Virus record (IMG/VR): IMGVR_UViG_3300025867_000005
DNA: 64,000 nucleotides
From: a virus
Lineage: Duplodnaviria; Caudoviricetes
Strand: one strand, 5' to 3'
In this document: positions 1 to 64,000 of the stretch, in pieces
Position numbering within the stretch: position 1 is the first letter of the stretch
Layout of the letters: each line of letters starts with the position of its first letter
Notes under the pieces: model-generated
Seen by the model: the letters and a program-made list of their open reading frames with translations, nothing else
Database searches by the model: none
Told to the model about the DNA's origin: nothing
Position numbers and translations under genes: made by a program

Positions 1-689
1 GGATGCCTGTGATAGCCATAGAATCCCGCATGGAAGCAGCGTGGAACATGTGAGAAGGCGACTTTAAGTTTGTTGGCTTCGATGATCCTGCGAATCAGGC
101 CGTCTTGTTCACAAAAACTAGCGTTCAATTTGCTTTCCGGGAAATGTCTTTTGACATACAAAAGAGGGTTGAAAAAATAATGTGCGTTGTTGTGCGGCCC
201 CAAATGGGTTTTCAACTGTTCGTTGTCAAAACAAACTCCGATACCTTGATACTGATTATTGTCTGGTTTGGAATAGAAGGAATTAAGGTCTTCACAGGTA
301 GAATCAGCATCATTCACGTTCCGGGATAAAATGACAGCAAAGGCTTTTGAAGTCCTGCTAACTTTTTCCCCGAACGTAAAGAAATCTTTTCCTATGAATA
401 CATCATCTTCTATATAAAACACCTTTTCTGATTCCCGGCTATTTTCAGAAAGCAAGCCGTTTATGACGTTCTTAGATTGTTTGCCGATTTTGAAATTATG
501 TAAATCGGGAGTAACTATTACCCTATTCGCCTTGAACCGGCTTATTACACCGAACACTTGCTTCGTCACTCCGATGTCGGCAGCGAAAACATATTTTAAG
601 TCATGCCAACCGTCAGCTTCCATTATAAAGTTTAGACAGAGTTCAAGATATTCCGCACGATTGAAACAAGGTATCACGACAGTATTCAT
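1..689 (-). CDS. Glycosyltransferase family 2-like protein (runs off window start)
   Basis: Not in ORF track; read manually. ATG at 689 overlaps the TGA of the upstream gene. Starts MNTVVIPCFNRAEYLELCL (GT-A N-terminus) and later has FYIEDD (DxD-like). Confidence 0.7.
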   Translation of the reverse strand, partial: MNTVVIPCFNRAEYLELCLNFIMEADGWHDLKYVFAADIGVTKQVFGVISRFKANRVIVTPDLHNFKIGKQSKNVINGLLSENSRESEKVFYIEDDVFIGKDFFTFGEKVSRTSKAFAVILSRNVNDADSTCEDLNSFYSKPDNNQYQGIGVCFDNEQLKTHLGPHNNAHYFFNPLLYVKRHFPESKLNASFCEQDGLIRRIIEANKLKVAFSHVPRCFHAGFYGYHRH

Positions 690-1567
690 AGATTCAAATA
701 CTTTCTAATGAATTGGAACATTGTTCCGTCTGCAATTTCCTTTTGATTCCATTGCGAATAAGAAATTTTAGAAAGCCATTCTAATCTTTTAGACGCAGAA
801 GGTAAATAATCGACATCCCATTTTTCATCTTCCAAGTGACTAGTAAGTTCAGAATATAAAGCGTTTTTTGACGATAAAACTGGTATACCGTTTATTATGA
901 AATGAAGTGCCGATGTCGAGCAATAAGTGATTACACAACGGAATTCTTCAATTGGAAGATTTTCTATCCTTTCATCTCTTAGATCAATACTGAGCCCTTC
1001 TCTCGCCAATAGATTACAGAAACCCTTTTGTTTTTCTCGAAAAGTAGTTAATGGATGCGGTCTATATGTAATATCGCATGGAAAATCTTTCTTGCATTTT
1101 TGAATGACATCATATGTCCATTTCAAAAGTTCGTCTTCTCCCATTCCGTGGGAAACATCATTCGGGACCTGTCCCATAAATGCAATTGTGGAATTTGGAT
1201 TACTTCTTTTTTCAGAAATAGGAATATTAAGATATTGCCATCTTATGGAATCACAAAGTTCTGGACAAACCCATTTTTCATCATAGATTCCACATCTGAA
1301 ATATCCTAGGCGTGTGGCGATTTCAGTTCTCCTTATCATTCCCAAATCGAAAACAATAGCTTTTGTATTTAATTCATCCCGTACATATTTAAGGGTATCG
1401 CTTAGTCCCCATCCGAAACAAAGATCATACTTAAGCTTTGGGACGTTGTTTGGATCATCTTCTTTAAGTTCTATGACTTCCCATCCGTTATTTCTTAGAT
1501 AAGACTTGAACAGGTCTATGATTATCAAGCCCTGATCCCAGTGTCTTGAATGTGTAAAAGCAACCAA
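686..1567 (-). CDS. Putative GT-B / capsule-polysaccharide-biosynthesis-like protein
   Basis: Motifs GQVPNDVS, YRPHP and VITYCSTSALHFIINGIPV resemble KpsC/KpsS-like GT-B domains; lies in a glycosyltransferase cluster. Confidence 0.55.
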   Translation of the reverse strand: MVAFTHSRHWDQGLIIIDLFKSYLRNNGWEVIELKEDDPNNVPKLKYDLCFGWGLSDTLKYVRDELNTKAIVFDLGMIRRTEIATRLGYFRCGIYDEKWVCPELCDSIRWQYLNIPISEKRSNPNSTIAFMGQVPNDVSHGMGEDELLKWTYDVIQKCKKDFPCDITYRPHPLTTFREKQKGFCNLLAREGLSIDLRDERIENLPIEEFRCVITYCSTSALHFIINGIPVLSSKNALYSELTSHLEDEKWDVDYLPSASKRLEWLSKISYSQWNQKEIADGTMFQFIRKYLNL

Positions 1568-1568
1568 T

Positions 1569-2162
1569 TTAGACCCTGCCTAATATTATATTTTCGGGGT
1601 TTGTCAGAAGAACTGTCCAACCTTTTCCGAAATATGAAACAATTTCATTTATTTTTCCATCGTGTTCCACACAAACCAAATTAAGGTTTGGTAGCCTATT
1701 AAGAGGCAATTGCGTGACGAGTTCTAAATTTAATGCTTCTACATCTAGATTCAAAAAAGAAAAATCATATCCAGAAACAGAAAACAATTCTTCCATCGTT
1801 ATCGTTTTTATAAAGACTTCTCGGAATCTAATACTTGATCCAGCCTCCCATTTTTCTTTATGTTTTTCATCAAAAGATCCGACAGCATCTCCGTTTGATT
1901 CATAGAACTTCAGGAGTTCTGATTTTGAAGTTATCGCGGCATTAACGAGCTTCACTCTGGGATTATCTTTGTGAGTTTCTAAAAGAGAAGAAAAAACGAC
2001 GCTAGACGGTTCCACACACGTCCCTTCCCATCCAAGTTCTACTAATCGATAAGTATTGCTTAAATTTATTCCATCAAACGCACCTATGTCTAAAAATTTA
2101 CCAATCGCCCTATTTTGGTAAAACTCTGTGATGATCTGTTCTTCGTTGTTTTGTGAATACAT
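1569..2162 (-). CDS. FkbM-family SAM methyltransferase
   Basis: MYSQNNE start, FLDIGAFDG, NTYRL..LGWEGTCVEP, LNLDVEA. Confidence 0.85.
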   Translation of the reverse strand: MYSQNNEEQIITEFYQNRAIGKFLDIGAFDGINLSNTYRLVELGWEGTCVEPSSVVFSSLLETHKDNPRVKLVNAAITSKSELLKFYESNGDAVGSFDEKHKEKWEAGSSIRFREVFIKTITMEELFSVSGYDFSFLNLDVEALNLELVTQLPLNRLPNLNLVCVEHDGKINEIVSYFGKGWTVLLTNPENIILGRV

Positions 2163-2163
2163 C

Positions 2164-3474
2164 TTATTTTCCCCTTTGTGATAAGAATAGATATCGATAA
2201 ATATTCCCTTCGATCTTTGATTCCTTTTTCAGTAAAGGAAGCAGCCTGTCTGAAAAATCCCTATCTTCTCCTTGGCTAAGAGCGTCATTAAATCTTGTCT
2301 TAAGAACCAATTCCCTTTTGATTGCGTTTAGATGGTTTGGACACCTAATATAAATCGTCTTACCGTTTTCAGCGATAGTTTCCCATTTTTTATATTCTAC
2401 GGAATGGATAAACTTGGCGGGGTTCTTTCCATCAACGGTATAAATTCCTTCCAGACTGCAACAATCAGGATCGTTTTGAATCGCCGCTAATATTTTAGAA
2501 ACGTAGTCATCACTAACCAAATCATCATCATCATCTATGAAACAAACGTAATCCCCTTTGGCCCTGTCTAATAGTTTATTTCTCTTCCTTCCTATTTTCA
2601 TCTTTCCATCATCGACTTCCGTCAGAATTTCGACTTCTTCTGTCTTTTGTTTTTGTATAACGGACAATAGTCTTTGAAGCAATGCCTGTCTTTGTTTAAT
2701 TGAACAAACTAGGATAGATAGTCTTGTTTGTGACTGTTTTACATTTCCTGTTAATACTTCTGCTTTTTTGTAAGTCAAGGAAAAGCGAACCGCCTTTTCT
2801 TCTATGGAAGGATCTACCTGAATAAGTTGACAAACATTCTTCCTCATTCTTGAACGAAACAATTCCGTACCAGACGCATAGGAATAATCAAGAGCCTTGT
2901 CCACTTCGTCTCTTTCCCTCTTCCCGTTGCAATAATGCCGATGTTCAAATATCGTTTTACAGGTCTTCCTTACGTCTTTCAATATGCACATTCTTTCAGC
3001 GATTATATAGAGCTCGCAATCACTTGACATATGACTGTAAACAGGATGGTAAATTATCTTCTTCATCTTCTTCAAAGCGGAAAATGTCATTATCGGAAAG
3101 GTAATGACCCTCGCCGGATATTTCTGTATCCCGTCATTTACCAACAAAACACAATTTTTATCTTTCCCAACAAGGCCAACAATTGTTTTATCCCAATTCT
3201 TCGGAGGAAAGAAATCATCACTAGCGAGAATTACAATATCTGAATCTTCTGCTTCGAGATTTCTGGAGAGACAATAGGCGGGGAAACAAACACCTTTGGG
3301 TCCACCTTCTGTTACAATGACATCAAATCCGTCAAGTTCTTCTTTTTGTTCTTTTGTATCGACGGCCACATGAGTATCAATTTCATAGAGACCAGAAGAA
3401 TTATCCATCCAATGGTGATGTGTAGATTTTAAAACATTTGGTCTGCATGTCGCCCATAGAATGATAATTTTCAT
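2164..3474 (-). CDS. Two-domain GT2 glycosyltransferase
   Basis: Two GT-A domains: ILASDDFFP in the first; LSILVCS...KRNKLLDRAKGDYVCFIDDDD and GEDRDF in the second. Confidence 0.8.
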   Translation of the reverse strand: MKIIILWATCRPNVLKSTHHHWMDNSSGLYEIDTHVAVDTKEQKEELDGFDVIVTEGGPKGVCFPAYCLSRNLEAEDSDIVILASDDFFPPKNWDKTIVGLVGKDKNCVLLVNDGIQKYPARVITFPIMTFSALKKMKKIIYHPVYSHMSSDCELYIIAERMCILKDVRKTCKTIFEHRHYCNGKRERDEVDKALDYSYASGTELFRSRMRKNVCQLIQVDPSIEEKAVRFSLTYKKAEVLTGNVKQSQTRLSILVCSIKQRQALLQRLLSVIQKQKTEEVEILTEVDDGKMKIGRKRNKLLDRAKGDYVCFIDDDDDLVSDDYVSKILAAIQNDPDCCSLEGIYTVDGKNPAKFIHSVEYKKWETIAENGKTIYIRCPNHLNAIKRELVLKTRFNDALSQGEDRDFSDRLLPLLKKESKIEGNIYRYLFLSQRGK

Positions 3475-3477
3475 ACA

Positions 3478-4356
3478 TTAAATTCCTGTTAATATCGCCA
3501 TTGAACACGCCTTGTTTCTTTGAAGGAAAGATTCTCTGTTTTTGTTCCCTTCTAAAATCAGTTGTTCTAAAGGAACTGAATAAACCTTTTTTATTTCTTG
3601 CACAAGTGATTCGACATCCACTTTATAAAGAGTTCCTTTGTTCATTCGTTCTTCCGTTTCTGTCAAAACCAAGCGAGATGAGAAAAACTCTGACATCGGC
3701 GGGGCATCTGTTGTAATGACGACAGCACCCGTGCTTGCGGCTTCGTGTAAATAATGCCCCCAGCCCTCATAATAACTTGGGCATAGGTGTATCAGGCTTT
3801 CATTCATCAAACGCTTTAGATCAGGTTCTGATAGCCTTCCCAACTGTTTGATATTACACCCCGAAACATCCCATTTGTTTGCCCCGACAAAAAAACATTT
3901 TGGAAGGTCTTTGTTCTTCTTATATGCTTCAATAATTTCCAAAGTCCCTTTTGTTCTAGAAGATCCACATACATGCAATATCTTCTTTTCTTTCTTAACT
4001 TCAGGTGAGTAAAAATCTTGGCTGATGAAGCCTGTAAAAACACAAGACGGATGGAGTCTCCCAAAGATGCTGAAACAATCTCTTGTCTTACACCAGATTT
4101 CTTTAAATCTAGGCAAGCCTTCTGTCCAATTTGGATAAAACCATTCCGGATTAGGAACAAAGATATTTCGGTTTGACAACTGAATACAGTCATACCTTGG
4201 GATTTGGAGATGTATTTGGATATCAGCCCGTCCTCCGCGTTGATGCTTCTGCCAATCCAGAATGAAAATTTCATGTTCAGACAACATATTCTTCAGAAGA
4301 TTGGCATCCTTTTCAAGGCCAACTCCATTCAAAGAGGTATATACGTTTATCTTCAT
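3478..4356 (-). CDS. GT-B (GT4-like) glycosyltransferase
   Basis: HVCGSSRTKGT and LCPSYYEGWGHYLHEAASTGAVVITTDAPPMSE (EX7E motif). Confidence 0.85.
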   Translation of the reverse strand: MKINVYTSLNGVGLEKDANLLKNMLSEHEIFILDWQKHQRGGRADIQIHLQIPRYDCIQLSNRNIFVPNPEWFYPNWTEGLPRFKEIWCKTRDCFSIFGRLHPSCVFTGFISQDFYSPEVKKEKKILHVCGSSRTKGTLEIIEAYKKNKDLPKCFFVGANKWDVSGCNIKQLGRLSEPDLKRLMNESLIHLCPSYYEGWGHYLHEAASTGAVVITTDAPPMSEFFSSRLVLTETEERMNKGTLYKVDVESLVQEIKKVYSVPLEQLILEGNKNRESFLQRNKACSMAILTGI

Positions 4357-4377
4357 GCCTTATGTCTTGAATTCGAA

Positions 4378-4686
4378 TTAAATACATTTAAAGTCAATGC
4401 CGTATCCAAAAATACTTCTCGTCTTGTTTGAAAAACAATGGTTAATTGCGCTGATTAACAAACCTTCGAATGCTGTCAGGAAATACCATCCACGCCCTTT
4501 TAACGGATGTGAAAGAACGTATATCCTTTCGCCGTCCCTACAAAATGCAAATTGACTTCCATTGCCTGAAGTATTGACTTCGAAGTATTTGTCTTTCAGC
4601 GGGACTTCACGGAGAATCGCGTTGGAATGAATGACATCGCTGTATTCCTTAATGATTTCGTCTATGCTTTTGTTTTCAGTCGGCAT
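4378..4686 (-). CDS. Hypothetical protein
   Basis: Co-oriented ORF overlapping the end of the RNA ligase gene. Confidence 0.55.
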   Translation of the reverse strand: MPTENKSIDEIIKEYSDVIHSNAILREVPLKDKYFEVNTSGNGSQFAFCRDGERIYVLSHPLKGRGWYFLTAFEGLLISAINHCFSNKTRSIFGYGIDFKCI

Positions 4687-5833
4687 CCTCTTTCTTGCCT
4701 TTTTGGAGTAAATACTTTCGACTTACAGTCTTGAAACTGACATTCGGGTCATTGATTTTTGAGAAGACCAATCCTTCACGCAACTGATCTGGTTTGAGTT
4801 TGGAAAATCCGTCTGCGAATTCCAAAATAGAATTGACATCCGGGAACTGAGTAAGCCATCCGTCCCAAATGACAGGAACGACTTTTAGTTCTACTTTGAT
4901 TCCAAATTTCGCCTGAACACCATCAAACAGTTCTCTCATTTTGTAAGGATTGAAAAAGCTAACGCTTCCGTCCCTGTAATTTATCTTCACTCTGTAGACA
5001 TACAAATCTGGTTCCTTTAGACAATAGATATTGTTGCAAATCTTTGGTCCGATGATTTCTCCCTGAATCGCTACTGATTTAACACTTTTTCCAAGAAGGG
5101 ACAGGATTCCTTTTAAGTATGCTCTGATTTGATAAGCGTCATACATCTGCCACCAAACATTTTGACTTCTCGAAAGTTTCATATTCCTGCTACAGACTTT
5201 GAAAGAAGTCCCGAACAATCCGATTCTGCTGATAGAAAAAGTTGCGCTAGAACCTTCAATTTTCTCACTGGCAATGAACTTAGAATCGGCTTCTGTCTGA
5301 AGAATTCCTGGCATACACTGAATCCGGGTTTCGTCAGATTTAGAAATGATATCCGAAGGGAATCCTCCTTTTTCTTTGGACAGGAATGGAAGAATAAGCG
5401 TCCGCATGATCTTGTATTTCAAAAGGAACTTCAGAATCTTGGAATCCTTTTTATTACTGATAACGGTTTCAGGATCAGTTTCTTCTTTTTCATACTTGAC
5501 GATACCAAGCCTATCTGTCAAATCCGCTCCTTCCGTCAATCCGAGAGATTCTACATCAGGGAACAAAGACAAAGGCAAAGCAAGACCTTGGCTTACTTGA
5601 CCAGCCATCTTTACCGTCTTAACACGGTATTTCCGATTAGCCATGAAGGCAAAAACAGGATTTTCTTTCGGAAGCAAAGAATCGGTTTCAAAGAAAACGC
5701 AAAGATCACCGGTTTTGAAATCACTGCGTTTTGCGACAAGTTCCCATCCCAATACCTTCACCTTAACGACGGTATTGGCTCCTGGAATTTCTTCAACTGA
5801 AACAATTTTCTGAATACTGGCAAGTTTTCTCAT
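4676..5833 (-). CDS. RNA ligase, DRB0094/Rnl5-like family
   Basis: MRKLASIQKI N-terminal OB-like module, adenylation motif EKIEGSS, IQGEIIGP, REGLVF, SFKTVS. Confidence 0.85.
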   Translation of the reverse strand: MRKLASIQKIVSVEEIPGANTVVKVKVLGWELVAKRSDFKTGDLCVFFETDSLLPKENPVFAFMANRKYRVKTVKMAGQVSQGLALPLSLFPDVESLGLTEGADLTDRLGIVKYEKEETDPETVISNKKDSKILKFLLKYKIMRTLILPFLSKEKGGFPSDIISKSDETRIQCMPGILQTEADSKFIASEKIEGSSATFSISRIGLFGTSFKVCSRNMKLSRSQNVWWQMYDAYQIRAYLKGILSLLGKSVKSVAIQGEIIGPKICNNIYCLKEPDLYVYRVKINYRDGSVSFFNPYKMRELFDGVQAKFGIKVELKVVPVIWDGWLTQFPDVNSILEFADGFSKLKPDQLREGLVFSKINDPNVSFKTVSRKYLLQKGKKEDAD

Positions 5834-6165
5834 TTATTTTCCTTGTTAAAAACAGGTTCGACTTTTGCATACCACCGGAGGATGTTTTCCGCATCCAAAT
5901 CCGTTTCTTCTCGTTTGTCTATGATTTGGGAATACCATCTCAGTGTTTCCCGAGAAAGACAGTAAAAACACAACTTTTCTTCATACTTCTCAGCAAGTTC
6001 CAACAGATTTTCTTTGTCTTTGTCTTCTGAGATTTTAATCGTTTCCCTTATCTCTTGAAGAATTTCAAACATTTCTTTGCCCATTTTCAATATCGACAAT
6101 GTGTTCTTAAACAACATGTCAAGAAGATTCTTGCGCATTTCGTCTGTAATTTTAACGCTTGCCAT
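5830..6165 (-). CDS. Hypothetical protein
   Basis: SD GAAGG upstream; stop overlaps the next start. Confidence 0.6.
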   Translation of the reverse strand: MASVKITDEMRKNLLDMLFKNTLSILKMGKEMFEILQEIRETIKISEDKDKENLLELAEKYEEKLCFYCLSRETLRWYSQIIDKREETDLDAENILRWYAKVEPVFNKENK

Positions 6166-6188
6166 TTTTTAGCCTTCTTTCTGTAAAA

Positions 6189-6545
6189 TTAGGTTACATT
6201 GAATTCGATTATGAAACAGGCCTTCTCTCTTCCGATTGATTTCCTGATATCTTCACCCCATTCGATATTCAGCTCTTCTCCGCAGAATTCGAACATGTCT
6301 GCACCTTCCTGTATGTCTGTCGATTTCGTCCCGTACAGGAAAGAAAGCTTTCCGTCCACAGAATCAATCTTTGTCGGTTCAGGGAATTGATATTCAATAC
6401 CGTCAATGACGATAAGGATAATATTGTTCAAAGGTCTGCGGATAACGTGCTGACAAACACCAGAAACCGTTATCCCGTGCCTTGTAAACCCGACATTCTT
6501 GCCGATCATGCTATAAATTGAGAATCGATTGTTGTCTTCCATCAA
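6189..6545 (-). CDS. Hypothetical protein
   Basis: Co-oriented ORF within the operon. Confidence 0.55.
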   Translation of the reverse strand: MMEDNNRFSIYSMIGKNVGFTRHGITVSGVCQHVIRRPLNNIILIVIDGIEYQFPEPTKIDSVDGKLSFLYGTKSTDIQEGADMFEFCGEELNIEWGEDIRKSIGREKACFIIEFNVT

Positions 6546-6557
6546 GAAAATTCCCCT

Positions 6558-7766
6558 TTAAATATAATCATAGTTTTCATCATCTGATTTTGTGAATTCT
6601 GTTGCTTTTTTCCCGAAACAGACGCGGAAGAGTTCGTCAGCCGCCGCCATCTCGTCTTGCAACACGGATTCGAAATAACAGAATTTGACGGCATTCGCCA
6701 ATGCCTGAACATTATTTTCCTGTTCGGCTTTGAACATATGAAAGGCATCACAGATGTCAATTACCTTTGTTGTGGAAAACGGAGTAAGGATTTCTCCGTC
6801 TTTCATCGCTTTGCGTAGACAATCTTTGAAATTCATAAATTTCACTGCGGTTTCGCAATCAAAGATGTTCCTGCTGATAATTTCACGTTCTGCCAGCTTG
6901 TCATACCCGAACCGAAAGGTTGCGGTAATACGCTGAATCATGGATGCGTCCAAAGCCCGACGTTGTGCCGAATATTGTTGCTGATTCGAAGACGCTCCAA
7001 GGCCATTGGTATTTCCAGCCAAGACGATGACAAAACCGGGATGACTTTTAACGACCCTTCCGCCATCTTCTGACAGGGAAATTTCACGAATCTTGTTCCT
7101 TGTCTCTAAGAGCGCGTTAAGACTGATTCCCACGCTCGGAGGAAGGCTTGCCGCTTCATCGATAAACAGAATGCCAGGTTCTCCACAGATGTTTCCCTGT
7201 TCGTCTAGCCCTTCCTGCATAGCCCTGACGGCGATACCGTCAGAAAAGACAATTTTATTTTTTCCTGTTTCTTTGTCGATCACAACGGTATTCGCACCGA
7301 AAAAGTTACTTGGTGTGGTTCCACCGTCACCGTTTAACTTGTAAAGCTTACGGTTAAGGGCAGTCGCCAGATACCTTGCGGCGGTAGTTTTACCGCAACC
7401 ACTGGGTCCGCTAAACCAAAAATTCATTGCACGATCAGCTTTCATCATCGTGATAACCTGTTTGAGGAAAGCCGGCACATGATAATTCTCAAACCCCGGA
7501 ATCTTCTCAAAGACATCTTCTGGGGCCTCTTCTTTTTCCTGTTTGATAGCAACAGCTTCAGGTTTGGGGGCATGAAAAGCCCCAGCAATAGGCTTTAAGG
7601 AAACCGTATTATCCTTGTAATACAGGAGATATCCGCTCTTAAATGCCCTGATCTTAATTGCCTTGAGATCTTTACTGGAAATCCCGTTTTCAAAAACAAG
7701 AGATCCTTCTGTTCCCGTTTTCCACAACGTTTCAAGCTTAGAATAATCTTTGTTCGTGATTGTCAT
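6558..7766 (-). CDS. CobS/CbbQ/MoxR-type AAA+ ATPase
   Basis: Walker A GPSGCGKT, Walker B LFIDEA, LNALLE, HPGF..GNTNG, ALDAS..QR. Start set at ATG 7766, downstream of SD and promoter. Confidence 0.85.
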   Translation of the reverse strand: MTITNKDYSKLETLWKTGTEGSLVFENGISSKDLKAIKIRAFKSGYLLYYKDNTVSLKPIAGAFHAPKPEAVAIKQEKEEAPEDVFEKIPGFENYHVPAFLKQVITMMKADRAMNFWFSGPSGCGKTTAARYLATALNRKLYKLNGDGGTTPSNFFGANTVVIDKETGKNKIVFSDGIAVRAMQEGLDEQGNICGEPGILFIDEAASLPPSVGISLNALLETRNKIREISLSEDGGRVVKSHPGFVIVLAGNTNGLGASSNQQQYSAQRRALDASMIQRITATFRFGYDKLAEREIISRNIFDCETAVKFMNFKDCLRKAMKDGEILTPFSTTKVIDICDAFHMFKAEQENNVQALANAVKFCYFESVLQDEMAAADELFRVCFGKKATEFTKSDDENYDYI

Positions 7767-7796
7767 AAATAGCCTTTCTCGTTTGTCTTTAATCAA

Positions 7797-7825
7797 ACTG
7801 TATCATTACTTCTCGCTGTTGTCAA
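7797..7825 (-). promoter_or_regulatory. Sigma70-type (early) promoter
   Basis: TTGACA-N17-TACAGT with extended TG, intergenic. Confidence 0.7.
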
Positions 7826-7830
7826 TAGGT

Positions 7831-9462
7831 CTAGGCTTTTCCCCTGTTCCGAGTAACGATATCGGCGATTTTCGTCAAAACCGTCTTTGAAAATGCGTTG
7901 CCTTCAGAGGAATTGATTTCTGAAACATATTCTTTTCCGTAATGGACGGCAACAGCGTTTCCACAGTCGATAGATAAGGCGTAAACTTCTATCCCGTTCT
8001 TCCTTGCATCGGAAAGAACACGAGAGAGGTTGTTGGAAACTTTTTCATCTGACTTTTCATCTTGACCGCTAAAAGTTTCCCCATCAGTAATGACGAAGAT
8101 AATCTTCCTCTTTTCCTTACGTAGGCTTAGATTTGAAACTGCATAAGAAATGGCTTCACCGTCGATATGATTCTCTATCCCGTGATAATTCATCACGGTA
8201 GAACCAACACTGTTCCAGTTGTCTTCAAACTTCTTGTAGATTGAAAACACCATGCTTCTCCATCTTGTAAAACAAAAGTTCTTGTTTCGTGGGGTTTTTG
8301 TAGAAGAACCGAAAATTTCAAAAGGAACTTCAATCCTGTGAAGCGTTTCTCCCAAAACGATCATCGTGTCTATTACGTATTTGGAAACATTGCACATAGA
8401 ATAGCTTTGATCAACACAGATGGAAACCGCCGTATTCAAATCCAAACCTTCATGGATATCAGTAAATACGTCTTTCCTCAAGGAAAAAGCGATTTCAGGA
8501 AGCATCTTTGTGTTGATATTCCCGGATTCCAACCCCGAAATGACGGAATTGTTGACAACCGCTTCCATCTTTTCCTGAATAGAAGAAACCAAAGAGAGAA
8601 GCGGTTTGCCGAGTTTGGCTTTCCGTTCGCGGTATTTCTCTTTCAGAAAGGCAAAAGGATTAACGACTTCAAAGACATCTTCGTCTCGATACGCGGTATA
8701 TACTTCACCTGATAACTTTAATGCCGAAACCTTTGAAGAGATATTATTGTTCCGTTCTTCTTTGATTTCAGAACCACTGATATTGTCTGTTTTTTCAGCA
8801 TCCCCTTCTTCGCAATCGGGTTTTGTTCCTTCTTTTGAAGTTTTCCCATTATCATTGCTTTCTAGATCTTTAATCTCATCTTTCCAGAGTTCAAAAATCT
8901 GTTTGGCAAGAGCTAAGTTGTCTTCAGAAGACAGAGACTCTTTCCATTTTGAGAAAATCGGATAGGCGGATTCAATCATGTTGATCGTCTTTTCATCAAT
9001 GTCCCATTTGGGAACGAGATTGATTTCAGAAAACATCAGGTACAAAATAGCATCGCTAAATCCGCTGTTTATCTTCCCGTCTTTCTTTTCTGAAATTTTA
9101 ACGAAGATGTTTCGGTTTGAATTATTGATGCTGATTCCGATTCCGACATATTCTTTACTGATTTTGTCTTCAATCCACAGATCTTCAATCGCATTCCAAA
9201 TCTTGAAAATGCAACTTTGTTCCTTTATGTCAGAACTGTAAAGGATGTGCCCTAGTTCATGAAAGCAATCGGCTCTAAGGTTTTCTTTGCTTTCTTCATC
9301 CAAGGTCTGAGAACAACAGATTACAGGAATGTGGATTTCCCGTTCTTTGATCCGTGCGAAAGGAGTTGCCCCTTCTTTTTCCCAAATGACGCGGATAGAA
9401 TTGTCCTTGCATATCGCATTGACAACCGTTTCCATTGTTTGAGTAAAGTATCTGTATCCCAT
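7831..9462 (-). CDS. CobT-like VWA protein with N-terminal HExxH domain
   Basis: HELGH..NAIED at the N-terminus, MIDAS DQSYS, DGEAI, VITDG; adjacent to the CobS-like ATPase. Confidence 0.8.
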   Translation of the reverse strand: MGYRYFTQTMETVVNAICKDNSIRVIWEKEGATPFARIKEREIHIPVICCSQTLDEESKENLRADCFHELGHILYSSDIKEQSCIFKIWNAIEDLWIEDKISKEYVGIGISINNSNRNIFVKISEKKDGKINSGFSDAILYLMFSEINLVPKWDIDEKTINMIESAYPIFSKWKESLSSEDNLALAKQIFELWKDEIKDLESNDNGKTSKEGTKPDCEEGDAEKTDNISGSEIKEERNNNISSKVSALKLSGEVYTAYRDEDVFEVVNPFAFLKEKYRERKAKLGKPLLSLVSSIQEKMEAVVNNSVISGLESGNINTKMLPEIAFSLRKDVFTDIHEGLDLNTAVSICVDQSYSMCNVSKYVIDTMIVLGETLHRIEVPFEIFGSSTKTPRNKNFCFTRWRSMVFSIYKKFEDNWNSVGSTVMNYHGIENHIDGEAISYAVSNLSLRKEKRKIIFVITDGETFSGQDEKSDEKVSNNLSRVLSDARKNGIEVYALSIDCGNAVAVHYGKEYVSEINSSEGNAFSKTVLTKIADIVTRNRGKA

Positions 9463-9493
9463 TTTTGTTCCCTTTCATTTCAGAAACAGAAAT

Positions 9494-9522
9494 AAGATAC
9501 CACATTCAGACCCTGTTGTCAA
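9494..9522 (-). promoter_or_regulatory. Sigma70-type (early) promoter
   Basis: TTGACA-N17-TATCTT with extended TG, intergenic. Confidence 0.7.
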
Positions 9523-9528
9523 ATCCGT

Positions 9529-10908
9529 CTATGCTTTCGGATTCAACAACCTCTGACTTTCAGTTTCCCACTTTTTCATCAGGGCGATTTTCAAACACTT
9601 GTCTTTAAATTCAGCCCCGGTTACAAGGGAATCCGTAACGACATTCTGAATTTCTTCCGGCCATTCGGAAAGGATTTTTTCAGCGAGAGCTGTCTGTCCT
9701 TCACGGCCAAAAGGCTTCACTTCATGACATTCATCTATCCTCCCCGGCCTTAAAAGAGCAGGATCTATTTTGGAAATGTTGTTAGTCGTTACGGCAAAGT
9801 AGACCCCGTTTATTTCATTGATACCGTCAATCGCATTGATGAAAGTAGAGAAAGTCAAAGGGTTCTGCATCGTGTTTTTGCTTGTTGTTTCCCGTCCGTT
9901 AAAAACGACATCAATATCTTCAAACAGGAAAAAGGAAGGATTATAGTCAGACACTCCTCCGCTTTTCCCATAGCGCAAAACGGAATCCAAAAATTCAGAA
10001 TCCCTAAAAGAAGCAAGGTTGAAGACATAAATGTCCATTCCGAGCATCTTCGCTATATTACGGATAAGACTTGTTTTCCCCGTGCCTGGGAGTCCATAAA
10101 GGCACATTCCCCTTTTCCAAGGAATATCCATGCCCTTATACCAACTCCGCATATTCATCCAAGTTTCCACTTCTTTAATAACGGGAAGCAAGTCTTCACC
10201 ATAATAGAACATGTCAAAAGGAGTCTTCTGCTTCAATTGGTATTCAAAACCCTTGAGCGTTTCTGAATACTGACGGTCTATATACTTAGTTAGGTTTACG
10301 CCGCCACCAATTCCTCCACCGCTTGCACTCTTTGCTTCACTGGAAGGAGAATCTGAAGATGATGTTACCATCTTCAGATCGGCATTTCCTTCGTTTTTAG
10401 ATGAAGAATTTCCAAGTGAACCGTTGACGAAAACGATGTTAGAATATTCTTTCCTATATATGTTTTCTTCTTTTAGATCTTCTTCTCTTCGTCCCAAACT
10501 GCATTTTATGTTTATGTCAAAAAGTTCTTTTCCTATTTTTATGGCATTTAGGGTGAACCTGACATAAATTATCTGTGCTTTTCCTAACATATTATCATAC
10601 TTTATGATAACCGGAAACGGGAGAAACCCGATACAGATTTTGTTCCGAAACCTTGATTTTAGTAAGCTGAATCTGATTTTGGATGTTTCATGCATTTCTT
10701 CTAAGAAATATGTACTGTCTCCGAAACAGTAAATCCGTTTGCTTTTGATCCATTCAAAAAACGCCATAGCGCTTAAGTCTTCATATGAAGTCACACAGAT
10801 GAAAACAGACCGAAAGGAGTTAATGATATTCCTTACTTGGGAAAAAGCAGTAGCTAAAACGGCACCGATACCGCCCGTAGCCATCGCCGTTGTTAAACCA
10901 ATGCTCAT
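9529..10908 (-). CDS. BCS1-like membrane-anchored AAA ATPase
   Basis: N-terminal hydrophobic segment, WYKGMDIPWKRGMCLYGLPGTGKTS, LFEDID, TTN, DPALLRPGRID. Confidence 0.85.
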   Translation of the reverse strand: MSIGLTTAMATGGIGAVLATAFSQVRNIINSFRSVFICVTSYEDLSAMAFFEWIKSKRIYCFGDSTYFLEEMHETSKIRFSLLKSRFRNKICIGFLPFPVIIKYDNMLGKAQIIYVRFTLNAIKIGKELFDINIKCSLGRREEDLKEENIYRKEYSNIVFVNGSLGNSSSKNEGNADLKMVTSSSDSPSSEAKSASGGGIGGGVNLTKYIDRQYSETLKGFEYQLKQKTPFDMFYYGEDLLPVIKEVETWMNMRSWYKGMDIPWKRGMCLYGLPGTGKTSLIRNIAKMLGMDIYVFNLASFRDSEFLDSVLRYGKSGGVSDYNPSFFLFEDIDVVFNGRETTSKNTMQNPLTFSTFINAIDGINEINGVYFAVTTNNISKIDPALLRPGRIDECHEVKPFGREGQTALAEKILSEWPEEIQNVVTDSLVTGAEFKDKCLKIALMKKWETESQRLLNPKA

Positions 10909-10909
10909 T

Positions 10910-11965
10910 TTACTTGTTCCTTTCCCACGAAGTGATTGTATCCATGAAAAGACGGTTTACTGCCTTCATATTGCAGGAATCCGGAAGTCCGATCGCACCA
11001 TTCATCTTTCCTTCGACATAATCAGAAATTGGATTTGCGACATCCATTAATTCTTCATATGTGAAGGCTCCTTCACGAATTTTGCGAAGGAATTCCAAAT
11101 CCTTACCTTGGAATCTGACAATCGGTTCCCCGTTATCTACGATGTTTTTGGCAGACATCAGGATTCTGATCAAATGTAAAATATTCTTTTCATCAAAATC
11201 TAGACCTTTTTCTTGATTTTTCCATCTATCAGGATTCCTGTTCTTCATCCAATCCCAATATTCCTTCCACTTGGTCAAAGCTGTCTTAAACCCGTCTTCC
11301 TGATAGGTAAGCATTCCGATACAGGTGTCAGAATCTTGTTTCGGAACGCTTTCAAAGACAAGCATATCCCCTTTGAAGACACCGCTTCCATTCGGATAAA
11401 GGTTGTAACAATTGGTTAGGTGTGGAACGGCAGTCGCACGGCAAGTCGTAAGATCAATTCCGGTTTCAGAAATCGGGATTGTAACTGTCTTGCTGCCTTC
11501 TTTGACGGCAACCCAGCAGAAATCCAAACGGGACGGCCGATCTACAGACATCGGGTTGTTGATAAGTTTGTTCTGGCCTCTTGCTTTTTTCAATTGGGAA
11601 ATGGCATAACAGCTATGGGTGAACACCGCCTTCTTTGTAATAAACATGTTGCGGTTGGTTAGGATGTTCTCCCACTCAGTAGAGGTCTTGACAATACAAT
11701 CAGGAGGCAACCACAGAAGTTCGATGATATTCGGAGTTGCTTTAATCGCAAGATCGAAAAACTTCTTCAACTCATACAGCTTGTCATCTTCCTCTTCCGG
11801 ATTTACGGTTTCATGCGGGAGATCAAACAATCCGATCCTTTCAGATGTAGGAAGGATAAACACTCCACGGTAATCCGTATCACTGGTCGGTAAATTCGTG
11901 CCGTAAGCCCGGCTTCCGGTAATTCCCTTGAAAAAACAGTTTCGTAGAGCATCATAATAATTCAT
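10910..11965 (-). CDS. Pol-beta-superfamily nucleotidyltransferase (YcgL/RlaP-like phage family)
   Basis: GSRAYGTNLPTSDTDYRG, PNIIELL, KNILHLIRIL. Start moved to ATG 11965 after SD AAGGAG. Confidence 0.8.
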   Translation of the reverse strand: MNYYDALRNCFFKGITGSRAYGTNLPTSDTDYRGVFILPTSERIGLFDLPHETVNPEEEDDKLYELKKFFDLAIKATPNIIELLWLPPDCIVKTSTEWENILTNRNMFITKKAVFTHSCYAISQLKKARGQNKLINNPMSVDRPSRLDFCWVAVKEGSKTVTIPISETGIDLTTCRATAVPHLTNCYNLYPNGSGVFKGDMLVFESVPKQDSDTCIGMLTYQEDGFKTALTKWKEYWDWMKNRNPDRWKNQEKGLDFDEKNILHLIRILMSAKNIVDNGEPIVRFQGKDLEFLRKIREGAFTYEELMDVANPISDYVEGKMNGAIGLPDSCNMKAVNRLFMDTITSWERNK

Positions 11966-11994
11966 TTTTTCTCCTTTTGAAATAATCAACAAAC

Positions 11995-12023
11995 AATATA
12001 CCTTTTCTTGACGCATTTGTCAA
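11995..12023 (-). promoter_or_regulatory. Sigma70-type (early) promoter at the strand switch
   Basis: TTGACA-N17-TATATT. Confidence 0.7.
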
Positions 12024-12072
12024 TATAGTAAAGTTGTCTTTTTTTGATAGAATCCACATAGCTGAGGTAAAA

Positions 12073-12840
12073 ATGAACCACTTCTTCCTAAAATCGATGC
12101 TTCTTGTTTCTCTTTCACTTTTTTCTTTCAGAAGTGAAGCAGTAGAAATTGATGTCGGACTGGCATTGAATAGCTTTAACTCCAGAATCCTTAGTCTGGA
12201 AAGCAAATCCGGCGCTCAGGAAATGCTCAACAATGGATTTGTTTCTTATATGGACAGAGGTTATTCTCAAGCCCTGACGGATAATCTAACGAATCTTCTT
12301 CTGAAAGTAGACACAAGATTCGGGATGACAAACCTTACACTTTTCGGGGTTGAAACCGTGCTTATAGAAGGTGTCCCTATCGTACAGACGAATGTCGTCT
12401 GTAAATTTATAGACAATCACACTTTTGAACAAATTATTTCCGGCATCAATTCAAATTTCAACAGCCATATTTCAGAAACCAACGCCCATTACGTAACCAC
12501 GGAATTGATAGGTGCCGTTTCTGTAACCAACAGTTATCAATATGTTTTGCCTTCCGTTTCAGAAACAAACAAATTCGTTCTGTCTTCAAATGCAGTATAC
12601 CGCATTTCAAATCTGACCCAGGATATCATCTTTGACACTCCTGAAACAGTATCAGGTAAGTATTCAAGTTTCCACATACACCTTACAAAAGGAAGCGGGA
12701 CTGTTACTTTCTTCCCGAATATAACCTGGATCTACGGAGAACCACCGGAATTGGACATTGAAGGGACAACATATGTGTTCGGGTTCGAATCTTTAGACGG
12801 CGGGCAAACCTGGAGAGGGTGGATTGAATATACTTACTAG
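12073..12840 (+). CDS. Signal-peptide protein with tail-fibre-like C-terminal beta domain
   Basis: SD GAGGT, signal peptide ending SEA|V, C-terminus TVTFFPNITWIYGEPPEL...FESLDGGQTWRG resembles phage fibre tip modules. Confidence 0.55.
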   Translation: MNHFFLKSMLLVSLSLFSFRSEAVEIDVGLALNSFNSRILSLESKSGAQEMLNNGFVSYMDRGYSQALTDNLTNLLLKVDTRFGMTNLTLFGVETVLIEGVPIVQTNVVCKFIDNHTFEQIISGINSNFNSHISETNAHYVTTELIGAVSVTNSYQYVLPSVSETNKFVLSSNAVYRISNLTQDIIFDTPETVSGKYSSFHIHLTKGSGTVTFFPNITWIYGEPPELDIEGTTYVFGFESLDGGQTWRGWIEYTY

Positions 12841-13297
12841 ACTTCTTTTTCTGTTTCCTTTATTTCTGTTCGGTGGAGAAATCCGTTTCCGAGAGGACTT
12901 CAGCAATCCCGATTTCAAGGTTTCCGGAGAAACTGTTTCTGTCGATGTAAAAGACGGGATTAATGTTCAGGAACCTGGTTCACCGGTTTTGCCTTGTTTC
13001 GTTTTCAGCAAGCCGATAAGCAGAAATGAAAAGGTAGAAAACATTTCTTTTACGGTTTTCTCTTCACAAAAGTATGTACTAGAGAAACGGGTTAAAACAG
13101 CAGAAACACCTTTTAATGAAAACGGTATCGGGAAGGTTCAGGATTCACTTTTTACCGCCGTTACAGGAACCAATGTTTTCAGTTTCCACAGCTTTACAAA
13201 TGTCACAGATTTAAAATTCAACACCTTTATCTCTACAAGGATGCTACGGCCTTTTGATTTCAGCATCGTTTCAGATTCAAACCCGCTTACTCTTTAG
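12824..13297 (+). CDS. Secreted protein with gingipain-propeptide (Propeptide_C25)-like motif
   Basis: Hydrophobic N-terminus and EPGSPVLP motif; frame continues past the TAG into 13301-13561. Confidence 0.4.
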   Translation: MNILTRLLFLFPLFLFGGEIRFREDFSNPDFKVSGETVSVDVKDGINVQEPGSPVLPCFVFSKPISRNEKVENISFTVFSSQKYVLEKRVKTAETPFNENGIGKVQDSLFTAVTGTNVFSFHSFTNVTDLKFNTFISTRMLRPFDFSIVSDSNPLTL

Positions 13298-13300
13298 GCT

Positions 13301-13561
13301 TTGACGATAAAAGATATCCGTCTTCCCAAAGGCATGCTTTTGGACATAGATAAAACCGTGATTGAAGAAAATGATATTTCTAATATCCTTCTGGCATATT
13401 TCCCTTCCCTTTCGGACTGGAATACTTCTAAAATAAGAATCAATTTCTTTATCGATGATTACAAAAAACAGAAACCAATTTCTATTGGAAAGCAATCAAG
13501 TGAAATTCTAGCATTTGAATCAAATCTTGTAAGGCTATTTCTTAAACCAAAACGAACTTAA
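13301..13561 (+). CDS. Hypothetical protein, in frame with the preceding ORF
   Basis: Separated from 12824-13297 only by TAG GCT. Confidence 0.4.
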   Translation: MTIKDIRLPKGMLLDIDKTVIEENDISNILLAYFPSLSDWNTSKIRINFFIDDYKKQKPISIGKQSSEILAFESNLVRLFLKPKRT

Positions 13562-13594
13562 ACCCAAAGTGATTTTAAAACTAAGTGACTAAAG

Positions 13595-14425
13595 GAATCC
13601 CGGACGGCCTTGATAACAAGTTCCGGGGGCGTAACGTCAAGGAAGCATTTATGGATTTCCGTATCGCAATTCTTGTCTGTAATCGACACTGTTAAAAACA
13701 GAAACATGTCGGATTCAAACAAGACCCTGTAATAAGGTGAAGATAGCAGGAACACGGCCTTCGCGTGAAGGAGCGGAGCCAAAAGGGATAACCCGGTTGG
13801 CTTAATGAACTCTATAGCCTATGGATATATGGTGGAACACCAACCCGTTAATCTATGGGACGTTGACCAGCGACAGGGAATAACAACACCTGTGGGGATA
13901 TAGAGAAGGTATGCCTAGTCTGCCTAATAGACTAGTGTAGGTTTGTGGGGGACACCCGCTGCACGAGGGGCATACAGAGATATGGCGTAATTCCATTCTC
14001 AGTCTGCGATAGCGTATACCGATTCTCAACCTATACGATTAGCACATCAGGATTTCCTTAACAGAATCCTGTAAAAAGAATGAATGGAACAGATATGATA
14101 AGACTTTGTTCTTATACCTCTTCCTTGTAGAAGGGGGAAAATCTGTTCCTTCATTCCCTCAAACTCACCGACCGATATCACACATACGGGGATTTCCCCA
14201 AATGTTCTTCGAACAATTTGTTGGTCCCTGATCCCCTGTGTGATTCCAATGAAAAGACATTGTTTTCAAAAATTACTAAAATTAAATCCTGATTCATGTA
14301 CTGAAAGGGAATGATCAGGATCAGAACACCGGGTATTCACGGTTTCTGAAATATTCAAGATGCCAATGATTTAAGGTATTTTTAGGTATTGGTTTTTAAA
14401 GCCTTTTCGTTAGAAAAGCTGAAAT
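13595..14425 (+). ncRNA. Candidate large structured non-coding RNA
   Basis: No credible ORF; more than 12 consecutive or nested stems with G-U wobbles that work on the + strand (see findings). Confidence 0.55.
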
Positions 14426-14461
14426 TGTTTTTCTATATGTCGGATAGAGGAAAGAACACTT

Positions 14462-15070
14462 ATGACAAAAGAAGAATTGAAAGAAAGTATAGAAACGAGA
14501 ATAAGGTCAAATCAAGTTTACAAGAAAGAGATCAAAGAGAAAGAGGATTTGATTGTCGGTAATACAGAAAGATTGAATGTTGTCAGAACGCTTTTCAACA
14601 CGATTGAAGATTTGAGTCTTAATAAACGGAATCTGTACAAAAACAGGATAGAGACAGTCGTTACAGAAGTTTTGAAAACGTTATACGGAGAAGAATACAG
14701 TTTTGAAATGTCTTACGGAGACAAGAACAACAGATCGTTTCTGGATATCGAAGTCAAGAAGCAATACGGAGACTATGCCGTTAAAAGGGATATGTCGGGA
14801 CACGGTGGCGGGATTTCAGACAGTATCAGCATCCCTTTACGTGTGCTTATTCTTAAAGGAAGTCAGGATGTCGGGGATATCTTGTTTCTAGACGAAGCCT
14901 ACAAACATGTCGATACCAGCATTTCAGAGAATGTCGGTCTGTTTTTGCGTCAGCTTTGCGAGAAGATGCAGATGCAGATTATCATGCTGAGCCACAACGA
15001 AGATATTCTTCAACAAGCGGAACGGGGATTCTATTTGGAAAACAGAAACGGGAAAGTCTATATCCGTTAA
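14462..15070 (+). CDS. Rad50/SbcC-like ABC-ATPase C-terminal half
   Basis: Coiled coil, signature-like SGHGGG, Walker B LFLDEA, H-loop IMLSH; no Walker A. Confidence 0.75.
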   Translation: MTKEELKESIETRIRSNQVYKKEIKEKEDLIVGNTERLNVVRTLFNTIEDLSLNKRNLYKNRIETVVTEVLKTLYGEEYSFEMSYGDKNNRSFLDIEVKKQYGDYAVKRDMSGHGGGISDSISIPLRVLILKGSQDVGDILFLDEAYKHVDTSISENVGLFLRQLCEKMQMQIIMLSHNEDILQQAERGFYLENRNGKVYIR

Positions 15071-15102
15071 ACACATGCTTTGTTCTGTTGAAAGGGAAAA
15101 AT

Positions 15103-16377
15103 ATGTCAGAAGAAAATTACGAAGGTTGTTACGGACCGAAATTGACTGTTTCAGGAATCATCGAAAAACTCATACAGGCATTCGCTTCAGATACCGAAGC
15201 CGAAGAAAAGAGATCAGGAGAACGGTTTTCTACAGTTATCTGGGGTCGAGCGGGAATAGGGAAAACAAGTCTTGTCAGAAGTCTTCAAAACCGAGAAGTT
15301 TCTTACAGGGGCAATACCTATCAGGGTTACAAAATAGTTTTTGTTCCTCTTGCCGATATCGAGGAAGTCGGGGATATCATCGGCATGCCGGAAAGACATG
15401 TCTGTGTTTCAAACGGACAGAAAGAAAAATGGGTACCGGAATCCTGTATCGGGATTTATACGGAAAAATTCGGATATTCGCTTTTGCCGGACAAGGGTGT
15501 CAAACAATTCGTTGCCCCTCCTGAATGGGTGCCGGTTCCGGATTCCGAAGGTTATGCCGAACCGACTGTTATTCTCGTAGATGATTTCAACCGTGCGAAT
15601 TTACGGGTATTGAAAGCCTGTATGCCTTTATTCCAGACATATGCAACAATCGGATGGAAACTTCCAAAAGGATGCCATATCGTACTTACAGGGAATCCCA
15701 GCCAGCAGGATTATCAAGTTACGGATATCGATCCCGCGATATTGACAAGAATGAGGCACATCACTTCCGTTTTTGATATCAAGGAATGGATCAATTGGGC
15801 AGATACGGCAGGTCTTGACAAGAATCTTTTGGGGTTCTGCGCCTATTATCCTGAAATGATGTTCGGTAAGCTTCTTACCAACCCGAGGACGATTTCAGAA
15901 GCCTTCCGTTTGCTTAAAACCAACGGATTGTCTACGGAATGTGTGGATGAAAGAAAATTGAAGAACCTGAAAGATTCACTCCTTATGCTTGTCGATGAAG
16001 ATTTTGTGAATGCTTTTGTTTCTTATGTGGTTTCAGGAGATAATATTTTCTTGAGTCCTGAAGACATTCTTTCTGATTCTGTATCAACAAAGAAGAAGAT
16101 CAGCAAGTTGTTGACAGGAAGCGTCAAGAGGTTGGATATCATCAGCATCTTTTCTAGCCGTCTTGTCAGAAATATTTGTTCTGAAACCATCGAGTTTACA
16201 GAAGAAAAGGCAGTAAACTTCCATTCTTTCCTGTTTGAATCTGGATTGCCGCAGGATATCGTCATGTCGGCGCTACTTGAAATGAATAGTCCACAAAACC
16301 TTCTGCCTTGTTTACCTTGGATGAATAACCCTTCTTTCTCTTTTCTCATGTCTGAATATTATTCATCAAAGGCATAG
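15103..16377 (+). CDS. MoxR-type AAA+ ATPase
   Basis: WGRAGIGKT, ILVDDFNRA, LTGNP, DPAILTR, NPRT. Start at ATG 15103 after SD. Confidence 0.8.
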   Translation: MSEENYEGCYGPKLTVSGIIEKLIQAFASDTEAEEKRSGERFSTVIWGRAGIGKTSLVRSLQNREVSYRGNTYQGYKIVFVPLADIEEVGDIIGMPERHVCVSNGQKEKWVPESCIGIYTEKFGYSLLPDKGVKQFVAPPEWVPVPDSEGYAEPTVILVDDFNRANLRVLKACMPLFQTYATIGWKLPKGCHIVLTGNPSQQDYQVTDIDPAILTRMRHITSVFDIKEWINWADTAGLDKNLLGFCAYYPEMMFGKLLTNPRTISEAFRLLKTNGLSTECVDERKLKNLKDSLLMLVDEDFVNAFVSYVVSGDNIFLSPEDILSDSVSTKKKISKLLTGSVKRLDIISIFSSRLVRNICSETIEFTEEKAVNFHSFLFESGLPQDIVMSALLEMNSPQNLLPCLPWMNNPSFSFLMSEYYSSKA

Positions 16378-16395
16378 ATCTTTCATTTTACCCTA

Positions 16396-16424
16396 TTGAC
16401 AGGAAGCCGGCGGTATGATAAAGT
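16396..16424 (+). promoter_or_regulatory. Sigma70-type promoter
   Basis: cctaTTGACA-N17-TAAAGT with extended TG. Confidence 0.65.
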
Positions 16425-16457
16425 ATTCACATAACTTAAACACAAAAGGAATCTGTT

Positions 16458-16880
16458 ATGTTGAAGAAAATCATGTTCGTTGTTATTATGTCAGTAGTTT
16501 CCGCATATGCAGCTCCGATTGATGATTTAGCCAAAACCTTGTATCATGAAGCCCGTGGAGAAGGGGAAACGGGAATCCGTGCCGTTGCCAGCATCATCGT
16601 CAACCGCGCAAAGAAAGACGGAGCCGTTACCCCTGTTGCATTGTCGAAAGTTGTCCGTCAGAAGTATCAATTCAGTTGTTGGAACGGACAAACCAATTTG
16701 AAAACAGGAAAAGGCCAGTCTTGGTTGGTTTGCCGGATGGTTGCAGGAGAAATGGTAAACGGGCAATTCAAATCCGTTCACAATTACACGCATTACTACG
16801 CCTTTCGGAACTGCAATCCTAAATGGGCAAAAGGCAAGAGTAAAATGGTTATCGGTAATCATGCTTTCCTGAATCCTTAA
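16458..16880 (+). CDS. SleB/CwlJ-like cell wall hydrolase (Hydrolase_2) with signal peptide
   Basis: LAKTLYHEARGE, AVASIIVNR, QFSCWN, THYYA, PKWA, IGNHAF. Confidence 0.9.
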   Translation: MLKKIMFVVIMSVVSAYAAPIDDLAKTLYHEARGEGETGIRAVASIIVNRAKKDGAVTPVALSKVVRQKYQFSCWNGQTNLKTGKGQSWLVCRMVAGEMVNGQFKSVHNYTHYYAFRNCNPKWAKGKSKMVIGNHAFLNP

Positions 16881-16928
16881 GAAGAAAACAATGAAAATCT
16901 ATGATTTTCATTATAAAAAGGGGTAAAT

Positions 16929-17747
16929 GTGCAAAAAATTTTGGCGATGTCAGACCTGCACCTTAATTTCGGTATAAATCCAGGTGTCAGGCGTAAATTT
17001 TTTAATCAGATCAAGGGATCAAATTCCCCGATTATCATTGCAGGGGATATCGGCGACGGTCATTCTCTTCGTAATAATCTAGAAGAATTGGCATCAGCTT
17101 GTCAATCTTCTGTCTATTTCATAACAGGCAATCATGATTATTACCATTCTGGTTTTGAAGAAATAACGAATATTATCAGAAAAACCGTAAGCGAAAATCC
17201 AAATCTTGTCTATTTGACAGATTCAGGCATCATCAGCCTAGACACGGATACCTGTGTTGTCGGGGTTGATTCTTGGTATGATGCCAAAATTGTTCCAGAA
17301 GGGGCATATCTACCAATGATTATGAATGATTTCCGTTATATCAAAGAACTATGCCTGTTCTACAAAAGTGAATCAGAAGTCGTTAAGACTTTTCAAGACA
17401 GGGCTGAAACGGCATTGGAAGATTTGAAGACAAGGCTTTCTAAAGCTGTAAAGAGATACAAAAACGTTATCGTCGTCAGTCATCCAGTGCCTTTCGGTTG
17501 CATGGATACTAAAAAGAGTAGTGACGCCGCTCCGTTTTATGTATGGTATAAGGCGGGTATGTTCATTGCTGATTTCGCAAAAGACCATCAGGAAACAAAA
17601 TTTTTATGGATTTGCGGTCATACTCACGAAAGATCAGAATGGCATAACGAGAATCTGGATGCCTATTGCCTTGGGTCAGAATACTTTTCCCCGCGTGTAG
17701 ATGCCGTGATTACAGACTTGAAACTAGAATATCTACCGATTAAGTAG
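16929..17747 (+). CDS. Calcineurin-like metallophosphoesterase
   Basis: SDLH, AGD, GNHDYY, SHP, GHTH. Confidence 0.9.
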   Translation: MQKILAMSDLHLNFGINPGVRRKFFNQIKGSNSPIIIAGDIGDGHSLRNNLEELASACQSSVYFITGNHDYYHSGFEEITNIIRKTVSENPNLVYLTDSGIISLDTDTCVVGVDSWYDAKIVPEGAYLPMIMNDFRYIKELCLFYKSESEVVKTFQDRAETALEDLKTRLSKAVKRYKNVIVVSHPVPFGCMDTKKSSDAAPFYVWYKAGMFIADFAKDHQETKFLWICGHTHERSEWHNENLDAYCLGSEYFSPRVDAVITDLKLEYLPIK

Positions 17748-17774
17748 GGTTTAAATGAAAAGGAAGGTGAAACT

Positions 17775-18575
17775 GTGTCTATAAAAAACATTACAGTCGT
17801 TATGACTGAACTCGAAAAGCATATCATCAGGGAAATTCTTATTCCGAGGATCAAGGCTTTGCCAGAAACTGAAAGTTACAAGGGAAACGCTTATGACTAT
17901 TATCTGAATCTGCTTAAAGATGAAAGCACTTTGGAAGTCATTTCGATGAAAACTTGTGGTTTCATTTACAAGACATTCTGTGGCTATCCGCAGGATATTT
18001 TGGATGATATGATGTCAGATATCGTTTCTGCCACAATTCAGGACAAAACCAACGGATACCGTAAACTCAAAAAGTCAACACACGGATTTTGGAAAGACAG
18101 ATTCGGCTTGAATCCGGAGAATTCTTCTTTCTCAACTTCATTTTCAAACGTATGCTTTCGGGCGGTTCAGACAGCGGCCAAAACACTGGAAACCAGAAAA
18201 AGACACGAAACCAATGATTTTATGATGAAAACTGAAAGAGGTGATGACCTTTCGTATATTGAAACCGTTAAGGATGACAGGAACACAGATGAAAAGACTG
18301 GGATAATGGCAGGATATGATAAGATCATCTATGAGATGTACGATTATGTTCTGAATCAGACAGACCTTGATGAAGTCTCAAAAATGATTTTCAAGGTTTG
18401 GTTTTCAAAGAAAGAAGAACGGATGGATTTTTCTGTTCCTGTACGAATGTCTTCAGAAGTATATCCTGTTGTCCGAGCTATGCTGATAGAAAAAGGGGAA
18501 AAGACATTAAGTTCTGGTTCTCTACACATCAGATGGAAACGCGCTTTCCAGAGAATCAGGGAATTCCTTGATTAA
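17775..18575 (+). CDS. Hypothetical protein, possibly sigma-factor-like
   Basis: Helical; SFSTSFSNVCFRAV resembles sigma region 2; C-terminal HTH-like segment. Weak call. Confidence 0.35.
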   Translation: MSIKNITVVMTELEKHIIREILIPRIKALPETESYKGNAYDYYLNLLKDESTLEVISMKTCGFIYKTFCGYPQDILDDMMSDIVSATIQDKTNGYRKLKKSTHGFWKDRFGLNPENSSFSTSFSNVCFRAVQTAAKTLETRKRHETNDFMMKTERGDDLSYIETVKDDRNTDEKTGIMAGYDKIIYEMYDYVLNQTDLDEVSKMIFKVWFSKKEERMDFSVPVRMSSEVYPVVRAMLIEKGEKTLSSGSLHIRWKRAFQRIREFLD

Positions 18576-18601
18576 AAAACCAAAGATAACGTTTTTTTGA
18601 T

Positions 18602-18629
18602 AAATCCATCCCAAATAAGGGATGGATTT
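18602..18629. terminator. Intergenic hairpin
   Basis: AAATCCATCCC-N6-GGGATGGATTT followed by CTCTTTTT. Confidence 0.5.
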
Positions 18630-18651
18630 CTCTTTTTAAGAGAGGTGCGGT

Positions 18652-18906
18652 ATGGATGAAGAAGAATACAGTGATAAAAGTCTTGCAGTTATGGAATCCA
18701 TAAACCGTCAGCTTGAACAGAATTCTTTACAGGAAGGCCGACTGAATAATTTTGAAAAGATGGTTGAGGGACGGCTTCTTGAAATTGAAACTTCAATCAA
18801 GAAATACGAAAGGTTCATTTCTGAAACTTCAGGGTTCTTCACAAGGATCGGTTTTTATCTTGACGGTATTGTGATTTACTTTAAAGTAAAATTCGGCAAA
18901 AAGTGA
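18652..18906 (+). CDS. Hypothetical coiled-coil protein
   Basis: SD GAGGT upstream. Confidence 0.6.
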   Translation: MDEEEYSDKSLAVMESINRQLEQNSLQEGRLNNFEKMVEGRLLEIETSIKKYERFISETSGFFTRIGFYLDGIVIYFKVKFGKK

Positions 18907-18915
18907 GGGCATAAA

Positions 18916-19338
18916 ATGAAAAAGATGATTACTGCGATATTGGCGATATCCGTTCCTGTACTCCTTATGGCGGCAGAAACAGAAATTGAAGTCCCTGGAG
19001 CTGTTACTGAATTGATCGGCGGGACTGTAGATAAGTTTGTGACAGGGACTTTTGTAATGTCTACCGGGTTTGTCGCAGCGGTACAGATTATTAAAAAGAT
19101 CATGGAAAAATTCAGGGTTGAAATAGGTGGCGTAAAGTCTCAGTTGCTTACTGTCGCTATCGGTATCACTTATGCCGTTATTGATACGGGAGTCTGGCAA
19201 GACGGCAATATTTCAAGCGCAGACATCGTTTCTATGACGCAGGCTGCAATCGCGGTTGTCTCAGGTGTATTCGGATACAAACTTCTTTGGAAGCAGCCTA
19301 GCGCATGTGTAAAGCCTTTAGAAAAACAGGAGAAATAA
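18916..19338 (+). CDS. Multi-pass membrane protein, holin-like
   Basis: Signal-like N-terminus, about 3 further hydrophobic helices, charged C-terminus. Confidence 0.5.
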   Translation: MKKMITAILAISVPVLLMAAETEIEVPGAVTELIGGTVDKFVTGTFVMSTGFVAAVQIIKKIMEKFRVEIGGVKSQLLTVAIGITYAVIDTGVWQDGNISSADIVSMTQAAIAVVSGVFGYKLLWKQPSACVKPLEKQEK

Positions 19339-19342
19339 GAAA

Positions 19343-19843
19343 ATGGAATGGATTGCGGCAATAATAGGATCTCTGGCAACGATTCTGGTTGCCGTCTTCA
19401 AATATAAGTCTGACAAGAATTCAGATGTCAAGAAACAGTTGCTTGTACAGACAGTCAAAGATTTTGAAAAGAAAATAGCAGACACGGAAACACAACTGAT
19501 ACAAGCGATGGAAAACAGTATCACCGATGTTCCGAATATCCGTATCCGTCTTATGGTTCTAAGGAAACAGCTTGTCAAAGCCAAAAAGGCGGCAGGACTT
19601 ATGTCAATCATCATTCTGTTAATGTTTTCAGGATGTAAGACACAGAACACGGTTATCATAGGAGAAAGGGTTTATATGCCGAAACCTGGGGATGTCTTGA
19701 CAGTTCCGGCGCTGAAGACTCCTGCTAAACAATGGTATCTGATAGATGATGTCGCGATGTTGAATGTATTGGGAGTCAATAAGCCGGTCATAGATAAGGA
19801 TTCTGTTACCGGAAGTGACTTTGATGCAGATCTATCTAAATAA
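19343..19843 (+). CDS. Membrane protein with internal lipobox (spanin-like?)
   Basis: N-terminal TM, coiled coil, then KAKKAAGLMSIIILLMFSG|C. Confidence 0.45.
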   Translation: MEWIAAIIGSLATILVAVFKYKSDKNSDVKKQLLVQTVKDFEKKIADTETQLIQAMENSITDVPNIRIRLMVLRKQLVKAKKAAGLMSIIILLMFSGCKTQNTVIIGERVYMPKPGDVLTVPALKTPAKQWYLIDDVAMLNVLGVNKPVIDKDSVTGSDFDADLSK

Positions 19844-19857
19844 GGAGTGAATCTAAA

Positions 19858-20526
19858 ATGGAACGTGAGACGCTTTACCTTTTGTTGGTGTTAATTTTAC
19901 TGTGTATTTCCTTCGTAAGTCCGTATGTTCTTTATCGTAGGATGGTAAGAATAGTAAACAAAAAACATGACTTTAATTTACCGAAACAAATGGTAGCGAA
20001 CAAACGTTCAGATGTTATCGCAAGTGAAACAAGGGTCTTAACAGGAGCTGACCGGGTGACGGTTATTCGGTTTCATAACGGCAGTGAATTCCTTCCGAAC
20101 AATCCGATATGGAAGATAACATCAGGAAGTCAGATGAAAGCTGACGGCGTTAGCTATGAAGACATTCAGGATGTCTTGGTTTCAAGAATCCCGGCGATTA
20201 TCGATCCCGTTATCACAGGAGAAACAGATTATGACGGTGTTTCAATTCCTGAATCCTGTAAGAGGTGCATAAGAAAGCTGTGTCAGGAAAGAAGTGCAAG
20301 AACCGTAAAATTCCAAGTTTCAGAAATGACAGGCTACTCAAAAATGTTTCTCCAAAAGAGAGGAACGGAAACCGCATACATCGCGACACTAAATAGTACA
20401 CAAGGTAAAATTTTCGGATTGCTGCTGGTTGAATTTTCAGATAAGAAAGAAGGAACAAAGGAAGAAGAAAAGACGGTAAAAATCATATGTGAAAGCACAG
20501 AAAAGCTTGCTTTTATCTTTGACTGA
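19858..20526 (+). CDS. Single-TM protein with GAF-like domain (T4 holin T-like architecture)
   Basis: N-terminal TM; GADRVTVIRFHNG and IFGLLLVEF match the pattern of a GAF fold. Confidence 0.5.
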   Translation: MERETLYLLLVLILLCISFVSPYVLYRRMVRIVNKKHDFNLPKQMVANKRSDVIASETRVLTGADRVTVIRFHNGSEFLPNNPIWKITSGSQMKADGVSYEDIQDVLVSRIPAIIDPVITGETDYDGVSIPESCKRCIRKLCQERSARTVKFQVSEMTGYSKMFLQKRGTETAYIATLNSTQGKIFGLLLVEFSDKKEGTKEEEKTVKIICESTEKLAFIFD

Positions 20527-20557
20527 AAATCGGATTCCAAAACCCTATTCATCAGAG

Positions 20558-21724
20558 ATGAATACGGTAGAAAAAGAAATAATCAAGGCAACGGTATCGC
20601 TTCTCAAAGAAAAGCCGCTTTACGCCCACATCTTTCAACAGCTTGAAAAAGTTTATGTTGGAAATGACCACCCGATAAAGACGATGGCTGTAGGTCTGAA
20701 TGCAGACAAGAAAAGAATCGTCTTTTATGTCAATGAAAGATATGTAGAGACAATAATGGACGATGTCGACTATCAGGAAATTGTTTGTAAGTCCATAGAG
20801 CATGAAATCATTCACCTTATCTTTAAACACATTTTTGATGATGTCAGAAACCTGAACTTAGAAAAAGTGAATATCGCAATGGATATCTCCTGTAACCAAT
20901 TCATTCCTAACCATCCAAATACCTGGTACAGTTATCATGATTTCGATTTCCCTTCAAACCGTACATGGAAATGGTATTATAACCACCTTCCAGGAGGAAA
21001 GAACGGGAAGAACGGAAAGAAAGAAAAGACAGAACATTCCCTGTGGGCGGGTTCAGAAGAAAAGACAGATGCTTCCAGTTCATCCATTACGAAAGAAATT
21101 GTAGATGCTATTATCAGACGTTCCGTAGAAGATGCCAAACAAACAGGGTACGGAAATATGAATTTCAACATTGTCCAAGAACTTGAGAAATTCATGATCC
21201 GTCCTAACAACACCCAGAATTGGAAAGCGCTCCTGCGTTCTTTCGTTGCAAACAGCACCGAAACATATTTGGAAACCACCAAGATGCGGATTTCTAAAAG
21301 ATACGGAACCCGTCCTGGTTTGATAAACAGAAGTCGGCTTAATCTAGCCTGTACAATAGACACTTCAATAAGCATATCAGACCGTCAAATTGAAAAATTT
21401 ATCAATGAAATAAACTGCATATGTAAGAATGATGTTGATGTGACGATAATCGAAGCTGACATTGACGTCCAAAACCACTATCGATATTCCGGTAAGTTTT
21501 CAACGAAAATACACGGCAGAGGTGGAACAGACTTTAACCCGGCGATCAAGTTCGTTGAAGAAAACGGATTTGACGCACATGTCTATTTTACGGATTTCAT
21601 TGCTGGTAAGGTAACAGAAAAATTCAAGACTCCGATTCTGTGGATGCTTACTGGCAAAATAGACAAAGCTTCTTATCCTTGTAAAAAGGGAAGGGTAGTC
21701 GTTATGGAGGAAAAAGATGTTTAG
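20558..21724 (+). CDS. DUF2201-like metallopeptidase-VWA protein (MoxR partner)
   Basis: HEIIH, NIAMDISCN, DTSIS MIDAS, GRGGTDF, YFTD. Confidence 0.85.
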   Translation: MNTVEKEIIKATVSLLKEKPLYAHIFQQLEKVYVGNDHPIKTMAVGLNADKKRIVFYVNERYVETIMDDVDYQEIVCKSIEHEIIHLIFKHIFDDVRNLNLEKVNIAMDISCNQFIPNHPNTWYSYHDFDFPSNRTWKWYYNHLPGGKNGKNGKKEKTEHSLWAGSEEKTDASSSSITKEIVDAIIRRSVEDAKQTGYGNMNFNIVQELEKFMIRPNNTQNWKALLRSFVANSTETYLETTKMRISKRYGTRPGLINRSRLNLACTIDTSISISDRQIEKFINEINCICKNDVDVTIIEADIDVQNHYRYSGKFSTKIHGRGGTDFNPAIKFVEENGFDAHVYFTDFIAGKVTEKFKTPILWMLTGKIDKASYPCKKGRVVVMEEKDV

Positions 21725-21992
21725 AATTCTCGTAACAGATGACAATCATTTCGATAGCCATGCTGGAGAAGAATGGGATGATGTAAAAGAAGTCTTAGTG
21801 AACACAAATTCCAAATTGCTTCAGGAATACGAATATCTTTTCACCGGCATGTTTCGTAGTTTGTGGAAAGAAGTGGACAAGGAAATCTATATCTTTCTTG
21901 ACGTTGGCAATCCTGTATATCTTAGCTTTTTCAATGATCTTACTGTAAAGCTTCAAGAAGAACAGATTGTGTTGACTTTGGAATTTTCATAA
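21717..21992 (+). CDS. Hypothetical protein
   Basis: Overlapping start with SD GGAGG. Confidence 0.55.
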   Translation: MFRILVTDDNHFDSHAGEEWDDVKEVLVNTNSKLLQEYEYLFTGMFRSLWKEVDKEIYIFLDVGNPVYLSFFNDLTVKLQEEQIVLTLEFS

Positions 21993-22006
21993 AGCAAGGA
22001 GAAAAG

Positions 22007-22450
22007 ATGGCAAAAGTTAATTGGGAAGTTGAAATCGAAGCGAAAGAATTGGCGAACAAACTCATTGAAAAATATCCTGACAAGTTCGGTCATATCAACA
22101 TCGACAAAATCGGGTTCTTGAGGCATCTCAGGAAGCAAGCAGATTTACCGATCAAAATCTCTGCTGTGAAATTTCCCCATTCCGTTTGGAATGACAATAT
22201 TTACATTTTCGTGGTGATGGAGGATTGCTGGAACACTTTGGAACCAAAGCAGAAAAACATCGCGGTAGCACAGGCATTGTGTTCCTTGCATAAGGATGGT
22301 TTCGTTGAAAACAGCAAGTCCTTCGGCAAGATCGTTAAGCCGGACATTATTTCCTACATGGAACTTCTCGACATCTCAGGTAATGTTCCGAATTGGCTAC
22401 ACGACACAAGTTTTGCTGATCCTCTGAGAGGAGAAGAGAAAGAAGACTAA
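22007..22450 (+). CDS. Phage metallopeptidase-like fold protein lacking HExxH
   Basis: Pattern FGHINIDKIGFL...WNTLEPKQKNIAVAQALCSL...KPDI; the expected HELxH is absent. Confidence 0.4.
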   Translation: MAKVNWEVEIEAKELANKLIEKYPDKFGHINIDKIGFLRHLRKQADLPIKISAVKFPHSVWNDNIYIFVVMEDCWNTLEPKQKNIAVAQALCSLHKDGFVENSKSFGKIVKPDIISYMELLDISGNVPNWLHDTSFADPLRGEEKED

Positions 22451-22471
22451 AGCTTACAAATAGATTTTTAT

Positions 22472-22495
22472 AGGGAGTGGAAATTTCCACTCCCT
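22472..22495. terminator. Perfect 24-bp palindrome (terminator or operator)
   Basis: AGGGAGTGGAAA/TTTCCACTCCCT, intergenic. Confidence 0.55.
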
Positions 22496-22529
22496 TTAAT
22501 CTATATAGGAATAAAGCTTAGAGGGGAAT

Positions 22530-23261
22530 ATGACAGAACTTAAAGATGTCAAGAAATTTGTTAAAAAGAATATCGACAAAAACAAACAGAAACGTGTTAT
22601 GAAGATCAATCGGCCATTTTCAGATTCTGAACTATTGGACGTTATCAGAAGAGTAGGGAAAGGTCAGCCGATAACAGAATCTAAATACAAGAAAGATAAA
22701 GAAGAAGGAGACCCTTCTACTACTTTGTTCTGGAAACGTTTCGGAAGCTTTAACAATGCAGTCGAAATGATATACGGCAGACAGATGAAAGATATGGATT
22801 ATGATGAAGTCTACTTCGTTAATCTGATCATTGAAAGCAAGGTTAGGAATCAGAAGGAATATCTTGAAAAGAGGGAAAAGCTACCAGAACTATTCCCATC
22901 TGTAAATGTCGTAGAAAAACTGTTTAAGAATTTCACCAATCTTTTCAAGGCTGCTGAACACTTTGACATCAAGAATCAATTGATGAAATGTCTTGAAGTT
23001 AAACTTGCGATAAAGAAGGCTCCTAAAATCGAAGACTATCGGGCGGCAGGTGTAAACGTTAATATTCTTTTGCGCAAGTTTGTCTTGCTAAGCGAAATAA
23101 ACAAGCGGGTTAAATTACTGGAGGAAGGTTATGAAGTCAAGAGAGGAAATCAATTACAGACTTTTGAAGATGATGGAAAAAGCATTGAAAGAGAGACGAA
23201 AAGAGTTTTTACGCCGTTCTCCGATGAATTGCGTATTCAACGTCAAGAAAAGGATTCATGA
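22530..23261 (+). CDS. Homing-endonuclease-associated-repeat DNA-binding protein
   Basis: Repeats PSTTLFWKRFGSFNNA and PSVNVVEKLFKNFTNL. Confidence 0.55.
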   Translation: MTELKDVKKFVKKNIDKNKQKRVMKINRPFSDSELLDVIRRVGKGQPITESKYKKDKEEGDPSTTLFWKRFGSFNNAVEMIYGRQMKDMDYDEVYFVNLIIESKVRNQKEYLEKREKLPELFPSVNVVEKLFKNFTNLFKAAEHFDIKNQLMKCLEVKLAIKKAPKIEDYRAAGVNVNILLRKFVLLSEINKRVKLLEEGYEVKRGNQLQTFEDDGKSIERETKRVFTPFSDELRIQRQEKDS

Positions 23262-23538
23262 TAACGGACAGATAAGCATTTGTGAAAACCAAGTGATGAC
23301 ATCTGTTTTTGATCACATCTTTATTTGTGATAATGAAGAATTCTGTAAGCAGTGTCAGCATTACAAGTGCAAGAACACAAAAGAATCGATAGAAGCCGAT
23401 TTTGAGAACATACTTAAAGATCCAAGTCTTTGTGGCAAAGCTTATCCGAAAATAGCTATGCTTAAATGGGTCATAGACGGAGAAAACGTTAAAAAGCCTA
23501 CACTCCTTAAGAGGATCGCAAATATTGTCAGGGGATAA
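23131..23538 (+). CDS. Cys-rich hypothetical protein
   Basis: SD GAGG, multiple Cys, YPKIAMLKWV. Confidence 0.55.
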   Translation: MKSREEINYRLLKMMEKALKERRKEFLRRSPMNCVFNVKKRIHDNGQISICENQVMTSVFDHIFICDNEEFCKQCQHYKCKNTKESIEADFENILKDPSLCGKAYPKIAMLKWVIDGENVKKPTLLKRIANIVRG

Positions 23539-23539
23539 C

Positions 23540-24085
23540 ATGGAATGGTACTGTTTGATCATAAATTCGACTAGCCATTACGGCAAATCGAATATCGTTG
23601 TAGAAGAAATTGAAGGAATATTTTCGAAGTCAAAAGAAAAGCCGCAGTTTATTGTCATAGAAGATAAAGAAATAAAGAAGACCGGAGAATATATGATTTT
23701 CGTCTGTTCTCCTGATTTTCAAAGCAAGAAGGAACAGATTGTCAGACTTTCTTCTGTCGTTCGAATAATTGAGAATGACGGTATAAGTTACCGCTTTTCG
23801 GATTCCGAAGTTAAGAAATTCACCAAGTCTATAGAAAAGAACGGTGCGGATATGCGTTTCAAGAAAGGAGATGTCGTCTTTGTTAGAGACGGGTATCTGA
23901 AAAACCTTTACGGGCTTGTAACTGGGAAAAACAGGGACGGGTCAAAAATAAAAGTTCTGTTTAAGTTCCATGTGCGTTCTTTTATCAGAGAATTGAATCC
24001 GAAAGACCTTAGACTAGAAAAGAATATCTTTAAGGATATGCCTTGTAACATCAGCAACCAGGACTGGTTCAAGCGCTTTGTTTGA
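23540..24085 (+). CDS. nusG: NusG-like transcription factor
   Basis: WYCL N-terminus, GEYMIFV (NGN-like), KOW motif FKKGDVVFVRDGYLKNLYGLV. Confidence 0.7.
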   Translation: MEWYCLIINSTSHYGKSNIVVEEIEGIFSKSKEKPQFIVIEDKEIKKTGEYMIFVCSPDFQSKKEQIVRLSSVVRIIENDGISYRFSDSEVKKFTKSIEKNGADMRFKKGDVVFVRDGYLKNLYGLVTGKNRDGSKIKVLFKFHVRSFIRELNPKDLRLEKNIFKDMPCNISNQDWFKRFV

Positions 24086-24102
24086 TTAAGGAGGCTTTAA
24101 AA

Positions 24103-24678
24103 GTGGCAATTCAAGTGAGTTATGTCGGCGGCGATGTCGAAAATTTTAAGGATATTTCTGTAGAAGGAGAATCAGAACAGTTCCTTACAGTTGAAAACGT
24201 CAAATATTTCCGGTCCCTGTTTTCGTTTTTAAATCCGAAAGACCGTGATATCCTTTACCTTATTTTCCTTTCCAGAAAGAAACAAACGGAAGTCCAGGAA
24301 ATTCTGGAACGTGGACAGTCAAGTCTTTGTTATGACATCAAGCAAATACGTAAACGTTTGAAATGTATTTCATATCTTAAATCTGTTTCGGACATCTTCG
24401 TCGAATTCATAGAAAAAGAAGCTTCACAGTATTTCAACGAACAGGAGAAGGCGATCCTTACGATGCTGTTTTTCTCAACATCCTATATCTGTACGGCAGA
24501 AACATTGAAGATGTCTCAGGTCAAAGTATCTTCAACCTTCGAAAAATGTCTAGAACGGCTTCTGTCTCAAAAGATATGGCCTATGTATGAAATCTTCTAC
24601 ACGATAAAGGAAAATCTGAATATCGTCAAAAGAACATATAGACGGAACGGGAAAATACTAGATGAAGTCATGGATTGA
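24103..24678 (+). CDS. Tandem sigma-region-4-like HTH protein
   Basis: Two repeats: LNPKDRDILYL..KKQTEVQEIL...QSSL and FNEQEKAILTML....TAETLKMSQ. GTG start after AGGAGG. Confidence 0.55.
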   Translation: MAIQVSYVGGDVENFKDISVEGESEQFLTVENVKYFRSLFSFLNPKDRDILYLIFLSRKKQTEVQEILERGQSSLCYDIKQIRKRLKCISYLKSVSDIFVEFIEKEASQYFNEQEKAILTMLFFSTSYICTAETLKMSQVKVSSTFEKCLERLLSQKIWPMYEIFYTIKENLNIVKRTYRRNGKILDEVMD

Positions 24679-24687
24679 TACCGACAG

Positions 24688-24716
24688 TTTTTTTGATATT
24701 AAAACAAGGATATAGG
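24688..24716 (+). promoter_or_regulatory. Putative phage late promoter (T-tract TTGATA-N12-TATAGG)
   Basis: Representative copy of a motif seen at more than 10 intergenic sites; marks the start of the head-gene block. Confidence 0.6.
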
Positions 24717-24733
24717 TAAAGAAGAGGTCAAAT

Positions 24734-25105
24734 ATGTCTAAACTTTCTAAAGAATTGGCAGAAATCAAGAAGCGCATAGCTAGCGTCAGCGTCAGTAATT
24801 CCGTTTCGGAAGACGATTCATGGTCAGAAAACTTCCGTTGGCATGCGAGTCTCGGAATTGATAGTGTTCTCGGCAACAACAAGAGACTTGTCAAGGAACT
24901 TCCGAGAGAATCAGAATACGTGAAAAGGATGTTCGTGGCGGCCGGGTGTAGAAGTGACGGCGGCAATGTCTTGGTTCACAAACTCCGTCATTGTCTTTGG
25001 GAAATGAGTGATGACAATACCTTTATAAAGCCAGTACATGCATCAGACATTTTGACACTTCAAGACCTTGAAGACGATATCACAACCATTGAAAACGAGG
25101 CATAA
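24734..25105 (+). CDS. Hypothetical protein with leader-like N-terminus
   Basis: Starts MSKLSKELAEIKKRIAS. Confidence 0.6.
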   Translation: MSKLSKELAEIKKRIASVSVSNSVSEDDSWSENFRWHASLGIDSVLGNNKRLVKELPRESEYVKRMFVAAGCRSDGGNVLVHKLRHCLWEMSDDNTFIKPVHASDILTLQDLEDDITTIENEA

Positions 25106-25108
25106 ACA

Positions 25109-26323
25109 ATGAATTTCATACAAAAAATCAACGAATTGAAGCCGGACTTTTCATGGACGGAAGATAATGAAAATTATGACGTAGAGAAGAATGAACGTAA
25201 TCCGTATGACTGCAAAGACGAACTTGAAAAACAGTGGAACGGTAAATTAGTTCCTTCTACACCTGAAGAAGGTTCTACAAAGAGAATGAGAGAAGCTAAA
25301 CAGAAAATGGTTCAGTCTGTCAGAAACATGATGAACGCAGGTTGCCGGATTGATGTCATCAAAGCCAGAATCGCGAAGAACAACAAGAAAGAAATCGTTG
25401 CGTTGTTTCAGCCGGACATCGACAAGCAGTTGAAATTGTACGGGTCTGTCGGCAGATTCATTTTGGATGCCAGAGGTTATGGTTCCTGTAAAGAAGCGTG
25501 GGCTTCTACAGTCAAGAACCCATATCGCAAGTATTTCGGATATGTTTTGGGATGCGGATGCCATGAACATGCGGAACTCAATCAGATGCCAGGACATAAA
25601 AATCAGGATTTCAAGCTTTCAGAAAGCCGTGATATGGTGGCTTCATGCTTGGAGTCAGATACGGAACATAAGTCCTATAAGGCTTGCATTCCAACTTCCC
25701 TAGTCGTGATAGCCGGTGCCGGTGACATAGACGAGAAGTGGGCCGGAAATACGATGATCGATATTATGAATGCCTGTTCTGGTGATAATGAAGGCAATGA
25801 AGAATCCGTAAAGAAGATAACGGCAAGTTGTGACAAGCCGTATGACAAGCTGAAAAAGTTTTTCATCGCATTTGAACAGGGGGAATTCCAGACGGAAGAA
25901 AGATTCATCATCAATCCAGAAGATGTCTTCACAACCACACCGCAAGAAATTGAAATTCCTGAATCAGAAGTACAGATTCCAGACATTGAAATCCCTGTAA
26001 GGAATGACAAAATCAACCTTTACGATGATCTAGAAAGGGTTGAAGTCGGAGATATGGACGGCAACAGCATGGACATAGATTTGGCGGGAGAAGCAGAACC
26101 AGTCGTTCTTTCAGGTGGTGATATTCCTTCAATAGAAATTGACATTTCTGAAAATGAATCTGGTCTTGAAGGAATCGGTAATGAAGATGTGGATATGGGA
26201 TTTTCAAGCCCGAAGGAAATAAATATTCCAGAACAAGAAGGGAATATCCAGGTAGGCTTTTCTGAAGGGCTTTCAGAAGACATTCAGGTGTCAGAAGAAG
26301 AACCTTTGGAAATACAGTTTTAA
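25109..26323 (+). CDS. Hypothetical protein with acidic C-terminal tail
   Basis: 404-aa ORF just upstream of the packaging genes. Confidence 0.65.
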   Translation: MNFIQKINELKPDFSWTEDNENYDVEKNERNPYDCKDELEKQWNGKLVPSTPEEGSTKRMREAKQKMVQSVRNMMNAGCRIDVIKARIAKNNKKEIVALFQPDIDKQLKLYGSVGRFILDARGYGSCKEAWASTVKNPYRKYFGYVLGCGCHEHAELNQMPGHKNQDFKLSESRDMVASCLESDTEHKSYKACIPTSLVVIAGAGDIDEKWAGNTMIDIMNACSGDNEGNEESVKKITASCDKPYDKLKKFFIAFEQGEFQTEERFIINPEDVFTTTPQEIEIPESEVQIPDIEIPVRNDKINLYDDLERVEVGDMDGNSMDIDLAGEAEPVVLSGGDIPSIEIDISENESGLEGIGNEDVDMGFSSPKEINIPEQEGNIQVGFSEGLSEDIQVSEEEPLEIQF

Positions 26324-26334
26324 GGATAATCAAT

Positions 26335-26871
26335 ATGGATGAGAACAAAGACCGTCAAGAAATCACGGTCTTAAATTCAGAGTTGCCTGTAGCGACAGAA
26401 GAGAGTGCATCAAAACTCTCCTATAAGAAACAGAAGATACGAGAGTTTTATAACGGGCAGACCCTTACAGAAAAACTTGCGTCTAAGGACATGTCTCTGG
26501 AAGACATTCTTGATTCCCTGGTTTCTGAATATGTAAGGGAAATCGACAATCTAGCCGGTAACATTGTGATGGCCGATGAAGTCGGGAATATAGAAAGTTC
26601 TTCTGTCATTTCCACCAAAAGAGCTGAAATAGTAGACAAGATGTTGAAAGCCTTTATGTCCAGAAAAGAATTTGACGCAAGTTCAAGCATCGACGTGAAC
26701 TCTCCTTCAATGAAAATAATTTGGAGATTCTTCATGACGAAGTGCCAGGAAAGCTTTGCGAAATCCGGTTTCAGCATAGAAATTTCGAACATTTTCTTCC
26801 AAAATCTAACCGAAGTTATGGGGGATTGGCGGAAGGAACTAAAACGGCAGATAGCCGAAATAAAAACATGA
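26335..26871 (+). CDS. Probable terminase small subunit
   Basis: Helical 178-aa protein directly upstream of the TerL genes; positional inference only. Confidence 0.4.
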   Translation: MDENKDRQEITVLNSELPVATEESASKLSYKKQKIREFYNGQTLTEKLASKDMSLEDILDSLVSEYVREIDNLAGNIVMADEVGNIESSSVISTKRAEIVDKMLKAFMSRKEFDASSSIDVNSPSMKIIWRFFMTKCQESFAKSGFSIEISNIFFQNLTEVMGDWRKELKRQIAEIKT

Positions 26872-26878
26872 GGTACAC

Positions 26879-27727
26879 ATGCAGGACATTATTGAGTTTA
26901 CAGAATCTCTTGGGATAAACTTGGAGATCGGACAGCGCATCTTTCTCAAACTGGCTTACGGATTGGAATTTGATGATAGTGATATTTATCCGGTGGAAGA
27001 TCCATTTAAATTCTATGAACCCCGTCAGATGACAGAAAAACAACTGTTTAAACATTTATCTGAAGACAATATCAAATTCGGAGAAAAAGACAGAAGGTTT
27101 GTTTCAGCGGTTTGTGGAAGACGGTCTGGAAAGACGCTGTTAGGCGCTCTTGCTATGGGATATGAATTGAAGAAATTCTTGAAGAATCCAAATCCTTGTG
27201 AATCAAATAAAATGGTAAATGGAACGAAATTTTATTTTTTGTTTTTGGCTCCCACACAAGATAGCGCGGCACATGGGCTAGATATATTCAATACTTTAAT
27301 CGCAAGAGATTCGTTCTTAAATTCAAGAATATGCTTTAAAACGATATATGAAATTTCATTTAAGACGGATGAAGATATAGAAAAAGGAAGGGATGGAACT
27401 GTTATTGTCATGTCTGGCTCTTTTGGCTCTTCATCAACAAGAGGAAAGAATGTTTATATGGCCATAGCGGAAGAAATTGAATTTGGTTTTGATTTTAAGA
27501 AGACTTTTCAGTCAGTTTCCCCATCTTTGTTCGGATTTAAAGAGAATCTTAGTTTTACCTTTTCGTCCAAGGCAAATTATTCAAATCCGATGACAAGTTA
27601 TTGCAAACCAAGATTTATTTTTAACGGTTATACCACGTTGATGAACCCAAGATGCCTTCAAAAATCAGACATTAAACATATGATTCAGAATGATTGTTGT
27701 AACTTTATCCGTGAGTTTTGTGTGTAA
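26879..27727 (+). CDS. Truncated terminase-large paralog (ATPase domain only)
   Basis: Colinear with the TerL N-half: DIIEF..., GRRSGKT, LAPTQD, FKTDEDI, RG; ends at FIREF. Confidence 0.75.
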   Translation: MQDIIEFTESLGINLEIGQRIFLKLAYGLEFDDSDIYPVEDPFKFYEPRQMTEKQLFKHLSEDNIKFGEKDRRFVSAVCGRRSGKTLLGALAMGYELKKFLKNPNPCESNKMVNGTKFYFLFLAPTQDSAAHGLDIFNTLIARDSFLNSRICFKTIYEISFKTDEDIEKGRDGTVIVMSGSFGSSSTRGKNVYMAIAEEIEFGFDFKKTFQSVSPSLFGFKENLSFTFSSKANYSNPMTSYCKPRFIFNGYTTLMNPRCLQKSDIKHMIQNDCCNFIREFCV

Positions 27728-27729
27728 CA

Positions 27730-29514
27730 ATGGCAAAAGACAACCTCATAAATGAAATCGCAAATGAATTTATAGTCGGTGGAGATCCGAATAGCAGGTG
27801 CGCCGACATTATTACATTTGTTGAAGCGAATTGGGGATTCGGAATCAAACTCAGACCGGCACAAAGGGTAATCCTGAAGATGCTCTACGGGCTTCCTCTG
27901 GATGAAAATGAAGAATTCCCCATTTATGATGTTGTCAAAGAAAAGGTCATCGGGAAATTTACTGAAAAGACATTCGTAAAATGGCTTCATCTAAATAAAA
28001 GGTGTAACTACGAAGACACCCCAGGTAAGCAGATTAAAGAACTTGTGCTTGTTGCCGGAAGGCGTAGCGGCAAGTCCATGATTTCAGCCTGTATCATCGG
28101 CTACGAGCTCTATAAGCTTGTCCTTCTGGGGGACCCAGCCAAACACTACGGCAAACCTTCCCAAGCGTCTATCAAGGTTTTGAACGTGGCACCGACAGAT
28201 GAACAGGCGGGAGTTGTGTTCGATGTCGCAAGTACGGCGATTGACCATTGCCCGATTCTTAAGAACAGGGTTTGCAACAGGACCCAGACGTACTTCAGTC
28301 TTTTTACAGATGAAGATATTGCCAACGGTAAAAACAAAGCCAGCCTTTCCTTTATTACTGGCGGTTGCAGTTCCAATGGTTTGCGTGGACACGATGCCAT
28401 TGTCGTTTGTATGGACGAAATGGCTTTCTTTATCAGTAATGAAGCGTCTAAATTCAGTGGAGAAGAAGTCTACAAGGGACTTACGCCTAGCGTAAAAGGG
28501 TTTAAAGGCGACGGCAAAGTCATTTGCATAAGTTCTCCAAAAGCGAAATACGGCAAATTCTACAGGCAGTTTCTTGCTGGTATGGAAGAAAAGGAATCCA
28601 GTAGCCTTTGTATTCAGATGTATACGGCGATGATGAATCCAGACCTTATCACAAGTGAAGACTTGAAGATAGAACGCAGAAGAAACAGAAATGGATTTAT
28701 GGCGGAATTCGGAGCTGAATTCAGTGATAGTATTTCTGCTTGGGTGGACGATCCTGATGAATTCCGTTCTTGTGTCGACCCTTTCTATATCAAACCGACC
28801 AGAGGGAAGGGAGAAGTAAGGTATTATGCTGGTCTTGACCTCGGATTCAAGAATGACGGGGCGGCATTAGCCATAAGCCATGATGAAGAAGGGATAATAA
28901 CGCTTGACTATGCTTCTGTTTGGTTTAGTGCTAGTTCAGACATATGGCAAGCCGAACAGTCGATCTATTCCAAATGTGACAAGTACAAGCATTTGAACAG
29001 GCTTCTGATGGAAGATATCGCGAAAGAGATTGAAGATGCCAATAAACGGTTTCCTATAACTTCAGGGATAATGGATAGCAAAGAAGCTTACGGAATGTCT
29101 GAAATAATGAAGAAGAACGGAATTGATTATTTCGAAGCCGTTTCGACAAGTCTTTCTTTCAACTCTGAGGTTTATGAAGTAGTCAAAAGTCTTTACACGG
29201 AAAAACTATTAAGACTTTATGAAGACCCTGTTTTGATCCCTGAAGTTCTGATGTTGGAAGCGACACTCGTAGACGGAGGCAAGACGAGATATGATGTCTG
29301 TGCACCGGCACGTCCGGGATGCCATGATGATATCAGTGAAGCATGGGCGCGAAGTGTATATTGCTGCTACAATGATGTGAAAAGGACTATCCATAAACCG
29401 ACAGTCAAAAGTCCGTTTGTTAATAGCAGGTTGGCGACAGTCGTACGGTACAATATGTTGAGAGAAGGAAACGGTAGAACAGTAAGAACAGGAAACGTAA
29501 GGAGATTTTACTAA
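27730..29514 (+). CDS. terL: Terminase large subunit
   Basis: Q motif RPAQ, Walker A GRRSGKS, Walker B VCMDE, coupling motif ISSP, RNase H nuclease GLDLG and HDD. Confidence 0.9.
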   Translation: MAKDNLINEIANEFIVGGDPNSRCADIITFVEANWGFGIKLRPAQRVILKMLYGLPLDENEEFPIYDVVKEKVIGKFTEKTFVKWLHLNKRCNYEDTPGKQIKELVLVAGRRSGKSMISACIIGYELYKLVLLGDPAKHYGKPSQASIKVLNVAPTDEQAGVVFDVASTAIDHCPILKNRVCNRTQTYFSLFTDEDIANGKNKASLSFITGGCSSNGLRGHDAIVVCMDEMAFFISNEASKFSGEEVYKGLTPSVKGFKGDGKVICISSPKAKYGKFYRQFLAGMEEKESSSLCIQMYTAMMNPDLITSEDLKIERRRNRNGFMAEFGAEFSDSISAWVDDPDEFRSCVDPFYIKPTRGKGEVRYYAGLDLGFKNDGAALAISHDEEGIITLDYASVWFSASSDIWQAEQSIYSKCDKYKHLNRLLMEDIAKEIEDANKRFPITSGIMDSKEAYGMSEIMKKNGIDYFEAVSTSLSFNSEVYEVVKSLYTEKLLRLYEDPVLIPEVLMLEATLVDGGKTRYDVCAPARPGCHDDISEAWARSVYCCYNDVKRTIHKPTVKSPFVNSRLATVVRYNMLREGNGRTVRTGNVRRFY

Positions 29515-30002
29515 TGGATATTAAAGCTTTACAGGCGGTCGCTTCTGTAGAAAGAAAGCTGGAAGAAAAAAGCGCTTTAGAACAACTGAAAAGAATCGAG
29601 CCATATATCAAAGATGTTCCTATGGCGGCACAGGTGGCTTCATATATAAAAACCTATCACCAGCCGATACCAGAAAACCATCAAGTCTTTTCATATATTT
29701 CTGATTTTGAAAAGAGAAAGAACCAAAAACAGACTTTTTCGAAAGAAAATGGGAAAGATCCAGAAAAAGAAGAATCGGCTTACGGAGAAGAGGAAAAGAA
29801 AGATGACAACAAGAATACCGATCTTTTTGATATTATTGATAAATCTCTTAAAGAAATGGAAGAAGAAAATGACAAGCTTTGGTACTTCCTTGAACAGCAC
29901 CGCATGGAATTGCAATCAGATTATGAATTCAGAAGCAAATTCATGCAAATCCGATCATATTTGAAAAACAACAAATCCATTTTGAAAAGATTCGGGAGAT
30001 AA
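29514..30002 (+). CDS. Hypothetical protein
   Basis: Translationally coupled between TerL and portal. Confidence 0.6.
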   Translation: MDIKALQAVASVERKLEEKSALEQLKRIEPYIKDVPMAAQVASYIKTYHQPIPENHQVFSYISDFEKRKNQKQTFSKENGKDPEKEESAYGEEEKKDDNKNTDLFDIIDKSLKEMEEENDKLWYFLEQHRMELQSDYEFRSKFMQIRSYLKNNKSILKRFGR

Positions 30003-32176
30003 TGACAATGAGCAAAAAGAATAGATTGCGTAAAAAGATGCGAGAGATGAATTTTGCCAGTATCCCGCAGATGCCAGCAGTTACTTCTCCTATGAGAAAT
30101 CCAGAAGATGAAATGCTAAGCAAAGCTAAACGCAATGTTTCAGAGATCGAAGGTCGTTTGGCAAAAAAGACGATGATCGCCGGGATGTCAAGAACGGCAG
30201 GAATGATGATCGACGGATATTCTTCAACAATCAGTAATTACACGCCTGGATTCGTTCTTGAAAGCTATAGGAACAGTTATGCCAGCGGTTTGGGTATCAA
30301 GTCCGGCGTCTACGATATCCCTTCTTTCATCACATTGATGAACTCTAAAAACGGAGGAATCATTCAATGGCCGTCTTGCCTTCAAGAGAAGTTCTCATGG
30401 TTTCGCTGGTACGCGAGAAGTGATTCCCTTGTCGGCAGGGCTTTGGATCTTCTTACCGACCTTCCTAGAACCAAAATAACCTTGACGATTCCGAAATTTG
30501 TTCCTGAAGAGAGAAGAGACGAAGTTAAGGAATTATTTGAAGACCAAGTAAGAACACTTGAACTTTTCAAGAAAAGCGGGGATATCCTGTATGAACGTAA
30601 TTGCATAGGAATGGTGTATCTGTTTTGTGAATGGGATAAAGAAAACAGACTTTGGAAACGTATACAAATGCTTCCTCCTGAAGAAGTCTTTGTTTTCGAA
30701 ATCGGTTTCAGCGAAGAGAAAAGGATTGAATACCGTCCGAGACGTTATATTCAAATGCTTCAGGGCAGCGTAAGCAACCACAACAACAATCTTGAAGAAG
30801 AAATAATCGACAACGTTCCTAAAGAAATTGTAGATGCCATTACTCAAGACGGGTATATCGCTTTGGATTGGAACCATATGAACGGAAGTTTTTGCGAATG
30901 CATCGCAAGAAGGAAAAGCCCGTATATGGATGTCAGCCCTTCTATCCTTGACAGAATCCTGACGCCTCTACAACTTAAGGACTTCTACAAGTTTACCCAG
31001 TTGGCACTTGCAAGCCGCAATATGTCTCCGAAATATCTTCTCAAGGCTCCGAATGCCACAATAGAAGAACTTGAAGATTTGCGTATGCAGTGGGATATCA
31101 GCTATAATGAACCAGACTATTCAATCGCTGGAAACTACGAATACAGCATCGACAAACTTGACAGCAGGGACAGGCTTCTGGATATCGGTTCAGAAATTGA
31201 ACGTCTGGATAATGAAATTTATGTCGGCTTGGGAATTACGAAGGAAATGTTGACTGGAGAAGGAAGTTATTCCGGAAGCAAGACAACGACTGACATTCTG
31301 AATACGATGTTTATGCAGGAACGTGAAACGCTTGTCGACTTCTTTGAAAACAAACTGTTTATCCCTATTTGTGAAGCCAGAGGATGGTATACAATCGGAA
31401 AGAACAACATCAAGAAATACTGGTGTCCTAAAGTCGGTTTCAACAGGCTTACGATTCGTGATAACGATGAAGTCTTTCAGAACCTATTCCAACTCTATCA
31501 GAAGGGAAGTCTTCCGATCGAAATCATCTATGAGCTGTTCAATCTTGATGCTTCTGAAGTCAGTGAAAAGCTTTACCAAGATTTGTTCACTGTCAGAGAC
31601 AGCAGTTTTAATGAACTTATCCGTAGCCTTCTAAGTGAAGCCGCAAGTAATCTCGGAGAGAAATCAAACTTCTCAGAAATCATTGCAAAGTATCTTAACC
31701 TTAAGGTACAAGAACAACCACAAGCAGGTGGGCAAGAAGGCGGTGGAGAAGGTGGAATGCCAGACTTGCCTTCTCTATTGGGTGGACAAGCAGGTGGGCA
31801 GGAAGGCGATCAAGAAACCGGTGGACAGGAAGCACAACAAACAAGTGATGAATCTCAGAAATTCCTCGAACAGGCTTTGGCTCCGGGACTAGGTGAAACC
31901 GTCCCGGAACCTGGTCAGCAGGAACCCGCAAAAGAAGAACCAGAAGAAGGAAAATTAGATATTGATTCCATATCTGATGCCGTTGCGGAGGAATTGCCTT
32001 CAGATGCTTCTCCAGAAGATATCATTCAAAAATTGATTTCTAAAGAAAAGCAATGGGATACTTTGACTCAATATGAGAAAGAAGTCGTTATTGACGATTG
32101 TATTCGGGATTTACCTTCCGACGCGACTCCGCAGCAAATACTTGAACAGATTGTCATTAAAGCAGGAGGCCTGTAA
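30002..32176 (+). CDS. Portal protein with long acidic C-terminal extension
   Basis: Position after TerL; DSLVGRALDL, GLGITKEMLTGEGSYS; GGQEGG low-complexity tail. Confidence 0.75.
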   Translation: MTMSKKNRLRKKMREMNFASIPQMPAVTSPMRNPEDEMLSKAKRNVSEIEGRLAKKTMIAGMSRTAGMMIDGYSSTISNYTPGFVLESYRNSYASGLGIKSGVYDIPSFITLMNSKNGGIIQWPSCLQEKFSWFRWYARSDSLVGRALDLLTDLPRTKITLTIPKFVPEERRDEVKELFEDQVRTLELFKKSGDILYERNCIGMVYLFCEWDKENRLWKRIQMLPPEEVFVFEIGFSEEKRIEYRPRRYIQMLQGSVSNHNNNLEEEIIDNVPKEIVDAITQDGYIALDWNHMNGSFCECIARRKSPYMDVSPSILDRILTPLQLKDFYKFTQLALASRNMSPKYLLKAPNATIEELEDLRMQWDISYNEPDYSIAGNYEYSIDKLDSRDRLLDIGSEIERLDNEIYVGLGITKEMLTGEGSYSGSKTTTDILNTMFMQERETLVDFFENKLFIPICEARGWYTIGKNNIKKYWCPKVGFNRLTIRDNDEVFQNLFQLYQKGSLPIEIIYELFNLDASEVSEKLYQDLFTVRDSSFNELIRSLLSEAASNLGEKSNFSEIIAKYLNLKVQEQPQAGGQEGGGEGGMPDLPSLLGGQAGGQEGDQETGGQEAQQTSDESQKFLEQALAPGLGETVPEPGQQEPAKEEPEEGKLDIDSISDAVAEELPSDASPEDIIQKLISKEKQWDTLTQYEKEVVIDDCIRDLPSDATPQQILEQIVIKAGGL

Positions 32177-32179
32177 GGA

Positions 32180-32917
32180 ATGAAAAGAGATGTAAGAAAG
32201 ATGATCTTGGCGGCGGTTGTTAGAAAGGCTAAAGATTTGACAGATGAAGAAATCCTTAGTCTGTATCATTCCGTAAAGGAAAAACTTCAGGGACAGAGCA
32301 AACCAGGTGAACAAGTTATCCCTGAAACACCTGGACCTGAACCCGCTGAACAAATTGAAGAAGAGAAGATGCCTTCGCAAGAAGAAACGGACACTTCATC
32401 TGAAGACAGCATAGATGACCTTTTGAAAGATTTGGGGCTGGACGAAGATGAAGAACCTCAAACAGCGGAATTGGGTGAATCAAATGAAGCACTGAAGCCA
32501 GAAGTACAGGAAACGCCGCCCGAACAGAATCCTGAGCCACAAGAAGTCAATGCTTCAGTAGAACCAGAATCTTTAGACGTTCCGGAAATAACAACGGGTC
32601 AAGATTCTTTGGTTACTAGGTTTGAAGATGATAAGACAGAGAAAATGATTGAGAAGATTACTGAAAGACTCCTGAAACAGGATGAATTCAGCCCTGACAA
32701 GTTTAAAACCGCAAGCAAGGGCCAACAGCTCAATAGAAAAGATAAAGATTTGATGGCTGATGGTGTCACAAAACCGAAATATGGAGAAGGAGAAGGAATC
32801 CGTGCGCCAAGGCTTGACGAGAGAGACCCGAATGCAGTAAGATACAAAAAGAATGAAGCTGATAGGGACCCTGAAAACGACAATGACAAGGACGTGAAAA
32901 CGTCTTCTGTGGATTGA
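32180..32917 (+). CDS. Acidic hypothetical (head-associated?) protein
   Basis: E/P/D-rich ORF following the portal. Confidence 0.6.
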   Translation: MKRDVRKMILAAVVRKAKDLTDEEILSLYHSVKEKLQGQSKPGEQVIPETPGPEPAEQIEEEKMPSQEETDTSSEDSIDDLLKDLGLDEDEEPQTAELGESNEALKPEVQETPPEQNPEPQEVNASVEPESLDVPEITTGQDSLVTRFEDDKTEKMIEKITERLLKQDEFSPDKFKTASKGQQLNRKDKDLMADGVTKPKYGEGEGIRAPRLDERDPNAVRYKKNEADRDPENDNDKDVKTSSVD

Positions 32918-32965
32918 AACAAATATCTTTCTTATATTCCTGCCAATGGAGGAGAATATTACGGC

Positions 32966-33094
32966 ATGTATCTTCCGACAGGAATAAAGCCACTAAAAGA
33001 AGGAGACAAACTAGAACTTGGTGGAAAGTCCGTAGTCGTTCAGACGGTTAAAACATCACTTGAAATCGAAAAGGAAGGGGTGGTCCTATCGTAA
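32966..33094 (+). CDS. Small hypothetical protein (42 aa)
   Basis: Read manually: GGAGGAG SD then MYLPTGIKPLKEGDKLELGG...; same frame as the upstream ORF. Confidence 0.4.
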   Translation: MYLPTGIKPLKEGDKLELGGKSVVVQTVKTSLEIEKEGVVLS

Positions 33095-33175
33095 ACGAAA
33101 TGAAAGCTAATGGAATGGCTTTTCTGGTAAATTGTTTGCCAGAAGGACATGAATGGCTCAAGAAAGGCTAAAAAA

Positions 33176-34633
33176 ATGAACATTGAAAGAATGGCGAAAC
33201 AAATTATTTCTTCATTTGCAGAGAAGGAAGCTGAACGCTTTTTCAGATCCTATTTGCCAAAGACCTCTTGGAAGAACCACGTTTTTTCAGTTGGTGGTTA
33301 TGTCAGAGATGAAATTTTGGGTTTGGATGCCAAAGACCTAGACGTTGTGATCGACATTAAAGGCGGGCCAGAAAAGCTTACCAAACAACTTCACGCCCTG
33401 TTTTCAAAGGAAACGACATTCCCAGTGAACATGGGCAATTATCCGATATGGCAAATCACCTTTAAGGAAGACATAATTTGGGAAGGAGAAACTTTCAGGA
33501 CGAAAGGTGCCGTAATTGAATTCGCGGAAACCATGAAGGAAAGTTATCCCGATCCCAACAGCAGACAGAGAAGCACGGAATTCGCGGATTTGGATTCTGA
33601 TGTGAAACGTCGTGATTTTACAACAAACATGATGATGAAGGATTTGAGTAACGGCGAATTTATAGACCTCACTGGCGTCAGCAAATCAGACATTCAAAAA
33701 GGTGTTTTGAGAGGTCATCCTGATGTTGATTTCAACATGATTCTTAACCAAGATCCGTTGCGTATGATGAGACTCGTCAGATTCGCATGTAAATACGGAT
33801 GGACTGTGCCTCTTTCTGTTTTGAAAGCCGTTAAGGCTAATGCCGCAAGGATTCAGACGATTTCTGAAGAACGGATTCGGGATGAACTCATTAAGATAAT
33901 GAAACTCGGCAAGCTTCAAAAAGCGATCAAATTCTTTGATGCCACAGGACTTTTGAAATTTATCTTCCCAGAGATCGAAGCATTGAAGGGAGTGAAACAG
34001 AATGAAATCCATCATTCCGAAGGTGATACTTTTAAGCACACAATGATGGTTTTGCAGAATTCCAAGCCTGGTATTGAAAGCCAATTGTCTGCTTTGCTTC
34101 ATGATGCCGGTAAGGCTTCAACGACGGAATTGATTAACGGTGCTATTCATAGTTACGGTCATGAAAAGGTAAGTGGAGAAATAGCAGAAGCTGTGTGCAG
34201 GCGGCTCAAATTCGATACCGGAGTTATCCACAATGTCAGGAAAATCGTAGAGAACCATATGCGTCCACACGCACTTAAGGATGCCGGGACGGCAGGAATA
34301 CGGAAATTCATACGGGAAGTCGGGGATGAGATTGTAGATGCCGTAATTGATTTAGCAAGAGCCGATGAAATCGGAAAGCTGCCTAAAGGTGACAATATTC
34401 CATCTCTTATGAAAAAGGTGGAAGAAGTGAGGAAAATCAAGCCTGTCAAGAAGAATGATTCCATACTTAACGGTATCGAAATCATGAAGATTCTGAATAT
34501 CAAGCCGAGTGCCAAAATCAAAGAGATTATGTCCTTTCTTGAAGGGAAAGAAGACGAATATCTTGAAAAAGGCAAAGTCCTTGATAAAGAAACGGCTGAA
34601 AAACTTATCCTTGAAAAATTCAAAGGAGTGTAA
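33176..34633 (+). CDS. cca: CCA-adding enzyme (class II tRNA nucleotidyltransferase) with HD domain
   Basis: VGGYVRD, DLD, RRDFT.N, DPLRMMRLVRF, ERIRDEL, LLHDAGK; no poly(A) polymerase G[RK]RF signature. Confidence 0.85.
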   Translation: MNIERMAKQIISSFAEKEAERFFRSYLPKTSWKNHVFSVGGYVRDEILGLDAKDLDVVIDIKGGPEKLTKQLHALFSKETTFPVNMGNYPIWQITFKEDIIWEGETFRTKGAVIEFAETMKESYPDPNSRQRSTEFADLDSDVKRRDFTTNMMMKDLSNGEFIDLTGVSKSDIQKGVLRGHPDVDFNMILNQDPLRMMRLVRFACKYGWTVPLSVLKAVKANAARIQTISEERIRDELIKIMKLGKLQKAIKFFDATGLLKFIFPEIEALKGVKQNEIHHSEGDTFKHTMMVLQNSKPGIESQLSALLHDAGKASTTELINGAIHSYGHEKVSGEIAEAVCRRLKFDTGVIHNVRKIVENHMRPHALKDAGTAGIRKFIREVGDEIVDAVIDLARADEIGKLPKGDNIPSLMKKVEEVRKIKPVKKNDSILNGIEIMKILNIKPSAKIKEIMSFLEGKEDEYLEKGKVLDKETAEKLILEKFKGV

Positions 34634-34634
34634 A

Positions 34635-34856
34635 ATGGAAGACAACATGGAAGCGGTGGAACGGACAGATGAAAATATTGCAAACCTTTGGGGCATCTTT
34701 TCAGAAATGCTGAAAGACGCTTCTGCTTTCAATGCCGTCAATGTGCCGCAGCAGGCGGCGAAAGACAGAATGATTGAAATCCTTACACAGGCCATGTATC
34801 CTTATCTTGAAGAATATGCACAATGTACGCACGTCTTTGAACAAGGTACGGAATAG
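34635..34856 (+). CDS. Hypothetical protein
   Basis: SD AAGGAG, ATG at 34635. Confidence 0.55.
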   Translation: MEDNMEAVERTDENIANLWGIFSEMLKDASAFNAVNVPQQAAKDRMIEILTQAMYPYLEEYAQCTHVFEQGTE

Positions 34857-34884
34857 TTTTTGATATTCCTACCTGTTTTATAGG
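34856..34884 (+). promoter_or_regulatory. Putative late promoter
   Basis: TTTTTGATA-N13-TATAGG, matching the 24688 copy including the downstream TAAA. Confidence 0.6.
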
Positions 34885-34904
34885 TAAACAGAGAGGAAAT
34901 CAGA

Positions 34905-35288
34905 ATGTCAACTGTAATTAAAACGCATGAAATCAGCCACGGGCAGATGACTAATCCCGGACGTGTGTATTGGGAACCTGGGAAAAGGGATGTGGATTCA
35001 GATCCCAGAGAAGGAATAATGTATCGTGACGTGCATGTCCCTTGTCCGAATCCCGTAGTCGAAACCTTATCAAGAAACGGTTTTGGAAATATCCATACCT
35101 GCATTGATAATGGAACTGGAGTCTTGACGGCACAAAGCATCCCTGAACCTGTTGTTACCAAAACATCTGTAATTACCATCGTCGAAGCTGGCGTGGAAGG
35201 TACTCACGTTTTGAAAGAAACGGAACTAACAAATGTCAATGATATCGCCAAAACAGCAGGTGGATGGGGCTTTGAAGAAGAACCGTAA
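34905..35288 (+). CDS. Hypothetical protein
   Basis: SD GAGG upstream. Confidence 0.6.
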   Translation: MSTVIKTHEISHGQMTNPGRVYWEPGKRDVDSDPREGIMYRDVHVPCPNPVVETLSRNGFGNIHTCIDNGTGVLTAQSIPEPVVTKTSVITIVEAGVEGTHVLKETELTNVNDIAKTAGGWGFEEEP

Positions 35289-36147
35289 ACTTGTCTTGGG
35301 TTTCCTTTGCTTTGTATTAGCGGCATTCTTTTGTCAAGCTCAGACAAGGACATTCCCTATTCAAAACGGAAAGCTCAGGAACGATTTAGACGCTGATTTC
35401 AATACCATTACAAACCTAAAGGCAATCTCTTTTGCAGATAACGGTAGTAATGTTTATATCAATGCGTCTAATTTTCTGTATTTCTTTGAAGGCTTGTCAA
35501 AAAAACTTATCAACAAAGACGGAAGTTATGAATTCCTTGTGGTTAGCAATGCCAGACCCTATATGGTGACGACAAACGGAATGCGGGAAGTCACACTTCA
35601 AGGAGATACGTCTTTTATCAGGCAGTATGAACCAGAAGCGTTTATATCAAACCTAACGGTATATGGAACTCTTTGGGTAGAGACGGGAGATTCAGGAATA
35701 GATACGAATGACTATTCATTGATGTTTTCGAGTCTTACAAACGGAAGCATATCTACACTGAAGACAGACAACATGATCCTGAATAATTCCAAACTCGATT
35801 GGAATTCGATGGTTAATTTTTCGTGGTCGAATAATGTCCCTGTCAATATGACGGTTACGAACGATGTCTATACTTCAGCGACGGAATTAACTGTAAATGA
35901 ATGGACATATTGTGTCAGACATGAAGGGAAAGTAAAATCAGGAAAGGTTTACTTCAGCGTAAGGGATACACAGTTTGAAGGATCTAAAATCATAGGTGTG
36001 AATCCTGTCGAAGAAGTATTTTCTGTAGATACTGAGATGCTAGATAGGAATATCGACATTATTACAGACGGGCACAAAGTTCAAATCGTTACTTCCGGTG
36101 CAGGCAATTGGTCATTCTATGGTTTCAGCAGGGGGATTTCCCAATAA
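35272..36147 (+). CDS. Signal-peptide, Asn/Thr-rich beta protein
   Basis: Likely TTG start giving MKKNRKLVLGFLCFVLAAFFCQA|Q. Confidence 0.55.
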   Translation: MKKNRKLVLGFLCFVLAAFFCQAQTRTFPIQNGKLRNDLDADFNTITNLKAISFADNGSNVYINASNFLYFFEGLSKKLINKDGSYEFLVVSNARPYMVTTNGMREVTLQGDTSFIRQYEPEAFISNLTVYGTLWVETGDSGIDTNDYSLMFSSLTNGSISTLKTDNMILNNSKLDWNSMVNFSWSNNVPVNMTVTNDVYTSATELTVNEWTYCVRHEGKVKSGKVYFSVRDTQFEGSKIIGVNPVEEVFSVDTEMLDRNIDIITDGHKVQIVTSGAGNWSFYGFSRGISQ

Positions 36148-36395
36148 TGAAGACCAAAGTACATCTATCAGAAGCCCAATATCAAGGACTTGTAAACAAA
36201 GATGCCAACACCATTTATGTTACTGAATCCGGGACATATTTCGGAACCAAGAAGGTCATTACCCAAAAACCTACCGACATAACAGAACTCTTTGCGTTAA
36301 AAATAGGGAAATATGTCATTCAAGTAAATCAAGATTCCGGAGTATTGGAAATTCACAATACAGAGACAGATGATTTTTACGAGCTTACGACATGA
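36147..36395 (+). CDS. Hypothetical (tail-fibre-associated-like) protein
   Basis: LSEAQYQGLVNKDANTIYVT motif, of a kind common in phage fibre proteins. Confidence 0.5.
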   Translation: MKTKVHLSEAQYQGLVNKDANTIYVTESGTYFGTKKVITQKPTDITELFALKIGKYVIQVNQDSGVLEIHNTETDDFYELTT

Positions 36396-36697
36396 ATACT
36401 AACGGATACATACCTGAACTTTCTTACTATCCTACCCTTGGAACGGTTAAACGCGCTAGTGGTAAGGGTTGCCTGAATTGTATGCGCAAGAAAAACTGTA
36501 CGGAGTTCTATTGGCTTGTCAGATTCCAAGGTTTGGATACCGTTACACAGGATTTCGGGACTAGCTGCACCGCATTTTCTGAAAACCCTTCAGACAAAAG
36601 AGATCCGAAGGGAGAAGGAGAGCTCTATCAGAACTGGAAACTTAACAATGACAATATCGCACAGGAAGCAATACAAAACGGAGAAACAAGAGCGTGA
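36392..36697 (+). CDS. Cys-containing hypothetical protein
   Basis: CxxC...C...C pattern; ATGA overlap. Confidence 0.55.
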   Translation: MNTNGYIPELSYYPTLGTVKRASGKGCLNCMRKKNCTEFYWLVRFQGLDTVTQDFGTSCTAFSENPSDKRDPKGEGELYQNWKLNNDNIAQEAIQNGETRA

Positions 36698-37167
36698 GAA
36701 GGTTTAAACATCTTTTGACAGACGGAAGCAGCCCGTGGATAAAGAACGGATTCAATCTCACGTCTCTTGACAACATTGTGATTGTTTCAGAAAACGGTGA
36801 ATCACAGAAGCTTTCCGAATACCTTGTTATGATTTCGGCAATGGCTGGACGTGCGGCGGGTACAGAGGCGGAAGACAGAATCGCGGCACTAGAAGAAATT
36901 TTAGATATCCCGTCAGCTTCTGGTGACGGAGAACTAAGTATAACAACCCCAAACATTCTGACATTAACAGGAGACCTTACGTTTTCTAAACCAGCGAAAG
37001 AAAAATGGGTGGTCAGATTATATCTGGAATTCACTTCTGATTCCAATTTGTTTTGGGAAGGAGAAGAACAGCCTTTCTTAACAGGCACTTCTGGACAGAA
37101 GAAAAGTGCTGAAATCATCAAGTTCGGGGAAGGGAAATTTTCACTATCCATCAAGGAGATTATTTAA
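36694..37167 (+). CDS. Hypothetical protein
   Basis: GTGA overlap with the upstream gene. Confidence 0.55.
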   Translation: MRRFKHLLTDGSSPWIKNGFNLTSLDNIVIVSENGESQKLSEYLVMISAMAGRAAGTEAEDRIAALEEILDIPSASGDGELSITTPNILTLTGDLTFSKPAKEKWVVRLYLEFTSDSNLFWEGEEQPFLTGTSGQKKSAEIIKFGEGKFSLSIKEII

Positions 37168-37170
37168 ACC

Positions 37171-37617
37171 ATGCCTACAGACTATCAAGATAATCTGTTC
37201 CTTCAGGAAATGAGGAAACTCGGTCTTTCTAAAGCCTATTCTACGACAAGGAATAAGCTACCTCTTAAGAACCTTGTACAACAGGCATATAGAAACAAGA
37301 AAATGCCGTTAGCTTTGGAAATCAGACTTACGCTGCGTGATGCCGCCCTTACGAAAAAAGCGGTGGAAATAACCTACAGGAAAACAACGACATCTGAACT
37401 CAAAATATATGTCATAGAGCCATACAGCTACCGCTATCTCAGATTGAAAGTCGGAATACGCAAGATGGTTTTCGGATGGGATATAAAGGAGAACAAGATC
37501 AAGTCTTATGCCTTGTCAAACATCACGAAAATCAGACAGCTTGAAAAACGTTTTTCCCCGAGATTCCCGATAGAAATAGGAAGATTCATTTCACAGACGA
37601 AAACCCTTGTCAGATAA
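37171..37617 (+). CDS. Stand-alone WYL-domain protein
   Basis: VEITYRK....YVIEPYSY....VFGWDIKENKIKSYALSNI. Confidence 0.75.
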   Translation: MPTDYQDNLFLQEMRKLGLSKAYSTTRNKLPLKNLVQQAYRNKKMPLALEIRLTLRDAALTKKAVEITYRKTTTSELKIYVIEPYSYRYLRLKVGIRKMVFGWDIKENKIKSYALSNITKIRQLEKRFSPRFPIEIGRFISQTKTLVR

Positions 37618-37662
37618 ATTTTGATAATCCACTGAAAGGATAGTTGAAACATGAGGTGCAAT

Positions 37663-38463
37663 ATGGTAGAAAGAAGGTCATCAGTAGACAGATTTCTCAA
37701 AAAGTTTTCAGAAACTTTGGGCTTTGGACTTAACGATTTGGTAAGCTATGCCCCGACAGGACATAAGGTAATCGGGATAGTAGTAGATATCGATCCTAAG
37801 ATTAGGAAGATTTATGTTGATTGGGGTGGCTGTGGCAATATCCATCAACACGATCCGGAAGAATTGCAGATTACCATGCTTCAGGAAAAGGCTGTTAAGA
37901 ATAAGATGGCAAGTGTCAAAATCAAGAAAATCACGGCAGCGATGGTCGGAGACATAAGTACTACGGATTTCATCGATCCTGTTACTTCTGATTTATTGAA
38001 CAAGCAGTTCGCCGCAGAGCTTTCAAATTCAGCTTTTTACCGTTGTTGCGCATCTTGGTTTGGGAATAACGGCTATCCTGGCTTTGAAGCCTATTTCCTG
38101 CGTCAAGGAGACGGTGAAGCAGAACATGCGATGAAAGTCTATACCTTCTTGGCAGAAGCCGGTATACGCGTTGTATTCCCTGTTATCAACGATCAACAGA
38201 TTGCCACGGATTTGAAATCCATCATCAAACAGACATTGGTTAAAGAAACGGAAACCACAAAGAATTGGCAGATCATTTCCAAATCGGCAGAAACAGGAAA
38301 CAATGTTGCGGTAACGGAACTTTGCCAGTGGTTCATGAAGGAACAGATGGAAGAAGAATCAAGCATCACAACCCTTTATCAGAAAGTCATGAATCTTCCT
38401 CTTAGTGGCGGTTTGGAAACAATCGACATGCTTTTGAGAGAAAAAGATCCTATCGTAAAATAA
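37663..38463 (+). CDS. Ferritin (FtnA-like) fused to an N-terminal beta domain
   Basis: LNKQFAAELSNSAFY, GYPGFEAYF, EAEHAMK, KETET, WFMKEQMEEE (ferroxidase ligands). Confidence 0.8.
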   Translation: MVERRSSVDRFLKKFSETLGFGLNDLVSYAPTGHKVIGIVVDIDPKIRKIYVDWGGCGNIHQHDPEELQITMLQEKAVKNKMASVKIKKITAAMVGDISTTDFIDPVTSDLLNKQFAAELSNSAFYRCCASWFGNNGYPGFEAYFLRQGDGEAEHAMKVYTFLAEAGIRVVFPVINDQQIATDLKSIIKQTLVKETETTKNWQIISKSAETGNNVAVTELCQWFMKEQMEEESSITTLYQKVMNLPLSGGLETIDMLLREKDPIVK

Positions 38464-38476
38464 CAGGAGATTGAAA

Positions 38477-38743
38477 ATGGATATCCGCAAAGAACTTCTT
38501 TTTGTCGCCAAACTGATCAAAGCAAAGCCTGAGTACGAATACGCTTGGGACCCTGACCATAAGAATAAACCAAAAGGGGAAGGCTGGGAACAGACAGATG
38601 CCGGTTGGTCTAGGAATACGGGCAAAGAAGAAAAACCAGAAAAGTATTGGGAAGGGAAGAATAAAGAAGGCGAATACTATTACGATACCATTGAATCAGA
38701 AGGGGACGAAGGCGAAAAAGAAGAAGTACAGGATGAAGAATAA
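38477..38743 (+). CDS. Leader-family protein (leader + DPxH module)
   Basis: MDIRKELLFVAKLIKA then YAWDPDHKNKPKGEGWEQTDAGWS. Confidence 0.7.
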   Translation: MDIRKELLFVAKLIKAKPEYEYAWDPDHKNKPKGEGWEQTDAGWSRNTGKEEKPEKYWEGKNKEGEYYYDTIESEGDEGEKEEVQDEE

Positions 38744-38757
38744 GGAGTAATAAATAC

Positions 38758-40422
38758 ATGAATTTCGAAGCGATGATTTCCAAATTGGCGAATGATATTA
38801 TAACAGCAGAAACTAATTATGTCTGGGACCCGGAGCATAAGAAAAATCCAGGCAGCGGTTATCAGAAAACCGATAAGGGCTGGTCTAAATCAGACGGGAA
38901 AGGGGAAATAACGAAGACGCAACAGAAGAAGGTTCCTTCAGCCCCTGTGAAGCCGACTTCGACTCCTGATGTTTCAGGACATCCTGATATTCTAAAGTCT
39001 AAATCAGGAAAGCAAATCCCGAATAACAAAGACATTCTTGATGTCATTTACAACAACTATAACGATTTCAGCGAAGCAGAAAAAAACAACCTTTTGTCTT
39101 TTTATCGCCAAAAAGCGGATGCCTTGAGTGCTGAAGCGAAGAAACACTACAGTCACCCAGAAGTGTTCAAGAACCTTATCGGTCTAAATAATGAAACTCT
39201 TGATATCATAGAACTCCTGAAGAGCAAAGAAGGATATGATCAAAAGGGGAAAGACATAGAATTAACCAACAGGGTAATAGCCGCTAAAAACTCCAAGGAT
39301 TTCAAGATGGCACTTGGCAAGGTATCTAGCGCCTTCCCTGACTATACGACAGAAGAGGCAACAGTCAATTTCTTGTCGAACCCGAAGATGGCGAAGAATC
39401 TTAAAACTGAAGAACGCAAGGCTCTTCAGGAATACTTTGAAGCAAACAAGTCTGCTTTTGAAAATGAACTAAGTAAGGAACACAAGAATCTTCTAAAAGA
39501 CGGAAAAGGTGATAAGAAAACGATTGGATATCTTTCTGATGGAATCAAGGAATTTGATAAAGTCCTTTCACGGTTGTCTCCACTCTATCCTTCGTATCAA
39601 AAGCTTACGGATATGAAGAAATCAGGGCCGTTTCAGAAAGTCTATCAGTTTGTCAAGAATGTAAAGCCTGGTCCTGTTGCTGAACAAGAATTTATTGATG
39701 TCTTGGGAGAACCGACACATCTTAACACACTGACTTCAGAAGAGAAAAAGGCAATCTCCGATTTCTTCCAAATGAAGAAACAACTTTGGGCAGCCGACGC
39801 GAAGAAAAATCCCGATCTTCAAACTCTTGCAGAAGACGGTATCAAGAAGATGGATCAAATTATTTCCCTTGTCAATCCAAATACAAACAAGAAGGCACCT
39901 GACCCGTCTCAAGTTATGTCTCGTCTTTTCAAAGAACCGGAAATGATAAGTGTCGCTGATAAACCGAAGGTTATCCAGACGTATAAAAATTGGCTTGCAG
40001 CAAATAAGGATAAGAAGGACAAAGATACACAGGCTAAGGTTTCGGACGTAAGGCTTGCTGTCAAGATGTTGGAAGGCCCACGCTTCAAAAAAGTAGACCC
40101 GAAGCTTTCAGGAAACCTTATGTATCTTGTCAAAGACAATGACCTCGGGGATGAATTGCAGGAACTCGCTGGCTTTAAGGAAACCATCAAGAATCATCCT
40201 CAAATGTCTAACAAGGAATACAAGCAGAGGATAGATCAAGGAATGAAGCTTCCTAGAAGTCAGGCACAGCTTAAACAGGCTTTCATCATGAATATGAACC
40301 CGATGAACTACCCGGACATGCAGGCTTTCCAAGCCGCGAAACAAAGGGTTCAGAAAATGGATATCAATGATTTCGGTAAGCTTTTGGCAAGCCTTAACGC
40401 GGATGAAGAAGAAACGATTTAA
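38758..40422 (+). CDS. Leader-family protein, large helical cargo
   Basis: MNFEAMISKLANDIITA then YVWDPEHKKNPGSGYQKTDKGWS; has the C-terminal helical module. Confidence 0.7.
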   Translation: MNFEAMISKLANDIITAETNYVWDPEHKKNPGSGYQKTDKGWSKSDGKGEITKTQQKKVPSAPVKPTSTPDVSGHPDILKSKSGKQIPNNKDILDVIYNNYNDFSEAEKNNLLSFYRQKADALSAEAKKHYSHPEVFKNLIGLNNETLDIIELLKSKEGYDQKGKDIELTNRVIAAKNSKDFKMALGKVSSAFPDYTTEEATVNFLSNPKMAKNLKTEERKALQEYFEANKSAFENELSKEHKNLLKDGKGDKKTIGYLSDGIKEFDKVLSRLSPLYPSYQKLTDMKKSGPFQKVYQFVKNVKPGPVAEQEFIDVLGEPTHLNTLTSEEKKAISDFFQMKKQLWAADAKKNPDLQTLAEDGIKKMDQIISLVNPNTNKKAPDPSQVMSRLFKEPEMISVADKPKVIQTYKNWLAANKDKKDKDTQAKVSDVRLAVKMLEGPRFKKVDPKLSGNLMYLVKDNDLGDELQELAGFKETIKNHPQMSNKEYKQRIDQGMKLPRSQAQLKQAFIMNMNPMNYPDMQAFQAAKQRVQKMDINDFGKLLASLNADEEETI

Positions 40423-40434
40423 AGGAGTACTGAA

Positions 40435-41292
40435 GTGAACTACAAATCAGAAATTTCAAAAATAGCAAAAATCATTATCGCAGATTCTGATTATGTTTAT
40501 GACCCCGAACATAAGAATAATCCTGGTGGTGGTTATCATCGTACAGAAAAGGGTTGGTCTAAACAAGACTGGAATGGGCAGACAGAAGTTTCTCCTGAAT
40601 CCGGTTCTTCTAAAAAAGAACCATTAAAAATAGACAACTGGGACCCAGCCGTATATGGAGGGTTTTGGGGATCATGGAATTCCACGCCAGCAGCAAGACA
40701 TTTTTTAGAATTCGGTGACGAAAGCGTTGTCAAAGATGAAAAATTCTATGATGAACTTTTTAACGGAAAACTTGGAATTAAAGAACTGCTAAAGAGAGTG
40801 GGAGATAGTTTGCAAGGGAAAGGTGAATATACAGAATTTGGATACACAAAGAAAGACATGATCGACTTGGGACAATTCGCCCTTTATGCTGCAAACAAAG
40901 CCCGCAAAGACGGTATCGACATCGACAAAATCGTATACGGCAAATCGGCCAATCCGGAAAAGAAACCAGAGACTTTTTCGGAAGAAAAGAAAATGAAATT
41001 GGTAAGGGAAATGCCGGGATATTGGTCGGGTTTGAACAAGCTTCAAAGGAACCGTTTAAGTTGGGATGACTTCCATACAAGAGTGATGGATAAATCTATT
41101 GACTTGACTTCAGAGGAAGCACTCTCGATGGCGGCGGTATTGAAGATAAAACAAGATTCTGCATTGAAACTCGCTGAATCTTATAAGAAAAGTGATAGTC
41201 CATTTGCAGGACGGGCAAGGATGATGTCAGAAAGAGAAGCAGAAAAACTTGGCGGGTATGCTGAAGACTTCAACAAGATTGCAAATCAATAA
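40435..41292 (+). CDS. Leader-family protein
   Basis: MNYKSEISKIAKIIIA then YVYDPEHKNNPGGGYHRTEKGWS. Confidence 0.7.
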   Translation: MNYKSEISKIAKIIIADSDYVYDPEHKNNPGGGYHRTEKGWSKQDWNGQTEVSPESGSSKKEPLKIDNWDPAVYGGFWGSWNSTPAARHFLEFGDESVVKDEKFYDELFNGKLGIKELLKRVGDSLQGKGEYTEFGYTKKDMIDLGQFALYAANKARKDGIDIDKIVYGKSANPEKKPETFSEEKKMKLVREMPGYWSGLNKLQRNRLSWDDFHTRVMDKSIDLTSEEALSMAAVLKIKQDSALKLAESYKKSDSPFAGRARMMSEREAEKLGGYAEDFNKIANQ

Positions 41293-41304
41293 GGAATAAC
41301 TGTC

Positions 41305-42171
41305 ATGTATTTCTGTAAAGCACCAAGGATTTATGTTTTAACGCGAAAGGAAAAAGAAACAGGGGTTTATGTCTGCCCCTTTTGCGGGAAAGTTTTGAAG
41401 AAAGGTTCTCTTTCGAAATCTGAAAAGCTTTTTCAATGTCGTACATGCGGGTTCAAGATAACGGGTAGAGACATCTTATCGGAATATCCGAATCAGAAAG
41501 TAAGTATTGACATTGGCATTGAAATTCAGAAGGTCGCAAAGGTCATTGTTTCAGAGACGAAAGAAGAAAAGGACCCATTTGGATTCGCCAAAAGCAAAGC
41601 CCATCAAATTTTTGAAAAAGCCAAAAAAGCAGACAACAACGTTTCTCAATGGGAAATCACGACAGAGAAGCAATCACCAGAATTATACAAGTTCAATGCC
41701 TTCCCACGGAAATCTGGAAATGATGCTGTTATTGCTATCGAAGTGACTAAAAGAAACCAAAATCTTTTAGGTAAAGAGATAGAATCTGTTACCTTTTCCA
41801 TTTTAGTAAAAGGCGGAAAAGAAGTTTTTAGCATACAGACTTCCAATATTTATGCGGTAAAATCACTTTTCGACAAAATTCTGAGGAAAGATTTCACGGA
41901 ATTTTTCTCTACGAAAACTGACAACAAGATGACGGAAGTCAAGAATTTCATCAAATCCAAGTTTCATCTTACCCCAGATGAAGAAGACAGTGATAGCCTT
42001 CATTACGCGACAAGAGATCACGGAGATGTAGAAGAAGAGACTCCGGGTAAAGAAGACATCCAGCTTATCAAGCAGGTCATTTCGGGAGTCAAGGCGAAAT
42101 TCAAAAACTTGGTATTGCGTCCAGAAATCGTAGATGAATGGGTACAGCTTGAAATAAAATTAGAAGGTTGA
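41305..42171 (+). CDS. Zn-ribbon protein with internal leader motif
   Basis: CPFCG...CRTCG followed by IDIGIEIQKVAKVIVSE. Confidence 0.65.
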   Translation: MYFCKAPRIYVLTRKEKETGVYVCPFCGKVLKKGSLSKSEKLFQCRTCGFKITGRDILSEYPNQKVSIDIGIEIQKVAKVIVSETKEEKDPFGFAKSKAHQIFEKAKKADNNVSQWEITTEKQSPELYKFNAFPRKSGNDAVIAIEVTKRNQNLLGKEIESVTFSILVKGGKEVFSIQTSNIYAVKSLFDKILRKDFTEFFSTKTDNKMTEVKNFIKSKFHLTPDEEDSDSLHYATRDHGDVEEETPGKEDIQLIKQVISGVKAKFKNLVLRPEIVDEWVQLEIKLEG

Positions 42172-42219
42172 TTGCCTATAAAATTTGATAACCTTACGTA
42201 TACCTAAACAAGAGGTTAT

Positions 42220-43218
42220 ATGAACACGAACAATTTTCCAAGGCATTTATCTGTAAAGAACAGAGAAACACTCCTTCATCCAGGCAGTGGGATTAAAGTT
42301 CAGAATGTCAAAATTCTAACGAATCCACGATATGAATGGGAAAGAATATGCAGGGGACGTACAAGAATCGCCCACAGCATTGATATCGACTGGAAGCGTT
42401 TCAACCTGAATGACTATATCTTCACACATGACTCCATCGTGTCGAGCGTAGAAACAGAAGCCAACGGATATTATATCAAGCCCATCTGTTCGAAGATCGT
42501 CAATTTAAACGGCAACGCGTGGACAAATCCCGTTCTTCTAGCGACATTCCGTACTTTCGTAGGTGGTTATAATTTCGAAGAACATGTTCAAATCCCAAGC
42601 CAAAGCAAAGGAATGATTCTTGATGCCGTTCTTCGTCCTTTTCAATACAGGGATGAAAAAGGCAATATCGCCAATGTCTATATCTGTGACATCCTCGTTG
42701 CCACATGTAAAAGCAATTGGGAACTGGTACAGGAAATACAAACAGGAAAGATGAGAACCTTGTCGATGGGAACCCAGTGCCGTTCCGTCCAATGTAGCCA
42801 TTGCGGTAAGATATTCAGAGATGATGAAGACAGTTGCGATCATATAAAGTACGAACTCGGACAGATGTTTGTCGATGAAAACGGAATCGAACGCATTACT
42901 GCTGAACTCTGCGGTTGCAGCATTTGGGATGCAATAAAGAAAGAATGGATAGGAGATCCGGAATCCAACACCTTTATTGAAGCCAGTTGGGTTAAACATC
43001 CCGCATATGTAGGAGCCGTTGTAAACCATTTCATCAATCCGAAGAATGTAAATCCTTCACTGTTTAAAGAAGCGTCTATCGAAGAATCCATTCAGGGATT
43101 GTTCAATGTCCGGGTTGCTGACAGATATGGGAGGTTGTCTTTGAATCTTCTCAGACAGAAACAGGAGATTGACAAAAGGGAAGGAATGATAAACAGAATC
43201 ATTTCGTCAAAGCATTAG
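42220..43218 (+). CDS. Prohead protease with Zn-finger insertion
   Basis: N.NGNAW, FEEH, KGMILDA, IQTGKMRTLSMG (catalytic Ser), CSHCG..CDH, FIEASWVKHPA. Confidence 0.8.
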   Translation: MNTNNFPRHLSVKNRETLLHPGSGIKVQNVKILTNPRYEWERICRGRTRIAHSIDIDWKRFNLNDYIFTHDSIVSSVETEANGYYIKPICSKIVNLNGNAWTNPVLLATFRTFVGGYNFEEHVQIPSQSKGMILDAVLRPFQYRDEKGNIANVYICDILVATCKSNWELVQEIQTGKMRTLSMGTQCRSVQCSHCGKIFRDDEDSCDHIKYELGQMFVDENGIERITAELCGCSIWDAIKKEWIGDPESNTFIEASWVKHPAYVGAVVNHFINPKNVNPSLFKEASIEESIQGLFNVRVADRYGRLSLNLLRQKQEIDKREGMINRIISSKH

Positions 43219-43227
43219 GAGACAGAT

Positions 43228-43758
43228 ATGAACAGTAAAGACTTGACAAGGATAGCAAAACTTCTTATCGCGGATTACCGTTATGATCCTCGCCATGAAA
43301 ACAAACCACAGGGTCTAGGCTGGAAACAGACAGAAGGCGGATGGACGAACGTGTTGCACAGGATTAAGAAGACGGAACCGAAGGAAGTTGAACAAGAATC
43401 GGATGTCCCTGAAATAAAGGTCAAGAATTCCCCAGTCCCAGAAGTTTCTGAAAACAAAAAGAGGTTGTCTGTTCTGTTGGGGCAGGCCGGAACAAAAGGA
43501 TTGCTTGACAGAGATACGGAAGGTAAGGCTATAGTAGAACAGAAGGACATCGACAGGATTAATTCAATGCTTTATAAGTCAAGAGGGAATAGAGACAAGG
43601 TAAGAATGTATGTCGAAAATATGTCAAGCGCAATCACTAATCCTAAGAAAGCTGTTCGTAGAGGTCTTGCGGCTTTCCACGGATTGAAAGATGAATTCGG
43701 CAAAGAATTCGCTTGGGAAATGGCTTCAGTTTTCGTCGGCAAAGGATTAAGCCTGTAG
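43228..43758 (+). CDS. Leader-family protein
   Basis: MNSKDLTRIAKLLIA then YRYDPRHENKPQGLGWKQTEGGWT. Confidence 0.7.
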   Translation: MNSKDLTRIAKLLIADYRYDPRHENKPQGLGWKQTEGGWTNVLHRIKKTEPKEVEQESDVPEIKVKNSPVPEVSENKKRLSVLLGQAGTKGLLDRDTEGKAIVEQKDIDRINSMLYKSRGNRDKVRMYVENMSSAITNPKKAVRRGLAAFHGLKDEFGKEFAWEMASVFVGKGLSL

Positions 43759-43999
43759 AAATTATCTGCAAAAGATGCCGTTTTTGAAAAACTTACGGTG
43801 ATCTTAACAAGGCGTAATGTGTTTGTAAATCAACATGTTATGCCTTTTTCATTTCTTGTAAGTATGATAAAAATCAACTTTTTTTGATAAATATTCTCTA
43901 GGTTGTAGTGTAATTTGTGTAACAAATTATACCAGCGACAAACCCTGTCGGGGAGTCGCCGACGTAAAGAACGGGCAATCCCCGAAAAGGAGAAAAATA

Positions 44000-45520
44000 A
44001 TGTCACTTAAACGTTTAGCTGAAGCGATGGAAGGAATCGCCGACGAAGCAGAATCAAAGGAACTTGATCAGGTTCTTTCTGACTTCGGTGGTGATGACGG
44101 CGAAGCGGCTCCCGCTGCTGAAGCCGAAGAAACGGAAGAAGATAAAGACGAAGCGATTGTTGCCCGTCTTGCATCTGCTACGGATGATTTTGAAATTTCA
44201 GGAATCAATTCCGGTGATCAGGATGAATTTTCTCAGGTTCAGACTGTCGGACTTGGTAAGGAAGACAAAGCTGATTATGGAACTGTCGCGGAAGCCGCAA
44301 AGAAATATGCTTTCTGCGCACGTAAGCTTGCAAGTCTTGAAGTTGAAGCAAAGAAAGATCCTAATGGCAAGAAATATCTTTCTGCTATCGCATCAATGAC
44401 CCGTATCCTTGAACGTAGGGCCGCTGCACTTAAGGTCGCTGTTGCCGACAAGACTTCGTTTAGCGGAGACCTTGGCCATGACGGAACTCGTGATGAAGCG
44501 GAATACGGTGCCTATGACACCAGCAAACCGGCTATGGACGCTGAAATTCAGAGCACATCGGCTCCTTGGAAAACAGACAAGCATGATGGACTCGGTTTGG
44601 GCATTCCTAAACCAGAAGGCGAAGTAACCCGTGAAGCAAGTTCTAAGATCGCGGCTAACCAGTCAATCCGTTTGGCGGTTTGCTTGCTCGGTTCTAAGGC
44701 TCCTGAAGATATGATTCAGGCACAGGCTGGCGAATTCTTCGCACAGATGAAGCTTGCTAGCATCGAACGCGCTCTTAAACGTATCGCGGAAACCGAAGCT
44801 CTCTATGCGTCTGAAACCACAGCCGTTAATCCAGAAGTCGTTCCTGCTGGTCCTGTCACTACGGTTGAAGAAGCCGCAAAGGAAATCAGCGCATCCGCTG
44901 AAGCTCCCGTTTGTGAAAAGAAAGACGAAGTAAAGGAAGCTGCGGCAGAACTCCCTTCTCCTGAAGAAAAGAAAGAAGATGAGTTTACCGATGATGAAAA
45001 GAAGGAAATTGACGTGATGACCGCTTCAATCGTTGCCCGTCAGGCTAAAATGCGCGAAGCCGCACTTGCCAAAGCGAAGGCATTGATTGCCGCTGAAATT
45101 CCTGTCGTCGAAGAACCTGTCGTCGAAGCTCCTGTTGAAGCCGCACCTGCGGTTGTTACAGAAGAAAAACCGGTAGAAGCCGCTGTTGAAGCAGCTCCGG
45201 TTGTTCAAGACGAGATTGCCGAAGCCGTTGCTCCTGTTGAACCAGAAGTAGCGCCTGCGGAAGAACTTCCTGCTCAGGATGATGAGATTGACTTCTCTAC
45301 TTCTACAAGCGAAGACGCTGAAGGTATCCCGGAATTGGAAGCCTGCATTGATGTCCCGAAACCGGAAGTCAAGCCAGTCGTAGCTTCAAAAACTGCGGAA
45401 GCCAAGCCGAAATTCGCACAGACTCTTGGTGGCACACCTCGCCTTGCTTCAACGAAGAAGGGTGGCGACGTGATTCTCGAAAACCTCTGGGTAAAACCAG
45501 GTGAAGAGTTCTTTGGTTAA
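44000..45520 (+). CDS. Capsid scaffolding protein
   Basis: Ala/Glu-rich, low complexity, between protease and MCP; strong SD. Confidence 0.65.
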   Translation: MSLKRLAEAMEGIADEAESKELDQVLSDFGGDDGEAAPAAEAEETEEDKDEAIVARLASATDDFEISGINSGDQDEFSQVQTVGLGKEDKADYGTVAEAAKKYAFCARKLASLEVEAKKDPNGKKYLSAIASMTRILERRAAALKVAVADKTSFSGDLGHDGTRDEAEYGAYDTSKPAMDAEIQSTSAPWKTDKHDGLGLGIPKPEGEVTREASSKIAANQSIRLAVCLLGSKAPEDMIQAQAGEFFAQMKLASIERALKRIAETEALYASETTAVNPEVVPAGPVTTVEEAAKEISASAEAPVCEKKDEVKEAAAELPSPEEKKEDEFTDDEKKEIDVMTASIVARQAKMREAALAKAKALIAAEIPVVEEPVVEAPVEAAPAVVTEEKPVEAAVEAAPVVQDEIAEAVAPVEPEVAPAEELPAQDDEIDFSTSTSEDAEGIPELEACIDVPKPEVKPVVASKTAEAKPKFAQTLGGTPRLASTKKGGDVILENLWVKPGEEFFG

Positions 45521-45671
45521 TTGAACCTTATGGGCGGGTATCCAAAAAATACCCGTCATGATTTAAACAGAAGAAATTCTGTTTGGGATTTACAAGCTGG
45601 TAAAAAGGCTTGTAGTTGCAACGTGGCTAAGTGGCTTCGTTGGTAAGTAAACAAAAACAGGAGATAACGAT

Positions 45672-46160
45672 ATGTTACAGTATCTTATTCGTTCACAGAA
45701 TGATGCTATCAAGGTATTGGCCGCATCCTGCTTCACAAAGCAGAACTATGCCGTCGATTACGTCAATGATACCATCTCAAACCTTACGCCTAACGGTGTA
45801 TTGGGTGGTTCCGTTGCTGCATTGAGCGCGGATTACACAGTTGTTGCCGGTAACGGCGTAAACACTCCTATCGGCTTGTTCGTAAATGACGCGGCCGGTA
45901 TGGCATGGGAAAACAACCAGGCAAAGGCTTCAAACAAACTCACCATCGCTAAAGGCTTGCCTTCAGTCGAAGTTGACGTTTATGAGACTCACGACATGTA
46001 TGGTAGTGAACTTACCTACGTGATCGGTGACAAGCTTTATTGCTCAGCAAACGGTTTCCTCACCAATGAGGAAAGTGCGGAAGGTACGGTTATCGGTATC
46101 CTCACAAAGGTTCCGGTTCTTCCAGGCAGCCCGGCAATGGGCGTCGATTTGCGCATCTAA
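45672..46160 (+). CDS. Head decoration/cement protein
   Basis: Directly upstream of MCP; PIGLF, YVIGDKLYCSANGFLT, VIGILTKVP. Confidence 0.65.
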   Translation: MLQYLIRSQNDAIKVLAASCFTKQNYAVDYVNDTISNLTPNGVLGGSVAALSADYTVVAGNGVNTPIGLFVNDAAGMAWENNQAKASNKLTIAKGLPSVEVDVYETHDMYGSELTYVIGDKLYCSANGFLTNEESAEGTVIGILTKVPVLPGSPAMGVDLRI

Positions 46161-46186
46161 GGCACTAACCTAAAGGAGTAAAAGAA

Positions 46187-47047
46187 ATGGATATCTCAAC
46201 AGCTTCAAAGTATCAGACCATCGCTAAGTACATCAAGACTGGCGAAGGCCGTTCCCGTATCGCGGCAAGCTTCACGCAGCCCCTGCGTCAGCGTCGTGAC
46301 TATCAGAGCGTCGGTCGTAGAGCCTTCTACGTCGAACAGCTTCTTGACGGTCAGCTCCCGATTTGGGATAAGGATGCCAATGTAACGGCATATGTCATCG
46401 GTGCGGAAGGACAGAACATCCAGTGTGTTCAGAAACCACCGCGTGTTTTCTTCGACTTGTTCGAAATCGCTTCAAATCCTGAAATCTCCATCACAACGAT
46501 CCGTGAAAAGCGCTTCGATGTTTTGGAACGTTCCCTTGACCTCGCCCGTAGCGCGATCATGGCACAGGAAGACCGCTATGTGTTCGCCACAATGGACGCT
46601 TTGGCGGCATCTGCTACCAACCCGAATCCGGTTATCCAGGTCATTGGTAACTTGACTTCTAACGTTTTGATTGACGCGAAAGCGGCTGTCGAACGTAACG
46701 ATATCAGGGTAGCGAATATCTTCATGAACGCAAAGGATTACAACGATCTTTTGAAGTTCGACCGTGACACCCTCAGCCCTGAGTACCAGACTCAGTTGCT
46801 TAAGAACGGCCTCATGGCCAACATCTGGGGAATCAACATCATCGTAAGCCGTATCGTCGCAGAAGGCGATGTCTATGTCTGCGGTGAACCGGAATTCTTC
46901 GGACGTATCCCCGTTCGTCAGGACCTCACCGTCCTTTCAGCGGATGATCCTCGTAACCGCATGGTCGGCTTCTCGGTCTTCGAAATGATCGGTTGCGGCT
47001 TGTGGAATCCGTTGGCAATGAGCAAGATTCAGATTACCCGCGTGTAA
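46187..47047 (+). CDS. Major capsid protein (HK97 fold)
   Basis: RIAASFTQPLRQRRDY, FEIASNP, IMAQED, IFMN..DYNDL, IWGINIIVS; followed by a strong terminator. Confidence 0.85.
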   Translation: MDISTASKYQTIAKYIKTGEGRSRIAASFTQPLRQRRDYQSVGRRAFYVEQLLDGQLPIWDKDANVTAYVIGAEGQNIQCVQKPPRVFFDLFEIASNPEISITTIREKRFDVLERSLDLARSAIMAQEDRYVFATMDALAASATNPNPVIQVIGNLTSNVLIDAKAAVERNDIRVANIFMNAKDYNDLLKFDRDTLSPEYQTQLLKNGLMANIWGINIIVSRIVAEGDVYVCGEPEFFGRIPVRQDLTVLSADDPRNRMVGFSVFEMIGCGLWNPLAMSKIQITRV

Positions 47048-47081
47048 TCCACGTAAGTAGTTTGATTTGAATCACTTGTGA

Positions 47082-47120
47082 AGCCCGTTGGGAATAAAAC
47101 CCCAGCGGGTTTCTTTTTTT
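47082..47120 (+). terminator. Rho-independent terminator after MCP
   Basis: AGCCCGTTGGG...CCCAGCGGGTT plus U-tract. Confidence 0.85.
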
Positions 47121-47262
47121 ATCTTCTGGTATCGGTTTTGTTTTTGTCAAAACGAATTATTCATAGACATCTCTCTTTTATCCCTTCCTATGTTCGGTTG
47201 AATTCCGATATTTTTTGATGTCTGTCCCTATTATTGTAAAAACAAAGGAATCCGTCCGAAGT

Positions 47263-49152
47263 ATGAAAATCGATGTAGAAGAATTGCGTAGGCTTTACGT
47301 TTCAGAAGGTCTTACAGATGCGGAAATCGGTAAATGTTTCAGTGTTTCAGACGTATGTGTAAGCCAATACAGGAAGAAGGCGGGAATCCCCACCATAAGC
47401 CATAGGGACAAAATTTCCAAACATGCAATAGAAAGGGGATTGACGGATATCCAAGAAATTGATAGAACGGAATTTGAGAACTTGTACCTTAAACATGGGG
47501 AAAGAGAATTAGGGAAGATTTTCGGATGTAGTAAGCAATTGATAAAAACAAGGCTTATGGAATTAGGAATCAATCCTTTATCCAAGACCGACAGGATTCT
47601 TAAAACCTGCCCGCTTCAATTTACAGACTTGCAGAAAGACGTTCTTTACGGTTCTCTATTAGGTGACGGAAGCCTTACAACTGTTGGCAATTCAGCAAGG
47701 TTTAGGGAATGTCATTGCATGGCACAGAAAGCCTATCTGGAATACAAACACTCAATCCTTAACCCGTTTTCCAAACCGATAGGAACGGCTGACAAAGAAA
47801 TGCCTAGCGGATATGTAAGTAGGGGCTTCTATTTCAACACCTGTTTCCACCCTCTGTTTCTGGGTTTCTACGACCGGTTTTACAAAGACGGAGAAAAGAT
47901 ATTACCTCTTGACTTTGAGGTTGTTTTCAACCCGAGGATACTTTCAATTTGGTATATGGATGACGGACACCTAGAAGGATTCGAAGGACGTGGAAGGGTT
48001 CAGATAGCTTCCTGTTTTTGGAAAGCGGACATTGCAAGGATTCTCTTCGTTATGAATGAAATGGGATTAGAAGCCGATAGCAGTTTTTATCCCAATTCCA
48101 CGAAAGGGATTAACATCATACGGATCAAGAATGTCGATCTATTCTTCTCCATGACAAAACACCTTATCCATCAGGATTTCCAATACAAGATTCCTGAACG
48201 TTTAGGAGGGAAATGGAAAGAAAAGATTTCAGAAACAGATGTGGAATCATGGTTTTATTTTCTAAGAACTAACGGAATGTCATATCCCGTTCTTTCAACA
48301 GAAGCTTTTCAAAAAGATATGCGGGGATTACAGTCTTCACAAGTACGCAGGGAAGATAATCTATTGGATTGCCCCAGTGTTTCAGGATCTAAAACCTGCC
48401 TGTCGGTTTTCAAGAATATCTATGTCGCCAAGAGAAAAGGTAAGAAATCTGCGACAGATGTTTTTGAAGACGACAAACTCTTAAGGCACTGTCTTAGTGA
48501 CTGTATCAAGTTTTACGGAAGAATTACAGAAACGAATCTAAGACAAGAACTCCGTAGTTTCGGCGGTGTCAACAACTTCAAGCCGGTATTGGCTAAATAC
48601 ATCTACGATACCTATTGCCCGCCAAACGGAAAAGTTCTAGATCCTTGTAGCGGATGGGGAGGACGGCTTTGCGGATTTATGGCTTCAAAAGCCGGACACT
48701 ATACCGGTGTCGATGTCGAATCTGAAAGTATCAAAAATCTCAAACAATTGTTTAAGAAGATGAATCCCGTTTTCCCTGGCAAAGTATTCAGATGTCAAGA
48801 AACCAGTTTCACAGAATTCAAAGACAAAGGATATGATTTGGTTTTTACCAGCCCTCCATATTTTGACGCCGAATACTACGGGGAAAGTAGGAATCAGAGT
48901 CAGGTAAGGTTTCCTACATATGATTTATGGCTGACGGGTTTTCTGAAAGACATGATAGACAGGTCTTGGAATTCGCTCAATCCGGGTGGAAGAATCATTT
49001 TGAATGTACCGGCTAGATGTAAGTTCAATATCTACAAAGATGTGAAAGCTTTTATGCCTGTCGAAAAAGAACTTCGGATTAAGACAAACGGCAGATACGG
49101 AAGTCCATCAGGATTTGAATGGCTCCTGATCTCTTTTACTAAACCCTATTGA
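47263..49152 (+). CDS. HTH-LAGLIDADG endonuclease-DNA methyltransferase fusion
   Basis: Tandem HTH; LYGSLLGDG and WYMDDG; MTase motif I LDPCSGWGGR and motif IV TSPPY. Confidence 0.8.
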   Translation: MKIDVEELRRLYVSEGLTDAEIGKCFSVSDVCVSQYRKKAGIPTISHRDKISKHAIERGLTDIQEIDRTEFENLYLKHGERELGKIFGCSKQLIKTRLMELGINPLSKTDRILKTCPLQFTDLQKDVLYGSLLGDGSLTTVGNSARFRECHCMAQKAYLEYKHSILNPFSKPIGTADKEMPSGYVSRGFYFNTCFHPLFLGFYDRFYKDGEKILPLDFEVVFNPRILSIWYMDDGHLEGFEGRGRVQIASCFWKADIARILFVMNEMGLEADSSFYPNSTKGINIIRIKNVDLFFSMTKHLIHQDFQYKIPERLGGKWKEKISETDVESWFYFLRTNGMSYPVLSTEAFQKDMRGLQSSQVRREDNLLDCPSVSGSKTCLSVFKNIYVAKRKGKKSATDVFEDDKLLRHCLSDCIKFYGRITETNLRQELRSFGGVNNFKPVLAKYIYDTYCPPNGKVLDPCSGWGGRLCGFMASKAGHYTGVDVESESIKNLKQLFKKMNPVFPGKVFRCQETSFTEFKDKGYDLVFTSPPYFDAEYYGESRNQSQVRFPTYDLWLTGFLKDMIDRSWNSLNPGGRIILNVPARCKFNIYKDVKAFMPVEKELRIKTNGRYGSPSGFEWLLISFTKPY

Positions 49153-49177
49153 CAACTAGAGATGATTGTGCTATATT
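49149..49177 (+). promoter_or_regulatory. Sigma70-type promoter
   Basis: cctaTTGACA-N17-TATATT with extended TG. Confidence 0.7.
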
Positions 49178-49204
49178 GACGGCATCAAAAGAAAGGTTGC
49201 CATC

Positions 49205-49747
49205 ATGCAAGAACTTCAAGACACGATCAACGCTATGGTTTCAGCCACTATCATCAAAGCAAATCAGAAACTCCGGGACATCGGAATTTCCAAACAAATC
49301 CCTATCCAAGTCCCCGTCATTTATTCCAATAGGGAATCCCACACTTTTGCCACTGCCATTCAGGAAGTATCCGGAAAGATGAAAATCAAATTCAATCTTT
49401 GCAATGCGCAGTTGAATCCCCATCTTATTCCGGAAGTCGTCAGCCACGAAGTCAGTCATCTTGCATGTTTCCTCGTCGGACACAAAGGACACGATTATTT
49501 CTGGTCACGTTTTGATCGTAGCATCGGTGGGAAAGGAGAAACCTACATCAAGGGTGTTCGGCATGAGAACTGTTATAAATACAGTTGCGGATGTATGACG
49601 CATGAAATCTCCACCCGTAAGCATAATCTGATTCAGAAGCAGGGTGCCGTTTATCTCTGCAAACGTTGTCGCCGAAAACTCGAATTGGTTATGACTCCGG
49701 AAGAATTCAAGAATTTGAATCAATCAAAGGAAGCCATTCATGCTTAA
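49205..49747 (+). CDS. SprT-like zinc metalloprotease
   Basis: HEVSH, GHDYFW, YSCGC, H..I...Y.CKRC. Confidence 0.85.
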   Translation: MQELQDTINAMVSATIIKANQKLRDIGISKQIPIQVPVIYSNRESHTFATAIQEVSGKMKIKFNLCNAQLNPHLIPEVVSHEVSHLACFLVGHKGHDYFWSRFDRSIGGKGETYIKGVRHENCYKYSCGCMTHEISTRKHNLIQKQGAVYLCKRCRRKLELVMTPEEFKNLNQSKEAIHA

Positions 49748-50063
49748 TGGAATGAAACCCGCACAGGCGAGGAAAGCATGTTTTAACATCATGCATTCAG
49801 GCGCAAGGACTGGCCTGTATTCAGATCCCGGTTGGTTGGGTCCACACCAGGTTATGGATGCAATGTCTGCGGCTGGTTTAGACTTTAACCTTGTTGAAGC
49901 CAAATATTTCAACGAAGACAAAGCTAAAATTTGGCGGTTGAAAGTCAAGTATGTCAATAATAAGGGTGTGGAAAAGTTTTTGTATGCCGACATCACCGCA
50001 TTTTGTGCCGGTACTGTTAAAGATCCTTGGAGCCGATACGATATCACGACAACCGTTTATTGA
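49740..50063 (+). CDS. Hypothetical protein
   Basis: Coupled to the SprT gene; AGTVKDPWSRYDIT. Confidence 0.6.
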   Translation: MLNGMKPAQARKACFNIMHSGARTGLYSDPGWLGPHQVMDAMSAAGLDFNLVEAKYFNEDKAKIWRLKVKYVNNKGVEKFLYADITAFCAGTVKDPWSRYDITTTVY

Positions 50064-50156
50064 AAAACGGGATTCCTAATCCTATTAATGGTTTGACACT
50101 TGGTTGCAGGACGGTCTTGTAACTTCAATGTGTCAGGTCTTATTAGGAGAAAAGAA

Positions 50157-50663
50157 ATGAAGAAAATCATAGCGGGTATCGCAGGATTGCTGGCTGTTGC
50201 CACAATCGTCGGTTGTACATTAACACTGGCACAAGAGAAGGCTATCGCCAAACAGTTGGGAGTCGCATCGGCAGTGACTTGGATCGGTCTAGATAATCCG
50301 GATCAGGAAGACATTCAGGTCGCCAAGACGGTTTCAGGATTTATCGCAACGGCAAGTCAGGGGGTCGGAAGCAATTCGACTTATTACGCAGAAATCTATC
50401 CGTTGGCGGAAGCCTATATTGAGAAATCAATCGCAACCAACAAACAGCCCGTCGCCAAGTTGTCGGCAGCCTATCTTCTTACCGGCATCGACACGGCTCT
50501 TGCGATGAATCCGACATGGAAATCCAATCAGGATAAGGTTACGCAGATCGTTTCCAGCTATTGCGAAGGATTCTCCTCAGGTCTTAACATGAGTGGTATC
50601 GATCCTGTCTACAAGGCCGCTACACAGCAGATTCCTGTGCGTTGCGCGTATCGTGGACGATAA
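50157..50663 (+). CDS. Lipoprotein
   Basis: MKKIIAGIAGLLAVATIVG|C lipobox; SD AGGAG. Confidence 0.7.
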   Translation: MKKIIAGIAGLLAVATIVGCTLTLAQEKAIAKQLGVASAVTWIGLDNPDQEDIQVAKTVSGFIATASQGVGSNSTYYAEIYPLAEAYIEKSIATNKQPVAKLSAAYLLTGIDTALAMNPTWKSNQDKVTQIVSSYCEGFSSGLNMSGIDPVYKAATQQIPVRCAYRGR

Positions 50664-50687
50664 TCCCAATCTTAGATAGAACATAGA

Positions 50688-50723
50688 AGACCGCATGGGT
50701 ACAACCTGTGCGGTTCTTTTTTT
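50688..50723 (+). terminator. Rho-independent terminator
   Basis: ACCGCATGGGT-ACA-ACCTGTGCGGT plus U-tract. Confidence 0.75.
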
Positions 50724-50764
50724 AATAAACAGATGATATTTTAAAAGACACACTGGAGCTAAAA

Positions 50765-52495
50765 ATGTCGGAATCCATTTTTTTGAAAATATCTAAAATC
50801 GCCAAATTTCTTTCAGCCGATGGGAAATGGGTAAAGTTTAATTCAAAGTCTCAGAAGCAGGGTTGGAAAAGGAAGAAAGACGGCGGAGGATTTGAATACC
50901 GCTATCAAGACAACGATCCTAACAAAGAAAATAGTTCTGTTGAAAAAAAAGCAATTGAAGACTTAAAGAAAACTAGTGTATTCCGGGATATTGATAATTT
51001 CGGAGAAATTATTGATTCTAAACCAACAGGTAAAAAAGGTATATATCAAGTCACAATAAAACGGGGTTATAAAGAGAAATATGAAGTTGAAACTTCAGAT
51101 TCGGAACTTGGAGTCATGGGGATTAAGAACAAAATACTTGCCAATAGACTGTATAAAACAGCGAACGTTCTTCTCGGACCCGTCTTTCTTTCAGAATTCC
51201 AAGGGAAGCCAGCGATTTTCACAGAGAAGGAGGATACCAGCCTTGACACTCCTGAACTTAAAGAAAATGCTATCGAAACGTCATTCGGTGAAAACTTCCG
51301 TAAAGGATTTATTATTGACGTTTTGCTTGGTAACAATAACGTTCTTGGAAACAATTTCCAAAACGTAGAGATTGTTGGTGGTGTAGTCAGAAGGGATAAC
51401 AAACACACATTGCTATTCAGGGAAGGGGGTATTGACAGTCTTTCAGATCAAGCCGTAGAACTGTATGATTTCAGGGACAAAAACAAATACCCGCAGTTGG
51501 CAAAATTCTATTCAAAGATCAGAGATGATGAAATCATAAAGCAGATTTCAAAAACGGCGATAGCTCTGAATGATGATGTCTTAGCAGACATTGTTACAGA
51601 AATGTTCCCGTCTCCAGAAGAATCAGAGATAGCCAAAAAGTTAATAGATAAGCTAATCAAAAGAAAAAAATATTTGTTGGACTTTGCGAAAGTCAAGGCT
51701 GTTGAGATGATACAGGAAAAGGTTCTTAAGAGAAAGGAGAAATACATTGTCGGACCCGGTATTGTGGAAGAAAAGACGATGACGACAGCAGAAGCAAAGT
51801 CAATCCGCAACTATTCTGATACTGATTATATGCCTATAAACAAATATCTTCGTGGAGAATTAAATCATAATGAGATAAAGGAAACGCCATTTGAAACAGA
51901 AGTCGGAATCAAGGATGCTTGCAAGACGCTAGTTCAGGCTTTGCAGAAACTACCGGCACATGAAGGAATCGTTTATAGAGGTTCTGAAGTAGATGAAGCC
52001 AGCCTCATTTCCATTATGGGGATGAAGCCAGGTGATTCAATCTATATGAAGTCTTTCACCTCAACAAGTAAATCAGAATCTAACGCATTAGAATTCAGTA
52101 CTGATGTTTTGTTTGAAATCGAAAGTCGTACCGGTAGAGACATTTCACATATGAGTGAATATCCTACAGAAGAAGAAGTCATTATGTCACCTGATACTAG
52201 ATATGAAGTGAAGTCAATGGAGTTCGAACAAGAATATATCCGCCTGAAGCTCAAAGAACTTCTCCCAGAAGAAGGTAAAACAAGGTTGTCCGTCAACCTT
52301 AAGAAGAACAAAAAGATGGACCCGAATGAAGTCAGAAAGTTCCTTTTGAAGAATCCGAAGCTTACACGGAAACAACGTGAACGTATTATGCGGCTTAATC
52401 CGGATCAATTGATTAAAATCATTCTGGCAATATTCTCCAAGAAAGGCAACAAGGTAAAAGAAGAATCTAACAAGTTTACAGAAATCTTCATTTAG
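50765..52495 (+). CDS. Leader-family ADP-ribosyltransferase (VIP2/exoenzyme-like) with degenerate kinase-like domain
   Basis: INKYLRG, VYRG, SFTSTS, EEEVI (R-S-ExE); leader KISKIAKFLSA. Confidence 0.85.
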   Translation: MSESIFLKISKIAKFLSADGKWVKFNSKSQKQGWKRKKDGGGFEYRYQDNDPNKENSSVEKKAIEDLKKTSVFRDIDNFGEIIDSKPTGKKGIYQVTIKRGYKEKYEVETSDSELGVMGIKNKILANRLYKTANVLLGPVFLSEFQGKPAIFTEKEDTSLDTPELKENAIETSFGENFRKGFIIDVLLGNNNVLGNNFQNVEIVGGVVRRDNKHTLLFREGGIDSLSDQAVELYDFRDKNKYPQLAKFYSKIRDDEIIKQISKTAIALNDDVLADIVTEMFPSPEESEIAKKLIDKLIKRKKYLLDFAKVKAVEMIQEKVLKRKEKYIVGPGIVEEKTMTTAEAKSIRNYSDTDYMPINKYLRGELNHNEIKETPFETEVGIKDACKTLVQALQKLPAHEGIVYRGSEVDEASLISIMGMKPGDSIYMKSFTSTSKSESNALEFSTDVLFEIESRTGRDISHMSEYPTEEEVIMSPDTRYEVKSMEFEQEYIRLKLKELLPEEGKTRLSVNLKKNKKMDPNEVRKFLLKNPKLTRKQRERIMRLNPDQLIKIILAIFSKKGNKVKEESNKFTEIFI

Positions 52496-52501
52496 CCTTA
52501 C

Positions 52502-52536
52502 TTGACAAGACCTACTGTTTTGTGATAACCTATAAT
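52502..52536 (+). promoter_or_regulatory. Sigma70-type promoter
   Basis: TTGACA-N18-TAACCT with TG; TATAAT adjacent. Confidence 0.55.
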
Positions 52537-52559
52537 CCACATTAAGAAAGGAATAACTT

Positions 52560-52961
52560 ATGTGGATTTTTAGTAAGTTCGGGTTTTACAGCATCGTTCA
52601 TAAAGACGGCGGATATCAAGTTAGGGCGCGTGAGAAGAAAGACCTCTCAAACATTATCAGCGCTTGTGGTTTTTTTGACAAAGAGATTAAAGAATCGGTA
52701 TTGACTGATTATCAATATCGTATCTGTGTCAGCAAGGAAGAAGTCTTTATCATCATGGAAATCCTTGGAGACAGTATTGATTATTCTAATTTCAAAAGCA
52801 TGATCGATAGCCGTCCAGATCAAAGGAACAAACCCTATCATAAGATTTGGAATGTTTTGGCAACTGCTTTGGGATGTTACGGTGAATTTTTCGACAAGAT
52901 TCAATTTCAGATTCCGAGGAACAAGGGTCGTCGGGAATTCTTCTGGGGAGTCGGAACCTAA
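52560..52961 (+). CDS. Conserved phage-type hypothetical protein
   Basis: MWIFSKFGFYSIV...VRAR...DYQYR...IDYSNFK. Confidence 0.65.
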   Translation: MWIFSKFGFYSIVHKDGGYQVRAREKKDLSNIISACGFFDKEIKESVLTDYQYRICVSKEEVFIIMEILGDSIDYSNFKSMIDSRPDQRNKPYHKIWNVLATALGCYGEFFDKIQFQIPRNKGRREFFWGVGT

Positions 52962-53017
52962 AGTCATATCATTGTTTTTTTGATAAAGGCATCTTCCTTT
53001 TAAGAGAGGGTGTCTTT

Positions 53018-54766
53018 ATGTTTTTAACACAATGTCTTATCAAAATCGCCAAAATAATCATTTCAGATGAGAAATGGGTCAAGTTTGAATCCGATTCAGA
53101 AAAACAGGGATGGAAGAGAAAAAAACCTGAAGGAGGGTATGAATACCGATATCAAGAGAAAGACCCTAACTTAGAGACGACTAAAGAAAAAACGGAAGGA
53201 CTGCCCAAAGAAATAGCAGAACTTGAATCTTTAAGAGCGATTCCAAAGTATGTCGGGGATGAATGGTTTCACAATATTAAAAGCGTTGATAAATTAGGTG
53301 GCAGCACCGGCGCTGTGAAGGTTGTGACAGAAAATACCTTCGGAACCGTAAATGAAATGGTCGTGAAAACATATGAAAACAATGGCGGCATTAATCAGAT
53401 CAAGAACGAATATCTTGCCAACAGTCTTTATCGTCAGTTAAATGTCAGTGTTCCAGAGACATATGTCGGATATTACAAAGGCAAACCCGCTCTAATCACG
53501 AAGTTTTTGCATGGTAAAGAAGCGCAAATAGAAAACGATAGAGGCATTCTCAAAGGATTCGTTGCTGACGCCTGGCTTGCCAACTGGGATTCTATAGGGC
53601 TGTCTGGAGATAACGTGTTGTATTCCTTCGGCAACACGTATAGAATCGATAATGGCGGTGCGTTGCTGTTTCGGGCACAAGGAGAACCAAAGGGTAACGC
53701 TTTTGGGGATGAAGTAACAGAACTTGATAGCCTTAGAAGTCCTGAAATTAATGTGATGACAGCAAAAGCTTTTGATCAGATAAAAGATTCTGACATCATG
53801 AAACAAGCAATGGAACTTGAAATAAAGATGACAGATGAAAAAATCAGGTCAGTGGTAGAATCTGTCTATAATTCAGATCAAGAAGCGGACTTTGCTAAGA
53901 AACTTTCTGATAGACTGATCAATCGTAAAAAATACATTATTTCTTACGCTAAAAAGTTGGCGATTAAGCGGATTCAAGACAATGTCTTGAAAAGAGAAGC
54001 CCGTTATGTCGTCGGAGAACCGAGTGGAAAAAAGATAACTGTCACTGATAATAAAACAATAAGAGACTATACATCATTAGGTTTCATGGAAATAAACAAG
54101 TATTTGAGAGGAAAAATAGATGATCCTTCAGATGAACCCAAATTTCGTAAAAAAGCCTCTAATCTTGTTACAAGTTTGAAAAAACTACAACCTTATACCG
54201 GTAAGGTTTATCGCGGATCTCACTTGGATGACGCGACAAAACTCGTTATGGCGACAATGAAGCCAGGTGATTTGATTTACATGAAGGCGTTCACTTCTAC
54301 TAGTAAATCAGCATCAAAAGCGGAGCAATTCACTTCAGATGTAAATTTTGAAATCGAAAGTCTAACGGGAAGAGAAGTAGTTGCTTATAGTAAGTATCCT
54401 ACAGAAGAAGAAGTTATTATGTCGCCTGATACCAGATATGAAATCACAGATATTCAAATAACCCCAGATCCGTATTTGGGAAATGCGTTAATCAGAATCA
54501 AGATGAAGGAATTACTTCCTGCACAGAGAGAGACAAAGCTTCCTGTTAACATGAGGAAGAAAGAACCTTCCGCGAATGATTTAAAGGATTTTCTTTTGAA
54601 GAATCCAAAACTTACGCAGAAACAAAGAGAAAGGATTATGCGCCTTCCTCTTGAAGACTTGAAGAAACTTGTTCTTATGATGTTCGCACACGGGAAGAGA
54701 AACCGTGTCGTCAACGATGATGTTACAGAAGAACAAAGCGGAAAGTTCACAGAAGTTTTTATTTAA
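53018..54766 (+). CDS. Leader-family kinase-like (HipA/CtkA/PI3-4K-like) + ADP-ribosyltransferase fusion
   Basis: Kinase part: LGGSTGA, VVK, NEYLAN, DAWLANWD, N, RIDNG. ART part: VYRG, AFTSTS, EEEVI. Leader LIKIAKIIIS. Confidence 0.85.
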   Translation: MFLTQCLIKIAKIIISDEKWVKFESDSEKQGWKRKKPEGGYEYRYQEKDPNLETTKEKTEGLPKEIAELESLRAIPKYVGDEWFHNIKSVDKLGGSTGAVKVVTENTFGTVNEMVVKTYENNGGINQIKNEYLANSLYRQLNVSVPETYVGYYKGKPALITKFLHGKEAQIENDRGILKGFVADAWLANWDSIGLSGDNVLYSFGNTYRIDNGGALLFRAQGEPKGNAFGDEVTELDSLRSPEINVMTAKAFDQIKDSDIMKQAMELEIKMTDEKIRSVVESVYNSDQEADFAKKLSDRLINRKKYIISYAKKLAIKRIQDNVLKREARYVVGEPSGKKITVTDNKTIRDYTSLGFMEINKYLRGKIDDPSDEPKFRKKASNLVTSLKKLQPYTGKVYRGSHLDDATKLVMATMKPGDLIYMKAFTSTSKSASKAEQFTSDVNFEIESLTGREVVAYSKYPTEEEVIMSPDTRYEITDIQITPDPYLGNALIRIKMKELLPAQRETKLPVNMRKKEPSANDLKDFLLKNPKLTQKQRERIMRLPLEDLKKLVLMMFAHGKRNRVVNDDVTEEQSGKFTEVFI

Positions 54767-54808
54767 ACTTCCATAAGCTAGGATACCTAATACAATGGGG
54801 GATTTCAT

Positions 54809-56737
54809 ATGGATACCAAAATGAAAGAAGCAATCACTTCACTTATTAAAAACCGCAGGTTTCAAAACTGGTGCTTGATTATATTGGCATCTGTTGTCGC
54901 GTATATCACGGGCAAACGGATTCTCAAATATTACGGTGTTCGTCCTAGCAAAAAGGATAAAAGAGATTTTGGAATTTCTATGGCCGAAAATCCAGCCAGA
55001 TTCCAGAATTCTTTCTGCCTTCCATTGCCGGTATTAAAGAATCAGCAAACGGTTTCAAGTTGTCATGACGATCAAACTGAGGTTATGACGAGATATGGAT
55101 GGAAATTCTTTAAAGAAATATCTTCTAGTGATTTATTAGCAAGTGTAAATCCAGAAGACGGAAACCTAATTTTTGAAAATCCTATCAATATATTGCGTCA
55201 AAGGTATATTGGTAAAATGATATATGGTACACATAGAAGTATTGATTTTATGGTTACACCGAACCATAAAATGATTGTAAAGAAATGGGAAGAAAGTAAA
55301 AGGGTTCTTTCTGAAAAATATTCGGTAGTAGATGCATCCGATCTTGGATTTTGTGTAGGACTTAGAACGGATTTCTATCAAAACAAAAAAAAGCAAGAAG
55401 TTATTATTTTACCAGAAGAAAAGGTGTCTAACGGGAATATCCTTCCGAGGATGGAAATAAAACTTTCTGATTGGGTTAAATTTTTAGGGATATATTTAGC
55501 AGAAGGTACGATGCTTGATCCTTCTCGCCATTATCCCATTCAGATAGCGGCCTTTAAAAACCGAGAGCGTTCATTTGTGGAAAATTTGTTTAACAGGATG
55601 GGAATTCACGGAGTGTCTTCTAAAGATCGTTATGTTGTTTCAAATAAAAGAATATGGTCTTTGTTGTCTGGATATGGTCTTTATAAGGTAAAATCATATG
55701 ATAAGTTTGTCCCTGATTTTATTTTCGATCTTGATTCTGAATTGATTAAAGATTTTCTTTATGGTTTCGCGATGGGAGATGGGTATTTCACCAAAGAAGG
55801 AGAAGTCCGTTATTATACATCTTCGAAGCTTCTGGCAGAACAATTAAGAATGTTGATGGTTATGAGTGGAAGTTCCACCACAATGTATACGAGGGATGTT
55901 CGTGGTAAAAAATGTTTTCTTAAAGACGGAAGGACTATCATTTCTAAACATATTGGATATGTTATAAACCAATGGAAAACGAATAGTTTAGGGCTAAACA
56001 GAAAAAAAAATATAAAAGAAGTTGACTATGATGGATATGTATATTGTGCTGAAGTACCAACATATCATACTCTTATTACAAGAAGAAATGGGAAAGTCCT
56101 ACTTTCCGGCAACTGCTGCGCACACAGCATGTCTTATATCGCGGAATCCATATTGCCGAAATCAGGAGATTATAACCTCGATAGGGTAAGCGTAGGCTGG
56201 ATATACGGCTACCGCCCAGCAGGTTATTATCAGGGAGAAGGAATGTATCCTCGGCAGGCTCTTAATACGATTCAGAAAAAAGGCGTCATCAGGCATAGGG
56301 ATTTCCCCTATAACGAAGAAGTCCCGGCCGTCATTAACCGAGTCAACGGAAGTCTGGATGATTTACTGAAGAAGGCGGAACCCAATAAGATACCGGTATT
56401 CTTCCAGTTGAAGACCGATGATGAAATCAAACAGTGCCTTACAAAATACGGACCTGTTTCTATTATGTATCCAGTTTACGATTCTTTCAATACTCCTGTT
56501 GAAGGGAAAATTGAAACAGCAAGAGGTAAGTTTTACGGATATCATCAAGTTACGCTTTACGGATGGACAGGGGATTGTTGGCTGATGGTAAACAATTGGG
56601 GCAACTGGGATGAAGACGGAATCGCATATATCCATAAATCTTATCCTTGGCAAGAAGCATGGGGACTTTCGGTTGATCCTTCAGCAGCGATAGAACCTCA
56701 AAAAAAAACTTCTTTTCTAAAATCGTTATTTGGATAA
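54809..56737 (+). CDS. Membrane-anchored papain-like (C1) cysteine peptidase, intein-containing
   Basis: NQQTVSS|intein|CCAHS, YHQV (His), NNWG (Asn), GIAYI. Confidence 0.85.
   Translation: MDTKMKEAITSLIKNRRFQNWCLIILASVVAYITGKRILKYYGVRPSKKDKRDFGISMAENPARFQNSFCLPLPVLKNQQTVSSCHDDQTEVMTRYGWKFFKEISSSDLLASVNPEDGNLIFENPINILRQRYIGKMIYGTHRSIDFMVTPNHKMIVKKWEESKRVLSEKYSVVDASDLGFCVGLRTDFYQNKKKQEVIILPEEKVSNGNILPRMEIKLSDWVKFLGIYLAEGTMLDPSRHYPIQIAAFKNRERSFVENLFNRMGIHGVSSKDRYVVSNKRIWSLLSGYGLYKVKSYDKFVPDFIFDLDSELIKDFLYGFAMGDGYFTKEGEVRYYTSSKLLAEQLRMLMVMSGSSTTMYTRDVRGKKCFLKDGRTIISKHIGYVINQWKTNSLGLNRKKNIKEVDYDGYVYCAEVPTYHTLITRRNGKVLLSGNCCAHSMSYIAESILPKSGDYNLDRVSVGWIYGYRPAGYYQGEGMYPRQALNTIQKKGVIRHRDFPYNEEVPAVINRVNGSLDDLLKKAEPNKIPVFFQLKTDDEIKQCLTKYGPVSIMYPVYDSFNTPVEGKIETARGKFYGYHQVTLYGWTGDCWLMVNNWGNWDEDGIAYIHKSYPWQEAWGLSVDPSAAIEPQKKTSFLKSLFG
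55061..56113 (+). mobile_element. Intein with LAGLIDADG homing endonuclease (351 aa)
   Basis: Block A CHDDQTEVMT..GWK, block B VTPNH, FLGIYLAEG and FLYGFAMGDG, block F VYCAEVP, block G RRNGKVLLSGN|C. Confidence 0.9.
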
Positions 56738-56750
56738 GGAACAGGTTTTA

Positions 56751-57416
56751 ATGACAGACAAAATAAGTGTTTTCCTTACGGCCTATAGTCGTATAGACAA
56801 TGTGGAACGGATACTGGAATCACTGTCTAAGCAAACGTTTTCAGATTTTGATGTTGTTCTCATCAACAATAATATCAAGGAACGTTCAAGAATTTCTTCA
56901 ATGGTGTGGGATAATCCTAACTGCATGAACATTTGGGTATCTGATCAGGGATACAATGCCGGAACCGTTGCAAGATATGTGGAAGCTCGCACAAGGGATT
57001 GCGACTTCTCCATTTTCCTTGATGATGATGTCATTTTAAGAAGAGAAAGCATACAGTCTCTTGTAGACCAACGGGAAAAGGGGAAAGCCAAATCTTGTCT
57101 AGGATATGACTTTACAGACAAGATAGATGACAGTAAAAAGGTCTACAGAGGGAAAGCCAAAGCTATCGGGACGGGGATGATGATCTTTGATACCGACATC
57201 ATACGTGATGATTCTTTCCTCACTAGTTGGAAACCCGAATTTTATGTCTGTGATGATTTGTGGTTTTGCCGCTATGCAGGTCTTAACGGATATCAGATTG
57301 AAGTATCTCCTGAAATCAAGGTTTTCCTTCAGAAGCCGGAACCCGAATCCATGATCCGGACAATTACCGTAAGGAAACGCAAGCAGGAATTCATAGACGT
57401 ACTGGACTGGCACTGA
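56751..57416 (+). CDS. GT2 glycosyltransferase
   Basis: ISVFLTAYSR, LSKQTF, IFLDDD, DDLWF. Confidence 0.8.
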   Translation: MTDKISVFLTAYSRIDNVERILESLSKQTFSDFDVVLINNNIKERSRISSMVWDNPNCMNIWVSDQGYNAGTVARYVEARTRDCDFSIFLDDDVILRRESIQSLVDQREKGKAKSCLGYDFTDKIDDSKKVYRGKAKAIGTGMMIFDTDIIRDDSFLTSWKPEFYVCDDLWFCRYAGLNGYQIEVSPEIKVFLQKPEPESMIRTITVRKRKQEFIDVLDWH

Positions 57417-57417
57417 A

Positions 57418-57600
57418 ATGTATTGGAAATGGACAGAAGATAGAAATGGTGTCTACGTAGATGATTTCGGAAAGAGATATCAGATAGAGAATATCAGTGA
57501 TGAAGAATATGATAGTCTTCCAGATAAGACTGGCTTCAAAAAACACTGGTCAGAAGAAAGATTCATCGAATTAGCCGGGTTACGTCGTTATGATCCCTAA
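57418..57600 (+). CDS. Hypothetical protein
   Basis: Small ORF filling the gap between two GT genes. Confidence 0.5.
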   Translation: MYWKWTEDRNGVYVDDFGKRYQIENISDEEYDSLPDKTGFKKHWSEERFIELAGLRRYDP

Positions 57601-58216
57601 AAACCTGTTTATGGCATGGTCTGGAAGTATTCCCCCCGAATGGGCCGCAAAGGCGTTCCAGGAGTACCAGGATTGCCTTGGGAGTAGTTGGACGTATGAT
57701 TTCATTACGGAATTTAAGATGCCTTCTGGGCACGTTTTAAGCCGTGAAATCGATAAGCTTCCGAATCTCGTCTACAAGGCTGATATTTACCGTCTGTGGC
57801 TTCTGGAAACATATGGTGGAATTTGGGTTGATACAGACACAAGACCGATACGGGATTTGTGCCCGTTGTTAGAGAATGAAGCCTTCGCCACTTGTCACAG
57901 AACTTCTTCAAGAGATCCTTTAGACAGCTTTCATATCGATAGTTGTATCCTCGGGCAGGAAGCCAACGGTATTCTTACTAAAACCGTTTTACCTCAAGCT
58001 TTGGTTAGCCAAAACAAAACAAGATACAGATTCGGAATCAATGAATACCTTACAGGGAAATGTCCGTCAGAGATTATGATAGGAGCCTTTGATGAGGCCG
58101 CGACAAAGCCGGAACTTTATGATTTTGTGAAATGCCGATTCAAACAGATCATTCCGAAAAGAAATGATTCGTTTATCAGGCATTATCTCACGAATCTTCA
58201 TTTGAATAAAATTTGA
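57590..58216 (+). CDS. GT32/OCH1-like DxD glycosyltransferase
   Basis: MIPKNLF..W and KADIYRLWLLETYGGIWVDTD. Confidence 0.85.
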   Translation: MIPKNLFMAWSGSIPPEWAAKAFQEYQDCLGSSWTYDFITEFKMPSGHVLSREIDKLPNLVYKADIYRLWLLETYGGIWVDTDTRPIRDLCPLLENEAFATCHRTSSRDPLDSFHIDSCILGQEANGILTKTVLPQALVSQNKTRYRFGINEYLTGKCPSEIMIGAFDEAATKPELYDFVKCRFKQIIPKRNDSFIRHYLTNLHLNKI

Positions 58217-58233
58217 TATGATGCCGTACTAAT

Positions 58234-58806
58234 ATGAACAAAGATGATAGAATTTTTATCCTATGTGGAGATTATGGAATCACAAATTCCTTTAATCGCA
58301 TCTTTGATAGGATTTGGACTAATGCCAACACCGGACATAGTTTTGAGATTGTCAAGAAAGAGAAAAGAGAAGAGTGCGATGGCAAGTCTGTAGGTGGATT
58401 CGACGGGGACGGATGGGATGCAGTAGTTTGGCAGATTCATGGGGAAGCATCTGATTCTGTATTTGAAGCAGGGGACTGGGAAACAGGAGAGTTTGAACTC
58501 GTTTCCAAGAATGGGAATGGTAAAGGGGACAATCTTCTTATTGTCAAAGGAAGCCGTTCAGGGATTGAAAGCCTACAGAAAATTTTCGATAATGCAATGT
58601 CTGAATTGGAGAAAGAAGATTCGGAATATGCATCTATCAAGCTTTTCAGTGATGACAGCGAAAAGATCTATTTGGGAAGTGTGTATAAAGATGAAGGTAG
58701 TGATGGCTTTGGATTTTATGTTGTATTAGACGCAGACAAACGGTTTGATAACCCGATAGAATTGATGCAGAAACTAGGAATGGAAATCAACTTTTACAGG
58801 AGATAA
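58234..58806 (+). CDS. Hypothetical protein
   Basis: Co-oriented ORF. Confidence 0.6.
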   Translation: MNKDDRIFILCGDYGITNSFNRIFDRIWTNANTGHSFEIVKKEKREECDGKSVGGFDGDGWDAVVWQIHGEASDSVFEAGDWETGEFELVSKNGNGKGDNLLIVKGSRSGIESLQKIFDNAMSELEKEDSEYASIKLFSDDSEKIYLGSVYKDEGSDGFGFYVVLDADKRFDNPIELMQKLGMEINFYRR

Positions 58807-58807
58807 A

Positions 58808-59164
58808 ATGGACTACAAAACAGAATTGATGAAAATAGCGAAACTGATTAAGGCTGAAGAAACAGGAATTGAATATACCGAGAAGAATAGCAAAGATCAC
58901 AATTTCAAATACAAGGCAGATACGATCAGGGTTTACGACAATCCTAATCAGTTAAAGCGTTTTACCGCCGTTATTACCGGTAGGGAATGGGATGAGCCTG
59001 GAAGTACCGACAAGTCTCTAATTCGGTTTGACATGAATGGTAAGACGGTTTTCGCTACTGGCAAGGAAGATCAGAAGCTTGGTAAACCCGTGGCTTGGAA
59101 AAGCATCCCTGCGGCGGTACAGAAGAAAGTTTTAAATCAGCTATCCGGCAAATGGGAAGAATAA
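58808..59164 (+). CDS. Leader-family protein
   Basis: Starts MDYKTELMKIAKLIKA. Confidence 0.7.
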   Translation: MDYKTELMKIAKLIKAEETGIEYTEKNSKDHNFKYKADTIRVYDNPNQLKRFTAVITGREWDEPGSTDKSLIRFDMNGKTVFATGKEDQKLGKPVAWKSIPAAVQKKVLNQLSGKWEE

Positions 59165-59191
59165 CCTACCGTCTTAAACGGGAGCTTTCAG

Positions 59192-59602
59192 ATGCTGACT
59201 AGTCAAAATCTTAATAGAATCTCTTTTTTTGAAGATAAAGACATCGACAATAATTCACTAGATGCCGATATCAAGCTTCTTGGATATTTCTTTGAGAACT
59301 TCTTAGATTCGTCATATATCAAAAAGGGGATGAAAAGCTTATCTGAAAACGGAAACTATCATTGCATTCTTGTATTGCGGGATGAGAAAACGAGAATCAA
59401 AATAGAAGCAGAATCTAACGGCAAAGACAAATCCGTCAAAGTCTACATCAACGAAACGATGAGAAGTTTTAGTGATAAAGAAAATCTTGTTAAAGCTTGT
59501 AGGAACTTGGAAAGAGACGCTTCAGACAACAACCTTATCCCTTTTTCAAAAGAAGGATTGGCTTATCTGTCTTGCAAGGACCATCTATCAGAATTCAGGT
59601 AG
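59192..59602 (+). CDS. Hypothetical protein
   Basis: SD GGAG upstream. Confidence 0.55.
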   Translation: MLTSQNLNRISFFEDKDIDNNSLDADIKLLGYFFENFLDSSYIKKGMKSLSENGNYHCILVLRDEKTRIKIEAESNGKDKSVKVYINETMRSFSDKENLVKACRNLERDASDNNLIPFSKEGLAYLSCKDHLSEFR

Positions 59603-59607
59603 CAAAA

Positions 59608-59868
59608 ATGGACTACAAAACAGAGCTTAAAAGACTGGCAGTTGAGATTCATGGGAAGAATAGGACTGCCGCAACGACACAAGATGTCGCCTTGGCATTC
59701 ACAAAGTATCTGATAGGCGACAGAGAAGTCGCTATTAGAGATCTTCAGAAACTGAAGACTATTCCAAATCAGGTTTTGGGATTTGAATACCATGAAGACA
59801 ACTATAATCAGATTTTTGACAAGCTTTATGCAAGACTTCTTCAGGCGATTAAGTCTGGATTGTCATAA
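59608..59868 (+). CDS. Leader-family protein
   Basis: Starts MDYKTELKRLAVEI; first six codons (ATGGACTACAAAACAGA) match those of 58808. Confidence 0.65.
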   Translation: MDYKTELKRLAVEIHGKNRTAATTQDVALAFTKYLIGDREVAIRDLQKLKTIPNQVLGFEYHEDNYNQIFDKLYARLLQAIKSGLS

Positions 59869-59991
59869 TTTTTGATATTGGTTTCAGATTTAGAGCCTTT
59901 CCACAAGAGGCTGAATCAGAAAGATGGTCTTTCTGATTTGCGGTTTAGGAACTAATGCCGTGAAGTGGGGAAAAAGTTCAAAGGTGAGAAT

Positions 59992-60462
59992 ATGTCAGGA
60001 CAGATTATCATACCTGAAGTCGAAGGTAAATTGACAGGTGGAGTCCGTGGTGTTGCCAATTGCAATTGGTGGCAGTATGCCCGTGATGTGCGGAACATCT
60101 CCCGTAACAGCCGCGTAACCCTTCCTAAAGGCGCTCAGTTGGCAGCGATCAAGGCGTTCATCGATACTATTTGCAAGTGGGATGATGTCACAGACAAATA
60201 TATCGGAACAAGGACTTGGTTGGGATACAAGCTCAATCTCAAGGCCATTTCAAAATTGACATACTACGTCGGTGATACTGCGGTTGAACCGGCACCGGTA
60301 CTTGTCAAAGTTCTTGAACATATAAGCCGTGATTTGAAGAAGATCCCGGTTAATGATGCTGAGAAAACGGCGGTCGATACATTGATTGCCGCTACGGATA
60401 ACCGTAGACTCGGTACCGAACCTTACTTCGGTGGTGTTATTGGCGAAAAGAAAACCATCTAA
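59992..60462 (+). CDS. Hypothetical (probably structural) protein
   Basis: Flanked by hairpin arrays; preceded by the TTGATA motif. Confidence 0.6.
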   Translation: MSGQIIIPEVEGKLTGGVRGVANCNWWQYARDVRNISRNSRVTLPKGAQLAAIKAFIDTICKWDDVTDKYIGTRTWLGYKLNLKAISKLTYYVGDTAVEPAPVLVKVLEHISRDLKKIPVNDAEKTAVDTLIAATDNRRLGTEPYFGGVIGEKKTI

Positions 60463-60585
60463 AAGGCTGACGGGGGATATCCCCCGTATGAATTTCACCG
60501 CTGAATGGCGGTGATTATTTAGAAACAAACATTGTTTCTGTAAACACACACAACCTGGAAACGGTTGTGAAAAAATGAGGTAAAA

Positions 60586-61200
60586 ATGAGTATTGAAAAG
60601 TATGTCGTTACGACAACGTGGAATATCTCCCGTTTTGGAATAAGCTTCACACGCGGGCAGATACTGAACTTCGACACGGAAAAAGGAAGTCTTGAATTAA
60701 ACGGGAAAGTATTTGAAGATGCGGCTCGCGAAATCTGTGCAGGCAAAAAGATTATCGCTTCGGCAACAAAACTCCCGATCCTTGTACCCTATACTGATAA
60801 GATCGCCAAGAAGGTACTTTCAGATATTGAGCACCGGATGAAAGAAACAGATTCCAAAGTCACCGCTCCTAAAATGGTCGTTATCAATTCGGATGCTGAT
60901 TTGCTGGATGTCATTAACTTGAACATCAAGAATGTCGAACTTCCTGCCAGGGCAAAACTTCCTGAACTTGATCAGAAACTGGAAGTCGTTGAGGAAGGAA
61001 ATGTCGTTAAATCCCTTGTCGGAATAGACGAGCTTCAGAACGAAGTAGAAAAGTTGCAATCTCCTCTCAAGATGAAGGTTGTAAGTGCGGATGAACAAGG
61101 GGCTGGAAATGTTGCCAACAAACCGTTGGTAAACGTAGGACTTAAGATCAGGTCTGTTACTTCCAAGAATCCTGTAATTTCAAAGAAGGGGAAGAAATAA
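60586..61200 (+). CDS. Hypothetical protein
   Basis: SD GAGGT upstream. Confidence 0.6.
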   Translation: MSIEKYVVTTTWNISRFGISFTRGQILNFDTEKGSLELNGKVFEDAAREICAGKKIIASATKLPILVPYTDKIAKKVLSDIEHRMKETDSKVTAPKMVVINSDADLLDVINLNIKNVELPARAKLPELDQKLEVVEEGNVVKSLVGIDELQNEVEKLQSPLKMKVVSADEQGAGNVANKPLVNVGLKIRSVTSKNPVISKKGKK

Positions 61201-61448
61201 TGTTCTACAGTTATGAGTGTGAAAGTTGTCACAACGTAACGACGATCAACTGCATGATGAAGGACATGAAGAGAAACATCGTCTGTCCTGAATGTGGCGG
61301 AAAGGCCGTTAAATTGATCGAGGCTCCCACTCTTGTCGGGGTATCTTCTTCCAAAGACAGGATAAACAAAGAACAGGTCAGGAAGAACGTAGAAGCAGGA
61401 AAGGTTCAACACGGAAGTCATCTTTCCGCAAGAACGGGGATGAAATAA
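61200..61448 (+). CDS. FmdB-family zinc ribbon protein
   Basis: YSYECESC...CPECGGKAVKLIEAP. Confidence 0.75.
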   Translation: MFYSYECESCHNVTTINCMMKDMKRNIVCPECGGKAVKLIEAPTLVGVSSSKDRINKEQVRKNVEAGKVQHGSHLSARTGMK

Positions 61449-61451
61449 ACA

Positions 61452-61709
61452 ATGAATACCGAAAGCCACAAAGGAACATCAAAGACATATCGGACCTCTG
61501 ATTTATATCTGAGTGCGTTCCTTTGTGCTTCGGATGTCTTCCTTCAGGGAACTGAAAAGAAACTTGATGGGAAGATCATCTTCTTATTCCTGATTGATGA
61601 AGATAATCTTGAAAGACAGAAGGAGTTGTTCTATAACGGTCGCGGCATGGTTAGTGCCGCCAAGTTCGTAGATTGTATACGAAGGCTGAAAGGTATTTGC
61701 CATAACTGA
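61452..61709 (+). CDS. DUF5659-like small protein
   Basis: YRTSDLYLSAFL....IIFLF...FYNG...VSA..F....LK. Confidence 0.55.
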   Translation: MNTESHKGTSKTYRTSDLYLSAFLCASDVFLQGTEKKLDGKIIFLFLIDEDNLERQKELFYNGRGMVSAAKFVDCIRRLKGICHN

Positions 61710-61757
61710 TAAGTTTTGATAATGAAAACCCTGTATATGGAACAGAGGTTTTAGTCT

Positions 61758-62591
61758 ATGGCAAATTACCCTTCGACATATATCCCGACAGGCACGCTCG
61801 CGTCAGACAGGGCAAACGCGATTATCGATGATTTTCTTACCCCGAAACTTCTTCGTTTCAGGCAGATAGAAGTCAGTGATGAACCTTTACGGCTTGACAG
61901 TGACAGGAAGACGTGGCTTTTAGCTTTCGGAAACATTCTTGAAACCGCACCGATTAAGATCGTCCGTGCCGGTGAAAAGATGATGCCTTCTTCTTTTGAG
62001 CTTGATGCCGAAATGGGAAAGCTTACATTCCTAGATGTCAATACGAGTTTCCAGATAGTTTCAGGGACAGACCTTATCGACACGGTAGATGCGATAGGGA
62101 ATCCGTTAATCGACGTTACGGCAAGTTATAGCTTTGACTATTTCCCTTCGGAAGTGCTTTACGGATTCATCGTGTCTTCAGTCAATGTTATCAATTCCGC
62201 CGGGCAAGACAGTTCTCCTACTTACTACACAGTTGAAAACTGTCCAGATTATTGGGCAGGTGTCATAACTGATTTGGCTTTCGCCCAATGCATGGAACGT
62301 CTGTTATTGGATTACGATTTGTGGAAAGGGAGATTGATTTTCGCGATAGGCGCAGACATGCTTCTTGAAGGACAGGGTGGTGATATCGTATCTCAGCTTA
62401 CGACATTGAAACAGAACGCAGAAGATCGTGCTTACAAGACAATAGACAATCCTGTCTTCAAGGCTGGAGGACGTTTATTGGCTTATCCGACAAACTATTA
62501 TTGGAGAGCGGTTTCTGGTGTCGGGACATCAGGGACAATGAATGTCGGAGGAAGGTTAAGAGGATGGCGGGTCAACAGACTCGGGAGATAA
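61758..62591 (+). CDS. Putative neck/head-tail structural protein
   Basis: Follows the late motif; FELDAEMGKLTF...VTASYSF beta module plus a helical adaptor-like part. Confidence 0.5.
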   Translation: MANYPSTYIPTGTLASDRANAIIDDFLTPKLLRFRQIEVSDEPLRLDSDRKTWLLAFGNILETAPIKIVRAGEKMMPSSFELDAEMGKLTFLDVNTSFQIVSGTDLIDTVDAIGNPLIDVTASYSFDYFPSEVLYGFIVSSVNVINSAGQDSSPTYYTVENCPDYWAGVITDLAFAQCMERLLLDYDLWKGRLIFAIGADMLLEGQGGDIVSQLTTLKQNAEDRAYKTIDNPVFKAGGRLLAYPTNYYWRAVSGVGTSGTMNVGGRLRGWRVNRLGR

Positions 62592-62592
62592 A

Positions 62593-62853
62593 ATGAATTT
62601 CAAACAAGAACTTTGCGGAATAGGGAAAATAATCAAAGAAGCAGGTTTCTTTGAAAGGATCAGAGAAGCGGCGATTAGTGTAAGTTCACACGTTACCGTT
62701 TCTAAGAATGATATCTGTAGGGAAAATGTACAGTATATCATCAAATGCGCTGCGGTTTCAGATTGTGAGAACATCAGGAAACGATTATCATCAATAGACG
62801 ACTTCAAGGTTGAAAAGCTTTCACAGGACATTCTTGGAGTCAGCAAAAAATAA
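62593..62853 (+). CDS. Small protein with leader-like N-terminus
   Basis: Starts MNFKQELCGIGKIIKEA. Confidence 0.55.
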   Translation: MNFKQELCGIGKIIKEAGFFERIREAAISVSSHVTVSKNDICRENVQYIIKCAAVSDCENIRKRLSSIDDFKVEKLSQDILGVSKK

Positions 62854-62868
62854 CTCAAGGTGCTGAAA

Positions 62869-63348
62869 ATGGAAATTTCAACTGTTACAGGCCAAGCATT
62901 TTATTCCGGTTCTTGGGTAAACATAAAACAAGTCCTCAAGACTCTCAAAGTCGGAGAGGGCAAATGGGACACTTTGAAAAAAGAAGAAGTCAACGAATTT
63001 CAAGAACGGGTAGACAGAGAAATTGACGGAATGCTTAATGACCTCTATCATACGCCTTTCAGGATAAAAAAAGTTAAAGGTAGTGACGGTAAATTCCAAG
63101 ATTTTTTCCCAGGCGAATTACGGCAGGCAGCCATATATTGGACAGCGGCCTTGCTTGCGGCTTCCGAATTCCAGCAGGTTTCGACAAACACAAACGATCA
63201 AGTAAACCTAACTGTAGAAAAGGCAAAGGGAATGGTGTATGATTTGAGAAGGAACACGCATTGGATACCAGCATCAGAAAGGAAATCCCAGATATCAAGA
63301 ACAATGCCAACGACATGGCAACCGGCATGGACGCTTCAACAGACATAA
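62869..63348 (+). CDS. Head-tail adaptor-like protein
   Basis: EIDGMLNDLYHTPF and PGELRQAAIYWTAALL resemble the gp36/gp15 adaptor pattern. Confidence 0.55.
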   Translation: MEISTVTGQAFYSGSWVNIKQVLKTLKVGEGKWDTLKKEEVNEFQERVDREIDGMLNDLYHTPFRIKKVKGSDGKFQDFFPGELRQAAIYWTAALLAASEFQQVSTNTNDQVNLTVEKAKGMVYDLRRNTHWIPASERKSQISRTMPTTWQPAWTLQQT

Positions 63349-63363
63349 CGGGCTTAAACGCGA

Positions 63364-63930
63364 ATGGAAATAGACCCTAACATAGTCATAGACAGATATA
63401 TCGTCGTGATGAAAGCGAATTCAGTTTTGCTTAATTCTGTGATTTCTGAATTTGAATCCAGGGAATTATCTGTTTTGAAAGGAATCCGCGTAACTCTTCC
63501 GTCTTCTGCCTTCCCTAGTCTTGAAATAGAAAGCATGAATTCTGATTCGTCATGGTATGCGACACGGGTACAGAGGCACACCATGAATTTCAGATGCGTT
63601 TTGACGGTATTGGCACCGAGTGTAGAAGACAGGGAAATTTATCAAAACCGTTTGACTTCAGCGGTTACTTCCATCTTTAAAAACCCGCAGAATCTGCAAT
63701 TCCCGATTCCGTGCGTGGAAGGGTTTTATAGATATGACGCTTTTGTTTATGATTCCTTTATATCGTCTGTACAATATTCCAGCACGAGAGACGGACTTTA
63801 CGGCGTATCAGAATGGGAATGGACAGTCAATATTCATGAAAGGATTCCTGATATTCTTTTCCATTGTGTCCCGAGTCAAGTACCCAACATCATGAAGCCG
63901 ATTGTAAAGGAGATAGGAAATGCTCAGTAA
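63364..63930 (+). CDS. Tail completion/terminator-like protein
   Basis: FPSLEIE and alternating beta strands; position after the adaptor. Confidence 0.45.
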   Translation: MEIDPNIVIDRYIVVMKANSVLLNSVISEFESRELSVLKGIRVTLPSSAFPSLEIESMNSDSSWYATRVQRHTMNFRCVLTVLAPSVEDREIYQNRLTSAVTSIFKNPQNLQFPIPCVEGFYRYDAFVYDSFISSVQYSSTRDGLYGVSEWEWTVNIHERIPDILFHCVPSQVPNIMKPIVKEIGNAQ

Positions 63931-64000
63931 TTTGGTCAAACTTTTGAAAACATCAAGATTCCCTGAATATTCAAGGCTATTCCTGTTTGCCAACAAATCT
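63920..64000 (+). CDS. ORF start, truncated by window end
   Basis: SD AGGAG/AGGA then MLSNLVKLLK... Confidence 0.4.
   Translation, partial: MLSNLVKLLKTSRFPEYSRLFLFANKS

What the first reader, a model, noticed from the sequence alone, without database searches (positions are those of the whole stretch)
33176..62853. Shared N-terminal leader on about 10 unrelated late proteins: candidate capsid-targeting / packaged-effector system
Seen in sequence: unrelated proteins start with the same amphipathic leader. 33176 MNIERMAKQIISS (CCA enzyme); 38477 MDIRKELLFVAKLIKA; 38758 MNFEAMISKLANDIITA; 40435 MNYKSEISKIAKIIIA; 43228 MNSKDLTRIAKLLIA; 50765 MSESIFLKISKIAKFLSA (ART); 53018 MFLTQCLIKIAKIIIS (kinase-ART); 58808 MDYKTELMKIAKLIKA; 59608 MDYKTELKRLAVEI; 62593 MNFKQELCGIGKIIKEA. 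It also occurs internally in 41305 (IEIQKVAKVIVS) and weakly at 24734. The leader ends in A/S, usually followed by an acidic residue (A|E, A|D, S|D). These genes surround the portal, protease, scaffold and MCP, and I saw no such leader on the early leftward genes. Established: T4 internal proteins carry a short capsid-targeting sequence removed by the prohead protease, and T4 Alt ART is packaged and injected. Inference: this is an analogous but sequence-distinct address tag that loads enzymatic cargo into the head for injection.
Basis: partly seen in the sequence, partly recalled or inferred. Interest (0 to 1): 0.92.

Follow-up and report, generated by a model that had tools for sequence, protein, structure and literature searches.

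The report
Shared head-loading tag, jumbo phage
An uncultivated 304-kb phage and its relatives put the same short N-terminal helix on a dozen otherwise different proteins encoded around the head genes; it is most likely an address tag that loads enzymes and small basic proteins into the virus head for delivery with the DNA, but packaging and cleavage have not been shown.

Summary
The window is part of a 304,025-bp IMG/VR jumbo phage. Twelve genes in the whole genome start with one amphipathic helix.

In 80 related loci the motif sits almost only at N-termini: 50 N-terminal versus 3 internal hits, all 3 probably miscalled starts. Conservation stops sharply at a small residue.

The tagged proteins are not all unrelated. 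Two ARTs are paralogues. Seven carry a second ~25-residue 'GW' hairpin module after the helix. Helix plus GW occurs at the N-terminus of at least 312 protein clusters in metagenomes, fused to ART, SAM lyase, lysozyme, topoisomerase IB, RelA/SpoT and repeat domains.

The best reading is a lineage-specific capsid-targeting or cargo-loading tag, analogous to the T4 CTS and the P1 DarB signal (confidence about 0.6). The cleavage site, the receptor and injection are all inferred.

I found no paper that describes it. This scan has noted similar tags with other sequences in several other jumbo-phage clades, but none with this sequence. I file it as a new variant of a known kind.

The parts
33176..34633 (+). 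CCA-adding enzyme / poly(A) polymerase family protein (485 aa) with a degenerate leader at residues 1-13
   Evidence: Pfam PolyA_pol, PolyA_pol_RNAbd and HD. PHROG tRNA nucleotidyltransferase. The leader is weak by HMM, but the orthologue in L037 carries a leader that looks canonical by eye and scores 7.6 bits.
37651..38463 (+). Ferritin-like domain protein with a conserved N-terminal small domain. It is a head-module neighbour and is not tagged.
   Evidence: Pfam Ferritin, residues 114-245, E 6e-20. 92% identical in L004.
38477..38743 (+). 88-aa protein: leader, GW module and an acidic tail
   Evidence: (17.3 bits under the independent HMM).
38758..40422 (+). 554-aa protein: weak leader, GW module and a body of unknown function
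   Evidence: No Pfam or PHROG match. Atlas search uninformative. The C-terminal half is 65% identical to part of one L004 gene.
40435..41292 (+). 285-aa protein (GTG start): leader, GW module and an unknown body
   Evidence: AF2 model of residues 1-90: helix 3-16, hairpin 35-42, the rest coil.
41305..42171 (+). Zn-ribbon protein with an internal leader-like helix near residue 73 (about 41521-41562)
   Evidence: PSSM hit of 12.1 at residue 73. The L005 orthologue has an internal HMM hit of 10.3 bits. Weak Zn-ribbon Pfam hits.
42220..43218 (+). Prohead (head maturation) protease with the T4 gp21 / herpesvirus assemblin fold
   Evidence: phrog_18299, E 1e-12. AF2 model pTM 0.62. Best structural match is T4 gp21, 5jbl_A: Z 7.8, rmsd 3.4 A, 137 residues aligned. 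Next are the VZV and HCMV proteases at Z 4.7 and 4.1.
43228..43758 (+). 176-aa protein: leader and GW module
   Evidence: (10.6 bits). 71% identical orthologue in L004.
44000..45520 (+). Acidic, low-complexity scaffold-like protein (506 aa). Its N-terminus looks leader-like by eye and ends in I-A-D.
   Evidence: Sequence. Residues ~135-270 are conserved in the gene just upstream of the capsid gene in about 40 relatives. No Pfam or PHROG match. The scaffold role is inferred from position and composition.
45672..46160 (+). Conserved 162-aa protein directly upstream of the capsid gene; possibly a decoration protein, by position only
   Evidence: 96% identical in L004. Same position as phage G gp26.
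46187..47047 (+). HK97-fold major capsid protein (286 aa)
   Evidence: phrog_2522, E 5e-49. Pfam Phage_capsid. 1,324 homologues.
50765..52495 (+). 576-aa protein: leader, a GW-like variant module and a C-terminal ADP-ribosyltransferase domain
   Evidence: Pfam ART and ADPrib_exo_Tox. PHROG virion structural protein. Paralogue of 53018.
53018..54766 (+). 582-aa protein: leader, a GW-like variant module and a C-terminal ADP-ribosyltransferase domain
   Evidence: Pfam ART. PHROG 802, Alt-like ART, E 2e-6.
58808..59164 (+). 118-aa leader protein with an unknown body
   Evidence: 14.8 bits; 19.5 bits.
59608..59868 (+). 86-aa protein with a diverged leader. Its first 17 nt are identical to those of 58808.
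   Evidence: 11.7 bits. Weak under the independent HMM.
62593..62853 (+). 86-aa protein with a leader (G in place of the central A)
   Evidence: 14.8 bits. Weak under the independent HMM.

Best explanation
The leader is this phage lineage's own capsid-targeting (cargo-loading) peptide. It is a single amphipathic helix of about 14 residues at the extreme N-terminus, with the consensus M-x(2-5)-[IV]-A-x-E-L-[LV]-[KR]-[ILV]-A-[KR]-x-[LI]-x-[ASG]. The two nearly fixed Ala positions lie seven residues apart. I infer that the helix docks by helix-helix packing onto a component of the assembling prohead core, with the scaffold-like protein as the most likely partner. In this way it would co-assemble a variable set of small basic proteins and enzymes inside the shell. 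In this genome that set includes two ADP-ribosyltransferases and a CCA-adding enzyme. The neighbouring gp21-fold protease may then cut the tag off near the small residue or the acidic residue that ends it, and the cargo would leave with the DNA at infection. Shown here: the motif, its strict N-terminal position, its spread across the clade, its modular fusion to unrelated bodies, its genomic association with head genes, and the presence of a gp21-fold protease. Inferred: encapsidation, the receptor, cleavage and injection.
For: 1. Motif and position. There are 12 genes in the genome and none on the minus strand. In 1,692 proteins of this genome plus 80 related loci, 50 hits of 10 bits or more start within residue 12, against 3 internal hits, and all 3 have a Met just upstream. 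The tiled control gives 70 of 1,692 N-termini, 8 of 7,610 internal windows and 0 of 1,692 reversed N-termini.

2. The model trained on relatives only finds the same genes.

3. Selection acts on the peptide. Codons differ between copies and the upstream DNA is not conserved.

4. Conservation ends abruptly at [ASG] (86%). D or E at +1/+2 occurs in 51% against 25% expected.

5. AF2 with a 60-row alignment models helix 3-16 (first 10-residue block pLDDT 92), then coil and a small hairpin, with pTM 0.29. This is a free peptide-like module, not part of a globular domain.

6. Beyond the tag the bodies share nothing or only ~30 residues, and they belong to Pfam families of separate origin. The helix+GW profile finds 312 clusters, almost all N-terminal, on proteins of 56-1,466 aa. 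Their domains include ART-PolyVal, SAM lyase, lysozyme, topoisomerase I, RelA/SpoT and LRV/HEAT repeats.

7. Ten of 12 tagged genes lie in the block holding portal, protease, scaffold-like protein and capsid protein (p 8e-10). The same arrangement is seen in L005, L007 (about 14 tagged genes) and L087.

8. The protease next to them has the T4 gp21 fold.

9. Tagged bodies are small and basic, like T4 internal proteins: median 130 aa, and pI 8.9 against 6.05 for other proteins (p 3.5e-6).

10. The cargo region is rearranged between two phages whose capsid proteins are 99% identical. Fast turnover of this kind is expected for injected counter-defence proteins.

11. Precedent. The T4 CTS is a 10-residue N-terminal propeptide on IPI-III; Alt ART is also packaged, has a 7-residue N-terminal propeptide removed, and is cleaved by gp21 (PMC9026906). 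In P1, the first 30 residues of DarB suffice for capsid targeting (PMC9024508).
Against: There are no virion proteomics, no N-terminal mapping and no cultured member of the tagged subclade. The cultured or published relatives checked lack this leader near their head genes: phage G, Tunturi_5 and LR745208.

Half of the leaders have no acidic residue at +1/+2, so a uniform gp21-like cut site is not evident.

Two tagged genes in this genome (148162 and 213975) lie among non-structural genes.

Within-genome homogenisation of leaders, expected if they co-evolve with one receptor, is only weak (identity 0.386 against 0.349, permutation p 0.03).

The GW module also occurs without the leader on three other proteins of this genome, so the two parts may have different roles.
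Confidence: 0.6

Rival explanations
1. The helix is a docking or oligomerisation handle for a hub that is not the capsid. Candidates are a host target, the inner membrane or a phage-made cytoplasmic assembly. The proteins would act inside the infected cell after synthesis and would not be packaged.
For: The leader is an amphipathic helix with fixed Ala positions, typical of helix-helix contacts of any kind. Two tagged genes lie outside the structural block. Nothing shows packaging.
Against: There is strong genomic association with portal, protease, scaffold-like and capsid genes in this genome and in relatives. The strictly N-terminal position and the sharp end of conservation resemble known propeptides. 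The bodies are basic and IP-like. ART and lysozyme cargos have packaged precedents.
Confidence: 0.17
2. The tag is chiefly a processing or turnover signal, not an address. It would be a shared recognition site for the prohead protease or another protease, or an N-terminal degron or chaperone tag that times the activity of these proteins.
For: A gp21-fold protease is encoded in the middle of the tagged genes. Acidic residues are enriched just after the helix. T4 propeptides also recruit chaperonins (PMC10052503).
Against: A 14-residue conserved helix is far more than gp21-type proteases need; they recognise a three-residue motif. Half of the leaders lack the acidic residue. In T4 the same peptide does both jobs, so this reading overlaps with the main one and does not replace it.
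Confidence: 0.1
3. Plain paralogy: one ancestral gene family expanded, its N-terminus stayed conserved by descent, and it has no address function.
For: 50765 and 53018 are paralogues. 58808 and 59608 share their first 17 nt. Seven proteins share the GW module.
Against: The bodies belong to unrelated Pfam families and most share no detectable similarity. The same enzyme family keeps the tag across 53% identity. The L004 gene combines a 38477-like leader with the body of 38758, which indicates module shuffling. Descent alone does not explain why only the first ~17 residues stay conserved.
Confidence: 0.06
4. Chance resemblance, or a nucleotide-level element (a repeated promoter/RBS/5' cassette) that happens to be translated.
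For: None beyond the AT-rich, Lys-rich composition.
Against: 0 of 1,692 reversed N-termini score. There is a large excess at N-termini. Upstream DNA is not conserved and codons vary.
Confidence: 0.01

Closest known systems
[quoted passage not shown]
   Same: A short N-terminal peptide shared by otherwise different small basic proteins and an ADP-ribosyltransferase. The genes sit with head genes, a gp21-fold protease is present, and cargo genes are poorly conserved between close relatives.
   Different: No sequence similarity. The tag has about 14-19 residues that form a helix, against 10 in T4. There is no uniform (L/I)-x-E cut site. The phage has an HK97-type 286-aa capsid protein and is related distantly to phage G, not to T4. 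Up to about 14 tagged genes occur per 20 kb. Many carry a second GW module. Packaging and cleavage are untested.
Phage P1 DarB N-terminal packaging signal (PMC9024508)
   Same: An N-terminal signal that directs an anti-restriction enzyme into the head; the first 30 residues are sufficient.
   Different: The P1 Dar proteins share no consensus N-terminus. Here one consensus is shared by many proteins and many phages.
Propeptides of phiKZ / SPN3US head and ejection proteins, cut by gp21-like proteases after [SAG]-x-E (PMC10052503, PMC5694885)
   Same: Jumbo phages with many packaged proteins. The protease has the same fold class. A small residue followed by an acidic residue lies near the end of many leaders.
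   Different: Those propeptides are long and are not one shared short helix. This clade is unrelated to Chimalliviridae as far as was tested.
HK97 maturation protease C-terminal capsid-targeting tail (Duda, Oh and Hendrix 2013; listed as reference 35 in PMC9024508; content from my own knowledge) and encapsulin cargo-loading peptides (own knowledge)
   Same: A short terminal peptide that docks cargo to the inside of an HK97-fold shell or its scaffold.
   Different: Those peptides are C-terminal and differ in sequence. Binding of this leader to the capsid protein or the scaffold-like protein is not shown.
Polyvalent proteins and MuF-linked toxins of phages (ART-PolyVal; PMC7824862 cites the concept)
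   Same: Packaged or injected effector enzymes, including ART domains. ART-PolyVal is found on 3 of the 150 helix+GW proteins.
   Different: Those are large multidomain fusions, often on a MuF head protein. Here separate, mostly small proteins each carry a small tag. No MuF domain was found.

Membership tests
T4-type capsid targeting sequence (functional class) | A short N-terminal peptide shared by otherwise different proteins of one phage | tested here: met
   12 genes; strict N-terminal position.
T4-type capsid targeting sequence (functional class) | The tagged proteins are inside the prohead or mature head | not testable with these tools
   There is no cultured member and no virion proteome. 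Only gene neighbourhood supports it.
T4-type capsid targeting sequence (functional class) | The tag is sufficient to load a foreign protein | not testable with these tools
   This needs an experiment. Natural fusion to many unrelated domains is indirect support only.
T4-type capsid targeting sequence (functional class) | The tag is removed by a gp21-type prohead protease at a short consensus ending in Glu | tested here: inconclusive
   A gp21-fold protease is present (Z 7.8 to 5jbl_A). D or E at +1/+2 occurs in 32 of 63 leaders against about 25% expected, but no uniform site is seen.
T4 CTS (sequence family) | Sequence homology to the T4 IP/Alt propeptides | tested here: not met
   The consensus and length differ (against the description). 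The phage is not T4-like: the nearest named relatives by capsid protein are phage G and Tunturi_5.
Encapsulin-type cargo-loading peptide | The peptide binds the inner face of the HK97-fold shell protein | not tested
   No usable test result was obtained (see Tried and rejected).
Sec/Tat/lipoprotein signal peptide | An uninterrupted hydrophobic core of about 7-15 residues after a basic N-region | tested here: not met
   The leader alternates charged and hydrophobic residues (E at -10, K/R at -7 and -4) and has no hydrophobic run.
Curated protein domain (Pfam / PHROG) covering the leader or GW module | A significant match over residues 1-55 | tested here: not met
   No family at E <= 5 covers the module except chance-level hits. 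Searches also find none.

The most novel reading that the evidence does not exclude
The helix plus GW hairpin is a widespread, portable two-part cargo-loading module of an uncultivated branch of phage-G-like huge phages. One part addresses proteins to the prohead core. The other part stays on the mature protein, for example to hold it on the packaged DNA or to order its exit. Through this module these phages would inject a shuffled arsenal at the first moment of infection: ARTs, SAM lyase, RelA/SpoT-like enzymes, topoisomerase IB, lysozyme and, unusually, a CCA-adding tRNA-repair enzyme.
Probability: 0.3. Interest if true: 0.8.

Novelty: new variant of a known kind. Interest (0 to 1): 0.62.

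Why it matters
If the tag is a head address, three things follow.

First, a simple sequence rule would list the injected proteins of a large, uncultivated group of huge phages. That is a ready-made catalogue of candidate host-takeover and counter-defence effectors. It includes a packaged CCA-adding enzyme, which would imply tRNA repair at the moment of entry.

Second, it would show that T4-style cargo tagging is not a T4 peculiarity. It would be a recurrent solution in jumbo phages with very different head proteins, in line with similar tags noted by this scan in other clades.

Third, it would offer a short, portable peptide, in 312 or more natural fusion contexts, for loading foreign proteins into HK97-type shells.

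If the tag turns out to dock proteins elsewhere, it still marks a new short helical docking motif and an uncurated ~25-residue GW module.

Tried and rejected
- Complex prediction with capsid protein (A1), scaffold-like protein (A3) and the helix+GW N-terminus (A2) as partner scored 0.00. The controls were not run and there is no verdict. This says nothing for or against binding.
- Foldseek of the protease model against the PDB gave no match at E <= 0.001. The exhaustive VIA search was needed.
- Megablast of the head region against 50,697 phage records found no match.
- The Atlas search for the 554-aa cargo gave no usable hit.
- phmmer of the protease against PDB sequences gave only chance Zn-finger hits.
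- Pfam at E <= 5 on ten N-terminal modules found nothing that covers the leader or GW.
- I considered that the conserved C-terminal tail of the protease, the N-terminus of the capsid protein and the N-terminus of the scaffold-like protein are copies of the leader. By eye they resemble it, but the leader HMM gives at most 3, about 5 and below-threshold bits respectively. I do not count them.
- The test for genome-specific homogenisation of leaders gave only a small effect.
- The leader is absent within 14-20 kb of the capsid gene in phage G, Tunturi_5 and LR745208. No virion proteome of a cultured phage can therefore be used. The phage G particle proteome paper (PMC12484599) has no N-terminal data.
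- A literature search for the motif as text strings and for the concept found no description of this tag.
- 24734 was rejected as a member.
- The 'kinase' part of 53018 was not found.


Full report
WHAT THE WINDOW IS

The window is bases 20571-84570 of a 304,025-bp IMG/VR virus record that CheckV rates as complete. Genes in the first 12 kb of the window run leftward. From about 14 kb on, almost all genes run rightward.

The rightward block holds the following genes:
- large terminase, 27730-29514
- portal, 30002-32176
- a CCA-adding enzyme, 33176
- a ferritin-like protein, 37651
- a prohead protease, 42220
- an acidic scaffold-like protein, 44000
- a 286-aa HK97-type capsid protein, 46187
- two ADP-ribosyltransferases, 50765 and 53018

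These assignments rest.

The protease has no Pfam match. Its AF2 model (pTM 0.62) aligns best to T4 gp21: Z 7.8, rmsd 3.4 A, 137 of 165 residues. The VZV and HCMV proteases follow at Z 4.7 and 4.1, and unrelated folds lie at Z 3.6 or below.

By capsid protein the phage belongs to a very large uncultivated group, with 1,324 homologues on contigs up to 345 kb. The nearest named relatives are distant: LR745208 at 56% identity, Tunturiibacter phage Tunturi_5 at 43% and Bacillus phage G at 36%.

THE OBSERVATION

All ten N-termini are as quoted.

I built a position matrix and then HMMs of the leader. Nothing on the minus strand scores.

To avoid circularity I trained a model only on leaders from related loci. 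It recovers 38477, 40435, 43228, 53018, 58808 and both new genes at 8 bits or more, and 50765 at 7.2. Only 1 of 1,883 internal windows reaches 8 bits.

The other four are weaker under that model, and each has side support:
- 38758 has the same GW module as 38477, 40435 and 43228.
- 59608 shares its first 17 nt with 58808.
- 62593 differs from the consensus mainly by Gly for Ala.
- The CCA enzyme has an orthologue in L037 at 53% identity. The frame of that orthologue runs upstream of the start I first called, to a leader that looks canonical by eye and scores 7.6 bits, followed by the same short acidic motif.

24734 is not a member. The internal copy in the Zn-ribbon protein 41305 is kept in its L005 orthologue.

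Ten of the 12 tagged genes lie in a 45-gene block out of 497 genes (p 8e-10).

THE TAG IS CLADE-WIDE

A capsid-protein alignment fetched 80 related IMG/VR loci. Many carry the tag on several genes next to the head genes: 8 in L005, about 14 in L007, and several in L024, L017, L018 and L043.

The 63 distinct leaders give the logo M-x(2-5)-[IV]-A-x-E-L-[LV]-[KR]-[ILV]-A-[KR]-x-[LI]-x-[ASG].
- The central Ala is present in 56 of 63 leaders.
- A second Ala lies seven residues before it (36 of 63).
- The last position is small in 86%.
- After that position no residue is conserved, apart from an excess of D, E and G at +1 and +2. D or E at +1/+2 occurs in 32 of 63 against about 25% expected.

Scored on full-length proteins, 50 hits of 10 bits or more begin within residue 12, and only 3 begin later. 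All 3 have a Met a few residues upstream, so they are probably miscalled starts. No reversed N-terminus scores.

Codons differ between copies and the upstream DNA is not alike, so selection acts on the peptide.

The tag was not found near the capsid genes of LR745208, Tunturi_5 or phage G. This version is therefore confined to a subclade with roughly 59% or more capsid-protein identity.

WHAT IS ATTACHED

Beyond the first 20 residues most tagged proteins of this genome share nothing. There are two exceptions:
- 50765 and 53018 are paralogues (40% identity over their full length).
- 38477, 38758, 40435 and 43228 share about 30 more residues, the GW module: Y-x-[YW]-D-P-x-H-x(3)-P-x-G-x-G-[WY]-x(2)-T-x(2)-G-W. 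The two ARTs and gene 148162 carry a variant of it.

The GW module also occurs without the leader on three other proteins of the genome, one of which has a SAM-lyase domain.

A profile of helix plus GW, run against 1.84 billion representative proteins, finds 312 clusters at E <= 0.001. In nearly all of them the module starts at residues 1-10, and the proteins range from 56 to 1,466 aa.

Pfam on the best 150 shows:
- LRV/HEAT repeats (48 members)
- ART-PolyVal (3)
- PI3/PI4-kinase-like (2)
- SAM lyase (2)
- phage lysozyme, topoisomerase I and RelA/SpoT (one each)

In the related loci the tagged proteins are mostly small (median 130 aa), and their bodies are basic: median pI 8.9 against 6.05 for other proteins (p 3.5e-6). 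A few have DUF7007, DUF7417 or ART domains.

AF2 on residues 1-90 of 40435, with 60 aligned N-termini, gives one helix at residues 3-16 (first 10-residue block pLDDT 92), an extended stretch, a small hairpin at 35-42 and then coil. The pTM is 0.29, so the module is peptide-like and not part of a globular fold.

Between this phage and L004, whose capsid proteins are 99% identical, the cargo region 38477-41292 is rearranged. One L004 gene joins a 38477-like leader, two GW modules and the C-terminal half of 38758, and the body of 40435 is missing.

MECHANISM

The anatomy matches what is established for T4. There a 10-residue N-terminal CTS on IPI-III gives affinity for the scaffolding core and is then removed by gp21. 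Alt is packaged the same way, with a 7-residue propeptide removed. The CTS also loads foreign proteins, and IP genes vary between close relatives (PMC9026906). P1 DarB has an N-terminal 30-residue signal of the same kind (PMC9024508).

I therefore read the leader as a lineage-specific cargo-loading helix. The Ala-x6-Ala spacing and the alternating charged and hydrophobic faces suggest close helix-helix packing with a partner. I consider the acidic scaffold-like protein the most likely partner, but this is inference only.

Cleavage is plausible because a gp21-fold protease sits among the tagged genes, and gp21-type enzymes cut after Glu following a short motif. The small residue plus acidic residue at the end of about half of the leaders would fit that rule. 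The other half lack the acidic residue, so the site, and even the fact of cleavage, is open.

The role of the GW module is unexplained.

WHAT WEAKENS THE READING

- No member of the tagged subclade is cultured, and there are no virion data.
- Two tagged genes lie among non-structural genes.
- Leaders within a genome are only slightly more alike than leaders between genomes (0.386 against 0.349, p 0.03).

RIVALS

The rival readings are:
- docking to a non-capsid hub
- a processing or turnover tag
- plain paralogy
- chance, or a DNA-level element

The last two are contradicted. The first two cannot be excluded without experiments.

NOVELTY

I found no paper that describes this tag or the GW module, and no Pfam or PHROG family covers them.

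The principle is known from T4 and P1. This scan has already noted shared N-terminal tags of other sequences in several other jumbo-phage clades, but none has a sequence look-alike of this one. I therefore class it as a new variant of a known kind, of moderate to good interest. Its main value is as a way to read out the probable injected proteome of a large uncultivated phage group.

Noticed in passing
window 38540-43350; genome 152735-155722, 178091-179089, 209388-210248 (loci L090, L091, L086): A ~25-residue 'GW' module, Y-x-[YW]-D-P-x-H-x(3)-P-x-G-x-G-[WY]-x(2)-T-x(2)-G-W, follows the leader in four proteins. It also occurs without the leader on three others, one of which has a SAM-lyase domain. 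AF2 models it as a small hairpin. No Pfam family covers it, and its role is unknown.
   Followed up: partly
window 37651-38463: A ferritin/Dps-like domain protein (Pfam Ferritin, E 6e-20) sits inside the head module. Its N-terminal ~110 residues form a small domain that is conserved just upstream of the protease in nearly all relatives. In metagenomic proteins P0148 and P0245 this domain precedes a helix+GW module.
   Followed up: partly
window 47218-49152 and 54809-56737: A 644-aa ORF directly after the capsid gene has LAGLIDADG and HNH endonuclease hits. A 642-aa ORF has LAGLIDADG_3 and a weak intein-splicing hit. Both are probably selfish elements in the head region.
   Followed up: no
window 42220-43218 (C-terminal 45 residues) and protease orthologues in about 30 loci: The protease ends in a strongly conserved helical tail with two R-V-A-[RK] half-motifs. 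It looks like the leader by eye, but the leader HMM does not score it (3 bits or less). It could be the protease's own targeting tail.
   Followed up: partly
window 44000-44050 and 46187-46250: The N-terminus of the scaffold-like protein ends in I-A-D, like several leaders, and this is conserved in L004 and L005. The N-arm of the capsid protein is loosely leader-like (about 4-5 bits). Neither reaches significance.
   Followed up: partly
L083 (Bacillus phage G, NC_023719, gp9-gp38): Several phage G proteins near the head genes (gp13, gp17 and gp38; more loosely gp9, gp10 and gp20) start with a different recurring basic motif, around K-R-L-I-K-K. This may be that phage's own N-terminal tag.
   Followed up: no
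window 38477-41292 versus L004 3998-5158: Two phages whose capsid proteins are 99% identical differ by gene fusion, loss and module shuffling in the cargo region. The protease and the scaffold-like protein are only 76-80% identical.
   Followed up: partly
window 49205-49747: A SprT-like zinc metalloprotease domain protein (Pfam SprT-like, E 3e-5) lies between the capsid gene and the ART genes.
   Followed up: no
L087 (ENA ERZ27297505 contig of 304,015 bp): A different huge phage of almost the same genome length carries helix+GW genes of 376, 463 and 1,466 aa, plus a 685-aa protein with a GW module but only a short, near-absent leader. They lie next to ADP-ribosylglycohydrolase, HD_4, WYL and WGR genes, just upstream of its head module.
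   Followed up: no

Follow-up and report, generated by a model that had tools for sequence, protein, structure and literature searches.

The window, a 64,000-nucleotide stretch (64 kb) of a phage genome of 304,025 bp, carries four genes whose products share a short aromatic module near the start and are unrelated beyond it, as the original prediction had described. All four map to the interval from the portal gene (30002) to the capsid gene (46187), on either side of the gene of the prohead protease. The features of this region are listed below.

38477..38743, + strand: tag-only gene (88 aa) with leader helix, module and acidic tail; ATG start, AGGAG ribosome-binding site
38540..38608, + strand: module core, copy 1, residues 22-44, Y-A-W-D-P-D-H ... 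G-W (regular expression; profile E 1.3e-19)
38758..40422, + strand: 554-aa gene with leader, module, helical repeat body and conserved C-terminal acidic tail (residues 487-554)
38818..38883, + strand: module core, copy 2, residues 21-42 (regular expression; profile E 7e-20)
40435..41292, + strand: 285-aa gene with leader, module and unique body; GTG start
40492..40557, + strand: module core, copy 3, residues 20-41 (regular expression; profile E 4e-20), in the gene used for structure prediction
42220..43218, + strand: prohead (head maturation) protease (phrog_18299, E 1e-12), with conserved His70, His122 and Ser182 and a Cys4 insertion
43228..43758, + strand: 176-aa gene immediately 3' of the protease gene, with leader, module and a helical body common to P0007 and P0133
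43276..43344, + strand: module core, copy 4, residues 17-39 (regular expression; profile E 2e-20)
44000..45520, + strand: acidic scaffold-like protein, kept upstream of the capsid gene in relatives; its N-terminus resembles the leader helix
46187..47047, + strand: HK97-fold major capsid protein of the phage-G lineage (PF05065, phrog_2522), with 36% identity to the capsid protein of phage G and 1324 relatives

A gene for a ferritin-like protein is present just upstream, at 37651.

The core of the module follows the consensus Y-x-[WYH]-D-P-x-H-x3-P-x0-1-G-x2-[WYF]-x2-T-x2-G-W. A six-frame regular-expression scan of the window detected it in exactly four open reading frames, at the four core sites listed above, and nowhere else. 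In the genome search, a 38-position profile matched each of these copies at E 2e-20 to 1e-19, so the recurrence of the motif is far beyond chance. Thirteen columns are invariant within the first 46 residues of the four proteins, and divergence beyond them is complete. The smallest protein had been described as nearly all module plus acidic tail, and leader, module and acidic tail indeed make up its entire length; an identical copy is present in a public collection (P0010), and its counterpart in a close relative is fused in frame with the next gene (P0004). The 285-aa gene is missing from the close relative, and a word-based homologue search, which returned few matches, gave one full-length homologue only.

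In the whole genome, the profile detected seven copies, each at E ~1e-19 to 1e-20. The three additional ones, in genes at genome positions 152846 (958 aa), 178091 (332 aa) and 209387 (286 aa), are all close to the N-terminus and fall outside the head module. Two lack a leader: the 332-aa protein opens with the module (from residue 5), and the leader-type helix is absent before the module of the 958-aa protein. The third, a SAM-lyase protein, has a degenerate leader at most. The module was predicted to stand right after a leader; this holds for the window genes and is not general, given these copies and the internal and C-terminal ones found in other phages. Synonymous sites are near-saturated, as judged from third-codon positions between paralogues, so the module paralogues are old, and a recent duplication is ruled out as the origin of the copies. 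Nor is the module private to this genome.

A profile search of 1.84 billion proteins found 285 module clusters, and the detailed counts given here refer to the best 150 of these 285. The module starts at or before residue 30 in 132 of the 150, usually directly after an amphipathic helix, and two units occur in one protein in 8 of the 150, often one at each end. Complete helix-plus-module units at C-termini or internal positions were found in P0006, P0008, P0009, P0014 and P0016, and C-terminal module copies mostly bring their own helix. Three proteins (P0002, P0018 and P0063) begin with the module and have no leader, and the helix is also absent from P0001 and P0024. Since full units stand at C-terminal and internal positions as well and some copies are leaderless, the role as mature N-terminus that had been proposed for the module is unlikely to be essential to it, as far as the sequences tell. 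Small proteins consisting of the tag only include, besides the 88-aa protein, several database members of 58-80 aa. P0005 (1054 aa, with 12 Cys-containing repeats) matches profile positions 16-28 only and was excluded from the family.

Across 132 sequences, the Y, H and W residues are conserved in 100%, and D, P, T and G in 98-99%; the D-P-x-H element has D in 99%, P in 98% and H in 100%, at fixed spacing. The fuller consensus of the mini-domain is Y-x-Y-D-P-x-H...P-x-G-G-G-W-x-K-T-x-K-G-W-S-K. Conservation of this order is extreme for phage proteins and would imply a conserved partner. Helix and mini-domain together form a ~45-residue unit, an undescribed domain family, and a literature string search for the motif matched no paper. 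The module was seen on phage-type contigs only: among 185,579 species genomes, the only matches were phage contigs binned into one MAG. Pattern scans of IMG/VR detected two loci only, both in close kin of the window phage, and a second, degenerate DNA pattern gave no match there.

Beyond the module, the rest of the protein is variable among members. The cargo domains in the best 150 of the 285 clusters are LRV/HEAT (46), SAM lyase (4), ART-PolyVal (3) and PI3/PI4-kinase-like (2), with lysozyme, topoisomerase I (Topo I), zeta toxin and RelA_SpoT found once each. The proposed layout of a constant N-terminal module and variable cargo is thereby extended to the scale of a 285-cluster family with enzyme and toxin-type cargo, and it is the layout of polymorphic effectors in general, in which a conserved N-terminal module is joined to many unrelated C-terminal domains. 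Injection by phages is known or has been proposed for the ART-PolyVal, SAM lyase, zeta toxin, RelA/SpoT, lysozyme, kinase-like and LRV/HEAT types. A conserved C-terminal acidic tail was detected in 24 of the best 150.

Structure prediction by AlphaFold2, using the 285-aa protein, gave a helix followed by a three-stranded mini-sheet (strands 20-22, 35-36 and 40-42), with a pLDDT of 89 for the module; D-P is placed at the end of the first strand, where it opens a loop. The mini-domain is unannotated, as had been proposed. Pfam hmmscan returned nothing for it even at E<=10, and it is uncovered by any NCBIfam, PHROG, PDB or ESM Atlas entry. Searches with the tag model (Foldseek against the PDB, VIA-align wide, ESM Atlas by shape) gave nothing meaningful, nor did an ESM Atlas look-up of the 88-aa protein; the best PDB match in Foldseek had E 3.2 and no chain reached Z>=2 in VIA-align, although for so small a domain such absence is weak evidence. 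The PDB profile search gave insignificant matches only, to the 9-residue 'YIWDPEHKK' of vaccinia A47 (E 0.33) and to CCP domains of complement factor H at their G-W-S hairpin (E ~5), and all were taken as chance. The module had also been called WW-like. This stands loosely for the predicted three-stranded mini-sheet, and like the WW domain (PF00397) the module combines three short (here predicted) strands in ~25-35 residues with conserved aromatics and a Pro; it differs in the D-P-x-H and T-x-x-G-W signature and in the helix ahead of the sheet. Neither sequence nor fold searches gave a WW match, and the two Trp 20-22 residues apart and C-terminal Pro of the WW profile are not those of the module. 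A cell-wall or choline-binding repeat (PF01473) was rejected too, with no Pfam match and a single-copy module as against the usual tandem arrays; the resemblance is presumably to the G-W-x-K ... G-x-W-Y-Y hairpin of that repeat.

The leader helix also heads enzymes of the head module that have no module, namely two ADP-ribosyltransferases, both matching the PHROG in which T4 Alt-like packaged ADP-ribosyltransferases are grouped, and a CCA-adding enzyme. Since leader-only proteins exist, the module is dispensable for whatever the leader does. Like a T4-type capsid-targeting sequence (CTS), the element is common to unrelated proteins in or near the head-gene module. The leaders terminate in A/S-D/E, and such ends are compatible with removal by a prohead protease after an acidic residue; the protease encoded at 42220 would presumably process them. 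The AlphaFold2 model of this protease (mean pLDDT 46, from a 4-row alignment) is too poor for fold search or class assignment, and a PDB sequence search gave chance zinc-finger matches only.

Similar surroundings were found in other phages. Three module genes lie just 5' of the scaffold and capsid genes on a 204-kb contig, a module-kinase gene immediately follows the capsid gene on a 270-kb contig, and a near relative likewise has module genes in the protease/scaffold/capsid region. Several members elsewhere adjoin RecA, ParB, DNA-polymerase or ArdC genes, one of them an ArdC-N/MPTase-PolyVal gene. The module is absent from LR745208.1 and Tunturi_5, two phages with related capsid proteins, so its partner cannot simply be the shared capsid fold. 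A complex prediction of the capsid protein (38-row alignment) with helix plus module (132-row alignment) scored 0.00, a value that, with controls not run, neither supports nor opposes binding.

There is a family with a predicted fold and polymorphic cargo whose genes, in several phages, sit beside those of the protease, scaffold and capsid, and from it we infer packaging, cleavage, a binding partner and ejection. With a probability of roughly 0.45, the unit is a T4-CTS-like tag that loads proteins into the head and ejects them, in huge phages of the phage-G lineage. In this capsid lineage, it would serve as the constant address shared by a polymorphic group of internal head (ejection) proteins. 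During prohead assembly, the basic tag would bind the assembling core (acidic scaffold, protease or inner shell) and thereby carry the fused cargo into the head. The helix would act as the T4 capsid-targeting sequence does, and the prohead protease may cut it off behind its A/S-D/E end. The beta-module, much more conserved than the helix, would remain on the protein and dock to a conserved virion component or DNA, and the docked cargo would leave the head together with the genome. Many members have the acidic C-terminal tail as a second conserved element.

This loading-tag reading draws on module genes beside portal, protease, scaffold and capsid genes, on the leader of the Alt-like ADP-ribosyltransferases and the CCA-adding enzyme, and on the size of the family and the N-terminal placement of its module. 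It is also favored by cargo of the injected-effector type, by two-unit proteins and acidic tails that parallel T4 Alt, and by the extreme residue conservation, the predicted fold and the phage-only occurrence. However, when two members were compared by tblastn with 50,697 phage records, no cultured phage with the module turned up, three of the seven genome copies lie outside the head module with no leader or a degenerate one, and members beside RecA/ParB/DNA-polymerase/ArdC genes, leader-only proteins and capsid relatives lacking the module also count against it. The broader claim that helix and module, often with an acidic C-terminal tail, are the universal loading and ejection address of an unrecognised polymorphic injected-effector system in uncultured huge phages is more doubtful.

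The non-structural neighbourhoods of those three copies and of several foreign ones could also mean that the module works inside the infected cell as a general domain for localisation or interaction, gathering diverse enzymes at one conserved host or phage target (nucleic acid, replication compartment or host machine), and that packaging is set by the leader helix only. Modules without a leader or helix fit this explanation, as do the leader alone on other head-module enzymes and the position independence of the module (N-terminal, internal, C-terminal). It is nevertheless unlikely: N-terminal placement, mostly straight after the helix, prevails in 132 of the best 150, the helix travels with the module as one unit, C-terminal copies usually included, and module genes are enriched beside protease, scaffold and capsid genes. 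Moreover, huge phages scatter their virion genes, so a location outside the head module is weak evidence.

A narrower form of the loading-tag reading, which seems rather improbable, makes the module a small nucleic-acid-binding fold that would tether internal proteins to the packaged genome, like the basic internal proteins of T4. The module and linker are lysine-rich (H-K-K-K-P, W-x-K-T-E-K-G-W-S-K, then K/E-rich low-complexity sequence), tag-only proteins exist, and aromatics are exposed on the predicted sheet; exposed aromatic residues on a three-stranded sheet are a common mode of DNA binding. Yet no similar known DNA-binding fold was found in sequence and structure searches, and conserved acidic residues accompany the basic ones (D in 99%, and D/E at two further positions).

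A bolder variant, in which the near-invariant, fixed-spaced D-P-x-H at the loop-opening end of the first strand would make the tag self-cleaving, its Asp-Pro bond and nearby His freeing leader and first strand from the cargo with no protease, is very improbable. It is pure analogy, with FlhB/YscU (N|P-T-H switch) and with mucins and RGM proteins (G-D|P-H site). The GDPH spacing differs, and the module has Asp as first residue where NPTH has Asn. A stacking His at an Asx-Pro turn is also an ordinary structural motif, and cleavage would be of no obvious benefit to C-terminal copies.

Huge phages are known almost solely from metagenomes, and the majority of their genes lack an assigned role. A 45-residue tag on hundreds of unrelated proteins offers a way to group such genes and is a candidate new Pfam-type family. 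The near-invariance of its Y/D-P/H/T/G-W residues suggests a specific, conserved partner or chemistry. If the tag addresses proteins for packaging and ejection, a simple profile search would reveal, with no need for culturing, what an entire lineage injects, including anti-restriction SAM lyases, ADP-ribosyltransferases, tRNA-repair enzymes, kinases, alarmone synthetases and zeta toxins. The tag would then also be reusable as a compact handle for bringing foreign proteins into large capsids.

Among known systems, the T4 CTS (IPI-III and Alt; Mullaney and Black, 1996; PMC9026906) resembles the tag as a short N-terminal amphipathic element with an acidic end that is common to unrelated, fast-evolving, head-gene-linked proteins, an ADP-ribosyltransferase included. 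Both termini of T4 Alt are propeptides (PMC9026906), to which the two-unit members are similar. The T4 CTS, however, has ~10 residues, is followed by no folded domain and shows no detectable sequence relationship, whereas in the tag, for which cleavage and targeting are presumed, a 25-residue near-invariant beta-module follows the helix and is also found without it.

The MuF polymorphic toxins of temperate phages (PMC5576092) likewise combine a constant, head-morphogenesis-linked N-terminal part with a variable C-terminal toxin or enzyme, and RelA/SpoT-like and ADP-ribosyltransferase cargo occurs in both. Their constant part is the ~300-aa MuF (SPP1 gp7) domain PF04233, in contrast to 45 residues here, and PF04233 (Phage_Mu_F) had no match in the best 150 members or in any window protein. 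The phages with the tag are huge and of lytic type, unlike MuF hosts, and immunity genes were not observed.

Polyvalent proteins of phages and conjugative elements share with tag proteins effector domains thought to be delivered with DNA, ART-PolyVal being present in 3 of the best 150. They are reportedly giant fusions of several effectors that lack a common small tag at the N-terminus, whereas most tag members have a single cargo domain. The cargo-loading peptides of encapsulins are, like the proposed tag, short sequences that would direct enzymes into a shell of HK97 fold, and a ferritin-like gene lies nearby here; those peptides are usually C-terminal, unstructured and unrelated in sequence, while the module belongs to a tailed phage with portal and terminase.

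The four module genes of the window lie in a head-morphogenesis block that spans roughly 27.7-47 kb, and the window itself corresponds to bases 20571-84570 of a single 304,025-bp contig, a virus record rated 100% complete. The block is ordered as follows, with the zinc-ribbon and protease genes preceding the last module gene:

27718, terminase
30002, portal (phrog_16240)
33149, CCA-adding enzyme
37651-38463, ferritin-like protein (PF00210)
38477, plus strand, module protein of 88 aa
38758, plus strand, module protein of 554 aa
40435, plus strand, module protein of 285 aa
41305, zinc-ribbon protein
42220-43218, head maturation (prohead) protease (phrog_18299)
43228, plus strand, module protein of 176 aa
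44000, acidic scaffold-like protein
46187, HK97-fold major capsid protein (PF05065 and phrog_2522)

In capsid protein sequence, the virus shares 56% identity with LR745208.1 (a 485-kb uncultured phage), 43% with the 309-kb Tunturiibacter phage Tunturi_5 and 36% with Bacillus phage G. Public data contain over 1,300 relatives of this protein, many from contigs of 100-345 kb. The capsid sequence thus places the virus in the phage-G capsid lineage of huge phages. One near relative in IMG/VR, with a 99% identical capsid protein, was also mis-binned into a Paludibacteraceae MAG; together with the Bacteroidota-style signal peptide of ORF 35233, this hints at a host from Bacteroidota. Contigs of a closely related huge phage are present in the GenBank 'Paludibacteraceae bacterium' MAG (loci L024, JALNVE010000038.1, and L025, JALNVE010000002.1), either as a binning artefact or as a host clue. 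The protease has a Cys4 insertion resembling a zinc ribbon (C-S-x-C-G-K ... C-x-H), whose Cys and His residues are kept in all four aligned homologues, as are His70, His122 and Ser182; one homologue (L023) is split by an intein. LAGLIDADG/intein-like sequences were also found inside the late-region genes 54809-56737 (PF14528) and 47215-49152.

It was originally observed that four genes carry the module after a leader and then diverge. In all four ORFs an amphipathic leader at the start indeed precedes the motif Y-x-[WY]-D-P-x-H-x3-P-x0-1-G-x2-[WY]-x2-T-x2-G-W, and the proteins have nothing in common beyond it; a six-frame scan of the window detected exactly four motif copies, in these same ORFs. 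Seven copies are present in the whole genome, and a 38-column profile matches each of them at E-values between 2e-20 and 1e-19. The distant copies are:

958-aa protein, module near the N-terminus, PGDYG-like end (weak Pfam match, under the curated cut-off)
332-aa protein, module at residue 5, starting the protein
genome 209387-210247, 286-aa protein (P0003), module near the N-terminus, S-adenosylmethionine (SAM) lyase domain (PF23780)

Where two paralogues share a residue, their third codon positions also agree in just 20-65% or so of cases, typically 40-55%, which argues that the copies are old, held by selection and no recent duplication. The sequence TTTGATA stands 22-39 nt ahead of the start codon in the genes for the ferritin (37651), the protease (42220) and an ADP-ribosyltransferase (53018) and in genome genes 152846 and 209387, which are two of the three distant module genes; it is found 20-55 nt upstream of 35 genes genome-wide. 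It may be a phage promoter element and, if so, would connect the head genes with these outlying module genes.

A profile search of 1.84 billion representative proteins matched 285 clusters at E<=1e-3, of which 42 also passed E<=1e-10. The module starts within the first 30 residues in 132 of the 150 best members, most commonly at residue 15-24. An alignment of 132 helix-plus-module units gave the leader consensus M-N-x-K-x-I-A-x-E-L-x-K-I-A-K-x-L-L-A-D, in which one Ala is 90% conserved, the module consensus [DE]-Y(100%)-[IV]-Y(84%)-D(99%)-P(98%)-[DE]-H(100%)-K-K-K-P(98%)-x-G(92%)-G-G-[WY]-x-K-T(99%)-E-K-G(99%)-W(100%)-S-K, and a K/E-rich linker downstream. The module had no match in Pfam (even at E<=10), NCBIfam or PHROGs, no significant match in a PDB profile search and no named cluster in the ESM Atlas; module proteins had no match in 50,697 phage isolate records, the motif string was not found in a literature search, and a narrow pattern scan of 185,579 species genomes matched only mis-binned phage contigs. 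Given these negatives, the clusters elsewhere and the old paralogues, the module belongs to no known Pfam family and is not a recent duplication private to this genome; as originally proposed, it is an unannotated mini-domain, and it is real, ancient and widespread. The metagenomic protein P0005 (1054 aa) contains twelve tandem repeats, C-P-x-G-x-x-W-x-K-T-D-D-G-W-R-C-A-G-G-x-H-F, which match the profile only at the P-x-G...W-x-K-T-x-x-G-W hairpin; it was rejected as a different, Cys-stabilised family with the same hairpin motif.

An AlphaFold2 model built on the 132-row alignment (numbering of the 40435 protein) predicts a helix at residues 3-16, then short strands at 20-22 (Y-V-Y), 35-36 and 40-42 (G-W-S), with a pLDDT of 89 over residues 21-40 and disorder throughout beyond residue 46. 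No convincing structural neighbour was found by Foldseek against the PDB, by VIA-align against 48,161 chains or by an Atlas shape search. The term "WW-like" thus stands only as a loose description of the three short predicted strands.

Cargo beyond the tag (helix plus module) is varied, and some members are scarcely more than the tag alone. In this polymorphic set of huge-phage proteins the module is the element that stays constant, in line with the layout originally proposed.

Cargo among the best 150 family members
LRV/HEAT repeats: 46
SAM lyase: 4
ART-PolyVal: 3
PI3/PI4-kinase-like: 2
Phage lysozyme: 1
Topoisomerase I: 1
Zeta toxin: 1
RelA/SpoT: 1
No recognised family: many

Two units are present in 8 of these 150. 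The second copy in P0006, P0008, P0009 and P0016, internal or C-terminal, is preceded by its own helix, so helix and sheet behave as a single unit for which the N-terminal position is not required. A C-terminal tail of about 65 residues (...Q-L-K-x-D-F-x-x-N-M-x-P-x-N-Y ... A-F-x-x-A-K-x-R-x-Q-K-M ... D-F-G-K-L-L, then a Glu/Asp run) is conserved in 24 of the 150, including the 554-aa protein (40216-40419), almost always at the extreme end; the ADP-ribosyltransferases 50765-52495 and 53018-54766 have a related tail. Fusion of the tag to a T3 SAMase-type lyase (PF23780) recurs in several phages, as P0003, P0015, P0020, P0155 and P0156; if packaged, such a protein would be an anti-restriction enzyme that the phage injects. 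The N-terminal SH3-like domain of the ferritin also precedes helix and module in P0030 (45% identity over 42 residues). By eye only, a similar stretch occurs at the N-terminus of P0006, and another forms a gene of its own (153 aa) on a 204-kb contig (L011 8440-8901). A second small aromatic module, W-x7-9-G-W-[KR]-R-K-x3-4-G-x-[YF]-E-Y-R-Y-x3-D-P, follows the leader in both ADP-ribosyltransferases (50765-50920, 53018-53170) and in the genome 148108 gene; it resembles a permuted version of the first, whose profile does not pick it up.

Module genes are remodelled very fast beside nearly unchanged capsid genes. The near relative encodes P0004 (386 aa, two tandem modules; 6831-8030 of both L009 and L025), a fusion of its 38477 and 38758 orthologues from which the middle of the 554-aa protein is missing, and it lacks a counterpart of 40435. 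The 204-kb contig has three module genes (1627, 401 and 418 aa) directly upstream of scaffold-like, decoration-like and capsid genes, and a 270-kb contig has a module-kinase gene after the capsid gene. No module was found anywhere in LR745208.1 or Tunturi_5, two phages with related capsid proteins, or within 10 kb of the capsid gene on one 345-kb contig.

In phage T4, short N-terminal capsid-targeting sequences (CTS) confer affinity for the assembly core on unrelated internal proteins and are then removed by the prohead protease, and Alt has propeptides at both ends (PMC9026906). Here, the leader is shared with other head-block enzymes, namely the CCA-adding enzyme and the two ADP-ribosyltransferases, both with a match to the PHROG family of T4 Alt-like transferases. 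Leaders finish with A/S-D/E, the acidic scaffold-like protein has a similar helix at its start, and the tag is basic. Because these features fit the T4 model, helix and module are tentatively read as a head-loading tag, with a probability of roughly 45%. The helix would be a CTS-like element, the far more conserved beta-module a second docking element, probably retained on the mature protein, and the cargo a set of enzymes for anti-defence and takeover, delivered along with the DNA.

The main rival, a doubtful one, is that the module serves inside the cell as a localisation or interaction domain unconnected with packaging; it is favoured by copies without the leader and by the non-structural neighbourhoods of some members, which adjoin RecA, ParB, DNA polymerase III, methylases or an ArdC-N/MPTase-PolyVal gene. 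It is improbable that head loading works by tethering to DNA, a version that fits the lysine-rich composition. A self-cleaving Asp-Pro/His site in the module, conceivable only by analogy to the autoprocessing sequences NPTH and GDPH, is very improbable. For such a polymorphic protein set with a constant part there are precedents in T4 CTS, MuF toxins and polyvalent proteins; the domain family at its centre is new.
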